64,000 nt of DNA, from positions 434,001 through 498,000 of the forward strand of contig JBHGNT010000012.1 in NCBI GenBank assembly GCA_043228905.1. Reading direction: 5' to 3'. The stretch comes from Azolla caroliniana. Taxonomy: Eukaryota; Plantae; Polypodiophyta. The notes beneath the pieces are model-generated. The model ran no database searches and was not told the DNA's origin. It worked only from the letters and a program-made list of their open reading frames with translations. Every line of letters starts with the position of its first letter. Positions within the stretch are counted from its first letter, which is position 1. The position numbers and the translations under genes were made by a program. This document shows positions 1-64,000 of the stretch, piece by piece.

Positions 1-36
1 AATCAGAGCATTCACAAGATTCACAATTTCACGGAG
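1..36 (-). CDS. UPL3: UPL3-like exon 6 (partial; gene continues beyond the window)
   Basis: Acceptor ttttttacAG followed by LREIVNLVNALI, matching the expected xxEIVNLANELL segment of UPL3. Confidence 0.8.
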
Positions 37-1132
37 CTGTAAAAAACATGCTGTTGTCATGCAGTGTTAATGAAATGCAAAACATAACACTCTACTTGCT
101 GGACATGTAAAATCCATACTAATACATGATGATATGGGACAATTGATTATGAATATATAAAAACCATATCAATGTTCACTTTAGAAAAGATGATGAAGGC
201 ATGATGCATAAAAGGTGGCAAATACCAGCTTGCCAATCTCCTCTCTATCCAATCTGTGTCATGACTCAAGCAAACAGAAAAAACCAGTAGCAAATCTACC
301 CATAAATCTGATATAAGTATTTCGTTTTCCTATTGCTACAATGAAAGATTGAAAAATGAGTTGAAAACAATCTAAGTTTTTGTAGCTGAGAACAGCCGAA
401 AGAAATTTTGCACTCTTTTCTCTTAAGAGTTATTGAATGACAAGGAGACATATGAGGTGGGAACCTCACATTCAATTCTGTATAGTGACATTGAAATCGA
501 CGCATCTGTCAACTAACCTTGGTATAAGAGACGATTGGATGTGATGCACACAGCAGTATTGGTCAAAGCCAGCTCGAGGCCATATTTGTAAATAGTCATT
601 TATGTATATGAGTATAAATATAGTTAGGGCAAGTAGTTAAGAAATGTAACTAACCTTGGTAACAGTCAGGTTATGGTGTTCAACAACTTACATCACAATG
701 AATACAAGATCAGCACCACTTCACATTAGGGGAGAAGCTGATGAAATATGATGACCCCTATACCTATCAGGTAGTAGCATTTGTTAGAACCTCTTTTTCT
801 ATGAGAAGCGGAGCTGTTTGGATTTTCCATAAGTATGGTTCTGCGGCCACAAAAGTAAACAGCATTCCTACTGTTGTGCAACAGTTCTCCTTGTTAGGAG
901 TTATTAAAAGCGAGTATGACCTGGTAAGATTCCTTGTGACGCATTCAAAAGTGATGTCTTTCTGTTTATGGTACATTGATACATCATGTAGATCCAGGAG
1001 AGAAGCGTACTACATTTGCAGGTGCACAAGCTAAAATCAGATATGAGGATGTTTTCATTGTTTGTCCAGAGGATTTTGAACCTTTGTATTCAGTCATAGA
1101 TTATTGTGGTCAAAGATGTGTGGGCCTTTATT

Positions 1133-1743
1133 TACGGAAGATTTAAGGACTTCTGCGATGAGAGATGACCAGTCCAGACAAACCCTGCTGAATGACATAT
1201 CACAGACTTCTTTGAAGGGACCACCAAGGACGAACAAGACCAAGCATCCTGATTGAACAAATCTAGTTAAATACATTAGGTTGGGCCACGCCCAACACAT
1301 TCACATGCACAACTATTCACATAATAGGTCATGATTGCATCTGTGTATCCAACACACCACAATGCTTCACTGATCACACTCTGCAGATATTGATATTCTA
1401 GCAGGTCATGATTGCACCTGTGTATCCAACACACCAGAATGCTTCACGGATCACACAGTGCAGATATTGATATTCTACGGGAGATTTGAGGGACTTCTGT
1501 GATAAGAGATGACCAGTCCAAACAAACCCTGCTGAATGACATATCCCAGACTTCTTTGAAGGGACCACCAAGGACGAGCAAGGCCAATCATCCTGGTTGA
1601 ACAAATCTAGTTAAATTCATTTGGTTGGGTCACTCTCAACACCCTCACATGCACAAGTATTCACATTACAGGTCATGATTGCACCTGTGTATCCAACATA
1701 CCACAATGCTTCACTGATCTCACTCTGCAGATATTGATATTCT
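1133..1743. repeat. Intronic compound tandem duplication (X-Y-Y-X-Y; X ~190 bp, Y ~77 bp)
   Basis: X (tacgg..gattt..ggacttctg) starts at ~1133 and ~1476. Y (aggtcatgattgca...gatattgatattct) starts at ~1326, ~1403 and ~1670. Confidence 0.85.
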
Positions 1744-2173
1744 TGCCAGACCCATGCATGACATATTCCAATAGTTCACCTTGTTCCTATCCACAATCAT
1801 ATTCTTGTACATCTAGGCACCTAAGATTAGTCACATCAGTTTCTTATCGGTGTGTATTATCACACAAATATTTATTCTATTTAACCTAGACACAATGCAT
1901 TTTCTCTACTTTCTTGCCATTAGACATCACATTGCATTGCTCTAAAGTTGTGAATCTTCAGGCACAAGATCACTTCACTCCCTCAATATTGGGACAATAT
2001 CTTGCACACATTAAAGTATGGGGAGCTGAAACAAGCAAATAGAAAGATCCCTTTTGTATTGTTTTTGAATTTCATGGGTTTGTCATATCTATATAGATAT
2101 TTCCCATATACGGATATTTAGATTAGCAATGGTGACATTAGTATACTATGATCTATCTACTTCATACACACAC

Positions 2174-2335
2174 CTGTTCAGTGGACATGTTCATTGCCAC
2201 AGGGGACACTGATTTAGATATTGATCCAGAGCCCACAAGGATATCTTTCAGAATGCTACTGATATTCATGCGAAGAAGAGCATCAGCTGCAGATGTTGAA
2301 CCACTCACGCATATAGACAATGTGCGAACCAAGCC
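2174..2335 (-). CDS. UPL3: UPL3-like exon 5
   Basis: GLVRTLSICVSGS...ISSILKDILVGSG...STEQ, bounded by AG and GT; 162 bp. Confidence 0.9.
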
Positions 2336-2418
2336 CTGCAACCGCATTCATGAATTATCTGACTATAAAAAAAAGAAATGAAGTAATAAATTATCTTTCA
2401 ACAGAAGGCATCACAAAC

Positions 2419-2589
2419 TGTATATGTTGAGCTGTTCAGTGATGTTTGTGAAAAGCCAATATTCTCGACTGAAATAAGGCGCGCCGCCTCAGCAATTAAG
2501 CCATGTGAACAAAGCATATCTAGCCTTTCAGAAGATGATGCAAAAGATTCAGCTATGCGAGCCAAACAGACAGAAGCATGGTCAATGAC
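2419..2589 (-). CDS. UPL3: UPL3-like exon 4
   Basis: VIDHASVCLARIAESFASSSERLDMLCSHGLI...SSTYT, bounded by AG and GT; 171 bp. Confidence 0.9.
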
Positions 2590-2686
2590 CTGAAACAAAA
2601 TAAAGGAGGCACAAAATCAATGTAAAATAAATATACGCAAGTAAAATAAATTGTCAAGCTAACCATGAATGCTGAGATTCATATAC

Positions 2687-2803
2687 CTTTGTATCAGGGT
2701 ATTGGAGTAAATTGGTTAGAACTGGTATTGCCTCAGTTACAAACGTAGAGGCATCTGGTGGCATGTGTCGACACATGTTTGCCGCCGTAGAAATAGAAGC
2801 TCT
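2687..2803 (-). CDS. UPL3: UPL3-like exon 3
   Basis: RASISTAANMCRHMPPDASTFVTEAIPVLTNLLQYPDTK, bounded by AG and GT; 117 bp. Confidence 0.9.
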
Positions 2804-2952
2804 CTATCAAAAGTGTAAAGAATATCACAAAAAAGCGTGAAGAATATCACATCAAAAGTCTGATGAATATTGCATTAGAATGTATAGAATATTGCATTGC
2901 ATAATCATGAGGACATATGAATTAGCATGGATTGACGAAATGATTTTGTTAC

Positions 2953-3063
2953 CTGAACTCCAGTGGAGTAGAACTCGAAGTTCGACAAGACTGCAGTCAA
3001 TGCTCCAGCTTGTAAACAGGCAGCTGGATGCTCTCTAGAGATTTTTGCCAGCGCTTGCAATGA
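2953..3063 (-). CDS. UPL3: UPL3-like exon 2
   Basis: SLQALAKISREHPAACLQAGALTAVLSNFEFYSTGVQ, bounded by AG and GT; 111 bp. Confidence 0.9.
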
Positions 3064-3339
3064 CTGCATCATAGTGATCTCATTAATAATCATCATCAAT
3101 TGTAGAGCCACCTCATACATTAAGATTATTATAATGTACCTTAGAACTTTTATTTTTTCATAATGGACAAAGCTATCCATATTTGTTTTATGATTTTGCG
3201 GCCTTGTGCGTGTTAATATATCTTTCTTCCTTGCTCCCTTTCTCTCTCTCCCTCTCATTTAGATATAATAATTTAGTATGCCATTCTCAAGGTAGGGTAT
3301 CAATATTTTAGTGCACATGTAGGTGAACACCAGATGCTT

Positions 3340-5670
3340 ACTTTCCCATGCAATGCTTGGTTTGATGAAGAATGCAAGGCTCATCTCAAAATGTTCAACA
3401 AGCTCACACAAGATAAAAATCAGAAGGCCCTAACATTGTATCAGTAGCGAAGAACGGAGAGTCAATGCTATCAAATGAAAGAGAGAAGAAAACACAAATG
3501 TTTAAACTCCAACCAAAGTTAGCATGGAGATACTCAAGGGCAAAAAGGAAAATATAATTGATTCGTGAAGAGATGGAACAATATGTGCATAAGCTTTATA
3601 TGCATGATGGGGTAATGCCTATGACATTGAGTATTGAAATACCATATAAGGCATGCGTGTCTATTAAGGATGTTAATAGAGGGGCAAAAAGGATGTCTAA
3701 TGGCAATGCAACGCATGCAACTTTAGTGACAAATGAGCTCTAAAAATGGACAAGACCACAAACTCGTCAATGGATAGCAACTATCATGGATCAAGCTATC
3801 AAGTGAGCTCTAAAAATGGATAAGACCACAGGTCCACAAACTCGTCAATGAATCGCAACTATCATGGATCAAGCTATCAAGCAAGGTTTCCCAAAAGATT
3901 GGCTCATGAATTGAATTAAACTAATCCATAAAGGAGGAGATAAAAACTTGAAATTTGACTATCAAACTAGCATGGTTAACTCAGTTATGGCCAAGTTATA
4001 CGGTACTGTCATGGAACAAACTATTAGCTCATGGGCTGAACATCATCAAAAACGAGCACTTGGTCAAGCAGGCTTTACACCAAAACATTAACTATCGGTC
4101 ATTTGGTTTCACTTAGAATTATCAAGGAAGAAAGTCAACTTCAAGGGAAAATGTTATATTGTTGTTTTGTGAACTTCAAGAAAGCCTTTGACACCATACC
4201 AAGGAGTGGGCTTTGGAAAAGAACGATAGAGATTAGAATGCCATTGGAGCATAGAGCAGCTGTACCACGATCGTACGAGCAGGTTTGGTACCAAGTGAAA
4301 ATGGACACACAAAGTACTTTTTGAGCAAATTAGGAACCAAGAAAGGGTGCCCACTCTCTCCACACTCTTTGGTCTATGCATCGATAAACTTGAAGGAATA
4401 GTAAACAACACTTTGGGTTCATGCGATAGACTTGAAGGAATAGTAAACAAGGCTACAAAAGGAGGATTGAATGGCCCAAAACTCATGCATGAGCTTATTC
4501 TTATACTCCTGTATGCCATTAATGTTCTATTCTCATATAATTTGGATGGTAGGCAAGAATTGACGTATTGGATAAATTCTGTCAAATCAGTGGGCTAACT
4601 ATTAACATGGACAAAACAAAAATGGTGGCAATAAGGGCAATACAACCAAGACACTACCCCACTTGTACAGACAAGGGAGAACCCAATACAAGTGCAAAGC
4701 TTCAAATATCTTGGTAGTAATGTCCCATCAACAAACAGGAGGAATGTATGCTATGAGTCTAGACTTCACGCGGAGTATTAGATGTTTGAGAATCAATGCA
4801 ACCAAAGTGATGCTTGAGGATGGGAAATGAGATCAATGCTGTTCAATGCTGTTCAATGCTATGGTGGTCCAACTATCGCTTTATGGAGTGGAAGTGTGGG
4901 GTGGCACTATCTCACTTGTACATAGAATGAAATAGAGAAAATCCAAAATTTGTTATTAAGTAGACAATTGGGGGTAAATCTCAACATCCTATTCTATCAT
5001 GCTATTAGAAAAGGTGCTTGTCCCATAGAGGTACTAGTCATGATGCTTGACATTTTGAAATGGTTTAAAAGACGGGGAGAAAAAGATCTATTAGAGCTCT
5101 CAAATGATGCTATGAAGTATGTGATCATTGAGGATAGATTACTAGAGGCATTAAAGATGAATTGGCAAGATGCTAAAATGTCAACATTGGAATATTTCTT
5201 TGCAAATATTAACACACAGAAAAAACGCCAGAACATATCCAATCGCATTTCACCACCCCCATGAGCCTTGGCTCTCAAAGAGCCTTAACACTTCTTCAAA
5301 CAAGCCCACATAAATTAGGTATTGAGGTAGCATCATGGTATCATCACCCAAATATGAAGATATGCAAGGTGTGCAATAAAAGCCTACTAGAGGATGAATA
5401 TCACTTACTTATTAAATGCTCTGAGCATAAGTTAATACACAAGAAATATGATGTCTTGATAGACAGGCATGATAATGTGAGTGTCATACTCAAATTTCCA
5501 CCAAGAAGGGTGAGCACATATGTGTGCATTATTTTCACATCGAGCGATTTTACTATAGAGTAGTAACCACCCTTCTTAGGAAGGAGTCACACACAAGATA
5601 AGATGTTGATTTGGTCCCACTAGACAAAATTGGCCTCTTCATGTACGATAAAATATCCATCTATTCTATA
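3340..5670 (+). mobile_element. Degenerate LINE (RT to 3' end) in UPL3 intron 1, antisense to the gene
   Basis: Fragments FPCNAWFDEECK, LYCCFVNFKKAFDTIPR, GCPLSPxLFG and CKVC...EDEYHLLIKC are collinear with the LINE at 40-44 kb. Many stops, frameshifts and small internal duplications (e.g. ~3735-3881). Confidence 0.85.
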
Positions 5671-6319
5671 AAGATCTGCTACAGAAAATGCATTGAAAGA
5701 CAAATATAATGCACAAAGCAAAGGGAGTTGGAAAAGCAGAACACAGAACTATATACCCTTTTGAATAATGAATTACAAGAAACTCTAAGAAATGAAACCA
5801 CAAGCCTCATAAGGAGCACATTGGAAATATATAAAAGAGCACATGTAAAATATATAAATGCTCAAATAAAGTCAAGTCAAGTCAAACTGGTTTCAATGAA
5901 GCAAACTATTAAATTTGATCTAAAGAAAGATCAGAAGAAAATAGAGAAGACAAAACATGGCCTGAAATACATACAAATAGCAGGGTTATTATTAAAGAGA
6001 GGAGAACCACATAAGGGTCTATGGCTCTCAGGACAGATTCCGATTATTTTTCAAGTACACAGATGCATACAGAAAGAAAGATACAATAACGTCTTTTGAA
6101 AGGCCAAAATGGCCTATAAGACCAAACAAAAGATTACATCCTAAGTGTAGTCTCGACCTTGAGAACAACAAATCAAATAAATAAATGTTCCTAAGTAAAA
6201 AAAAAAAAAGTAGATAAGTTAAAAGAGACTAAAGAATCTTGTTATCGGCACATGTAAGATTCTCAAGTCATATATATTGTAACTTTTGTCTTCAAAAGAT
6301 CTCTAGCATAGGTCAATCC

Positions 6320-6900
6320 AGAATGGAGAGGTTTTCGAAGTGAGGGAAACGCCTGCAATGGTGGGAGATAATGGCCTATAAGACCAAACAGAAACATTAA
6401 TGCACAGACAGAACGTCCTCTAAAGGACAGGGACATAGGTGGGAGTCAGGATTCCATCCTCAGCCATGCATACCAGGAAGTACTAGAGGCCCCTGCTGTA
6501 CAAAGAGGAGCTCCATGATCAAGTGTATAGTTCACAAAGATGTTATAAGTTGTGATCTGCTATTTTCCACTTGCTTACTTGAGGTTTGCAACAAGCTTTG
6601 CAAGAGGATATAATACTATTAGGAGACTTCCAATGCACATATATTGGGGATGAACAAACAATTTGTGAGGCTATGTATGGTGATATTACAGAAGAAGAAG
6701 TTGGCCAAAAGGAAAAGCTCAAGATATGAAGTAACAGAATATGGCAAACCACTATAGTGTAGACGCATGGGGACAGCCTTCATAAGGCACATAATTGCAC
6801 ATAATTGGAGAGATTTGGAGAGACGTTTAGTCTCAATGATTACCCAACTGATTAGAAGCAAAGCATTTGTACCCCAAGATATAATCTGAGCTACGAAAGC
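6320..6900 (+). mobile_element. Highly degenerate LINE AP-endonuclease remnant
   Basis: VICYFPL at ~6552 and DIILLGDF-N-AH at ~6607 parallel AICYFPP and VFLVGDFNAR of the intact LINE ORF2. Boundaries are approximate. Confidence 0.5.
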
Positions 6901-8892
6901 CTTAATAGTGACCGAGACATAGTTCCAATCCTTGACCATATCTGATGAATTTGAAAGCTACAATAGCAAAGATAATCAATGTTGGCAATTATTTCATCAA
7001 AATAGCTCGCTGAGCATGGAGATAATCGATGTTTTTATGCTGAAATACTAGAATGATTCCACTAACATGGCATAAATATAAATGCACTACCCTTGTTCCA
7101 ATATACCTTAGAATTCCCACATTAGGACATGAATGAAGTGAAAAAGGGTACACTGATCCAAATTGGTATTATTAAATGGATGATGAGAGATTGTTGATTG
7201 GCACAACATTTTACAAGGGTGAGCCTTTATCAGCATAATGGTTTGCAGTTTTAACCAGCTTCAACCACGGCTTACTGGTTTAGGGTTAGGACTTTTTGAA
7301 GTATTTATTAAATATGAATTAAGTTTATAAATTAAGAGCTACAGCCTATTAACATAATAACTTATGGCATTTGAGATCCAATATTTTCTTCTTTTCTCAG
7401 TTTGTAAGCAAGAGACTTTTGGTTGGAAAAGCTCTTTTTAAAATAATTGTGCAAATGTTAGCACAAAATATTGATTTGCACCGAAATCAAACCGAACAAC
7501 AGTGGCTTAACAGTTTGTAAATCTCTTGAACTGTTTGGTTTGAGCCTGGAAATCTATCAAACTGTTTGATTTGAATGGTTTTGGTTTAAAGATTTCATGG
7601 TTCAGTTCAGTTCAGATAAAAATTCAAATCCTTTGAATGGTTTGGTTTGAATTTTGAGATGCCTGAACCACACTGAACTGCTACCGATTGTGTCCATATG
7701 GAACACGGCCCCATCACCTTTGTTATGGACAAATCCTCATGAGGGTTATTGCAAATCCTAGTGAGGGTTATCGACAAATCAAGCCCACACTCACCCAACA
7801 GCTTCCTTTGCTTAGGAGACCTTTTCATCTTGAATCAGTTCCTTCAAGGCAGAAATTTCACTCCATCTTAGGTTCAAATGTTTGATGCTTCACTAATACA
7901 ATTATTTGGTACTTCCATTTCTTCTCAAAGATGAGATAATATTTTAAGATGTAATGTCCCATTAAGTCTCATAAGACACCTTGACCTCTTAAAGGACATC
8001 TCTTGGTAGGAAGATGGCCCATCATAAGCAACATGGATGTGTATCTATCTTATCACGTGCTCTGTAGGGTGATAAGGCAGGTCAGGAGCTCTTCACATCA
8101 ATTAGATATTGGAATGGGGATTCCAAAAAGGTTACAATTGATGGAGTAATAGCAGTTTATCATGCCTGTAGGCCAGGCCCATCAAGACCTCAACCTCATG
8201 TCAGAGATCTCTCCATCTTGGACCGACCCATGTTGCAGATCTTTCAAATGCAAAGTTTCTGGGCGACCTTTTCAACACATCTAAACTTGCAATATGTGAG
8301 ATCTTTTGGGGGCTGAAGTTTCAGAACATCAACAATCACAATGTAATAGGCTTAGCTGGCAAGAATATCTACATTTTCACGAGATTATAAAAAGTCTGTG
8401 TATATCATGATATTTCTTTCTTTCTTTATACAGATAATGCCTCCCTCCAGATATAGCACCAGCCCCTACCTGATTCTGGTTTTTTCTCCCTTTTTGCGCT
8501 CCAACCCATCTTATGACATAGAAGAATGCTTTGTATAGTTCGTTTGAATTCCATTGACCATGGTTTTTGACCTCCCAACCACTTTTTGTATGTTATTTTT
8601 GGCCCCATGGGTCATATTTTACCACTAAGGATGATAATGAAGTCTACCTATCTATCTATCTATCTAGGAATTGTACTGCTCTATTTTACTTAGCCTTTAA
8701 TCTGACATTGAAATCATATCCAGCAACAGTTGTAGCATTGATCTCATAGGACATTTTCGCCTTTTTGCAGCAATGATAGGGCATTGGATTTCATTTCATT
8801 TCTATCTAGAAGAGACTCACATTACTAGCTACGATTCTGTCATTAGCCAATTTCAACTACTGGTCGGAGTTTAAATAAGTTGACTTTACTTC

Positions 8893-8919
8893 CTCTCTCT
8901 CTCTCTCTCTCTCTCTCTC
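8893..8919. repeat. (CT)n microsatellite
   Basis: Seen directly in the sequence. Confidence 0.9.
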
Positions 8920-9023
8920 CGTCAAACATACATTCTTTTACACATTATATATAGTATATATACAAACACAGACATAAATTTGCATGTCTCATTGGAGGAG
9001 AGTGGCACGGATGTCTAGCTTAC

Positions 9024-10070
9024 TTGTTCTGCAAGATCAATATACTGAATGGACCTCAATATCCGACAGAAGTGAGGGATACCACCTTGATTCACTAGAA
9101 CCGAACATGAATACGGGAGAGCATCACATAGATGTGTGAGGGCTCGGGCAGCCAAAAGCATCACTTCGGGATTATATTCATGTGTGAGAAGGCGTACCAA
9201 TTCAGTTACAAACGCTCGTATGGGCAAATATGAAAGTGAATCCTCAGTTCCCATAGAAAGCATTTCACAAAGCTGAGTAAGACCAGTTAATTGGCATTCT
9301 TCATCTTCTGATGTTAAGCTCGATAGAATTTGTGTTAAATTCCCATGAGAAGAATGAGCCTTGTATGCTTCTCTCATCGATATGTGGGCAGGTCGTGTGC
9401 GATAATTATTGGTATTGTTATTGAAAGTAGCTTCATTGACAGCAACTTCATTGGCATTACGAGACAAAATAACCTCCTTATGTGAGGAAGCATTCACTTT
9501 TTCCATCTCTTTGGCATTGTTCTCTTCTTTCTCTTTTCCTTTAGCATGATCATTTTTGCTCTCTTCTCTAGTATGAACATTTGTGCCTTCTCCTTTCTCT
9601 TTTACTTTAATATGATCATTTTTGCTCTCTTCTTTATCTTTTCCTATCGTATGCTCAATCTTGACCTCTTCTATTTCTTTCCCTTTGATATTCTTGCTAC
9701 CTTCTTTCTCTTCTCCATTAATATGATCACTCTTGCCCATTTGATTTTCTTTCCCTTTGGTATAGTGGTCACTGTTGCTAGCTTCTTTCTCTTTCCCTTT
9801 GGTACAACGTTCATTTTTACTTTGTTTGGCATGATTGACATTCGCATGATCAATCTTGCTTTCTTTGCTGTGATCAATCTTGTTTTCTTCTTTTTCATGT
9901 GTTGATTTTCGAGCTGAAGCTCGAGTCTTGACAGATCTTTTCATGGCTGATGATGATGATGAAGAAGACGAGGAAGAAAAAGGCGGCGGCGAAGAAATAA
10001 TGCCAGCTTTCTTCTTCCGTCGAGGCGGTGGTGGTTGCTCTAATGCCCTCTTTCTGCTTCGGGTTTCCAT
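9024..10070 (-). CDS. UPL3: HECT E3 ubiquitin ligase UPL3/TRIP12-like, exon 1
   Basis: Starts METRSRKR as in plant UPL3. Contains the ARM-region motif LTQLCEMLSMGTEDSLS...HEYNPEVMLLAARALTHLCDALP...IQYIDLAEQ. Ends at a GT donor (9023-9022); 349 codons, phase 0. Confidence 0.9.
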
Positions 10071-10073
10071 GGA

Positions 10074-10248
10074 AGGAACTAAAATATTATGTAACCGAAC
10101 TATGCAAATCTTCTCTTTCCTCTTTCTCCTCTCCCTCTTTCCTATTCTTCTTGCTCTGCCGAGGAACTGAAATCTTATGTAACCGAACTACGCAAATCTT
10201 CTCTTTCCTCGTTCTCCTCTTCCTCTCCCCTATTCTTCTTCCTCTGCC
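10074..10248. repeat. 88-bp tandem duplication immediately upstream of the UPL3 ATG
   Basis: aggaact.aaat.ttatgtaaccgaacta.gcaaatcttctctttcc occurs at 10074 and 10162. Confidence 0.85.
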
Positions 10249-10576
10249 TTATTCTACTTATAATTGCTGAAGCTCCTCCACTACAATTCTTCTTCTTCTT
10301 CTTCTTAGGAAGACCCAAATCCTCCTTTTGTTCTTTCCTCTTCCTCGTCGTTCTTCTATGGGCTGTGTTTGGGGTGTTGTCGATATGCGATAGTGATGCA
10401 CTACCGTCCCTTCTCTTTGTTTTTTGCCGCAGCTATGGCGGCTGAGGGGCCTCCTCTGTTGTTCCTCTCTCTCTCTCTCTCTGTCTCTCCCTGTCTGTCC
10501 TCTATTGTCGCAAGGAGGAAACAGAGAAATACATATCGTCTATGCCTGCCTCTCTCTCTCCACAATGTAGTAGCAT

Positions 10577-10633
10577 ATATATATATATATAGGTCTATGT
10601 ACATATGTATCCTTCTGCTCTCTTATTCCTACA

Positions 10634-10667
<34 letters not shown>

Positions 10668-10865
10668 GGAGGCTCCTCTTGCCAACCAACAATGTGGAAT
10701 CGAATCGAATCGAATCGATATGTGGGGTTTGTTTGTGTTTGTATCGAATCAATATGTGGGGTTTGTTTGTGTCTGTGTCTGTGTCTGTGTTTGTGTCGTG
10801 TCTTGTGTCTTGTGTCTTGTGTTTGTGTTTGTGTTTGTGTGTTTGTGTCTATGTGTGTGTATTGT
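10577..10865. repeat. Compound microsatellite tract (TA)n, (TACA)n, (ATCGA)n, (TGTGTY)n in the UPL3 upstream region
   Basis: Seen directly in the sequence. Confidence 0.85.
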
Positions 10866-13800
10866 CATGGGCTTTCAACTCGCCTGGAGCCTGACCTCTT
10901 ATTGAGGGAGTTACTAACTACCACATTCTCTCATCCATCGCCTCCTCTCGATCTTCGACCAAAGGGCATGTGGCATCTTTCCAATCAGAACTTTGATTAT
11001 AGTCTTGCATGCTTTTGAATCGCCTGAAACATGACGCCATATGAGGGTCGTAATGGCTTTCCCCAACCTCCACAGACTCATTATCTATCGAGAACCTCTT
11101 TTAGAATGAGGCCTCTTCATGCTCTTTGCCTCGAATGTGTAATCCATCCCATTCTGGGTTTTTTAATCATTTGTAAACAATAAGGCACATTACATGAGTA
11201 AGATAGCAGTTTATTTTTCCTCCATGCATTTCCTCACGGGTTTGCATATGTCATAGGTTTTATCACATACCTATAAGTATTTGTGCCTCAATGACACATC
11301 AAATCTTTCTCTCCCAATGAAGTTTTATTTCCCCTTTTGCCCTATGTGGATAGTAAATCTAAATCTAGGTTTTTGAGAAACTTGAATCTAAGTTCACTAA
11401 ATATGTGTTCATTGTGATTTGGGAAATGTGCACTCACAACATCCCAATCTCCTGCAAACAATCTCTTTTGGATTATTTGCACATGATGATTGTCTTAAAA
11501 TGTGTAAGTAATTTCAATATGAATATGACCATCATATTTAGATACTACTAATGATTGCTTTATGGCATATGACATGCAAAACGTCATATACCCTTATTAT
11601 GGTACTACATACTTCAAGACGAAAATGCGAAATCTTAATACTCATATCACTTCATCTTTAGTTTTAGGTAATTATGATGAATAAACCTACAACAACATTC
11701 AAAATATAATGATGAAGTCGACGCAGAAGCGCATGTACGTGTTTTTCTCATGACATGGCAAGCGAACGAACCATGTATTGCAAATATTGTCGGAATCAGA
11801 TGCTAACAAATCTAAAATTGTAGAATTTGGGTTATAGATCAATGACCAGTTGGCGATTTGGTACTCCTAGCATGAGGCGGGTGAGTTTGAGTCTTTTCAT
11901 CGACAAGTTCCGAAGAGGGAACTAATGAGCCAGTTCTATGTGGCTTACCAAGAAGCCCATGAAACCGTGCCACAATCCATTATTCAGTTTAAGAATCTTC
12001 GGAGACAGTTAGCAAGACCTCTTTCGGAGGAGGATGTCAAGGAAACTTTCTTGTCAACACTACGAGAGCCGCTTCGAACAACGCTATCTGTGTTCAATTT
12101 TAATGATAAATCACTAGAGCAGGTGATCGACAAAGCACTTGTCATCGACAAGACACAGACCAGTAATAATATGTCCACAACATGATTACAACAAGTTTTA
12201 CCGACGTCGGAAGAGTTGAGGTTCCGACAAGCAATCTAATGTATGACTTGTCTAAATCCAGGCCATTCTACGCACTCATTGTCCAATCTGCCATTCCAAG
12301 GCGCATACGATTGACTAGTGTGAATACAATTTGCTCAATAAAGTTGCAGCCCCAGTCAAACAGATATAGCCCCAAGACGATCGTCATGAGGATTAGAATC
12401 GATCGGTCCAATTTCGGGACGACGATCGGCCACGATATGATGATCATTATTGGTCGGATCATAAGTGGCGAGATGACTATCGACTAGACGATCGATACAA
12501 TGATTATCGACAGGAAGATGGCCGACAAAATGACTATGGACGAGATAGTCAAAACTGTTCTGACTGGGAATATTCACCTCGGCAAGATAGAAATAATCGA
12601 CAACCTTACAGGGGTAGTAGATATCATGATGAGAGAAGGTCCTATGACTAGAGGAATGAATATAATCGACCACAGAATGGTCGGTTCCATGATAAAAGAA
12701 GACCAAAAGGATCCCGATAATTTCAATATAGTTCCAAGGGTCGAGAAGAGCCGACGCTGCAAGATGTTCGACAGTCACAATATGAAAATGGCGAATCCCG
12801 TGGGTTGTCCGTGCCGAATTGCTATAAACATGGTCACTACCAAAGTGCAACAAGTCACCACTCGAAGTAAAGCTAAACAATTTGAGTGGGATATATAGGA
12901 AGTGGTGCGCAAAGCAACAAAGGAATGGGTTGAAGAGGCGAACAACAACAATGTTGCTCGGATGCAAGTCAAAAAGTAGTCAACAACAAGAAGTGTTGAT
13001 TGTTATACCAGAGGAAGATGAAGCATGAAAAGTATTGACAGATTGCCAAACATCATTACCACTGACAGGATTACTAAAATTGGTGCCTCGATTTACTGAA
13101 AAGGTCGCCACCATTATCGGCAAGTGTCGGTAAATTTTACCAATCCAATCAAAGGACCGACAATAATGGATGAGTAGAGTCCGAAATTTAAGATTATCAT
13201 TCACAGCCCAGAAGTGTCGGGTAGCATAATCGATGGTGGATCAGGACTGAATGTAATTAGTAAGACTACATGTGATCAATTGGGCATTACCACATGGGAA
13301 ACATGTCCTTTTTTGCTACGAATGGCCAATACTAACACCATCTGACAACTTGATATTGTCATTGGCGGCCACACATTTCAGATATCGGCAGTCGTACTCC
13401 ATTTAGATGCACTGGGAGCGTATCCTCTACTATTGGGCCAACCATGGCTTAGAACAGCCAATATCAAACAAAATTGGCAAAAGAATATTCTCACATTCCG
13501 AAAGGGCAAGACCAAGATTCGAGTGTCGACTGAAGAAAAGGTCGCGACATCTTGACAATGTGTGCCTTTATATGCTGAAGTGGTCAATATGATGGAGGGG
13601 TTGGATGACGGAGAAAAGCATCAATATTTTGAGGATAATCCCAAGATTATTCCCTTATTCGAAATTGACGTCGTCAAAGTACTCACGCCATATCTCGGTG
13701 ATGACGAAAAGGAGGACGATGTGCAGGTCGATAATAAAACTCTCAGGGAGTTACGCCTAGAGCAAGAAGCAATGGAGAGAGAAATGCAAGTATCCCAACA

Positions 13801-14876
13801 AGTCCGGGCTTTGGCACTTGTGGAATTAAATCTCACTGACAATGATTTAGAGCCGAAAACCGTGCTCATAGCGAAAGAGATGCAGTCGGCCGAGAAGACA
13901 AGATTGGCCGAACTACTACGACAATACAGAGATGTGTTTGTGTGACCGTTCGAAGATGTGAAGGGGCTCGATCCAGCATTATGCCAGCATCAGATTGATT
14001 TGCATAAAGATGCCACGCTAGTAAAGCAATGGCAGTATCGCCTGAATCCAAACTATGCAGTAAAGGTAAAAGAGGAAATCAACAAGTTGTTGTGAGTCGA
14101 TTTTGTCCGACCAGTCAAGAAGGCTACTTGGTTGAGTCTGATAGTCGTGGTCCCTAAAACGAAGGGGTAAAATCAAAGTATGTGTCGACTATCAAAAGCT
14201 TAATGCTACCATAGTGACGGATGCCTTTCTGTTACCTTTCACAGATGGAGTCCTTGATGCAATGGTTGGACATGAAATATATAGTTTTCACGATGAATTC
14301 AGTGGCTATAATTAGATTCAGATGCATCCCAATGACCAGGAGAAAACTGCTTTTGTCACTGCATGGGGTGTATTTGTAGCAGTCTTCATGATGTTCAGGC
14401 TTAAAATGGCTTCAGCTACATTTCAGAGGGTGATCATAATTTTCATTGATTATATATTGTCATTTATGCAGGTATTTCTAGATGACTTTGCAATATACAG
14501 TCGGCGAACTGACCATTTCGAACATCTTCGACTATGTTTGGAAAGGTGTCAACAAGGCAGGTTAAGTTTAAATCCAGTAAAATGTGCATTCGGAGTGACA
14601 AGTGGAACGCTACTTGGACATATTGTTAGTTGGGACGGAATTGCAGTCGACCTAGATGAAGTGAAAGCCATAATGGAGGTGCCCCCACCGACAAATGCTA
14701 AGGCTTTGAGTCGATTCTTGGGCCAAATTCGATGGCATAGTCGGATGATTCGGTATTTGGCCGACGTCCCAACAGCTCTTCATGTGGTAGTACATAAAAC
14801 ACCATTCCAGTGGTTGATAGCTGAACAAGATGCTTACGACTATTTGAAGAAAATGCTGACAAAGGCACCAATTGTA

Positions 14877-16083
14877 TGACGAGAACCCAAGGTTCCTTAT
14901 GTCCAACACTCGGCCACAACCGAGATCCTTTTCATACACAGAAAAACAGGTAATAAAACACGACACAAAGGAGAGGAAGATACACACACACACTACACAG
15001 GAGGTTTACGTGGAAAACCCCAAACTAAGGGAAAAACCACGGCAGTCCACAGGCTGCAAACTGTCACTATGTAAGAATGTACAAAACAGTGAGTCCACGG
15101 AGGCAACGACCTCGTGCTCACAATCTTCGTCACAGGCGGCGGTTACAACAGAGGCAACGACCTCGTTCTCTCTCTCTCTCTCTCTGTACAGTTTCACACT
15201 CTGATTTCGTGCAAAACAGAAAATGACAACAACAACTATTAGTTTGCCCTAAGTCATATTTATACTAATATGACTTTTCGGCTATTTACAAATATAGCCA
15301 CGATGGGCTCTCAGAAACATATTTACGAATATGTCTCTTCCTCCGGTTCATACCGGGTCTGCACCATCCGGCTCTCCGTAGCCGGGTACTCCTCATCCAG
15401 TTCGTACCGGGCCTGCACCATCCGGCTCTCCGTAGCCGGGTACTCCTCATCCGGTTCGTACCGGGCCTGCACCATCCGGCTCTCCGTAGTCGGGTACTCC
15501 TCATCCGGTTTGTACCGGGTCTGCACCATCCAGCTCTCCGTAGCCGGGTACTCCTCATCCGGTTCATACTGGGCCTGCACCATCCGGCTCTCCGTAGCCG
15601 GGTACTCCTCATCCGGTTCGTACCGGGCCTGCACCATCCGGCTCTCCGTAGCCGGGTACTCCTCATCCGGTTCGTACCGGGCCTGCACCATCCGGCTCTC
15701 CGTAGCCGGGTACTCCTCATCCGGTTCGTACCGGGCCTGCACCATCCGGCTCTCCGTAGTCGGGTACTCCTCATCCGGTTTGTACCGGGTCTGCACCATC
15801 CGGCTCTCCGTAGCCGGGTACTCCTCATCTGGTTCATACGGGGCCTGCACCATCCGGCTCTCCGTAGTCGGGTACTCCTCATCCGGTTCATACCGGGTCT
15901 GCACCATCCGGCTCTCCGTAGCCGGGTACTCCTCATACGGTTCATACCGGGCCTGCACCATCCGGCTCTCTGTAGCCGGGGTCCTCCTCATACGGTTTCG
16001 GCCGAGGCCTATCGGCCTCGGCCGAGTTTGTTCATCGTCATTGATCTTCTTCCTTCCCATCTGGAGGGACTTGTTTCCCAACA
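14877..16083 (-). mobile_element. Copia-family solo LTR (1207 bp) inserted in element A pol
   Basis: TG...CA ends with TSD TTGTA (14872-76 and 16084-88). Removal restores APIVQPPD. Homologous to the LTRs at 35185 and 53119. Confidence 0.92.
15340..15990. repeat. 54-bp tandem array (12 units) within the LTR U3
   Basis: Unit catccggctctccgtagccgggtactcctcatccggttcgtaccgggcctgcac; appears as an 18-aa repeat in the ORF track. Confidence 0.95.
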
Positions 16084-16483
16084 TTGTACAACCACCTGAT
16101 TAGGCAAAGGATTTTCATGTTTTTATAGGTGCCTCAGATATAGCTATACGAAGTGTCCTAATGAAATTGTTAGAGCCAAACTGATATAGACCAGTCTATT
16201 ATGCGAGTAAGAAGTTTTCAATTGCCAAATAGAACTATTCAACAACTGAAAGAGAGGCTCTCGGCATGATATACAATGTGAATAAGTTCTGACATTACCT
16301 ATTGGGTCAGAAATTTACTTTTCATGTCGATCATTCCGCGTACTATACTTAGTGTTGAAACAATCATTAACAAGCTAGCTAGCAAGATGGAAACTTTTGT
16401 TATAGGAATTTGAATTTGACATTATCCATCGTCCAGGAGTGCAACACGCAGTAGTCGACTACTTAAGTCGACTAGAGTCGGGT

Positions 16484-16940
16484 TGTTGAGCGGGCAAGCT
16501 CAGCCGGATCCGGATCGGCTAAATAAGCCAAAGCCAGATCGGTATCCAGAATGGAGAACCGGATAGGCACCCCGATCGGTGTCCGGACCAGAGAACCGGA
16601 TCGTACTCCAGAATAATGAGAACCAGTAGACCGTTGGAGCCTACGGTCTGAGTCTAGTACGTAGGCATATTCCTTAGAGTTAGTGTCAGTCGCTCATATG
16701 AGCATTGAAGTACATGTCAATAGTTATGTCAGTCCATTTAAGGACTTGTATAAAAAGTGTTCTATAAGACATTTGTATGCACATAGTGTTATTATTTTGA
16801 ATTGAGTTTATGTTATTTTGCTCTCTCTATCTCTCTTGTGTATTGTGTATTCTTAAGCTTCCATTAAACCTTCATTTATGTTCTACTATTTTTATCCGGC
16901 TGAGCTGGTTTATCTAAGCTTCCGCATATTAATTTTTACA
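16484..16940 (+). mobile_element. Solo LTR (457 bp), unassigned family
   Basis: TGTTGAG...TTTACA with TSD CGGGT/TGGGT (one CpG transition). Removal restores LESGELGA. TATAAAA at ~16749. Confidence 0.85.
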
Positions 16941-18629
16941 TGGGTGAGCTTGGTGCAGGAGTTCAGGATGATTTTCCAGATGCCCAACTGTTTCGAGTCA
17001 ACGCAGTGACTTTGACGGAAGTCGATGAGGAAGTAGCTAATATGTGGATCATAGAAATGACAATATTCCTCAGTATAGGAGTGCCATTGGAGGGTATGGC
17101 ACCATATGAGTGCAAACAATTAGCAGTTCGGAGTTGGAACTTCTATTTGTTGAAGGCAACATTGTACCATAAAGGAGCCGATGACATATGGCAATGCGCG
17201 GTTCAACAATTCGAGAAGGCAACGGTTTTGCGCGAAGCTCATTACGGAGTGGTTGGACGACATTATGCAAGTGACACGACTGCTCAAAAGATCTAGAACA
17301 ATAGGTTATGGTGGCCGACAACTATGAAATATACAGTCAACTATCGTCAGCAATGTGATGTGTCAACGAATTGGCCAACCAAGTGAACGAGATTGAATGC
17401 CGCATCAACCAGTATTGTCGTTAGCAATGACGAAGACAAACAACCAATATATCATAGTCGCAACCAATTATTGTACAAAATGGGTTGAAGCTAAAGCTCT
17501 TCGTGATAACATGACAGTTTCAATGACAATATTCCTCTATGAATGCATATGGTGCAGATTCGACTGCCCAATCGAATTAGTAAGTGATCAAGGTACTCAC
17601 TTCGTTAAAAAAGTTATTCATGAATTATCAATTTATTATGCAGTAGTGCATAAAAGGAGTACACCATACTATCCACAAGCTAACGGGTTAGCTGAGTCGA
17701 CAAACAAAACTATTCAAATAATCCTAAGGAAAATTGTCAATGAAAATCGTATCGACTGGGACCAAAAGTTGCATAGTGCTCTATGGGCCTAACGAACAAC
17801 ATACAAAACTATGATCAAGTCAATCCCATTCAGGATGGCGTTCGGGTTAGAAGCAGTGATGCCGATCAAGTTTTAGATTCCAACTCTGCGCGTACAGATG
17901 CCCAAATGGATGGATGAGGACCAGTGAAGAGAAGTTGTTCGATGTTGGTAAGTCGGTCTTGGTTTTTCAAACAAAAATGGGTACCATGCTAGGAAAACTA
18001 AGATTTCGATGAACCAATCCTTATTGGATTGTCGATAGTAACAACGACACATATAAGATCGGCACATTAGCAGGTCAAGTCTTGCCTAAGTGGGTGAATG
18101 GGTTCCGACTCAAGCCGTATCCGGGACCGACCTCGGCTAACCCATTCGAACCAAGCGAAGGAACCGACAGTCGACCGACTACCCGGTGATGGTCGATGGG
18201 CCATGACAAGTACAACGGGGCATAATTGTAAATATTATTAAAATAAATAAATAATAATAATAATAATAAAGCTTCGCAATATTATTATTCCTTGGCATTA
18301 AAACATAAAACAGAAAACCGAAAATCAAATCTTCGCATCATTACAAAAGAAACCGAAAAAATTATCTTGGAATCATTACTTCTTTGCGTTGTCCTTTTTA
18401 GACAATAAATGGACAAGCACACTGATGATTCTTATTATGATTGGTGGATATTGAAAGGCCTTTAATAGCATATTCTATTTTTATAATGTTTTGCCTTGAG
18501 GAATCAATTGACCCCTTTTCTCAGAGCACAAACGAACAAGAAGCCTGCATAGAGACGATTTCAACTCTACGACTCCTCTACCGAGCACAACAAGGTCATT
18601 CACACAAATGACGAATAAGAAAACATGCC

Positions 18630-19037
18630 AATGCAGATATCTAAGCATCTGCGCCGATGGCTGAAGACAAATGGGTTGGAAAGCTACCTTCGAGTAGTCG
18701 ACGCTAAATCTCATCCTCAAGCAAAAGAAATAATCAAAGCAATCGACGTCGACAAAATCACAAACAAATAGGTGTGTCGATTCTTAAACCTAAAGAAAGA
18801 GGGCTCTACAATATGATGGACACATTGGAAGTAGAAATCTTGGAATCATATTTCAAGGAATACTCTCCTTTAGCCAAAGCCTATCGAACACAAGGAGGTC
18901 TTGATGTATTTTTCCATGATGTCGCAAAATTTCTGTTGGAAGTGTCTTGTGTAAGCCCACGGTCATATTGCATGCCGAAACAGAGGGTGATGATGATCAA
19001 TCGATGTGCGGTCGAGCTTGATCTTGAACGACATTAA
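18630..19037 (+). pseudogene. Remnant of the extra ORF3 in element A
   Basis: IKAIDVD...YFKEYSPLAKAYRTQGGLDVFFHDVAKFL..SPRSYCMPKQR aligns with B ORF3 YFGEY*LASKGYRTQGGGDMLFREIARVL..YPRPPVMPQNR. Confidence 0.8.
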
Positions 19038-19184
19038 CAAGCGAACTTTGGTAACTCTTTTTTTCTTCTTATTCTTTCTTCTCCCAATCTAATTGACATG
19101 TATAGTCAATACGTAATTTGTTTTCATTGATTTAATTATGTTGAAGTGGTAAAGATTGGTTGTATAAAACGTATACTCATATGT

Positions 19185-19440
19185 GTATGAGATAAATACC
19201 TCATTTGACATATATTTGATATGTGATTTACCTTGTATCCGTACAAGGTTAATACCTCAATTGTGTGTGATGTTCACATACATATGTTACATATGCATAT
19301 GAGGTCAATACCTCGATTTCTATGTAAATGATATGTGATTTGTGGCGTATGCGTAAGAGGTCAATACCTCGGTTGCGTATTATGTTCACCCTTATTTTCG
19401 ATGTTTCATGTGCATAGATGCGATATGACTCGATTATGTA
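19185..19440. repeat. Degenerate ~56-bp tandem repeat
   Basis: Core (gg)t(c/t)aatacctc recurs at ~19193, 19247, 19303 and 19359. Confidence 0.55.
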
Positions 19441-20289
19441 TCTTGATTACATCATTTGTTGGCAATGTTATGTTACGATTTTTTTTTATACATGCATATG
19501 TAATCACGTCTATACGTATTTAATCGTATACATGTGATAAACATGAATATGTGTATATTAGTGTTTATTACGTGATTTTGGAATATCAAAGTTGTCCTTT
19601 TCGGGGAAAGGAACTTGGTGGCCATCCTCACATTTTTTGTGAGAAAAGCGTAGTCACCATCCTTTAAACAAATTATTATTTTTGTTATTCCCCTTGGGCA
19701 CCTCGATTTCACTACACGTTAGAACGAAATGATCATAGCCACAATGATGTTAAGAGTTTCGGGCTTGACTCACTGCATGTGAGGTCGCCCGTATGACACA
19801 CGCATCCAACATTCCTCACTCGTTACATGGTTATGGTGCTACCATGAGATCATCATTACGGAAGGCATTCGTAAGGATGTAACCATGTGATCGGCTACGT
19901 GGGCCTACTACGAAAAGAGGGCTCGTGTAGCTTGACCATTAGGTTGCACTTTGGGGTATGTCATCGTTATGATGAGACTTGAGGTTGGGTAACGTGTCAA
20001 CATAGTTTTCTTGTTAACGAGGGGAAAATAAGGTTTCTAGGAACATATGTTTTCTTTAAAAAATATATATGGGCAAATGCCTTCGCATGTCTTCCTCATA
20101 TTTCAAAAGGAGTAAACTATTTTGTTAGCTCAAGAGTTTAATGTATTTGTTCGCGAGGTCTCGAGTTCAAATATGACCAAGACCATACAACATTATTGAT
20201 ACATATAACTATAAAACATGTTTAGACTTTAGGTCTAAGTGCACTTCGGAGTCCTTGTAATAGGACTTAAAGAACCGAAACCACGTGGG

Positions 20290-20990
20290 TGGGCACAGAG
20301 ACATAGTTTATTGTTCGTGTATAAACTATTCTTGTCGCGAACATACATGGTGGAACCTCGGGGAGCCACCATGAAAAAATCGATATAGAGATCAAGGAAA
20401 TACATTCATTTGTCACCCCCATGGTTTTCAAAACACCTTTGTGTTACCATAGTAATCTGATCTTGAACCTCATCTCATAACTCTAGAGGGGTATTAGCAT
20501 GAGATCATGATATCGATTAATGTTTGCCCATGATATGTTAACATCACGACATGATGTTATGACTATTTGTCTGACCTTATCCTATTTCTTTGCCAAAAAT
20601 TATCATTCAATGGCTCATAATAATGACCCGATGGCATCCGCCCAAGCGAAAGGAATTCAAGGAAATCCTCTTTGGCCAATCCCCATTGAGTCATATTTTT
20701 TACAAATACAAAATTTCTTTGATTCTACCTTGCACGAGATTTCCAAACTTCGGCATTCTCATAGTGCTCTCGAGGCACGTGTCATTAGTATACAACGTGA
20801 TACTAATAGCCCCGATGAGCATCAAGGTGAACCATCGTTTGTCGTAAAGCCATTTATGGGAGAAAAAAAGGAAAGAATCGAAGAAACAACCTGTACGTGG
20901 TTGGGCCGATGGGAGTCTCATTTTGAGCTCTATCCCAAGCTAGATAGTATATATGTCGGTCGAGAACTAGGGGGTAAGGCTGCCGCCTAG
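20290..20990 (+). mobile_element. Fragment E': 5' leader and gag N-terminus of the chromovirus family, 3'-truncated
   Basis: Homologous in inverted orientation to 63290-64000. MAHNNDPM...QGEPSFVVKPF matches MAQINDPM...QGEPSFVVKPF. Confidence 0.85.
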
Positions 20991-21223
20991 TAGGGGTACG
21001 ACATAGAATTTCGGAAACTCAATGGTACAAAAAACTCATCACCACTCACACCAATAAAGAAAAAATACGCATACACCCAAAATCATTTTTAAACCTAAGC
21101 GACTTTACCATAGTGGAAGAGCTTATTGGTGTGTGATCCAATCGTGTGATATGTTGAACGAACGAGAAGGTTTGTGTCAAGCCAGATCCGATCTAAGTTA
21201 TCGATCATAGAGGAGTGTTCCGG

Positions 21224-21777
21224 TGTCGTGAAGAAAACCGGCCATAGGCGAATTCGGGCAAAAAGGCGCATGAACCGGCTCTTACGCGGATGGACGCATG
21301 ACTTGATATTTTGATATTGATTCATAAATGGATCAACTGATGTAAATACTAAGTAGTGCACATTTATTAGGGGGATTGTGCGTATCTCTGTCAGAAGGGA
21401 CAGGGAATAAAGCGATTTGACTAGGAAAAAGGGCACCCTTTTTTTTTGGTAACTATTTAAGGAGAGGGGAGGCGTTAAGGAGGATGAAGTGTTGTAGGAC
21501 CGGGGGCGAACTCTCTCTCCTCCTCCGACCGTCATTCTCTATGGGTGTGGGGAGTTTGACGCCTCTACTTCGTGGGTAGCCCTTGCGCTGCCAGCAGAGG
21601 CTTTTCCTTCTGCGTTTCTATGTGTCCAGTATGTTCCGTCTGTGTGCGTGAGTAGGGTCCCCGTGTCGGGCCCATCACCGCCTTGCCGGTTGTAACCGTC
21701 CGAGTTTGTAATCTCTTGTCATTGTAATTAAGTGTTCCGTTCTATATCTCTCCTTCTCGTTTCTGTGTGTCTGTGAT

Positions 21778-21830
<53 letters not shown>

Positions 21831-21887
21831 GGTCCAAGACCCCCATGGTCCCGCCCCTTCTACGCGCACGCGCGTAACAACGCGACA
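21224..21887 (+). repeat. C1 5' LTR
   Basis: TGTCGTGAAGAAAAC...CGCGACA with internal (CT)n, followed by tatt and the PBS. Confidence 0.9.
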
Positions 21888-21891
21888 TATT

Positions 21892-21909
21892 TGGTGAACC
21901 CGACATGAA
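21892..21909 (+). promoter_or_regulatory. C1 primer-binding site (tRNA-Trp)
   Basis: TGGTGAACCCGACATGAA, 17/18 match to the complement of the plant cytosolic tRNA-Trp 3' end as recalled (TTCACGTCGGGTTCACCA). Confidence 0.85.
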
Positions 21910-21931
21910 CGGGCGGCAAAGGAGTCGAAAG

Positions 21932-22759
21932 ATGAGGGGATCGAAGCTAGCAGAGGCAATGGCGGTAGCCGTCGACCAGCTGGTGAGCGCTCGTGAGGGG
22001 ACGGGTACCCTCGACAGAGCCATTGAATTGATCGTCGGCTCTATAGGCCGGTTCGGAGGGAAAGACGCCACAAGTTATTTGGAGGCTTACCGGGCCGAAA
22101 TGATCATGAGGGATATCCCGGTGGACAAGCAGTTGTCCGGATTCCCTCGGGTGGTGATGCTGGGCATCCACGCAGAGGTGCTCGAGGTACTGGCCGGATG
22201 CCAGACTTGGGAGGAGTTTGAGCTGCAGCTCCTCGAGAAGTATGGGTTTGACGACTCGCTTCAGCTGTTGAGGCGGGACTTCATGGAGTGGGTGGAAAGC
22301 CCCGGAAAGGGGAGGAGTTCGAAAAACGGTTCGCGCGGATGTCGACGCTGGACCGGACGGTGCTCGAAACGAGTCGAGTACTACTGTTTGTCAAGTTGGT
22401 GGACGCGCTCGACAGGGAAAAGGTGGGTCCCCTATTGGAAACGGACGAAGGGCTCACAGCAGACTGGGCCGTGGTAAAACGGGTCTGCAGCCGTTTTGAC
22501 AAACGACGCGATTGGAGCGACGGAAGCTCGTCGGGGTCAGGGCCGGTCGCGGGGAGGAGGCTCGAGGAGCCGGTATCGGTGCCGGCCGGTAGGAAGGAAG
22601 AGACTCGAATCTGGCCAGAGTCAGGGTCGGCATCGAAGGACGTGGTCAGAGGCCCATCCGGAGGAGCGGCTCTGGAGGAGCTGACACAGATGATGCGCAA
22701 CCTGCAGATCGCACAGGCCCGGAGAGACAGTGGCGAACAACCTCGCGACCGGTGGCCGC
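21932..22759 (+). pseudogene. C1 gag, 5' part (continues at 32728-33179 and 51720-52553)
   Basis: MRGSKLAEAM...RFGGKDATSYLEAY, with a small deletion/frameshift at ~22310. Confidence 0.8.
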
Positions 22760-23195
22760 TAAAACCGGCCGACAAAGGAGTCCAGAGTGGGAAACGGAGA
22801 GCTAATTAAGTAGTAGGAATGTGGTTGTAATTAAGCTATGAGTGTGGACGGACGGACCGGAAACGGTATGCCGTTCCGGATCCGGACCGATCCCGAACAG
22901 GTGCGGATGGCACCGTTTTGTAATACAGATCGGAAACCTATTTAAAGGCCCGAATACAATGTAATAGTTAGCGGTTAATTAATGAAAGCTTAAGCGTTGT
23001 TATCTCTCTGTGTTAATTGTCGTTCTGTCTTAACTGTTATATCTTACGCGTGTGTTATGAAAGACGATCATAATAAGTAACTTAACCAAGTAGGATTAAG
23101 CGTTGAAGTCTAATCCGATGGCCGTAACACCCTTTGGTGAAGTGTCTCCCGTAGACACCCTGTGTTAGGCCATTGTCCGGCCCGAAGAGTTAACA
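22760..23195 (+). repeat. B 5' LTR
   Basis: About 14 mismatches to the 3' LTR over 436 bp by eye; begins TAAAA rather than TGTTA. Confidence 0.92.
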
Positions 23196-23202
23196 CAGTT
23201 TT

Positions 23203-23213
23203 TGGCGACCACG
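23203..23213 (+). promoter_or_regulatory. B primer-binding site (probably tRNA-Arg)
   Basis: TGGCGACCACG, 7 nt after the LTR end; resembles the complement of tRNA-Arg(UCG) 3' ends. Confidence 0.65.
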
Positions 23214-23248
23214 ATTCCTGTTTTTGCAGCGAACGACGGCACGGATGG

Positions 23249-26200
23249 ATGTCTAGATCAACGCACGACCTGGTTACAGATCGAACTCGACGCCTTGCCG
23301 AAAGGCAAAGGAGACGCGAGGCTTTCCAGCAAGCGGCGCAGGAAATTAGAGCGGATCGCTCGTTTTCCAACGTAATCCGGAGAGTAGCGGAGGACTCCCT
23401 CTGGTTACAGCAAACATCGCACCCGGACGACGGCAGCAGCCTAAGCAGCCTCCGGGAAACCGAATCCCTTCTCCATGCGTTGGCAAACGGAGAAGGCGAA
23501 GCAGAAGCCTTTTCAGCATATGAATCGGACTCCAAAGGGGAATATAGCGTGCACACGAACTACCGTAACAACAACGAAACCCCGGGCGGACCGGAGGACG
23601 AAGGATCGGATACCTTACCGACACCGGAACCGGAAGTGCTAACGCTGGAACCCCCAGAACCAGCAGAGGAAGAGCGACCTCCGACACTGGAAGTCGAAGA
23701 GGAGAGGCCTCCGTCACCAAAGGAGGAGGAAAAACCACCGACGCCGGAAACAAATCGGGAAAGACCACCCACACCGGAGAAAATTCCGGAACGAGTACCA
23801 ACACTGCTAGCCCGCGCACCAATACCGGACGACGATATGCCGTTCCAGTACTCCAAGTACAGACAGAGATGATCCGGACGCGGAAGCTCATGTGCACGCC
23901 TTTGAACAGACATGGGAAGCCAACCATGTGTCCCAGCGATTGACACCGGAGGAAGAAGAACGCTCTAAGATAGCGGAGTTTGGCGTCACATTGGAGGGAC
24001 CGGCAGCAAGATGGCGCCGGACGCAGGACCCGTCTACCATCAACACCTTTGCAGATTTAAAAGCTAAATTCTTGCATTTTTTTCAAAAGGAGGTGGACCA
24101 GACCGTAATGGTAGGCTTATTTTATACCATCCGGCAAGAGGCAGGGGAGAGCATTCCCCAATTTGTCATCCGGTTTCAACGGATGCATAGTCAGCTTGCC
24201 CGTGCACCCCCGGAAGAGGAATTACGGACTATATTCCTAAACGCGCTCCAGGAACCCCTACGCACGGTTTGCACGGTAATTGACTTCCGCACAAGTACCA
24301 TCGACCAAGTCATTGACCGGGTGAGAGAGATGGAAAAGACAAGCTCCTGGCTCACACTGGGAGCACTTCAACGGGCGTTACCGTCCGATGAAGACCTCCG
24401 GTTTTGGTAAGCAATACAGTGCACAACCTGCTTGAATTCCGGACACTCGGCTCTAGAATGCACTATGAGGACGCAATGTGTAATCTGTCAATCCAAGAGC
24501 CATACGACGGATAGGTGCGAGTATAATCTGTTGAATCGGCAAGCACCACCCGTCCGACAAATTGAGCCACGCAACAGCCGGGATGAAGAAGACGAACGCT
24601 GGCGGCGAATGGACCGTGACCGACCGGCACAGGATGTCCGGTATGGCGAGCGACGGGAAAATGATGTCCGGTATGGCGATCGACGGGAAAATGATGTCCG
24701 GTACGGTGATCGGCGGGATAACTATGACCGGCATGATCGGTACCAGGATTACAATAGACGATACGAACATTACGACCGGGAGCACTCCCCCGGGTATCGT
24801 CAGCAACGGGAGGACTACGGCAGATATAACGGGCAACCCCGTCAAGAGTACCGTAATAAGAAGAGCTATAACAAAAAACAGCATTTTAAAAAAGGCGACT
24901 ACCCCCGGGATCCGGAACAAGGAGCTCCAAGTAGCCAACCGGTACAAAACCCCGCGCGTACCGTAGGACCTGCCCCAGGTACAACAGACAATGCCGAATC
25001 TAGCAATACCCGGAAAGCCTACTGCTACTACTGCCGACAGGAAGGCCATTATAGTAACCAATGCCCGGTGAAGAGCTATGAAAAACGACCGGTGGTAAAT
25101 ATGGTAGTCCCTGAGGTGGCGGATCTGCAGCAGGTGACCACAAGGTCGAAGGGCATGGCCAAAGAATGGGAGACACAGGAGACTATCCGGAAATAAGCAA
25201 CGGAATGGGTAAAGAAAGCAAACGAGCAGAATGTCATAGACTTACAGCAGCAAAAGGAGAACACCGCAGGGCTTGCCGACGGTAGTCAGTCCGAGAACAA
25301 GACATGGCAGGCGTTGCAAGAATGCCAGATTACGTTACCACTAGGAAGACTCCTACAACTCGTGCCAAGATTCACGGAAGGACTGAAGACGGCCATGACA
25401 GCAGGAGAACCATCACCGGCACCGGTACTCTTCTCGAATCCGGAGGAGGGACCAATGGTGGTGGACACCAGCAGTCTGGTAATCACTGCCATTGTGAAAG
25501 GGAAAGAACTCCCCGGCATAGTTATAGACGGAGGCTCTGGGGTGAATGTAATAAGCCTCCGGACGTGTGATGACCTTGGAATCCACGAGTGGGAGCCGTG
25601 TCCGTTCTGGTTGCGGATGGCCGATACAAGCTCAGTGCGGCCGACAGGATTAATACGGAAATTAGAAGTCACCGTCAGCGGTCATACATTTCACATCTCG
25701 GCCGTAGTGCTACAATTACAGGCACAAGGCGCATACCCGCTATTGCTGGGGCGGCCATGGTTGAAAACGGCACATATCAAACAGAATTGGCGAAAAAATA
25801 TAATTACCTTCCGGCGAGGAAAAACCAAGGTACGGGTATCAACACAGCCAAGGACGAGCACTGGCAAGGAATGTACACCGTTGTATGCGGAATGCGTCAA
25901 CATGCTAGAAGGGTTAGCGGACGAAGAAGAAGCTCAATACCTGCAGGAAAACCCGAAGATCATACCCCTCTTCGAAATTGACATTGCCGAAGCAGTAGCA
26001 CCATACTTACCGCAACCGGAAGAGGCTGAAGTAGAACCGGATAAAGAAGCAATCCGGGAGTTACGGCAAGCGTAGGAAGCGTTGGAACGGGAAATGGCCG
26101 TTTCACAGCGCGTAAAAGCGTCGCAACTGGAAGAGGTGAACCTAGGGACCACGGATGAAGCAAAACCGGTGCACATCGCCAAGGAGATGAAGTCCGAAGA

Positions 26201-29054
26201 CAAAACGGCGATGATCACACTTCTCACGGAATTTCGCGATGTGTTCGCCTGGTCATACGAAGACATGCGAGAACTCGACCCTCAGTTATACCAGCATCAG
26301 GTTCACTTGAGCAAGGACGCAAAACCAGTGGCACAAAGACGGTACCGGATGAATCCCAATTATGCCGCCAAAGTCAAGGAGGAAATCGACAAACTGCTAA
26401 GAGTTGGCTTTATCCGTCCGGTAAAGAAAGCGACATGGCTGAGCCCGATCGTAGTCGTACCGAAGAAGAACGGAAAAATTCGAGTTTGCGTGGACTATCG
26501 GAAACTCAATGCGGCTACGGTAACGGATGCGTTTCCACTTCCGTTCACAGATGGAGTGTTGGATGCCGTCGCCGGCCATGAGGTCTATAGCTTCTTAGAC
26601 GGATTCAGCGGGTATAATCAGATCCGGATGCACCCCGACGACCAAGAGAAAACGACATTCATCACCGAATGGGCGGTCTTTGTGGCCGTGGTGATGATGT
26701 TCGGACTCAAAACGGCACCGGCAACATTTCAACGAATCATCATGGAAATCTTTGGTGAATATATACCGGCTTTTATGCAGGTTTTCCTTGACGATTTCGT
26801 CGTCTATAGCCGGGAGGAGGACCATTTTCAACACCTCCATCTTTGTCTAGAAAAGTGTAGAGCGTACCAGCTAAGCTTGAATCCGGCAAAGTGTGTATTT
26901 GGCGTGTCCAGTGGAACTTTATTAGGACATATTGTGAGCCAGGAAGGTATTGCAGTCGACCTGGACAAAGTGAAAGCCATATTAGAAGCACTGGCGCCGG
27001 CAACGGCAAAGGCATTAAGCCGGTTCTTAGGCCAGATCCGGTGGCACAGCCGGATGCTCCGATACTTGGCCGACCTGGCTACACCGTTGCATGCCGCCGT
27101 ACATCGGACACCATTCCAGTGGACCGACACTGAGGATAGGGTGTATAAGGCCCTCAAGGTACTATTGTCGCAGGCACCGGTAGTACAACCTCCGGATTGG
27201 AGTAAAGAATTTCACGTGTTCGTGGACGCCTCCGACATCGCAATCGGAAGCGTACTTATGCAGCTTACGGAGCCAAAGTGGTACCGGCTAGTGTACTATG
27301 CCAGCCGAAAGCTATCCCAAGCAGAACGAAACTACTCTACCACGGAACGGGAAGCTCTAGGGATGATCTACAGTGTGACAAAGTTTCGGCACTATTTATT
27401 GGGAAGGAAGTTTTCCTTCCATGTAGGTCATTCGACACTCCTTTACCTGGTGTCCAAGGCGTCATTCACCGGAAAATTGGCCCGGTGGACCTTATTGTTA
27501 CAGGAGTTCGAGTTTGAAATATTCCACCGACCCAGTATACAGCATGCCGTAGCGGATTACTTAAGCCGATTGGAGTCCGGAGAGACGGGTGACGGAGTAC
27601 CGGATGAGTTTCCGGATGCGGAGCTGTTTTGAGTCACTACGGAGACGGCAGCAGATGAGACGGTGGCCCAGGAAGACAAGTGGCTCACAAATATGCACCA
27701 GTTTCTGAGCACAGGACTACCTCCGGAAGAGCTGAACTGGGACGAACGGAAACGCCTGGCGGTGCAAAGCCGACATTTCTGCTTACTGCAAGACACACTG
27801 TACCAGAAGGGCGTGGACGGCATATGGAGACGGGCGGTGCGCAGCGATGAAAAGGAACTGATACTAAGGGAAGCCCACTGCGGAGTTGCCGGAGGTCACT
27901 ATGCCAGAGATGCGACGGCCAGAAAAATATGGCAAAGTGGCCTATGGTGGCCAACGACATTAAGAGATGTGGTACGGTACGCAAAAGAATGTGACCTATG
28001 CCAGAGAATGGGCCAGCCAACGGAGCAGGCTCGTATGCCACAGCAACCGGTACTACCACTCGAGCCATTCCAAAAGTGGGGGCTGGACTTTGTAGGACCA
28101 TTCAAGCCACCGACAATGAGAACGGGTAATCGGTACGTTATCATTGCTACGGATTACTGCACGAAATGGGTGGAGGCCAAAGCTTTACGGGATAACACCG
28201 CTGCGTCAACGACAAAGTTTCTATATGAGTACATCTGGTGCCGTTACGGATGCCCCATTGAATTGATAAGTGACCAAGGGGGGCACTTTCTCGGCCAAGT
28301 AGTGGAAAGCCTGACGACATTCTATGCCGTTGTACACAAACGGAGCACACCTTACTATCCACAGGCGAACGGCTTAGCGGAATCAACAAACAAGACGCTA
28401 TAGAATATCCTCTGGAAGATCGTCAACGAAAACCGGACGGATTGGGACACAAAGCTACATAGCGCGCTTTGGGCATACAGGACGGCATACAAAACGAGCA
28501 TCCGAACAACACCGTTCCGGTTGGCGTTCGGACTCGAGGCGGTCATGCCGGTAGAATTCCAAGTACCTAGCTTACGGATCCAGCTACGGGAAAGGCTGAA
28601 CGAGAAGGAGTCGGAGGCAATAAGGTTGATAGCGCTGTGTGAGCTCGAGGAACAACGACTGGCCAGCATCCTACATTTAGAATTGGAGCAACGTAGACGG
28701 AAAGCATTTGTCGACCGACACAGGAAAGGTAACGAAAAAATGTTCGCAATCGGCAAACCGGTGTTAGTATTCCAAACCCGGATGGGCAAGATGCTAGGTA
28801 AGCTACGGTTTAGATGGATCGGACCATATTGGCTAACACGGGAGTATAATGGGTCCTACCAGTTAGGGACACTTGCCGGCAAAGTGCTAGGCAAATGGGT
28901 CAACGGATTCCGGTTGAATGCATATAGAGGACCGATGCCTAAGAACCCGTTTGAACAAAGGACCGACGGCAACCACCAAGACGGCAGAGAAGGCGAGCCG
29001 GTAACTAGGGAGAATGAGGCCGGTAAGGGTCCGAGAGGACCAACGGACAAGTGA
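23249..29054 (+). pseudogene. B gag-pol polyprotein (gag, 3 CCHC knuckles, PR, RT, RNase H, IN)
   Basis: Motifs VIDGGSG, CVDYRKLN, FLDGFSGYNQI, VFLDDF, FVDASD, WGLDFVGPF and WIGPY. One frameshift (~23865) and five in-frame stops (24408, 25194, 26073, 27630, 28401). Confidence 0.93.
24633..24725 (+). repeat. 30-bp coding tandem repeat x3 in B gag (DVRYGDRREN)
   Basis: gatgtccggta.gg.ga.cg.cggga repeated three times. Confidence 0.85.
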
Positions 29055-29457
29055 CGTCACACTAATAATAATAATAACTAAATAAAATTAAAATAAAATA
29101 AAAATAAAAATAAAAAAAATAAAAAAAATCATGCAAAAGCGAGGAATGAATGGATGAAAGAGCGTGGAGCGAAAAGGTACGTAGTGGGCATTTAAAGCGC
29201 TACCACAGGACATAATGCTATTTTAAGTACGCGACATGCACACACTCAAAAAAGGCGCCAGAATGCACAGACAAAAACCACTGCGCGTAGAGACCCTCTA
29301 CTTTCGCGAACCCAGGAGCACAGAAGCACCAAGACGTTGCAAGATTATCAGACGAGAACCTGCGCACAAAGAAACCCCGCCTTCTGAACTCTCTCTTTCT
29401 CAACCCCACTCTCATCACCATCCAACCTTGCCACCGCCATCCGACCTCAACACAGAC

Positions 29458-32232
29458 ATGGACCCGCAAACGCTGTCGGAAGCCGCCAAGACATGGCTGA
29501 AGCAACACGGGCTCGAGGGCTTCTTGATGATGATGGAAGTACCGCCACACAAAGAAGCCGACAAAGTGATCAAGGAAATCGATACAGAGGTCATAACGGC
29601 GGAGGCGATTCGAGCGTTAACAGGCCTTCCGGAGGGAGGCATACTCACGATCGACAATCCAACCCCGGAGCAACTCATCAGGTATTTTGGTGAGTACTAA
29701 CTAGCCAGCAAGGGCTACCGAACACAGGGCGGCGGAGATATGTTGTTCCGCGAAATTGCTCGTGTGCTCCACGAATACGGCCACGTGTACCCTAGACCCC
29801 CTGTCATGCCGCAGAACCGGGCAGGGATGATCATCGCCACCTATGAAGGGATCAAGGTGGATTGGCTGGTCTTGATCGCAGACGGGTTGTGTGCGGCGAT
29901 CGAGATCGTGAGAGGAAAAGACGGCAAAGAAGGCCGAGACGGACGGAGGATATGGCACGCCGTAACGCAGTGGCTCACCTTGCTTGTGCCACCCGTCTAG
30001 ACCGTCCAGCCCAAGAAGCGAGGAAGAGTGGCGGACGACACCCCAAGGACGGCTTCCAAACGGCAACAGCTGTTGGCCTCTAAGGCCACTAAGGGAAAGG
30101 CGGCAGACGCAGAACATGCGGCAGCAGGAAGCGGCAGCCGGAAGCGCCCAACGGAGGCGCAAGAGGAACCACCGGCACGGCCCGTAAAGGTCACACTCTG
30201 CCGACCGGTGAATAGAGAAGCGGACCCCTTGGCGGCAAAACTCAATGCCGAAGCTCAGGAGGAGGAAATAGAGGAGGAGCCTACGGAGAACCTCCAGCGA
30301 CGGTCGTCGGTAAGGACCGTTGAGGCAGCCGGGAAACGTTCGGACCCTCAGACGGAGGGAACACCGACTCCCCATACTGAGACTCCCACGCCAAGGAAGG
30401 AACCGGAACCGGTGCATATGGCACCAGAAACAGAAGCCCTAGCACCACCGGCAACACTGGCAAGTCCCATCCCGCCAGAGCCGGAAAGGTCAATGCAGCC
30501 TCCCTCGGTCAGCCAAGAAGAAGCGCAAGGGGAACCAGGACAGCAGGGTGGTCCACGGGCAGAAACGGAACTGCAACTTGGCGCAACTAGGCGGGACCAC
30601 CCCTCTACAAGTGAGCCCATTTGTCAAATCTCCGTGCAAGTACAACAAGGCACCGGTAGCCTGTGGCTCCGGTGGATAGGCGAACAGATAGCCGGAGTAG
30701 TGGGGTATATTGAGGCGGAAGAAAGAGCGCAAAGCGAACGGTTGCTCGTCACAACCGAACAACTAGAGACGGCCCAGTCCAGAATCCGGTGCCTTGAAAA
30801 AGACTTGGATCAGGTCACGACAAAGATGGCCAAAATACGGATCCAATCACCGGTGACTCCGGTAAGTGTACAGAATAAAGAAACGGAACGACCTGTACAT
30901 AGTAATAAGACCCCGACAACGGAAACCGTTCCGGCGAGAGATGCGGCGCAAGCTCGGGAGCTTGCGGAATTGAGAGAGGAACTTGCCGCACAAGAAGCGC
31001 TAAGGAGCTGTGAACGAGAATTGAAGACGGCGGCCGAAGCCGAATTAAAGAAGACTGCTGAGAACCTCCGCCGGGCAGAGGAGAGCCTCCGGAAATGCCA
31101 TCAAGCGTACGACCAACTAAAGGAGGAGAAAGACAAAGTGGTGCAGGAAAAGGACAAGCTGTGGAAAACGGCGGAAACAGAGATTGAACGGCTAAAGGAA
31201 GGGCTCCGCCAGCAGAAGGACCGCGAGGACCGGGCTCGTCGTCAGATCAACGCACGGCTCAAGCAAAAGACTGATGATTTTGAGCACCTGCACCGGGACT
31301 AGAAACGGTTGGAAATGGAGCATAAAGAACGGATGGCCGAGCTCCAGCAGGCAGTTGATCGGGCCGCGACGGCGATCGCCGACGAACGAGCAGAAAATAC
31401 AAGACGCTTGGACGAGGCGGAGAAGGTCCGGATGGAGCTCCAGAGGCAGCAACAGGAAGACAAAGAGAGAGCGTCAACAGTATTGCAGAAATTACAAAGC
31501 ACATATCAAAGGCAATTGACGCATTACAAGGCGCAGGCGGAGGACAACGTCAAAATCATCAAACAACTGAAGGAGGAACGGCAAGCGGCGGAAACCAAAT
31601 CGTAATTGGGAACGAGCCAGATTCAGTCCATCCTCCGGGCATGGCTGAATCAGACAAAACACTTGATTGATGAAAGCTCCGTAAAATGGTGGACAAAGTG
31701 GGCACAAAACGCGGCGGAACTCCAGTTGCTACGGGCGGATGTGGCAAACCGGCAGAAGGAAGGAGATGACTGTTATACGTTGACTTCCGAGGACTTCACC
31801 GCCATACGGGATGAGTTGGCCGACGACTTCGAAGTCCTGGCAGATGAACAACTGGCGCAGGTTAGGCAGCTCGTAGCCCAGCTGGACGATGATAGGCTGG
31901 ACGCTCAAATCCAGTTTGAAAGCTACGAGCGGTCCCGGGTGCGGGAAGAAAAAGCACGAGATGCAGCAACGGTTAACCTTAGTGATGAGGAACCATCGCC
32001 GGCTGAGGGCCAGCCGGGAACCAGTCAACCGGAGACCACTACGACGCAGGGAGCAACGACGGAGACGCCGGTGTCAGAGCCACAAACGGAGGAGTAGCCG
32101 CAGCAACCACCAACGGACACGCCGCAAGAGACAACAACAGAGCAAAAACAACAACAACAACAACAACCACTTCCAGATGAACCATTGGAGCCTCTCGAAC
32201 AAAGCATTCTGGACATTTTGGACGAAGAATAG
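29458..32232 (+). pseudogene. B ORF3: ~924-codon accessory protein (conserved N-domain, P/E/T-rich linker, long coiled coil)
   Basis: ORF-track pieces at 29236, 29740, 30028, 31309 and 31606 share one frame, separated only by TAA/TAG. The frame continues to ...ILDILDEE* at 32232. An upstream ATG exists at 29236. Confidence 0.85.
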
Positions 32233-32286
32233 CAGGGGTCGGTTGTGGATTCGACGTACAAGGTACTGTCCCACGGGCGTGCCATG

Positions 32287-32722
32287 TGTTACCGGCCGGC
32301 AAAGGAGTCCAGAGTGGGAAACGGAGAGCTAATTAAGTAGTAGGAATGTGGTTGTAATTAAGCTATGAGTGTGGACGGACGGACCGGAAATGGTATGCCG
32401 TTCCGGATCCGGACCGATCCCGAACAGGTGCGGATGGCACCGTTTTGTAATACAGACCGGAAACCTATTTAAAGGCCTAGATACAATGTAATAGTTAGCG
32501 GTTAATTAATGAAAGCTTAAGCGTTGTTATCTCTCTATATTAATTGTCGTTCTGTCTTAATTGTTATATCTTACGCGTGTGTTATGAAAGACGATCATAA
32601 TAAGTAACTTAACCAAGTAGGATTAAGCGTTGAAGTCTAATCCGGTGGCCGTAACACCCTTTGGTGAAGTGTCTCCCGTAGACACCCTGTGTTAGGCCAT
32701 TGTTCGGCCCGAAGAGTTAACA
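32287..32722 (+). repeat. B 3' LTR
   Basis: TGTTA...TAACA, 436 bp. Confidence 0.93.
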
Positions 32723-33179
32723 GTCGCCGGTTGGGTAGTGGTGCATGTGGTGTGATGCGATCAATCACATTTGGAAGGATTGCGCGGATTTCGTCGATGC
32801 ACTCAGGACCAACGTGGTGTACCTTTGGAACGGGCGGGTGCACGCGAGCGAGACCCGGAAAGCCCTAGAACTGAATACGGGGCGCGACGGAATGAAGAAG
32901 TTGATGGAAGAGGCCGCGACACGGCATGTAGAAGCCGTTAACTACTCAATGTCGGCGGGAATTCGGGTCGGAGGTGAGCAGACCCGGAAGGCGGAGGATT
33001 CCGGATTCTAGCCGCTACTGCTAGAAGGCCTCTCCGGAGTTTGGTTGAAGAAAGAAGAGGCGGACCGCGCGGAACAACGGGTCCAAGAGGTCACCGGATA
33101 GGACGATCCGGTCGAAGAGAAAACGGGCTTCGTAGAAGCCGCTTGCCAGAACTACGAGGTTCAGGTGGAAGACAAACGG

Positions 33180-33808
33180 TGTCGCGTTGTTACGCGCGTA
33201 CGTGTAGAAAGAGGCGGGACCACGGGGGTCTTGGATTGAGGAGCGAGGGAGAGAGAGACAGAGAGAGAGATTCACAGACACGTAGAAGCGAGAAAAAGAG
33301 ATATAGAACGTAACACTTAATTATAATGACAAGAGATTACAAACTCCGACGGTTACAACCGACAAGGTGGCGACGGACCCGACACGGGGACCCTACTCAC
33401 GCAAACCGACGACAGTCACACGACTCCCAAAAACAAAAGGGGGGGGGGGGGGGAAAGAGACTCTGTTGGAAGCACACGGGCTGTCCCGAAGCAGAGGTAG
33501 CGAACTCCCACAGGCGGCCGTAGAGAACGATGGTTAGAGGAGAAGAGAGAGAGCTCGGCCCTCCGTTCTGCAGCAGCGCCCCCCCGTTCCTCCTCGCGCA
33601 CGATGCCCCTTTTCTCTTGTCCTCTTCCCTTTATTCCTTGTCCCTCTGGCAGGGATACGCACAATCCCGCCTCCTAATAAATGCGTGCTGCTTAGTATTT
33701 ATCTCCACCGATTCCTGTACAAAATACCAAGTCACGCGTCCATCCGTGTAAGGGCCGGTTTATGCGCTTTCTCTTCGTTTCCGCCTATGGCCGGTTTTCT
33801 TCACGACA
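33180..33808 (-). repeat. C2 3' LTR
   Basis: Near-identical to 51121-51715 apart from indels; preceded on the minus strand by GGTGGGGGTGGA (PPT). Confidence 0.92.
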
Positions 33809-33877
33809 TCCACCCCCACCAAACCGCGCATCCACTGGTATGCGCCAGAGACGGGCAGATATCGAAGAAACTCGGCC

Positions 33878-36800
33878 TCACTCGTTGCTCTCCGATTCTC
33901 CGCCGGACCCGAACTGATCGTCGTTATCACTCCCGCTCGCCGGCTCCGGCTTGTCTTTGAACCGCTTTTTGAAAGCTTTGATTCGCTTTCCGGCCACCGG
34001 CACCGCTAACCGTGTCCCGTCGAGTTCCGCGAGGTGGTATGTGCCGTTGCCGTTCGCGCTCGTCACCATGTAGGGCCCGAACCATCTCCTAGCAAACTTT
34101 CGCACCGCCTTGTGCTGATTGTCGAGGCTGCTGTCGTATACCAAGACCCAGTTGCCTTCCTCGATCTTCTTTGGTCGCAACCGGTGCGTCCGGTTGAACC
34201 GGATCTTGTTTTGCTCCCTTGCCGCTCGCAGCCTTTCCTTCGCCTATATCACGTCCTCCGGCCTCCACTCGAGTTGCCGAATCCGCGCCGCGAACAACTC
34301 CTCCCGGCTCATTTCGTCCTTCCAATCTACCGCCGCCCACGAAGAAACCGTCCGCTCCACCGGCATGATCGGCTTTTGTTCGTACATCAGCTCCGCCGGC
34401 ATAAACCCTGTCACCGTACTGTGCGTAGTTCGGTCCGCCCATAGTGCGTAAGGGAGGAGTCGCGGACAATTCTCGACCTGCCCACCACATGCACGCACCA
34501 ACGCCTTTACAATCAGTCCGTGCCCACGTTCCACCTTTCCGTTCGCCTCCGGATTGTACGCCGTGGTGAGGGAGAGTTTGACACCTAGCCGGTCGAACAA
34601 CTCCTCGGCCTCCCGCGCATCTAGCTCTCCCCGGTCCGCCATGATCCTCCCGACGCACCCATACCGACACACTACTTGCTTTGCAGTGCACGGCCTTCCA
34701 CCTGGTTCGTTAAGTCTTCCCGTGCAAGCACCAAGTATTGCATCTGTCCTACCCCCATCAGCATCGTCACCAAATCCACTATCCACTTGAAATTGACCGT
34801 AGGCGGGTAGGTCGGGTGTAGCTCGTCCCGGTGTCAGACTATAGAGTGCACATGACAGCTTTCGCAAATTGTTACGAACCAATGCACGTCTTGGTATAGC
34901 CCCGGCCACCAGTACTTCTCCTTCAACTTCTCGAACGTGGCCCACGTTCCGCGGTGTCCGGCCCATGGGCTCTCGTGGAATGCCGCCAATAGTTTCCCCT
35001 GTTCTTCTTTCTTTGCCACTACTCGGAGTGGGATGCCGCTTCTCTTCTTTGGGTGCTTCCATATGCACCCGTCCCGCAGGAAGAATCGGTACGCCTTCCT
35101 CCGTATACGGCTCGCCTCCTCTCTCGCCTATGCTGCGTCCGGCGTCATCGTCCGTAGGAACCTCCCGATTTGGAGCCACTCCCCTGTCGGGAGACAGGTC
35201 CCTCCGGATGGGAAGGGAGAAGAACAGTGCCGACGAACAATCTCGGCCGAGGCCGAAATCGGAAGAGGAGTACCCGGCTACGGAGAGCTGGATGATGCAG
35301 ACCCGGTATGAACCGGATGAAGAGTACCCGGCTACGGAGAGCCGGATGGTGCAGACCCGGTATGAACCGGATGAAGAGACATATTAGTAAATATGTTTCT
35401 GATAGTCCATTGTGGCTACATTTGTAAATAGCCGAAAAGTCATATTAGTATAAATATGACTTAGGGCAAACCTTTTAGTGACTGTTGTTGTAGTTGTCGT
35501 TTCTTGTTGGTGCAAGAGAAGAGAGAGAGTGCGTAACTGTACAGAGAGAGAGAGAGAGAGAAAGAGGTCGTTGCCTTTGTTGTAACCGCCGCCTGTGGCG
35601 AAGATCTGTGAGCACGAGGTCGTTGCCTCAGTGAACTCACTATTGTACATTCTTACATAGTGATAGTTTGCAGCTTGTGGGCTGCCGTGGTTTTTCCCCT
35701 AGTTTGGGGTTTTCCACGTAAACCTCCTGTGTATCTTCCTCTTCTTTGTGTCGTGTTCTATTTCCCGTTTTCTGTGTATCATTCTAAGCTCGGTTGTGGC
35801 CGAGTGTTGCGCATAAGGAACGTTCAGTTCCCGTCATCCCCGTCGTACCTGCTTTTGTCAAATTCGTTAAGCGCCGGAGTGTTCCCTTTCCTCGTTGTTA
35901 CGTTAGCCGACCCGAAGAAGTCCTCGCTGACTTCTTCGTCATCCGAAACCATGCCATGCCGTCTTCGTCGTTGAACCTTGCCCTCGAAAGCATGTCGGCC
36001 ATGGCGTTGTCCTTTCCGGAGATGTGTCGTATCTCCGGGTTCAGGGACTTAATGTACGCTATCCACCAGAGCATTGCCAGGTCCGGCGTCGCGCATCCGG
36101 AAACCATGCCGAGTATCGGCATGCAGTCCGTCTCGATGATCACCTCCGTCTCGATCAGATAAATCCTTGTCGGCCTTGACTGCCGAAACGACACCCCAAA
36201 GTTTGCGCTTAACTTGGGCGTACCCTCGCTGTCGCTCGCTCAATACCTTCGCCCCGAACCGGATCGGGAATCGTACGCCGCCCTTGTCCTCCTGACTGAT
36301 TACCCACCCGATCCCGGTCGGGCTGGTGTCCACCGTTACGCAGATGGGAACATCCTTGCCGTAAACCACTTTACGGAGAGCTGGCGTTGCCGTAAGCGCC
36401 TCCTTTAGTCTCCGAACCGACTCCGTGTGCTCCGACACCCACTCAAAGCTACGCCCCTTTTTCAATAGTCCGTAGAGGGGTTCCACGACATGTGCGTAGT
36501 GCGGGATCCAGATGTGGTAGAACGCGCATGCCCCCAAGAATCTGCGGACCTCCGTGACCGACCCGCAATCGTTCCTCATCGTGGAGATGGCCTCTACCTT
36601 TGCTGGAGACGGTTTCCTACCGTAAGGCCCGCACAGGTGTCCGACCACCAACATCTCCGACTGTCTGAAGGCAGACTTTTCCCCGGAGAAGGTGAGCCTC
36701 ACGCATTCTAGTCTCTGCAGCACCTTCTCGCAGTCATCGATGTGGGACGCCACGAAATTCCAACATCCGTCCGACCCGATTGCCTCGTCCCTTTTCTCCA

Positions 36801-37992
36801 CCGGGCATCCCCTGATCGGGATGTCGTCCAAGAATGGCATGGTGATGTCCGAGATACAATCCGTGAGCACTTTGTTCATCCCGTTCACCATGTGAGCCAC
36901 TGAGTTCGTCTCTCCTTGTGGCAGGGTACACATCCGCATTAGGCCGAGAGGAGTTCGCATCGTCGTAATGTCTCTGCTCTCCACAACTAGTTGGAACTGA
37001 TCGTACCCCGAGTACAGATCACTGACAGAATAGATCGACCTTCCAGCGAAGGCCTCCGCGAACTCGTCTATGGTCGGTCCGATCCCTGCATTACGGATGG
37101 TCACCTTGTTGACCGGTTGTAGGTCCTGAATGAAGCGCATCGTGCCATTCTTCTTCGGCACCGTAAACCACCGATTCGAATACGGGGCACTCGACGGTTC
37201 GAGGATGCCCATCTCGACCTTTTGCTTTAGGAGCTCCATCAACTTCGGGATATGAGCTCTTGGCACTGGAATCGGCTTGAGATTCCACGGTACATGCGGT
37301 ACCGTGAAGATCACCATCGGTTTGACAACTGTCGGGTCTACGCACCCGATCTCCTCCAGTGAGAATGCGAAAGACTTCCTGTGCCTCCCGAGCATTCTCC
37401 GAAACCGGTCCTCCTCCGCCGGCAGTAGGAAGCCGCCCGCACCGACCTTGAGCTCTCGTAGCGTTATGTCGGTGAACCGGTGCCCTATGCCGGCCGGATT
37501 CCATAAACTTGGGTTCGACGTGACCCCTTTTATCCGCCCCTCGCTGCCCTCCGGCAAGGGTGCCGCGACTGGCCTCACCTTCCGGTCCACTGTCTTGTAC
37601 TTTGTATCCACACGGGCCGTCCGATCCGACCCGATCCTTTCCCCGAAGTCCACGATGACTTCGTACATCCCCATCGATCCTACCGGAACGGTCCAGTCTT
37701 CTCTAAGGTCTTCACCGATCACCTTTCGTAGTTCGCCCAAGGTGTCGTCAAAAGAGACCGCCTCCACGGCGCCGCTGATGGCTTCGTCGGGGAAGAGGAC
37801 TCTACATCCCTTGAGCTGCTCCTCCGCTTGCTTCCTCTCCCGGCCACTGACATCGGTTATAGTACAACCTCCGTTGTCGGAGAACCAAAACTTCCTACCC
37901 ATGGTACAAGTATTCTTCCGTACTGTACATTTGTGGGGTTGTTCACGGGAGTCCGGACTATCGCAGCCCCACGCCTTGATAGCCCTCTCTAA
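33878..37992 (-). pseudogene. C2 pol (RT, RNase H, integrase)
   Basis: FIQDLQPVNKVTIRNAG, PFLDDIP, VTVDTSPTG, HESPWAGH..C..C, AYNPEANGKVERGH and WFGPY. Contains frameshifts and a solo-LTR insertion. Confidence 0.9.
35185..35836 (+). mobile_element. Copia-family solo LTR (652 bp) inserted in C2 pol
   Basis: TGTCGGG...CCGTCA with TSD TCCCC. Removal restores RYDGEWLQ. Carries only 2 copies of the 54-bp unit. Confidence 0.92.
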
Positions 37993-37998
37993 AAATCC
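37933..37998 (-). promoter_or_regulatory. Putative -1 ribosomal frameshift signal (C2)
   Basis: G GAT TTT TAG, then stem GGGCTATC/GATAGTCC and loop GTGGGG pairing with downstream CCCCAC. Confidence 0.75.
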
Positions 37999-39551
37999 CC
38001 TCGGGTTTCGTTGCCAAGGGCCTCGCGGTTACGCTTATGGTTTGGTCGCACCGTTAGGAACTGGACCGAGTGACACCCGCCTGGCTCTTGACTCTTGCAT
38101 AGGCTGAACTGTTGTCCAACACCTTGGTCTCCATCCGTGCTGCCGTGATATATGGCTCTCCTAGTATAACCGGATGCGAGGACGTCTCCTGCACGAAGAA
38201 GTGCTGGTCGATCTCGACATCGCCGATTTTCACCCGTACGTTCGGACATGCCCCATGTAGTTCTTCCGTGGTGCGCGTCGCTGCTCGTATTTTCCAGCCA
38301 TGCTTGGTGTTGATCGGCCATTTACCCTTCTTGTAGAAATCCATGGACATCAGGTTGATTTCGGATCCATGGTCTACCAATGCCACCACTGGTTCCAGAA
38401 CGTTGCCGATCCGTACAGGGGTTTCCGTAGTCGCCCTGGCCCAATGCGGCTTCGTGTAGTGGCTTCCCACCAGCTCGTCTTCTAGGGCTTCGTCTTCTAG
38501 GTGCGTGGTCCATACCTCCACCGGCTTCTCCGGTTCCGGCTCCGTCGAGAGCCTCTTACGCTTCACCAAGTCTACGATAGAGTCGTGGAACTCCCTCTTG
38601 GCGATTCCCAGCACCTCTCGCAATGACAACTCCACTTTGCTGTCGAGGATACGTTCCCCCAGGACCTTTCGCAGGTCTATGGTCCTTTCGATCTCGGTGC
38701 TCAACCGAAACCCCGCCTGCTTCTTTCCGTCTAGTGCGCCTGGGTTGCCGGCACCGGTCGGTTTCGGTCAGAACCAGGTCTCATACCTCGGGGGGCCGAC
38801 CCCTCCGGCCTTTCCTACCCTTTTTTCCTCCACCAGAACCTTGTAGTTCTGGCAAGTGGCTTCTACGAAGCCCGTTTTCTCTTCCACCGGATCGTCCCAA
38901 CCGGTGACCTCCTGGACCCGCTGTTCTGCGCGGTCCGCCTCTTCCTTCCTTAGCCGAACTCCGGAGAGGCCTTCTAGCACTAGCGGCCAGAATCTGGAGT
39001 CCTTCGCCTTCCGGGTCTCATCACCCCCGACCCGAATTCCTGTCGACACCGAGTAGTTGACGGCTTCGACGTGCCGTGCCGCGGGCTCTTCCGTCAACCT
39101 CTTCATTCCGCCGCACCCCGTATTCAGTTCTAGGGTTCTCCAGGTCTCGCTCGCATGCACCCGCCCGTTCCAGAGGTACACCATGTTGGTCTTGAGCGCG
39201 TCGGCGAAATCCGCGCAATCCTTCAGAATGTGACCAATCGCGTCACACCACATGCACCGCTGCCCAGCCGACGGTCTCCGCTCGTGAGGTTGTTCACCGC
39301 TGTCTCTTCGGGCTTGTGCGATCTGCAGGTCGCGCACCATCTGTGTTAGCTCCTCTAGAGCCACTCCTCCGGATGGGCCTCTAACCACGCCGTTCCATAC
39401 CGACCCCGACTCCGGCCAGATTCGGGTCTCTTCCTTCCTCCCAGCCAGCACCTAAACCGGCTCCTCGAGCCTCCTCCCCGGGACCGGCCCCGACCCCGAC
39501 GTGCTTCTGTCGCTCCAATCGCGCCGTTTGTCGAAACGGTTGCAGACCCGT
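37989..39551 (-). pseudogene. C2 gag (3' part) and protease; 5' gag at 50571-51076
   Basis: CMWCDAIGHILKDC knuckle, LVDHGSEINLM and VILGEPY. Confidence 0.85.
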
Positions 39552-40166
39552 TGTCGTGAAGAAAACTGTCCCCAGGTGCAAACCATGTATAGTGTGTGTG
39601 AACCGGCCCTTACACGTGGGCACGTCCCTTGTCGTATAGTAGATAGGTAGGCACAAAGGTTAAATCCTAGGTAGCAATATTCTGTAAGGGAAATCGAGGA
39701 GTATCTTTGTCTGAAAGGACAGAGAATTAATGTGATGTAAACGGGTGAAACGGCCTCCCTCCTTGAGCTATAAAAGAGAGGGAGATGGGGGAGAGAAGGG
39801 GGGGGGCTAGAAGGAACAAAGTGTTGTCGGACTGGGACAAAGCTCTTCTTCTCAGTCGTTCTCCATAGCTTTCTTTTGCGCAGGTTCTCAGGAGGCTGAT
39901 TCTGCTCCGTGGAACGCCCGTGTGCTTCCGGTAGAATCTCCATCTTGCTCTCCTGTGTGCGTGGGTGATCAGGCGTCGACACCCACCTCGCCGACCTGGT
40001 CGGCTGTAACCGTTCGAGTCGTCTGCATACATACAAATACATGCCTATATTTACATACACACTCTAGTGTTCTCAACTCGCGTCTCCTGTGTTGTTGTGA
40101 CGCGTTCCCGTGCGCTTCTTTGTCTATACATGAGTGAGCGTCTCTCTCTCTCTCTCTCTCTCTCTC

Positions 40167-40301
40167 AATGAAGACCTCACTAAGATGCAAATTGAGCATT
40201 GCAAGAGTTGTATGCCACAAGTTATGCAAGCTCGTAAAGAAGGCCATCGCGCCTTTTACCGAGACGGGCGAGTGATCATAAATGATCGCACTACTAATTG
40301 A
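40167..40301 (+). pseudogene. LINE ORF1 C-terminal fragment
   Basis: NEDLTKMQIEHCKSCMPQVMQARKEGHRAFYRDGRVIINDRTTN*, resembling the EDLT...G...I.G C-terminal domain of LINE ORF1 proteins. Confidence 0.7.
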
Positions 40302-40337
40302 CGGCGTGTGGCCCATGTGACAGAAAATGCACTTAGG

Positions 40338-43300
40338 ATGACCCTATGGAATTGTAATGGCGCACTCTGGGCACACCCCGTCCGCCTAGAGGAGATACTA
40401 AAGGTATCTGATATACTTTTCTTGGTAGAGACACATCAGAGCCCAAATAGAGGACTCCCACGGGTCGAAGGATTCCGTTGGGAGTCCGCTTTTAGACAAA
40501 CCTCACATCGACACACTACTAGGGGATCTGGAGGTGTCGCGATACTGTTTCGTAGGGAGATACATAATAGGATAGAAATAATGAAGATAGACCCAGAAGC
40601 TCATTTTATTTGGGTGAAAGTCTCCACAAGCAAAGACCAGGCAGTATTTTTCGCCATTTGTTACTTTCCCCCAAAAGGATCCCGTTATAATATTGGTGGC
40701 TTGACGAGATTAGTCGATGAAGGAATGCCACATGGGCCTTCTCCATACGAATCCCTATCGGATGACATAATCCGATATTCTTCCCAAGGAGAAGTATTTC
40801 TTGTAGGAGACTTCAATGCGAGAACCCAATCCCGACAATGCACAGTATTTCAGATGAATAGAAACCTAGAAATGGTAAATGTTGATCCTTTAGACATAGG
40901 CACCACACGTAGATCAAAGGATCAAGGTGCAGACGCCACGAGCTTTGGCCATCATCTGCTCAAACTTGGCAGTTGGCACCGGATGGTCATATATAATGGT
41001 TTAGCTAAGTGGCCGGGCTCGGAAGAGCTCACATGTTTCCCACATGGAGGAGGGGAAAGCACAATTGACTATCTAATAGGGCGCCCTGAAGCTACCCACA
41101 TGATTAACTCCTTCCGAGTGGCCCCATGCCCTATTGGCGCAGACCATAGTTTCTTATACTTCGAGCTAAAATGTGATATCTCTAAGGTCACCAAGTCTAG
41201 TCAACCATGCCATCACACCACAATGCATTTCACACATGAGCTCTCTGACATATACTCTCAACATGTTCAGGCCCATCTCCCCTCCCTTGATCCCTCCCTA
41301 CCGTTAGAAAGCCTTAGTACAAAACTCACACACATCCTTCACTCCGCAACAGCTAACAGTTTCCCATATACAAAACACTCAAATCAAGGTAGATCAGGAT
41401 CAATGCCACAAAATAAATGGTATGACGAGGATTGTAGGGACTTACATAGACAACTTACAGTATCGCAACTCAATGGTAGTATTACCTCCATACAAGCTCG
41501 CAAAGAAATGCGTAAGATGACACGTCGTAAGAGACGAGCGTGGGAGGCATCCCAATACTGGGAACTCTACCATATGCTCATGAGTAGCGATTGCGCCACG
41601 GCATGGAAGAGACTACGGGAGCCAAGACCACAAACACCCATCGAAGATCCCGAAACTTGGCACACATATACAGAGAGACTTTACCAAATCCCAAACCAAC
41701 CACCCATTCCAATGCCTTCCACACCCCGGTCTACCACGGGGACACTTTTCACGACCTCTAGGGTCATGAAGGTCATAAAGAAATTACAACATAGGAAGTC
41801 CATGGACCACACAGGATTGTGAGCAGAACACATTATATATGCGAGAGAGTGCCTAGCTCCCTTGCTAACTCTAATCTTCAATCGTGCCCTTGCGGAGGGT
41901 TTTCCACCACAGTGGACTATGAATACAGTGGCCCCCATACATAAAGGGGGGGACCCCATGGACCCAAATACATATAGGACCATTATGATAGGCCATGCCC
42001 TTGCTAAGTTATATGGTGCAGTAATGGAAGCAGAGCTTAGCGACTATATGGAGACCCTAAACCTTCGTGCACCTGAACAAGCTGGCTTTAGACGAGCCTT
42101 CTCCATTATTGATCATATCTTCACACTTAGATGCCTAATTGACCAAACTAAGGCTCGCAAGAAGAAATTATATTGTTGTTTTGTGGACTTCCGCAAAGCC
42201 TTTGACACAGTCCCTAAAGAGCGGTTGTTTGATAGACTTAAAAGCTTGAGGATACCAGATGATATGGTATGGGCCATCTACGCACTATATGAACAAGTGT
42301 CCAGGTGTGTCCGATGCCCAGGTGGCCTATCTAATCGTTTCACTAGCACTATTGGTGTAAAACAAGGTTGCCCCCTATCACCGACGCTTTTTGGGATCTA
42401 CATTGATGAGATCACAAATTTTATTGCTCGTGAGGGAGGCACCGGAGTGGTCCTTGGGGATACGCAGGTTCGTATCTTGCTCTATACGGACGACATAGTT
42501 TTGCTCTCTGAATCCGAACACGACCTACAGAGGCACCTTAATGCCTTAGATGACTTTTGTGTACAACGAGGATTGGTAGTGAATCTAGGGAAAACGAAAG
42601 TCCTTATCTTCCACACATCGGCCCAAGTTAGAGCTAAGTGTCACCTAACTATCTCCCATAGCCCAGTCGAGGTGGTTGGATCATACGTCTATCTCGGAGT
42701 CACTTTTAGTGCCCGCTCAGGTAAATTTTCAATGACACAGGCAGCGAAGGATAGACTCACGAGAGGACATGCATCCCTCTCACTCCTAGAGAGACAATGC
42801 CACCAAGCACACTTTCAAGAGCCACGGACTAAAGGGTGGCTCTTTGACTCATTAGTGACCCCCTCCCTCATGTATGCATCAGCGGTTTGGGCTCCAGGAT
42901 TACCATCTTTCATGTGGACGCAATTAGAGAGACCATTGGTGATGATGCTATCACGCCAACTCCAAAGCAAATCGACTGTACCACATGACATTATTAGGGC
43001 CGAGTTCACGTTACCCCCAATGTTAGTAGAGGCACTTTTTCAACTTGTAGTCTTCATTGATAGGATACATAGCCAACCACATGATAGAATATCTCATCAA
43101 GCCTTTAAGGCCTCTCGATCATTGTATGAGTCCGGCTATACTAGCTCATGGTATGGCATGATGGTGAGTTGGCTTCTTGCGAATAGTCTAGACATTAATA
43201 ACCTGCCTCCCCTTAGGTACAACCACACGAGTGATAACACCTTAATCTCTCATGAGGACCGCAATAAAGTAATACGCCAAGAAATATGGCAAATTTACAC

Positions 43301-44039
43301 TCGGTGTAAATGGATCACCCCACTAGAGCCACTCCCATCTAAAATGTTGTACCATAAGAAACACTTCATGCACTTCTCTGAGTTAGGTTTTATTAGGCGG
43401 CCAAAATATCTAAATGTATTCTTACCACATGCACTAAGGGTTGCCATTGGACAACTTAGAATATCATCTCACCAACTTGAGATTGAGAATGGCCGTACTA
43501 GTGGAGTCCCTAGGGAGGAAAGGATATGTAGGTTATGTCACATAGAGATAGAGGATGAGTACCACTTTACATGCAAGTGTCCAACCTATGCCGAGATAAG
43601 GGCAAAATACCAAGACATACTTGGTCCGTCTCCCACCCTCCCCAAACTATTAGATACTCTAGATATAAAGAAATTAGGCAAATACATTCTAGAGCTAAAA
43701 CAACACAAAGAGAATAAGTTACAAAATGTTGACAATAATGTTGCTAATGATCACGAACATGTAACAAATGAAGTTTTTCAGGAACCTGAGGAGACAACAA
43801 ATGCCGACACACTTGCACCACTCGGCCTTTCCATTGATGAGGCAGAAAACCAGAGAAGAACCAGACGTCCTCGGGTGCCGGGTTTCAAAGCAACTCGACG
43901 TGATGTGGAAGCAATATTGAAAATAAGGGAACGTGAGCTACACCACCTAGAAGCCATGGCTAGGGCACTCTCTACATTGGAACCCACATCAAGACCCTTT
44001 GACCCCCCACTTCTTTTCGAGAGGCTTGGGTGGAAATAA
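40338..44039 (+). pseudogene. LINE ORF2 (AP endonuclease, RT, C-terminal Cys/His motif) with one internal stop
   Basis: WNCNG, VGDFNAR, TIDY, GADH, FVDFRKAFD, GVKQGCPLSP, YTDD and CRLC..EDEYHFTCKC. A single TGA at 41820, same frame on both sides. Confidence 0.93.
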
Positions 44040-44337
44040 AATTAGGCTTAGTGTATAGTCACTTTCGAGTATACTACATATTGTACACTACTAGAACTCT
44101 TTTAGTTTAAGTTCTATTTTTTACTTAATTTTATTTTAGTTATGATGACTGGATAAATACTCTTTTGTTGTAAACCAATTGTCTCATGGGCCAAATTTGG
44201 CCTTAGAAGACGTTAATATATCTTTCTTTCTTTCTTTTTCTCTCTCTCTCTCTCTCTTCTCCTCACCTATTCCTCGGTCCAAGACCCCAATGGTCCCACC
44301 TTGTTCTCCACGCACGCGCGTAGCAACGCGACATATT

Positions 44338-44355
44338 CAGTGAACCCGACGTGAA
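44338..44355 (+). promoter_or_regulatory. C3 primer-binding site (tRNA-Trp, mutated)
   Basis: caGTGAACCCGACGTGAA, 16/18 match. Confidence 0.8.
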
Positions 44356-44376
44356 CAGGTGGCAGAGGAGTAGAAG

Positions 44377-46503
44377 ATGAGGGGGTCGGACCTTGCAGAA
44401 GCCATGGCTTCGGATGTAGACCGTATAGTGAGTGCGCGCGAAGGCACCGACGCCCTTGATAGGGCTATCGAGGCGGTTGTCGGTACGATCAGCCGGTTTA
44501 GTGGGAAGGATGCCACAAGCTACTTGGCGTCCTACTGGGCTGAGATGGTAATGAGGGACATTCCGGAAGAGAGGCGTCTAGCCGGATTCCCTCGAGTGGC
44601 GATGCCGGGTATCCATACGGAGGTGCTCGAGGTACGGGCCGAGAGCCGGACCTGGGAGGAGTTCGAAGGTCGGGTCCTCGAAAGATACGGGCTTGAAGAT
44701 GCGCTTCGACTTTCGAAGCAGGACTTCATGGCGTGGGTGGAGACCCCTGACAAAGGAAGGAACGTGTCAGTGCTCCTTCAGGAGTTTGAGGAACGCTTCA
44801 CGCGCCTCTTGGTGCTTGACCGGACCGTTCTGGACACAAGCTGTGTCCTATTGTTTGTTAAGTCGGTTGACGAGCGGGATTGGGAGCAGGTAGGCCTCCT
44901 ATTGGAGACTGATGACGGGCTGACGGCCGACTAGGCCGTGGTGAAAAGGGTCAATGGCTGTTTCGACAAATGGCGGGACTGGGTTGACAAAGGATCGACA
45001 GGGGCGGGCTCTGTCGCAACAAAGAAGCTCGAGCCAACACCACCAACGTGAAGGGAAGAGACCCAAGATTGGCTCAAGACCGGGTCGGCTTCAATTTGCA
45101 TGGTCAAGGGCTCATCCGGGGGAGTAGCTCTGGAGGAGCTAACGCGGATGGTAAAGGATCTCCAGATCGCCCAGGCACGGAGGGATGGTGGCGAACAGGC
45201 CCGTGACCGACGACCTCTAGCTGAAAACAGGTGCATGTGGTGTGACGCGGTTGGGCACATTCGGAAGGACTACGGGGACTTCGCCGAGGCGATTAGAAGC
45301 AACGTGGTGTACCTGTGGAATGGTCGGGTGCACGCCAGCGAGACCCGAAGGGCCCTGAACCTGAACGTCGGGCGAGGGGGTATGAAAAGGCAGATGGAGG
45401 AGGCAGCGGCTCGTCACGCGGAGACCGTCCACTACTCGGCGTCAGCTGGTATTCGGGTCGGAGGTGGCGAGGCCCCGAAGACGAACAAAGTCGGGTTCTA
45501 GCCGACGATGCTGGAAGGCCTCGCCGGCGCACGGCTGAGGAAAGAAGAGGTGGACCGCGCGGAAAAACAGGTCCGGGAGGTAACCGGGTGGAGTGACCCT
45601 GTGGAAGAAAAGACGGGCTTCGTCGAAGCCGCTTGTCAAAACTACAAGGCTCTGGTGGAGGACAAGCAGGTAGGGAAAACCGGAGGGGCCGGGCCCTCGC
45701 AGCGATATGAAACTCGATTCAGGCAAAGACGGAATGAGGCCGTTGTAACCGGCGCCCAGGATAATCCCAAGAAGGGTGGGTACCGACTGGGCACAGAAAT
45801 CGAAAGATCCACGGACCTGCGAAAGGTCCTGGAAGAACGAATCCTCGACAACAAGGTGGAGCTATCGCTGAGGGAAGTGCTCGGGATCGCCAAGAAGGAG
45901 TTCCACGACTCCATCGTAGACTTGGTGAAGAGGAAGAGGCTGTCGACAGAGATAGAACCAGAGAAGCCGGTGGAGGTGCGAACGACGCACATAGAGGACA
46001 TGGCGCTGGAAGACGAGTTGGCGAAGAGCCATTATTCGAGGCCGCACTGGGCCAGAGCGACCACGGAAACCCCCGTGAAGATCGGAGATGTTCATGAACC
46101 GGTGGTGGCGTTGGTGGACCATGGTTCAGAAATCAATTTGATGTCCATGGACTTCTATAAGAAGGGAAAATGGCCGATCAACACCAAGCACAAGTGGAAA
46201 ATACGGGCGGCGACGCGTGCCACCGAAGAACTGCATGGAGCCTGCCCGAACGTACGAGTAAAGATCGGCGATGTCGAGATTGACCAACACTTCTTCGTGT
46301 AGGAGACGTCCTCACATCCTGTTATACTAGGAGAACCGTACATCACAACAACACGGATGGAGACCAAGGTGCTGGACAACAGCTCGGCCTATGCAAGGGT
46401 CAAGAGCTAGGATGGGCGCCACTCGGTCCAGTTCCTGACGGTGAGACCAAACCATGAGAGGAACCGCGAGACCCTCGGGGGCGAAAGCCGGGAGGATTTT
46501 TGA
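44377..46503 (+). pseudogene. C3 gag-protease (single frame with in-frame stops)
   Basis: ORF pieces at 44377, 45100 and 45508 share a frame ending GAT TTT TGA at 46503; CMWC knuckle and LVDHGSEIN. Confidence 0.88.
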
Positions 46504-46559
46504 AGAGGGTTGTCAAGGCGTGGGGCTGCGATAGTCCGGACACTCCGGGAAAACCCCAC
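46494..46559 (+). promoter_or_regulatory. Putative -1 ribosomal frameshift signal (C3)
   Basis: GGATTTT 46494-46500; stem GGGTTGTC(46507)/GATAGTCC(46530); GTGGGG(46520)/CCCCAC(46554). Confidence 0.75.
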
Positions 46560-49500
46560 ATGTGTATGATAGCGAAGAAGACCTGTGCTATAAATAGGGA
46601 ATTTTGGTTCTCCGACAACGGAGGGTGTACGACAGTCGACGTTGTTGGCCGGAAGAAGAGAAGGGCGGAGGAGCGACTTCGGGCATGTGGCGTCCTCGAC
46701 CTCGGAGAGGAAATCAACGGAGCCGTGGAGGCGGTCTCTTTCGACGATACCTTGGGGGAGCTGCGGGAGGTAGTTGGAGGAGTCCTTAAAGATGACCGGA
46801 CGATTCTGGTATGTTCGAAAAATATGTACGAAGTCATCGCGGACTTCAGTAGAGGGCTCGAGTCGGATCGGACGGCCCGGGTGGACACGAGGTACAAGAC
46901 TGTGGACCGGAAGGTGAGGCCAATCGCGGCTCCCTTGCCGGAGGGCAGCGAGTTGCGAAAAAAGGGGGTTGCGTCGGACCCGAGTTTACGAAATCCGGCC
47001 CGCATAGGACACGTTCACCGACATAACGATGCGCGAGCTCAAAATCGGTGGGGGCGGCTTCCTACTGTTGGCGGAAGAGGACCGTTTTCGGGGAATGCTC
47101 GGAAGCCACGGGAAGGCTTTCGCATTCTCACCGGAGGAGATCGGGTGCGTAGACCTGACAATTGTGGAACCGATGGTGATATTCAGGGTACCGCATGTGC
47201 CGTGGAGTCTCAAACCGATTCCAGTACCCAAAGCTCACATCCCGAAGCTGATGGAGCTGTTAAAGCAGAAGGTCGAGATGGGAATCCTCGAACCGTCGAG
47301 TGCCCCATACTCAAATCGGTGGTTTACCATGCCGAAGAAGGACGGCACGCTGTGCTTTATTCAAGACCTGCAGCCGGTCAACAAGGTGATCATTCGAAAC
47401 GCAGGAATCGGACCGACAATAGACGAGTTCGCGGGCCTTCGCCGGAAGGTCGATTTACTCGGTCGGTGATCTCTACTCGGGGTACAATCAGTTCCAGCTT
47501 GCCGTAGAGAACAGAGACATCACGACAATGCGAACTCCTCTCGGCCTAGTACGGATGTGTACCCTGCCGCAAGGAGGGACGAACTCGGTGGCTCACATGG
47601 TGAACGCAATGAACAAAGTGCTGAGGGATTGTATACCAGACATCACCATGCCGTTTTTGGATGACGTCCCGATCAAGGGATGCCCGATGGAGGAAAGGGA
47701 CAAGACGATCGGACCGGACAGATGCCGGAAATTCATGGCGACGCACATCGATGACCGCGAGAAGGTGTTGCAGAGGTTGGAGGGAGCGAGGCTCACCTTC
47801 TTCGGGGGAAAATCGGCCTTCGGGCAATCAGAGATCATGGTCGTCGGACACCTATGCGGGCCGTACGGCCGGAAACCGTCTCCGGCTAAGGTAGAAGCCA
47901 TCTCCGCGATGAAGAACGACTGTAGCTCGGTCACGGAGGTTCGGAGGTTCTTGGGAGCATGCGCGTTCTACCACATATGGATCCCGCATTACGCTCACGT
48001 CGCGGAGCCGTTATACGGGTTGCTGAAAAAGGGGCGAAAATTCGAGTGGAGAGACGAGCATACGGAGTCTGTCCGGAAGATGAAGGAAGCACTTGCCGCC
48101 GCTCCGGCGCTCCGAAAGGCTATCTACGGAAAGAGCACTCCAATTTACGTAACGGTAGACACAAGTCCGACCGGGATCGGATGGGTCGTCAACCAAGAGG
48201 ACGAGGACGGCATGCGTTCCCCGATCAAGTTCGGCGCGAAGGTCCTTAGCGAACGACAGTGAGGATACGCCCAGGTTAAACGCGAGCTCTGGGGTATCGT
48301 TTCGGCGGTAAAGGCCGATAAAGACTACCTGATCAGGACAGAGGTAATTATCGAGACGGACTGCCTGCCGATCCTTGGCATGGTTTCCGGATGCGTGACG
48401 CCGGACCTGGCAATGCTCAGGTGGATAGCGTACATCAAGTCCCTGAATCTGGAAATACGACACATTTCCGGGAAAGACAACGCCATGGCCGACATGCTTT
48501 CAAGGGCAAGGTTCGAAAATGACGACGGCATGGTTTCAGAGGACGAGGAAGTCGGCGTGGACTTCTTCGAGGCGGCTCACGTAACAACCGGCAGGGAATG
48601 CTCTCCAACGCTTAACGATTTCGACGAGAGCAAGTACGACGGGGAGTGGCTGCAGATCGACGGGTTCCTGAGAACAATGACACTGGACGCGGCATGGACA
48701 ACGGACGAGGCCAACCGGATTCGGAAGAAAGCCTACCGATTCTTTCTTCGGGACGGATACATATGGAAGCACCTGAAGAAGAGGAACGACATCCTGCTCT
48801 GAGTGGTGGCGAAGAAGCAGGAATAGGAGGATTTGCTGGCGGCGTACCACGATAGCCCGTGGGCTGGACACCGTGGAACGTGGGCCACGTTCGAAAAGCT
48901 AAAGGGGAAGTACTGGTGGCCGGGACTATACCGGGACGTGCATCGGTTCGTGACGTCTTGCGAAAGCTGTCAGGTGCACTCCATGATCCGACATCGGGAC
49001 GAGCTTCACCCGACCTACCCTCCGACCGTCCACTTCATGTGGATGGTGGATTTGGTGACTGCAGAACAAGACGACGACAACCGTGTGCCGGTTTTTGATT
49101 GAGGACGTAGTATGCCGATACGAGTGCGTAGGGAAGATCGTGGCTGACCGTGATGAGTTGGACGCAGAAGAGGCCAAAGAGCTATTCGACTGGCTAGGAG
49201 TCAAACTTTCGCTCACCATAGCGTACAATCCGGAGGCGAACGGGAAGGTGGAGCGTGGACACGGGCCAATTGTCAAAGCGCTAGTACGGGCGTGCGGAGG
49301 CCGAGTCGGGGACTGGCCACGGCTGCTACCTTATGCCTTGTGGGCGGACCAAACTACACACAGTTCGGTAACCGGGTTCATGCCGGCCGAGCTGATGTTC
49401 GGACAGAAGCCGATCATGCCAACAGAGCAAACGATCTCCTCGTGGGCCACGGTGGACTGGAGGGATGAGATGAGCCAGGAGGAATTGTTGGCGGCGCGGA

Positions 49501-49877
49501 TTCGACAGCTCGAGCAAAGGCCGGAGGACGTAGAGCGAGCCGCGGAGAAACTTCGAGTAGCGAGGATAAGGAACAAAGCTTGGTTCGACCAAACACACCG
49601 GTTCAGGCCAAGGAAGATCGAGGAAGGCGACTGGGTGCTAGTCTACGACAGCAGCCTTGACAATCAGCACAGGGCCACGCGGAAGTTTGCGAGGAGGTGG
49701 TTCGGGCCTTATGTAGTAACAGGCACCAAGGGCAATGGGACGTACTGTCGAGCTCCGCGAGCGGGGAAGAGGATCAGAGCGTTCAAGAAACGGCACGACG
49801 GGGAGCCGGGGCTAGGGGGCATGGACAACGACGACGAGCAGCCTGAGGCGGAGGATGAACCGGTAAACGAGGAATAA
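46500..49877 (+). pseudogene. C3 pol (RT, RNase H, integrase) in the -1 frame
   Basis: Same motifs as C2 pol, with several indels and stops. Confidence 0.9.
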
Positions 49878-49953
49878 AAGCAAGGATCGGTTTTCTCCCA
49901 TAGGAACCCAGTTTTGGCGCATACCGGTGGATGCGCGGTTAGGTGGGGGCGGA

Positions 49954-50570
49954 TGTCGTGAAGAAAACCGTCCCCAAGCGCAAACCGTGTATAGTGTGTG
50001 TGAACCGGCCCTTACACGTGGGCATGTCCCTTGTCGTATAGTAGATAGGTAGGCACAAAGGTTAAATCCTAGGTAGCAATATTCTGTAAGGGAAATCGAG
50101 GAGTATCTTTGTCCGAAAGGACAGAGAATTAATGTGATGTAAACGGGTGAAACGACCTCCCTCCTTGAGCTATAAAAGAGAGGGAGATGGGGGAGAGAAG
50201 GGGGGGGGCTAGAAGGAACGAAGTGTTGTCGGACTGGGACAGAGCTCTTCTTCTCAGTCGTTCTCCATAGCTTTCTTTTGCGCAGGTTCTCAGGAGGTTG
50301 ATTCTGCTCCGTGGAACGCCCGTGTGCTTCCGGTTGAATCTCCATCTTGCTCTCCTGTGTGCGTGGGTGATCAGGCGTCGGCACCCACCTCGCCGACTTG
50401 GTCGGCTGTAACCGTTTGAGTCGTCTGCATACATACAAATACATGCCTATATTTACATACACACTCTAGTGTTCTCAACTCGCGTCTCTTGTGTTGTTGT
50501 GACGCGTCCCCGTGCGCTTCTTTGTCTATACGTGAGTGAGCGTCTCTCTCTCTCTCTCTCTCTCTCTCTC
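49954..50570 (+). repeat. C3 3' LTR (truncated)
   Basis: Matches 39552-40166; ends in (TC)n fused to C2 gag. Confidence 0.9.
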
Positions 50571-51098
50571 CTGTCGAGTGCATCCACCGACTTGACAAAC
50601 AACAGTACTCGACTTGTTTCGAGCACCGTCCGGTCCAACGTCGACAGCCGCGCGAACCGTTTTTCGAACTCCTAGAGGAGCACCGACGTGTTCCTCCCTT
50701 TTCCGGGGCTTTCCACCCACGCCATGAAGTCCCGCCTTGACAGCTGGAGCGAGTCGTCAAACCCGTACTTCTCGAGGAGCTGCAGCTCGAACTCCTCCCA
50801 AGTCTGGCATCTGGCCAGCACCTCGAGCACCTCCGCATGGATGCCCGACGTCACCACCCGAGGGAATCTGGACAGCCGCCTGTCCACTGGGATATCCCTC
50901 ATGATCATTTCGGCCTGGTAAGCCTCCAAATAACTTGTGGCATCTTTCCCTCCGAAACGGCCTATAGAGCCGACGATCGATTCAATGGCTTTGTCGAGGG
51001 TACCCATTCCCTCACGAGCGCTCACCAGCCGGTCGACGGCTACCGCCATTGCCTCTGCTAGTTCCGATCCCCTCATCTTTCGACTCCTTTGCCGCCCT

Positions 51099-51116
51099 TT
51101 CACGTCGGGTTCACCA
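51099..51116 (-). promoter_or_regulatory. C2 primer-binding site (tRNA-Trp, 18/18)
   Basis: Plus strand reads TTCACGTCGGGTTCACCA, identical to the plant tRNA-Trp 3' end as recalled. Confidence 0.88.
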
Positions 51117-51120
51117 AATA

Positions 51121-51715
51121 TGTCGCGTTCTTACGCGCGTACGTGTAGAAAGGGGCGGGACCACGGGGGTCTTGGACCGAGGAGCGAGAGAGAGAGAGAG
51201 AGAGAGAGATTCACAGACATGTAGAAGCGAGAAAAAGAGATATAGAACGTAACCCTTAATTATAATTACAAGAGATTACAAACTCCGACGGTTACAACCG
51301 ATAAGGCGGCGACGGACCCTACTCACGCACACCGACGACAATCACCAGAGGGGGGGGGGGAGAGAGACTCTGCTGGAAGCACACGGGCTGTCCCGAAGCA
51401 GAGGTAGTGAACTCCCACAGGCGGCCGCAGAGAACGACGACTGGAGGAGAAGAGAGAGAGCTCGACCCTCCGTTCTGCAGAAGCGCCCCCCCGTTCCTCC
51501 TCGCGCACGATGCCCCTTTTCTCTTGTCCCCTTCCCTTTATTCCCTGTCCCTCTAGCAGGGATACACACAATCCCGCCTCCTAATAAATGCGTGCTGCTT
51601 AGTATTTATCTCCACCGATTCCTGTACAAAATACCAAGTCACGCGTCCATCCGTGTAAGGGCCGGTTTATGCGCTTTCTCTCTGTTTCCGCCTATGGCCG
51701 GTTTTCTTCACGACA
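51121..51715 (-). repeat. C2 5' LTR
   Basis: TGTCGTGAAGAAAAC...CGCGACA on the minus strand. Confidence 0.92.
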
Positions 51716-52543
51716 ACGGGAAGGAAAAGCCGAAGGGGTCGGTCCCCCGCAGAGGTATGAGACCCGTTTCGGACTGAAACCGACCGGTGCTGGCAACCCC
51801 GACGCGCCGGATGGAAAGAAGCAGGTGGGGTTTCGGTTGAGCACCAAAATTGAAAGGACCACAGACCTGCGAAAGGTCCTGGAGGAACGTATCCTTGACA
51901 GTAAAGTGGAGTTGTCATTGCGGGAGGTGCTGGGAATCGCCAAGAGGGAGTTCCACGACTCCATCGTAGACTTGGTGAAGCGGAAGAGGCTCTCGACAGA
52001 TCCAGTATCGGAGAAGCTAGTGGAGGTGCGGACTACGCACTTAGAAGACGTGGCCCTAGAAGACGAGTTGGCGGAAAGCCACTACGCGAAGCCGCATTGG
52101 GCCAGGGCAACTACGGAAACCCCTGTGCGGATCGGCGACGTTCCGGAATCGGTGGTGGCCTTGGTAGACCATGGATCCGAAATCAACCTGATGTCCATGG
52201 ATTTCTACAAGCGGGGTAAATGGCCGATCAACACCAAGCATGGGTGGAAGATACGCGCGGTGACGCGTGTTACGGAGGAGCTACATGGCGCGTGCCCGAA
52301 TATACGCGTAAAGGTCGGTGACGTCGAGATAGATCAACATTTCTTCGTGTAGGAAACATCCTCGCACCCGATGATTCTCGGTGAACCATACATTACGGCA
52401 GCACGCATGGAGACGAAGGTGTTGGACAACGGTTTGGCGTATGCGCGCGTCAAGAGCCAAGACGGTCGGCATTCCGTCCAATTCATGACCGTACGTCTGA
52501 ACCATGAGAGGAATCGCGAGACCCTCAGCGGCGACAACCAAGG

Positions 52544-52609
52544 GGATTTTTAGAGAGGGCTTTCAAGGCGTGGGGCCGCGGTAGTCTGGACGTACCGGAA
52601 GAACCCCAC
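52544..52609 (+). promoter_or_regulatory. Putative -1 ribosomal frameshift signal (C1)
   Basis: G GAT TTT TAG; weakened stem GGGCTTTC/GGTAGTCT; GTGGGG/CCCCAC retained. Confidence 0.7.
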
Positions 52610-53382
52610 ACATGTACAATAGGTAGGAAGTTTGGGTTTTCCGAAAACGGAGGTTGTACTATAGCCAACGTTAGTGGACAGGAAAGGAAGCGAGCGGAGG
52701 AGTGGCTCAGGAGATGCGGAGTCCTCTCCCCCGACGAAGAGATCAGCGGAGCCATGGAGGAGGTCTCTTTTGATGACACCTTGGGCGAGTTGCGAAAGGT
52801 GATCGGTGAAGACCTTAGCAAAGACTGGACCGTTTCAGTAGGATCGATGGGAATGTACGAAGCCATCGCAGACTTCGGGGAAAGGATCGGGTCGGATCGG
52901 ACAGCCCGCGTGGATACATGTTGAAGACAGGTCTCCGACTCTATTACCCCCTTGGGTATCTCGGCATTGTCGATCGGTTCGTACAGGTCTCGGACGATGA
53001 GAAGGTCTTCCATCTTTATCTTCCAGTCGGCGTAGTTCTGTGAGTTCAACACCATCATGCCCGGAGGCCCACTACCGCCGCCTTCCATTTTCTGTGTTAC
53101 CGTCGCTCTGATACCACTTGTTGAAGACAGTGCTCGGCCACAACCGAGGAATAGGACCAACTCACAGAAAACGGGAAATACCAAAATGCACGAAGACAAT
53201 AGAGAGAAGAGTACACAGGATATTTTACGTGGAAAACCCTAAATGGGAAAAACCACGGGAGTCCTCAAACTCCAACTATCACTATGAACAGAGATGTACA
53301 ATGGTGAAGCTACAAGGCAAAAACCTTGAGCTCACTGTCTTCGCCACAGGCGGCGGTAATACACAGAGGCAACGACCTCTTC

Positions 53383-53427
<45 letters not shown>

Positions 53428-55156
53428 CTGCTCACTTAGCTCCCACTAAGTGGAAAACCAGAAAAATAAGTAACGACAGTAACAAACTGTTTGCCCTAAG
53501 TCATATTTATACACGTATGACTTTCGGGCTATTTACAAATATAGCCTCAAGAGCCCTTGGCAAACATATTCACAAATATGTCCCCGCATCCGGATCTCTC
53601 TCCGGGTACATTCGTCATCCGGCTCCGTAGCCGGGGTCTTCATCATCCGGCTCCGTAGCCGGGGTCTTCATCCGGCTTCATGCTGGGTACTCTTCATCCT
53701 CCGGTTCCGTAACCGCAACCGGGCTTGCCGTCATTCATCTCCGGACATCCCATCCGGAGGGACCGACATCCCAACAATACAAAGTACAAGATTGTGGACC
53801 GGAAGGTGAGGCCAATCGCGGCACCCTTGGCGGAGGGCAGCGAGGAGCGGATAAAAGGGATCGCATCAGACCCAAGTTTACGGAATCCGGCGGGCATAGG
53901 GCACCGGTTCACCGACATAACGCTACGGGAGCTCAAGGTCGGTGGGGGTGGCTTCCTACTGCCAGCGGAGGAGGACAGGTTTCAGAGAATGCTCAGAAGG
54001 CTTGGGAAAGCCTTCGCGTTCTCACCGGAGGAGATCGGGTGCGTGGACCCGACAATCGTTGAACCGATGGTGATCTTCATGGTACCGCATGTACCGTGGA
54101 ATCTCAAACCGATTCCGGTGCCGAGAGCTCACATCCCGAAGTTGATGGAGCTTCTAAAGCAGAAGGTGGAGATGGGTATCCTCGAACCGTCGAGTGCCCC
54201 GTATTCGAATCGGTGGTTTACGGTGCCGAAGAAGAACGGCACGCTACGCTTCATTCAGGACCTGCAACTGGTCAATAGGGTGACCATCCGTAATGCAGGA
54301 ATCAGACCGACCATAGACGAGTTCGTGGAGGCCTTCACTGGAAGATCGATCTATTCGGTCGGTGACTTATACTCGGGGTACGATCAGTTCCAACTAGCCG
54401 TGGAGAGCAGGGATATCACGACGATGCGAACTCCTCTCGGCCTGGTACAAATGTGTACCCTACCACAAGGAGGGACAAATTCGGTGGCGCATATAGTGAA
54501 CGCAATGAACAAGGTTCTTAGGGTCTGCATCTCGGACATCACCATGCCATTCTTGGAAGACATCCTGATAAAGGGGTGTTCGGTGGAAGATGCGGACGAG
54601 ACTGTCGGGACAGACGGATGCCAGAGGTTCATCGTGAACCACATCAACGATTGCGAGAAGGTGTTGCAGAGGCTCGAAAATGCACGACTCAACTTCTCCG
54701 GAGAAAAATCGGTGTTTGGGCAGTCGGAGATCCTGGTGGTTGGACACCTGTGCGGGCCTTACTGTAGGAAACCGTCTCCGGCAAAGGTAGAGACCATCTC
54801 CGCAATGAGGAACGATTGTGGGTCAGTTACGGAGGTCCGCAGATTCTTGGGTGCATGCGCATTCTACCACATCTAGATCCCGCACTACACGGAACCCCTC
54901 TACAGAGTATTGAAAAAGGGGCGTAACTTTGAGTGGAGGACGGAGCACACAGAGTCGGTACGGAGACTAAAGGAGGCGCTTACGGTAGCACCGGCTCTCC
55001 GAAAAGCGGTTTACGGCAAGGATGTCCCCATTTGCGTGACGGTGGACACGAGCCCGACCGGGATCGGGTGGGTAATCAGTCAAGAGGACAAGGACTGCGT
55101 ACGGTTCCCGATCCGGTTCGGGGCGAAGGTATTGAGCGAGCGGCAACGAGGATACG
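52550..55156 (+). pseudogene. C1 pol (RT, partial RNase H), interrupted by a Copia derivative
   Basis: RVDT|KYKIVDRKVRP rejoins across TSD ATACA. The RT motif reads FLED instead of FLDD. Truncated after ERQRGY. Confidence 0.85.
52919..53776 (-). mobile_element. Internally deleted Ty1/Copia: 5' LTR (53119-53776), PBS tRNA-iMet (53105-53116), gag start (53088) and last 12 bp of the 3' LTR
   Basis: TSD ATACA on both sides; TGGTATCAGAGC; MEGGG...NYADWKIKMEDLL; tgttgaagacag at both 52919 and 53119. Confidence 0.92.
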
Positions 55157-56911
55157 TCGAGCTCCACGTTCGTAACCTTTTTGGTCGTAGCCTCCTCATC
55201 TGTGCTTTGCCGTAGTCTAGAGTTGGTGTGTCCATGACATGACCTATGATAGGCTCCGTATATTCAGATGCGAAGCTTACGCATTCATCCCGAGGGAGGA
55301 AAGGACCAAGGTTGCACCCCATGTACCAAAGTCCATATTTCTTGGTTATGGAACCGATGGTGAATTCAACTACCGACTATGGGACCCAGAGAATCGGAAA
55401 CTAATCTGGAGCAGTGATATAGTCTAAACCCTAAACCCTTCTCTCATAACAGAACCAACAGAAAATAGTTGGTAAAATGGTATCCTTCGAAGTTGACGAA
55501 GATGTCATAGGAGGATTGACTGACTAGGCCGAATTAGAGATTCGACAAACAGTCGAACTCAACCAAGCCGATAATACACCTGCCAACTCTGAATCAGTAA
55601 GAGGTCCACTAGTCGAAATGGATTCGACTAAGAGATTGGCCAACCAAGGCAAACTGAATTGACAAGAAAGGCAAAGCCACCAAGTGTCAAGTCGGAAAAG
55701 AAGGAGCCGAAAATGACAGAGTTAATTCGACCAACACACCCACAAAGGCTAAAAGGAAAAGCCGATCTGACTCGGCTAAGTCTCTTACCTCTAAGTCAAT
55801 CAATCCCGAAGAAGGGGAGGATGATGCGACATCAACGAAATCCTATTACAGGGGTGAATCATCCAACAGGACTCCTGACATAAGTGGTTCAATAAATGCC
55901 AATCGACAAACAAAGTCAATCGAAGGATCCGAACCGATCAATTCGGCCCCTAGGAGATCAGGACGAGTTTGAAGGCCGACAGAGTTCTACCAACTAGGCC
56001 TAGAGTACATCAACTACATTGATGCAGGCGAACCAAGCACATACGAAGAAGTTATAGCCGCACCAGATGTTGATACATGGCTGCAAGCAATGGGATCCGA
56101 GATGGACTCGATCCATTAGAACAATACATGGGAGCTGGTTGAACTACTAGTTGGAAGAAAGCCATTGCCCTGCGAATGGGTCTTCAGATACAAATTTGTA
56201 TCCAACTCAGAGAAGACCAAATACAAATCTCGACTCATCGTGAAGGGATTGAAACAATGACATGGGCACCAGTAGTCAAGATGACCACCCTTCGGCTCCT
56301 ACTTGGGGTCGTGGCGACATAAGACCTAGAGCTTGAGCAACTGGACGTCAAGACGACGTTCCTACATAGGGACTTGGACGAAGACATTTACATGTCTCAA
56401 CTAGCAGGCTTCACAACAACTTGGGAGGAAGGTCACCTCATATGCCGATTGAAGAAAAGCCTCTATGGCTTAAAACAAGCGTCGAGGATGTGATATTAGA
56501 AATTTGACTCCCACATCAGGCAGCTTGGATACCTCCAATCCGACTCCGACCCATCTCTATATACTCAACAACTAGCCAATGAGTTCCAGATCTAAAGCTA
56601 AAGCAAAGTCTTCAAGACAAGTTTGCGATCAAGGAACTTGGACAAGCCTGACACATACTGGGCATGAGGATAGAGCGAAATCGGACAACAAAGACTGTCC
56701 CAGTCCGACTATATTCAACATGGAGAATGTGAGGTCGTCATCAACTCCGCCACCAACGTCGATTCGACTATCATACAGAGACTCTCCTTTAATGGACGAG
56801 GAGAGAGAGCTCAATAGGAAGATACCCTATGCATCTGCGGTAGGAAGTATCATGTATGTGATGGTGGTGACCTGTCCTGACCTTGCCTATGTCGTAGGGG
56901 TCGTCAGTCGT

Positions 56912-57703
56912 TGTCGTGAAGATAACTCTTCACGATGTCGAAACAATGTTAAAACTCTATAGAAAGGCATTTCCCATCTGGATCTTGTGACGAGGAGCAT
57001 GTGCGATTTTTTGGTTCGTGAATCAGAGTTCAGAAGCCCAAGATATAGCCTTCAGAACGATTAATGCTACTCGAGACACAAATGTAATTATGTCAAACGG
57101 GAGATTCGAAATTAAATAAGAGCGATTTTGTAATTTCTCAAATGTATAATTACAAAATCGAATTTGTAAAATTTATCAATAAATAAATAAAATAATAAAT
57201 CACCTTGCATGAGCCGGTTTGTCAACCGCCTCAAGAGGGTGGTAGGGCGGTTGACCCCCCTATAAAAACCACCTCGATGGTGGCTAAAGGAAAAAGGGGA
57301 AGAAAGGAAGGAGGAAGAAAAAGCTAGTGAAGAAGCTCGTGTGGGTGTGGGATGCAGAGCTCGCCAAAGAAGTTGGTGTCCTGCATAAAACAAGACAAAA
57401 GGTAAAGAACAAAAAAGAAATAAAGAAAAGGAAGAAGTTGAAGTGGTGAATCTCAAACGCCTCTTGGTCAACAAAAGGTCGTGAGTTTGAATCCTTTAAA
57501 AACAACTTCTTGTGGTAAACAAACTTTGTAAGATAAATTTAGTATATATAAAGAGAAAGACAATTAATTTGAGAAAGGGGTTGAAGTGGTCTGTCTCAAA
57601 TGCTTCTTCTCAAATAGAGGTTGTGAGTTTGAGTCTTGCCAAGTACCTTTTGGCAAATAAATATTGTAAGTGGTGTTTTACAAATAAAATTCTTTTCGCG
57701 ACA
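56912..57703 (+). mobile_element. Solo LTR with family-C-type termini
   Basis: TGTCGTGAAG...CGCGACA ends with an AT-rich unrelated interior; TATAAAA at ~57260. Confidence 0.75.
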
Positions 57704-57814
57704 ACGTTGCATCTATCTTGCCTTCTCGGCTTCTTGTCCTCGCACCATCCACGTGATCATCCCCGAGTCACAGAACCCTGGCGGTTGCAACACACAACCA
57801 TAATCTTTACGACA
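57704..57814 (-). mobile_element. Probable 5' fragment of a second C-type LTR in opposite orientation
   Basis: Minus strand begins TGTCGTAAAGA; Copia RT resumes immediately after (ccgc tac atg = RYMSNPG). Confidence 0.55.
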
Positions 57815-58409
57815 CCGCTACATGTCGAACCCAGGACTGAAGCATTGGGAGACCATCTAGAACATCTTCAAATATCTAAGAGGAACCGAAGATATACAAC
57901 TAACATTCGGATTGGCAAATCCGACTAAAGTCGAAGGGCATACCGACTCCGACTATGCCGGAAATACGGACAATCGGAAGTCAACATCAAGCTATGTTTT
58001 CACCTATGGCGGCGTATTCATATCATGGAGGTCGAAGTTGCAAGAGTGCACAACCATGTTTACCACAAAGGCTTAGTACATAGCAGCATCAGAGGCAGCA
58101 AAGGAAGCAATCTGGGTGCACCAACTGTCAGCCGACTTCTCAGCGACAAGACAAATCGGCCATCCAGCGCCGACCATCTATTGCAACTCACAAAGTGCAA
58201 TATACCTCATTCGGAACTCAATCTATCATGCGAAGATGAAACGCATTGAAGTATGGTTTCATCATATTTGGGAGCTCGTAACAGAGAAGAAGCTCGAAGT
58301 CTGGAAGATCGACACTAACGTGAACATTGTTGATTGCCTGACGAAGCCACTCCCAGAACAACGCTTTAGAGCACTAAGGACAAGGATGGAACTACGACAA
58401 GCGACCGAG

Positions 58410-58693
58410 CCGAAGAGCGCTGAGAAGGAGCAGAAGGTAAGTCAAAGACCAACCGATTCAAACAAGCCAGCCCGGATGACTAGCCGAATCAGGCTAGATA
58501 CTGACTCTACCTCTACCGACTTGATTATGTGGCCACTGACTTGTGTCTATACCGAAGAGCGTCGAGAAGGAGTAGAAGGTAAGTCAAGGACCAACCGATT
58601 CAAACAAGCTAGCCCGAATGACTAGCCGAATCAGGCTAGATGCCGACTCAACCTCTAACGACTTGGCTATGTGCTGACTAACTTGTATCTATA
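58410..58693. repeat. 142-bp tandem duplication in the Copia 3' region
   Basis: ccgaagagcg...gaaggtaagtcaa.gaccaaccgattcaaacaagc at 58410 and 58552. Confidence 0.85.
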
Positions 58694-58716
58694 ACTTTAG
58701 ATCAAATTGTAATCTA

Positions 58717-61700
58717 GGTTTACGGGCGAGATAACCCCTTACCATTGTATGGAGAAAGAGTAGTCCTTTTATAGGGGAGTTTGTTGGCGTAAAAGGTCGA
58801 CTCTATTATAGATCTAGGTACTAAAGTAAGCTTAAGATAAGGATAAAGAAATGAAAGATAGAAAGGAGAAAGAGAAAGAAGGGTGCTGATCCACCCGACC
58901 ACCCCCGAGCGAAGGGATCGAGACGGACTCGAGCCTCGATCGGCGTCCCACCACCGCCGTGGCGTCGAGTCGTACCTGGTGCTGGCGCGCTCGCTACAAG
59001 AGTTGACCCACCACACGAGCAGAGTCTCGATGTAGTCGAAAGATCCTCAAATGAGGGTAGCTAGGCCTCTTATTTATAGCGATACCCAAGGCCCCCAGGC
59101 AAGTTCACACTTGACCTAATGGGTTGTCTCAATCCCGAGGATTAAAAGTAATCATCCCCTTCTTTACACTCTCGTTTAACCCTCACACTTATCCACGTGT
59201 ATAGAATACTACGGTAAATTCTTACCACGGGATATTATATGGTCATGCCCGTAACATACTCCCCTCTTTAAAACATTGCACTCTTGCAATGGAAAGTTAG
59301 GGAAGTTAGTTCTAAGAGTATTTTCGCGTTCCCATGTGGCATCTTTTATTGATTTATCCATCCATTTTATTTTAAATTCTCGGATTTCTTTAGTACGTAA
59401 TTTTTTTGTTTTAACATCGAGAATTCTTTCTGGTACATGTGGTTTAGAAGATATTTCTTCAGAAGTAACCAGAGTTTCAGTCGTAACTGTATTGTCGCCA
59501 GAACCTAGAAGTTCTTTTAGACGACTCACATGAAAGACTGGATGAATTCCGACACCATCGGGAAGAGCGAGATGATAGGCTGATGACCCAATGCGTTTGA
59601 GGAATGTAAAAGGTGCACAAAACCGTGGGCTAACTTAGCGCACTTACCCGTAGACAATGTCTTAGAATTGTGAGGTACATGTAAAAATACCTTCTGTCCA
59701 GGGTTGAATACACGAGGTTGCCTATGATGATCGGCATAAAAACGCGCTCTATCTTGAGCTGTTTTTATATTATCTCATGCAATATGCAACATATCTTGCA
59801 TATCCCGAAGAAATTTTTGCGTACTTCGCAACTCATCATGATGTATATTAACATCAATCGGGGCTCGTGGCTGAAAACCATACATCAACATAAAAGGACT
59901 ATATCCCGTCGACGTATGCTTGGAGCTGTTATAAGCAAACTCCAAAATTGGGAGATAACGTTCCCATTTTGTTGGTTTTGCACCAATGTATGCTCGAAAC
60001 ATGTCCTCAATAATTTGATTTACTCGTTCTGTCTGTCCATCGGATTGAGGATGATCCGTGGAGCTCATGCTCAACGTAGTTTCTAACTTCTTAAAGACTT
60101 GCGTCCAGAAGTCACTAGTAAACTTTGGATCTCGATCACTCACGATATCCATCGGTAACCCATAAAAACGAAACAATTCATCAACGAATTGGTAAGCCAA
60201 TTCAGGAGCTGTTACCGTGGTTTTAGTAGCAATAAATCTGGCCATTTTAGTTAGTCGATCAACGACAACCCAGATGGCATCATGACCTTTTTGGGTGCGA
60301 GGAAGGCTAACAATAAAATCCATGGATATACTTTCCCACTTATTATTGGGAATGTCCAAGGGATGTAAAAGTCTTGCGGCTTTAAGTCGCTCGGCTTTGT
60401 TAACCTGACACTGGTGACATTTAGTCACATAGCTATGTATGTCAGGACGCATCTTAGGCCAATAAAATTGAGTGGAGATGAGAACGAGTGTACGATGTAT
60501 TCCAGGGTGCCCTGCTGAGGGTGCATCATGGCATTAAAAAAGAATCATCTTTTTGACCTTGGGTAAATCTGGAACACAAACCTTCCCATTACGGTAGAGC
60601 AAACCATTAGCAATGTGGAAGTAATCCTTCGAGGATGTGGTGGTGTCTGTTCCAGACTCAACTCTTGCCCAGTATTTTGCGAAATAACTGTCATCAGGAT
60701 ACTTTCCTCGAAGGTGATCATAAAGATCTGATGATATTGCAGTGAAGCTAAGCATGTTAACTTCACGGATGCGACTTAGTGCATCAGCGACAGTGTTCAT
60801 GGAACCTTTACGATATCGTATGGAAAAATCAAAGTCCTGGATGAGATCAGCCCATCGTGCCTTACGACCTTTCAGGTCTTGTTGGTCACAAAAATATTTC
60901 AAGGACTCGTGGTCCGTAGTTACCACAAAGTGATTTCCATAAAGATAATGGCACCATGCTTTGAGCGCATGTATAACTGCAAATAATTCCTTTTCTTGAA
61001 CGGTATACCGACATTGAGCAGAATCAAGTTTCTTACTCTCGAATGTTATTGGTTTACCATCTTGATACAAGACAGCACCTATAGCATAATCGCTTGCATC
61101 GGTTTCAACCTCAAAAGGTTTTGAAGGATCAGGTAAAAGAAGTGAAGGAGCCTTGCAAACCAGGTCCTTGAGTTCCTTAAAGGCAAGGTCTAGTGTAGCA
61201 TTCCACACAATAGGTTTTGTAGACTTACGCGTTTGACCTTTTAAAAGATCAGTAAACGGCGTCGTCAATTGGGAGTAATTACGAAGAGACTTTCGCAAAA
61301 ACCCCACAAAACCAAGGAATGATCGAACTTCTCGAATATTCCGAAGAGTGGGCCAAAGCTTGATTTTCTCAATGCGAGAAGGATCAATTTCAACTCCTCG
61401 TTCGGTTATGAGATGTCCTAGATAAGTAATTGATTTCTTGAAGAACTCACATTTTGAGATCTTCGCATAAAACTGTTTGTCATGCAATGATTGTAAAACA
61501 AAGCGGACATGTCTAGCATGTTCTTGTAATGTACGGCTATAAACTAAAATATCATCCAAGAAAATAACGACAAATTTTCCAAGTTGTTCTCGGAAAATGT
61601 CATTCATTTCTTGTTGAAAAGTAGCCGGAGCATTGGTCAAACCAAAAGGCATAACCAAAAACTCGTAATGGCCATAGCGCGTACGAAATGCCGTTTTAGG

Positions 61701-64000
61701 AACATCGTCCTCACTTATTCGTATTTGATGGTAGCCAGTATGGAGATCAAGTTTCGTAAAATACCAAGCTCCCTGGAGACGGTCAATTAGATCGTCAACC
61801 CGGGGCAATGGATACGAATTCTTGATCGTCACTTTATTCAAGCGTCGGTAATTAATACACATACGGCATGTGCCCTCTTTCTTTTTAACCAAGAGAACTG
61901 GTGCACCCCATGGAGATTTACTATAACGTATATAACCCATTCGTAAATAGTCCTTGAGTTGCTTAGATACCTCATCTTCTTCGGATCGACTTAAGTGATA
62001 CGGAGGTATACTTATTGGTGCAACACCAGGTACAATATCTATACGATGGTCTATATTACGTTTAGGAGGTAACCCATCAGGTAGTTCACTTGGAAAAACA
62101 TCATGAAAATCATTTAAGATTTCATCAAGTTGTTGTTCAAAATATGTTAATTGAATCGGGACATTATCGATATTGTAAACGTGAATGTCCGGATCAAGTA
62201 CACAATAAAATAACGTAGAACAAGACAACTCGGATATTGATGGACACGAGGAAACAATCGAGAGGGATTGTTTTTTTACACATTGAATAAAGTGCGTACA
62301 ATCGTTCAGTACAAAAGAAATGGAATGACGAACCCAATCAATAAATAAAGAAGAGTTTTTATTATAAAACCAGGGATAACCCAGTATTACATCGGTGGTA
62401 CAAAGATTCATTACATGGAAGTCTACTTCCTCTATATAAGTATCAATAGAAATTCCTAATGAATGAATCGCCCCGTTGATGTATTGTACTCTTCCATCAG
62501 CCAAGTGCACCATGTAGGTGTGATCACTTACGGTGGGTTGGATTCCCCATATCTGAACCAAACGATCATTCACAAAATTGTGTGAGCTTCCCGAATCAAA
62601 TAAAAATTGTACGGGAGATCCATTGATATACCCGTTTGCACATAGTAAATCATTGGGACCCAATACATAGTGAGGGAAAGAACATTGACAATTACTTAAA
62701 TGATGTGTATAGACGTGAAGGACATTAGGAATCTGACCTTTATGGTCTGCAACTTTAGCTTTGTTGTCGTGCTCTTTCCGTTGGAGCTTTCGACATTGAT
62801 CTTTTGTATGACCCTTCTTTTTGCAGAATACACAAAAAGGATGTTGTCGCTTACAATCGCGATCCAGGAATTCGTTGGGTGTCTTGCGTTTCCCAACAAA
62901 TTGCGACTGCTTAGTCCCGGGCGCTTCGTTGGGTTTGTTATGGTCCTTCTTCGAAGTGCGTTGATAGTGAAGAACTATTTCAACAGCCTCTTCGAAGGAT
63001 TTTGGATCCTTATCGTGCACTATCCAGTGATAGTCCGAATTGGGGATGCCATTGACAAAACAAGCTATCATTCAATTGTCCCCTTCTAGACCCGATTTTT
63101 GGATTTGGGTTCTAGCATGGTGAACATAGTCTTCTAGCAAGGAAAATTTCCTGCTAGAGAGGTTCATTAAAGCTTGTGCTGCCTCGGTTCGAGAGGGAGG
63201 TTGCAGAAATTGGCCCTTAAAAACCGTGACAAAATCTGTCCAGGTATCGGGCAATTTCCCCATAGTATGGAGGCCACGCCACCAGGCGGCGGCCTTACCC
63301 CCGAGTTCTCGGCCGACATATGCAATCTTCGTACTATCTGGCGTGGGATAGAGCTCAAAATGAGACTCCCATCGTCCCAGCCATGTGTGCAGATTGCTTC
63401 TTCGGTTCTTTCCTTTTTGTCTCCGGTAAATGGCTTAACGACAAATGATGGTTCACCTTGTCGCTCATCAGGTCTATTAGTCTCACGTTGTAGACTAATG
63501 ACACATGCCTCAAGAGCACTCTGAGATTGCCGAAGTTCGGTCATCTGTTGAGCGGTGAAACTAAGGTATTGGGTTATTTGTGCCAAATACATCTCAGTGG
63601 ACATTTGTCCAGGAGGATTCCCTTGACTTCCTTCCGCTTGAACGGATGACATCGGGTCGTTAATTTGAGCCATTAAAGATTATTTCTGGAAAAGAAATAG
63701 GATAAGGTCAGAGATATAGTCATAACATCATGTCGTGATGTAAACATATCATGGGCGAGCATTTATCGATATCATTATCTCACATCAATACCCCTCTAGA
63801 CGTATGAGATGAGGTTCAAGATCAAGTTACTATGGTAACACAAAGGTGTTTTAAAAACCATGGGGGTGACAAATAAATGTCTTTCCCTGATCTCTATATC
63901 GATTTTTTCATGGTGGCTCCCCGAGGCTCAACCATGTATGTTCGCGTCATGAATTGTTTATACACGAAAAAAATGTTAATAATAAACTATGTTTCGGTGC
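58717..64000 (-). mobile_element. Chromovirus Gypsy E (Tcn1-like; clade is inference), 5' end outside the window
   Basis: Gag-PR-RT-RH-IN-chromodomain, PPT AAAAGAGGGGAG (~59259-59270) and 3' LTR ~58717-59256 starting TGTTACGGGC. Confidence 0.92.
59209..63673 (-). pseudogene. E gag-pol with C-terminal chromodomain
   Basis: [45 protein letters not shown] and PERILD...FKIKW...ATWE. A few stops and frameshifts. Confidence 0.92.

What the first reader, a model, noticed from the sequence alone, without database searches (positions are those of the whole stretch)
21220..57818. Family C makes 4-bp TSDs, and every visible target is N-CG-N
Seen: C2 is flanked by ACGG/ACGG (33176-79, 51716-19), and only a 4-bp duplication restores the host frame (DKREGKA). 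All other C-type LTR flanks also have CG at positions 2-3: CCGG (21220), CCGT (39548), TCGT (56908), ACGT (57704) and CCGC (57815). C2 hit AAACGGG, and C3 probably did too (inferred from the C1 homolog). The other LTR families here have 5-bp TSDs. Inference: an integrase with no chromodomain that targets CpG, possibly methyl-CpG, which would explain nesting into CpG-rich sister elements. The sample is small and the hosts are CG-rich.
Basis: partly seen in the sequence, partly recalled or inferred. Interest (0 to 1): 0.75.

Follow-up and report, generated by a model that had tools for sequence, protein, structure and literature searches.

The report
CG-targeting Phygy-like plant retrotransposon
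A family of plant jumping genes nearly always lands on the DNA letters CG and duplicates four letters as it lands; this is real, but the same habit is already published for the moss Phygy group, and the inserting enzyme likely reads the sequence and its bendability rather than a methyl mark.

Summary
C2 has an exact 4-bp duplication (ACGG/ACGG); four insertions of three other LTR families have 5-bp ones. No genome was held, so I sampled outside copies: 59 of 64 unique 3' flanks begin N-CG-N against 3.6% background, and the other five are CG-to-TG/CA decay. Contigs from three runs agree. The motif is V-CG-B, commonest ACGT.

It is not new. REXdb's Phygy lineage is published with 100% 4-bp NCGN duplications and a tRNA-Trp PBS. 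Family C matches the duplication and layout, has a Physcomitrium homolog, and has a PBS I recall as tRNA-Trp; tree placement against Phygy was untestable. V-CG-B is a subset of foamy-virus VYRB; Ginger1 (CCGG/CCGT) and fly ZAM (CGCGCg) also target CG. Integrase sequence/shape readout is likeliest (0.75). Methyl-CpG sensing is untested (0.12) and is not needed to explain nesting, since family C and family A bodies carry three to nine times more V-CG-B sites per kb than the window's other DNA.

The parts
21220..21223 (+). C1 outer 5' flank CCGG (one visible half of its TSD)
21224..21887 (+). C1 5' LTR, TGTCG...CGCGACA, 664 bp
21892..21909 (+). C1 primer-binding site, 18 nt starting TGG, 4 nt after the LTR (tRNA-Trp by recall, not confirmed by a tool)
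21888..55190 (+). C1 internal region (gag-PR-RT-RNaseH start), interrupted by family A, C2 and element E; 3' end and second TSD absent from the window
22760..32722 (+). Family A gypsy element nested in C1; 5-bp TSD GCCGC/GTCGC (control)
33176..33179 (+). C2 TSD copy ACGG
33180..33808 (-). C2 3' LTR, preceded by the polypurine tract at about 33809-33820
33809..51120 (-). C2 internal region (DUF4100 gag, PR, RT, RNaseH, IN), interrupted by C3 and a family D solo LTR
35185..35836 (.). Family D solo LTR in C2; 5-bp TSD TCCCC (control; a second copy at 14877-16083 has TTGTA)
39548..39551 (+). C3 outer 5' flank CCGT; target AAACGGG by homology with C1 22477-22483
39552..44333 (+). C3 5' LTR, split by a LINE (about 40167-44238) inserted in its CT microsatellite
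44334..49953 (+). C3 internal region; the integrase C-terminal ORF 49059-49877 has a GPY motif and acidic tail and no chromodomain
49954..50568 (+). C3 3' LTR, truncated at the CT microsatellite; a deletion removed the LTR end, the second TSD and about 60 bp of C2
51121..51715 (-). C2 5' LTR (PBS at 51099-51116, minus strand)
51716..51719 (+). C2 TSD copy ACGG
52919..53776 (.). Element E (TG...CA, copia-type gag start) in C1; 5-bp TSD ATACA (control)
56912..57814 (.). Separate 903-bp AT-rich insertion in a copia RT, with inverted TGTCGT-type ends and a degenerate 4-bp NCGN TSD (TCGT/CCGC); not family C

Best explanation
Family C is a chromodomain-less Ty3/gypsy retrotransposon that duplicates 4 bp and inserts at V-CG-B sites (most often ACGT); it is likely a member of the published Phygy lineage, and its integrase likely picks the site by reading sequence and bendability directly, without needing methylation. 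Shown: the 4-bp stagger, the strict central CG, the avoidance of T at position 1 and A at position 4, and the missing chromodomain. Inferred by analogy with foamy virus: a two-fold symmetric intasome kinks the target at its central pyrimidine-purine step, and extra base contacts narrow YR to CG. An almost invariant Glu at the position of PFV Ala188/HIV Ser119 is one untested candidate. Nesting follows from motif density, because young GC-rich elements offer several times more V-CG-B sites than surrounding DNA.
For: 59 of 64 unique outside 3' flanks are NCGN; position 1 is A40/C12/G7/T0 and position 4 is T36/G13/C9/A1 among the 59; p about 1e-10 for no T and 4e-9 for at most one A, against flank background. 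The motif holds in CG-poor flanks (16 of 18) and in flanks without TE evidence (32 of 33). Contig loose ends give majority ACGT right after the LTR 3' end in 3 of 4 runs laid (39, 42 and 50 contigs) although the reference flank is TATT. CG sits at -3/-2 of 5' ends and +2/+3 of 3' ends, which forces a 4-bp TSD; solo LTR L056 has ACGG/ACGG. Phygy: 186 elements, 4 bp 100% (NCGN), tRNA-Trp PBS 81%, no extra domain or eORF (PMC6317226 supplement). A Physcomitrium patens protein (P0184) shares gag-PR at 43% (E 1e-64) and the RT N-terminus at 44%. The PFV consensus TSD is VYRB, T at 0 and A at +3 are disfavoured by 4-bp-TSD retroviruses, and local preference is largely independent of chromatin (PMC4422553). 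ZAM integrase binds a synthetic CGCGCG oligonucleotide and not its mutant (PMC2527525). Ginger1 TSDs are CCGG 75% and CCGT/ACGG 24% (PMC2836005). V-CG-B density is 43-48 per kb in C and A bodies against 5-14 per kb elsewhere.
Against: CG is only 15% of background YR steps yet 59 of 64 centres, with no TA at all, so flexibility alone cannot explain it; base-specific or methyl-specific reading must add to it, and I could not separate these. No strong preference appears outside the TSD at the positions that PFV Ala188 contacts, so the Glu idea has no sequence support. At least 31 of 64 flanks are TE-derived and only 1 showed a host-gene domain, which is compatible with methylated targets as well as with selection. 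5' flanks were less clean (CG intact in 6 of 11 readable non-PPT flanks), and only 1 of 7 apparent solo LTRs had a perfect TSD, probably from chimeric low-coverage assemblies. Phygy membership was not tested by tree, and reconstructed C2/C3 lengths (about 7 kb) fall just under the Phygy range of 7.7-10 kb.
Confidence: 0.75

Rival explanations
1. The integrase needs or strongly prefers 5-methyl-CpG at the centre of the target, which would steer this chromodomain-less element into silenced repeats without any chromatin-reading domain.
For: The centre is strictly CG and never TA. There is no chromodomain. At least 31 of 64 flanks are TE-derived. TE CG methylation is about 80% in Physcomitrium (PMC9994747 passage). 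All 5 non-CG 3' flanks are CG-to-TG/CA transitions, so these sites were probably methylated, though possibly only after insertion.
Against: CG-centred targets are published for ZAM in Drosophila, whose integrase binds a synthetic CGCGCG oligonucleotide; the scarcity of CpG methylation in flies is recalled, not from a call. They are also published for Ginger1. The V/B edges match generic intasome rules. One flank (L004, also seen as L072) lies 71 bp from an ORF with an Alba domain. Motif density alone predicts nesting. No methylation data were examined.
Confidence: 0.12
2. Two layers: the integrase reads V-CG-B locally, and a host tether (perhaps through the GPY/SH3 domain or the acidic tail) also steers it to heterochromatin or to other retrotransposons.
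For: Half of the flanks are TE-derived. Phygy insertions into Tcn1 elements were the commonest repeated nested pair in Physcomitrella (PMC6911290 passage). Phygy domains are enriched at centromeres in Apopellia (PMC12885004 passage). L026 lies 2 nt from the C2 site, in the same reversed orientation.
Against: The TE share of the host genome is unknown (no genome held), so enrichment could not be shown; selection against genic insertions gives the same picture.
Confidence: 0.11
3. The CG centre is an artefact of CG-rich hosts, small numbers or the search pattern.
For: The window has only three family C flanks, two of them in hosts with about 8-9% CG. The search pattern selects young, CpG-intact LTR ends, and 78 of the 80 listed loci come from one series of assemblies.
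Against: The pattern contains no flank bases. Flank background is 3.6% CG (highest single flank 11%) against 92% observed, and CG counts at the other 19 offsets are 0-5 of 64. CG-poor flanks show it too (16 of 18). Runs from three studies agree.
Confidence: 0.02

Closest known systems
Phygy lineage (REXdb non-chromovirus Ty3/gypsy of Physcomitrella patens; Neumann et al. 2019, PMC6317226)
   Same: 4-bp TSD with NCGN preference; no chromodomain, aRH or extra ORF; polyprotein fills the internal region; PBS that I recall as tRNA-Trp; P. patens homolog P0184.
   Different: Different host and diverged sequence (43-44% to the only P. patens protein found); about 7 kb against 7.7-10 kb; the motif resolves here to V-CG-B with ACGT commonest, finer than the NCGN in the passages and table I could read (the per-element TSD list was unreadable).
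Fungal Ylt1-like Ty3/gypsy (Ylt1, Tca3; PMC2864245, PMC4139406)
   Same: Non-chromovirus; Tca3 has a 4-bp TSD. The family C RT lies in a long-branch clade (SH-aLRT 100, quick tree) with Riccia, Adiantum and the fungus Acaulospora, apart from chromoviruses, family A and animal gypsy. DUF4100 gag is shared with the Acaulospora protein.
   Different: No Ylt1 or Tca3 sequence was in hand, so the link is a lead. Their TSD sequence preference was not found in the passages read.
Ginger1 DNA transposons (PMC2836005)
   Same: Gypsy-type integrase with a GPY/F motif, TGTNR termini, and a 4-bp TSD of CCGG 75% or CCGT/ACGG 24%.
   Different: TIR DNA transposons of animals without RT; CCGG dominates, whereas ACGT dominates here.
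Prototype foamy virus intasome and Drosophila ZAM (PMC4422553, PMC2527525)
   Same: PFV: 4-bp stagger, VYRB consensus, central kink; best PDB match of a family C integrase relative (P0236), E 2e-16. ZAM: CG-rich palindromic target bound by the integrase.
   Different: PFV accepts any YR step with a weak bias; ZAM needs a 6-bp CGCGCg and a second site. Family C relatives have Glu (65 of 67 readable) where PFV has Ala188.

Membership tests
Phygy (REXdb) | Clusters with P. patens Phygy in RT-RH-INT phylogeny (the formal definition) | not testable with these tools
   The REXdb sequence files of PMC6317226 (MOESM1, MOESM3) were too large to read. Indirect: P. patens P0184 is homologous over gag-PR and the RT N-terminus but lacks the RT core and is not labelled Phygy.
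Phygy (REXdb) | 4-bp TSD | tested here: met
   C2 ACGG/ACGG; L056 ACGG/ACGG; CG position at both LTR ends
Phygy (REXdb) | NCGN target preference | tested here: met
   59 of 64
Phygy (REXdb) | tRNA-Trp primer-binding site | tested here: inconclusive
   An 18-nt PBS complementary to a CCA-ending RNA is present in C1-C3 and in 13 of 83 outside matches; its complement equals the plant 'miR894' small RNA. The identity as tRNA-Trp is recalled. Attempts to find the tRNA gene failed.
Phygy (REXdb) | No chromodomain, aRH or extra ORF | tested here: met
   Pfam scans; the integrase ends 77 bp before the 3' LTR; relatives' domain lists
Phygy (REXdb) | Length 7.7-10 kb | tested here: inconclusive
   C2 and C3 come to about 7 kb once nested insertions are subtracted, but both are degraded and carry deletions
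Chromoviruses (Tcn1, Tekay, Reina, CRM, Galadriel) | Chromodomain after the integrase and placement in the chromovirus RT clade | tested here: not met
Selgy / TatI (other plant lineages with 4-bp TSDs) | Selgy: tRNA-Ala PBS, about 5 kb; TatI: aRH domain | tested here: not met
   No aRH (PF13456/PF00075) in family C; length about 7 kb; the C clade is separate from the aRH-bearing rows; lineage features. The PBS isotype rests on recall.
Fungal Ylt1 lineage | RT/IN clade with Ylt1 and Tca3 | not tested
   No reference sequence; only a fungal neighbour (P0177) in the RT tree
Ginger1 DNA transposon | TIRs of 40-270 bp, integrase without RT | tested here: not met
   Family C has direct LTRs, PBS, PPT, gag, PR, RT and RNaseH

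The most novel reading that the evidence does not exclude
This bryophyte/fern/fungal integrase clade reads methyl-CpG itself at the kinked centre of its target, perhaps through its unusual DRGE motif, so it homes to silenced repeats with no chromodomain: a retroelement that uses the host's silencing mark as its landing signal.
Probability: 0.12. Interest if true: 0.78.

Novelty: new member of a known kind. Interest (0 to 1): 0.3.

Why it matters
As found, it extends a published oddity (Phygy's NCGN preference, noted in one sentence and one table row of the REXdb paper) to another host, sharpens it to a palindromic V-CG-B, and ties it to the foamy-virus VYRB rule and to Ginger1. Near-absolute dinucleotide specificity is rare among plant LTR elements, so the family is a good model of how an integrase narrows YR to CG. 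The question of methyl-CpG reading is directly testable, because Physcomitrium met mutants depleted of CG methylation exist. If methyl sensing were true, it would be a new route of heterochromatin targeting and a possible tool for methylation-guided insertion.

Tried and rejected
No whole genome was held, so a genome-wide census was impossible. The viral-contig scan with the LTR-end motif gave 1 chance match. Searches for the priming tRNA gene found none: 0 matches, and 31 loci with 0 tRNAs by ARAGORN. A paper search for miR894/tRNA-Trp was uninformative. The first contig laying showed loose ends right after N-CG at the LTR 5' end, but its reference flank contains CG and 136 rows were hidden, so I use it only together. 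In one search, run X11 showed no loose-end row at the LTR end among the rows displayed (81 rows hidden). Rows dropped before the count of 64: 13 PBS-followed matches, 3 non-LTR chance matches (L001, L031, L070) and 3 duplicates (L044, L057, L072), out of 83. Rejected: AAACGGG as a long motif (1 of 64); 56908/57704/57815 as family C flanks; sister-specific targeting (about 6 of 64); a 5-bp TSD. The ESM Atlas gave only generic integrase clusters. The careful tree did not finish; the quick tree is reported. Earlier-findings look-ups returned nothing relevant. The invariant Glu was checked against flank positions outside the TSD, with no clear signal. No structure prediction or complex job was run.
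Full report
Anatomy. The window is a nest of plant retrotransposons. Self-BLAST, ORFs and Pfam resolve three family C copies. C1 (+) has its 5' LTR at 21224-21887 and no 3' end in the window. C2 (-) spans 33180-51715 inside C1. C3 (+) spans 39552 to about 50568 inside C2, with a LINE in its 5' LTR and a truncated 3' LTR. Each has TGTCG...CGCGACA LTRs, an 18-nt PBS 4 nt after the 5' LTR, a DUF4100 gag, PR, RT and RNaseH; C2 and C3 also show an integrase and a GGTGGGGG-type PPT. The C3 integrase ORF ends in a GPY motif and an acidic tail 77 bp before the 3' LTR, with no Pfam chromodomain. Named RT relatives come from Riccia and Adiantum, with one Physcomitrium protein; the host is therefore probably a bryophyte or fern (inference).

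Observation. C2 has ACGG/ACGG, and 5- or 6-bp readings fail. The outer flanks of C1 (CCGG) and C3 (CCGT) have a central CG, and the C1 homolog of the C3 site is AAACGGG. All 4 other LTR-type insertions tested have 5-bp TSDs. The window thus gives one full TSD and three family C flanks.

Outside test. No genome was held. A scan of metagenome contigs for the conserved 20-nt LTR 3' end gave 82 loci, plus 1 in viral contigs. Of 83 matches I dropped 13 followed by the PBS, 3 non-LTR chance matches and 3 duplicates, leaving 64 independent insertion flanks; 77 of the 83 loci have a BLAST hit of at least 40 bp to the window's C LTRs. Of the 64, 59 begin N-CG-N against 3.6% CG in flank background (p about 6e-79); the other five are TG or CA, the products of CpG decay. 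CG counts at the other 19 offsets are 0-5. Among the 59, position 1 is A40/C12/G7/T0 and position 4 is T36/G13/C9/A1, so the motif is the palindrome V-CG-B, with ACGT in 26. It holds in CG-poor flanks (16 of 18) and in flanks with no TE evidence (32 of 33). Caveats: 78 of the 80 listed loci come from one series of assemblies, perhaps of another species; the pattern favours young copies; 5' flanks were noisier (CG intact in 6 of 11); and only 1 of 7 apparent solo LTRs (L056) had a perfect TSD, probably because of chimeric assembly. Independently, contigs of public runs that hold the window's family show majority ACGT directly after the LTR 3' end in 3 of 4 runs (39, 42 and 50 contigs) against a reference flank without CG, and loose ends after N-CG at the 5' end. 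CG at -3/-2 and at +2/+3 is compatible only with a 4-bp duplication.

What is known. Neumann et al. 2019 (PMC6317226; passages, supplement MOESM5 read whole, MOESM6 labels only; MOESM1 and MOESM3 unreadable, and both bear on membership and on whether V-CG-B is already visible there) state that Phygy elements prefer NCGN: 186 elements, 100% 4-bp TSD, tRNA-Trp PBS 81%, no extra domains. Jedlicka et al. (PMC6911290, passages) also report 4-bp TSDs for Phygy and GC-rich centres in 4-bp TSDs. Family C meets the TSD, motif and layout features. Its PBS is tRNA-Trp by my recall only (searches did not confirm it). A P. patens protein aligns at 43-44%. A quick RT tree of 55 rows (none dropped) puts C1/C2 in a long-branch clade (SH-aLRT 100) with Riccia, Adiantum and a fungal sequence, apart from chromoviruses and family A, which fits a link to fungal Ylt1-like elements (PMC2864245 and PMC4139406 passages) that I could not test. 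Membership in Phygy is likely (about 0.85) but not formally tested.

Mechanism. Serrao et al. (PMC4422553, passages) give the PFV TSD consensus as VYRB, with the central YR step unstacked in a sharply bent target, T at 0 and A at +3 disfavoured in 4-bp-TSD retroviruses, and local preference largely independent of chromatin. V-CG-B is that rule with YR narrowed to CG. PFV integrase is the best PDB match of a family C integrase relative. The narrowing is real: CG is 15% of background YR steps but 59 of 64 centres, so something base-specific adds to bendability (inference). CG-centred targeting is published for Ginger1 (PMC2836005, passages) and for ZAM, whose integrase binds a synthetic CGCGCG oligonucleotide (PMC2527525, passages). 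The residue aligned with PFV Ala188 is Glu in 65 of the 67 relatives where the motif could be read, of 143 examined, whereas retroviruses have small neutral residues there; this is only a lead.

Methylation. Not testable here. At least 31 of 64 flanks are TE-derived (copia, LINE, several gypsy families; about 6 are family C) and 1 showed a host-gene domain (140 of 141 flank ORFs scanned). That fits methylated targets, selection, or plain motif density: family C and A bodies hold 43-48 V-CG-B sites per kb against 5-14 elsewhere in the window. Moss TE CG methylation is about 80% and met mutants exist (PMC9994747, passages), so the test is feasible. I found no paper proposing or testing methyl-CpG targeting by Phygy in searches (mostly listings only; subscription journals are not covered). 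Other papers consulted as passages without a decisive result: PMC5014426, PMC12885004, PMC7466625, PMC3276498, PMC5846777, PMC6839031.

Verdict. Real and strong, but a new member of a known kind: a Phygy-like element with the published NCGN habit, refined here to V-CG-B. Interest 0.3. The methyl-CpG reading remains open at about 0.12 and would merit about 0.78.

Noticed in passing
window 56912-57814: 903-bp AT-rich insertion with short inverted TGTCGT-type ends and a degenerate 4-bp NCGN TSD inside a copia RT. It may be a non-autonomous TIR (Ginger1-like) element or one or two solo LTRs of another CG-targeting family; it has an internal ...CGCGACA-ACGT at 57697-57707 and folds better than shuffles (z -3.5).
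   Followed up: partly
L024:1089-1135 (minus-strand count), L053, L058: Self-targeting of LTR ends: in L024 one LTR end, ACGT and a new LTR start lie head to tail (insertion into an old TSD); in L053 and L058 another element end sits at ACGC in the CpG run near the LTR's 3' end.
   Followed up: partly
L026 flank versus window 33176-33179: An independent family C insertion 2 nt from the C2 site in a sister's gag, in the same reversed orientation; a possible hotspot.
   Followed up: no
window integrase ORFs 34244-35383(-) and 49059-49877(+); P0231-P0350: Near-invariant DRGE motif after the second catalytic Asp (Glu where PFV has Ala188 and HIV has Ser119) across the clade.
   Followed up: partly
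P0174 (distant relative): A full-length polyprotein of the wider clade carries a C-terminal PHD finger (PF00628) after the integrase, a possible alternative chromatin reader.
   Followed up: no
window 51099-51116(-): The PBS complement equals the abundant plant small RNA annotated as miR894 (PMC5846777), probably a tRNA 3' fragment (recall) that could silence this family.
   Followed up: partly
window 15335-15997 and 35257-35378: 54-bp tandem array inside a family D LTR (12 overlapping frames listed), giving long open repetitive frames on both strands.
   Followed up: no
window 9015-10187(-): N-terminal fragment of a UPL3/TRIP12-type HECT ubiquitin ligase gene (PF25579) beside the nest.
   Followed up: no
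window 22760-22763: The family A 5' LTR begins TAAA where the 3' LTR begins TGTT, an altered LTR terminus.
   Followed up: no
window 40167-44238: A nearly intact LINE (endonuclease and RT ORFs) inserted in the CT microsatellite of the C3 5' LTR; the C3 3' LTR is deleted from the same microsatellite.
   Followed up: no
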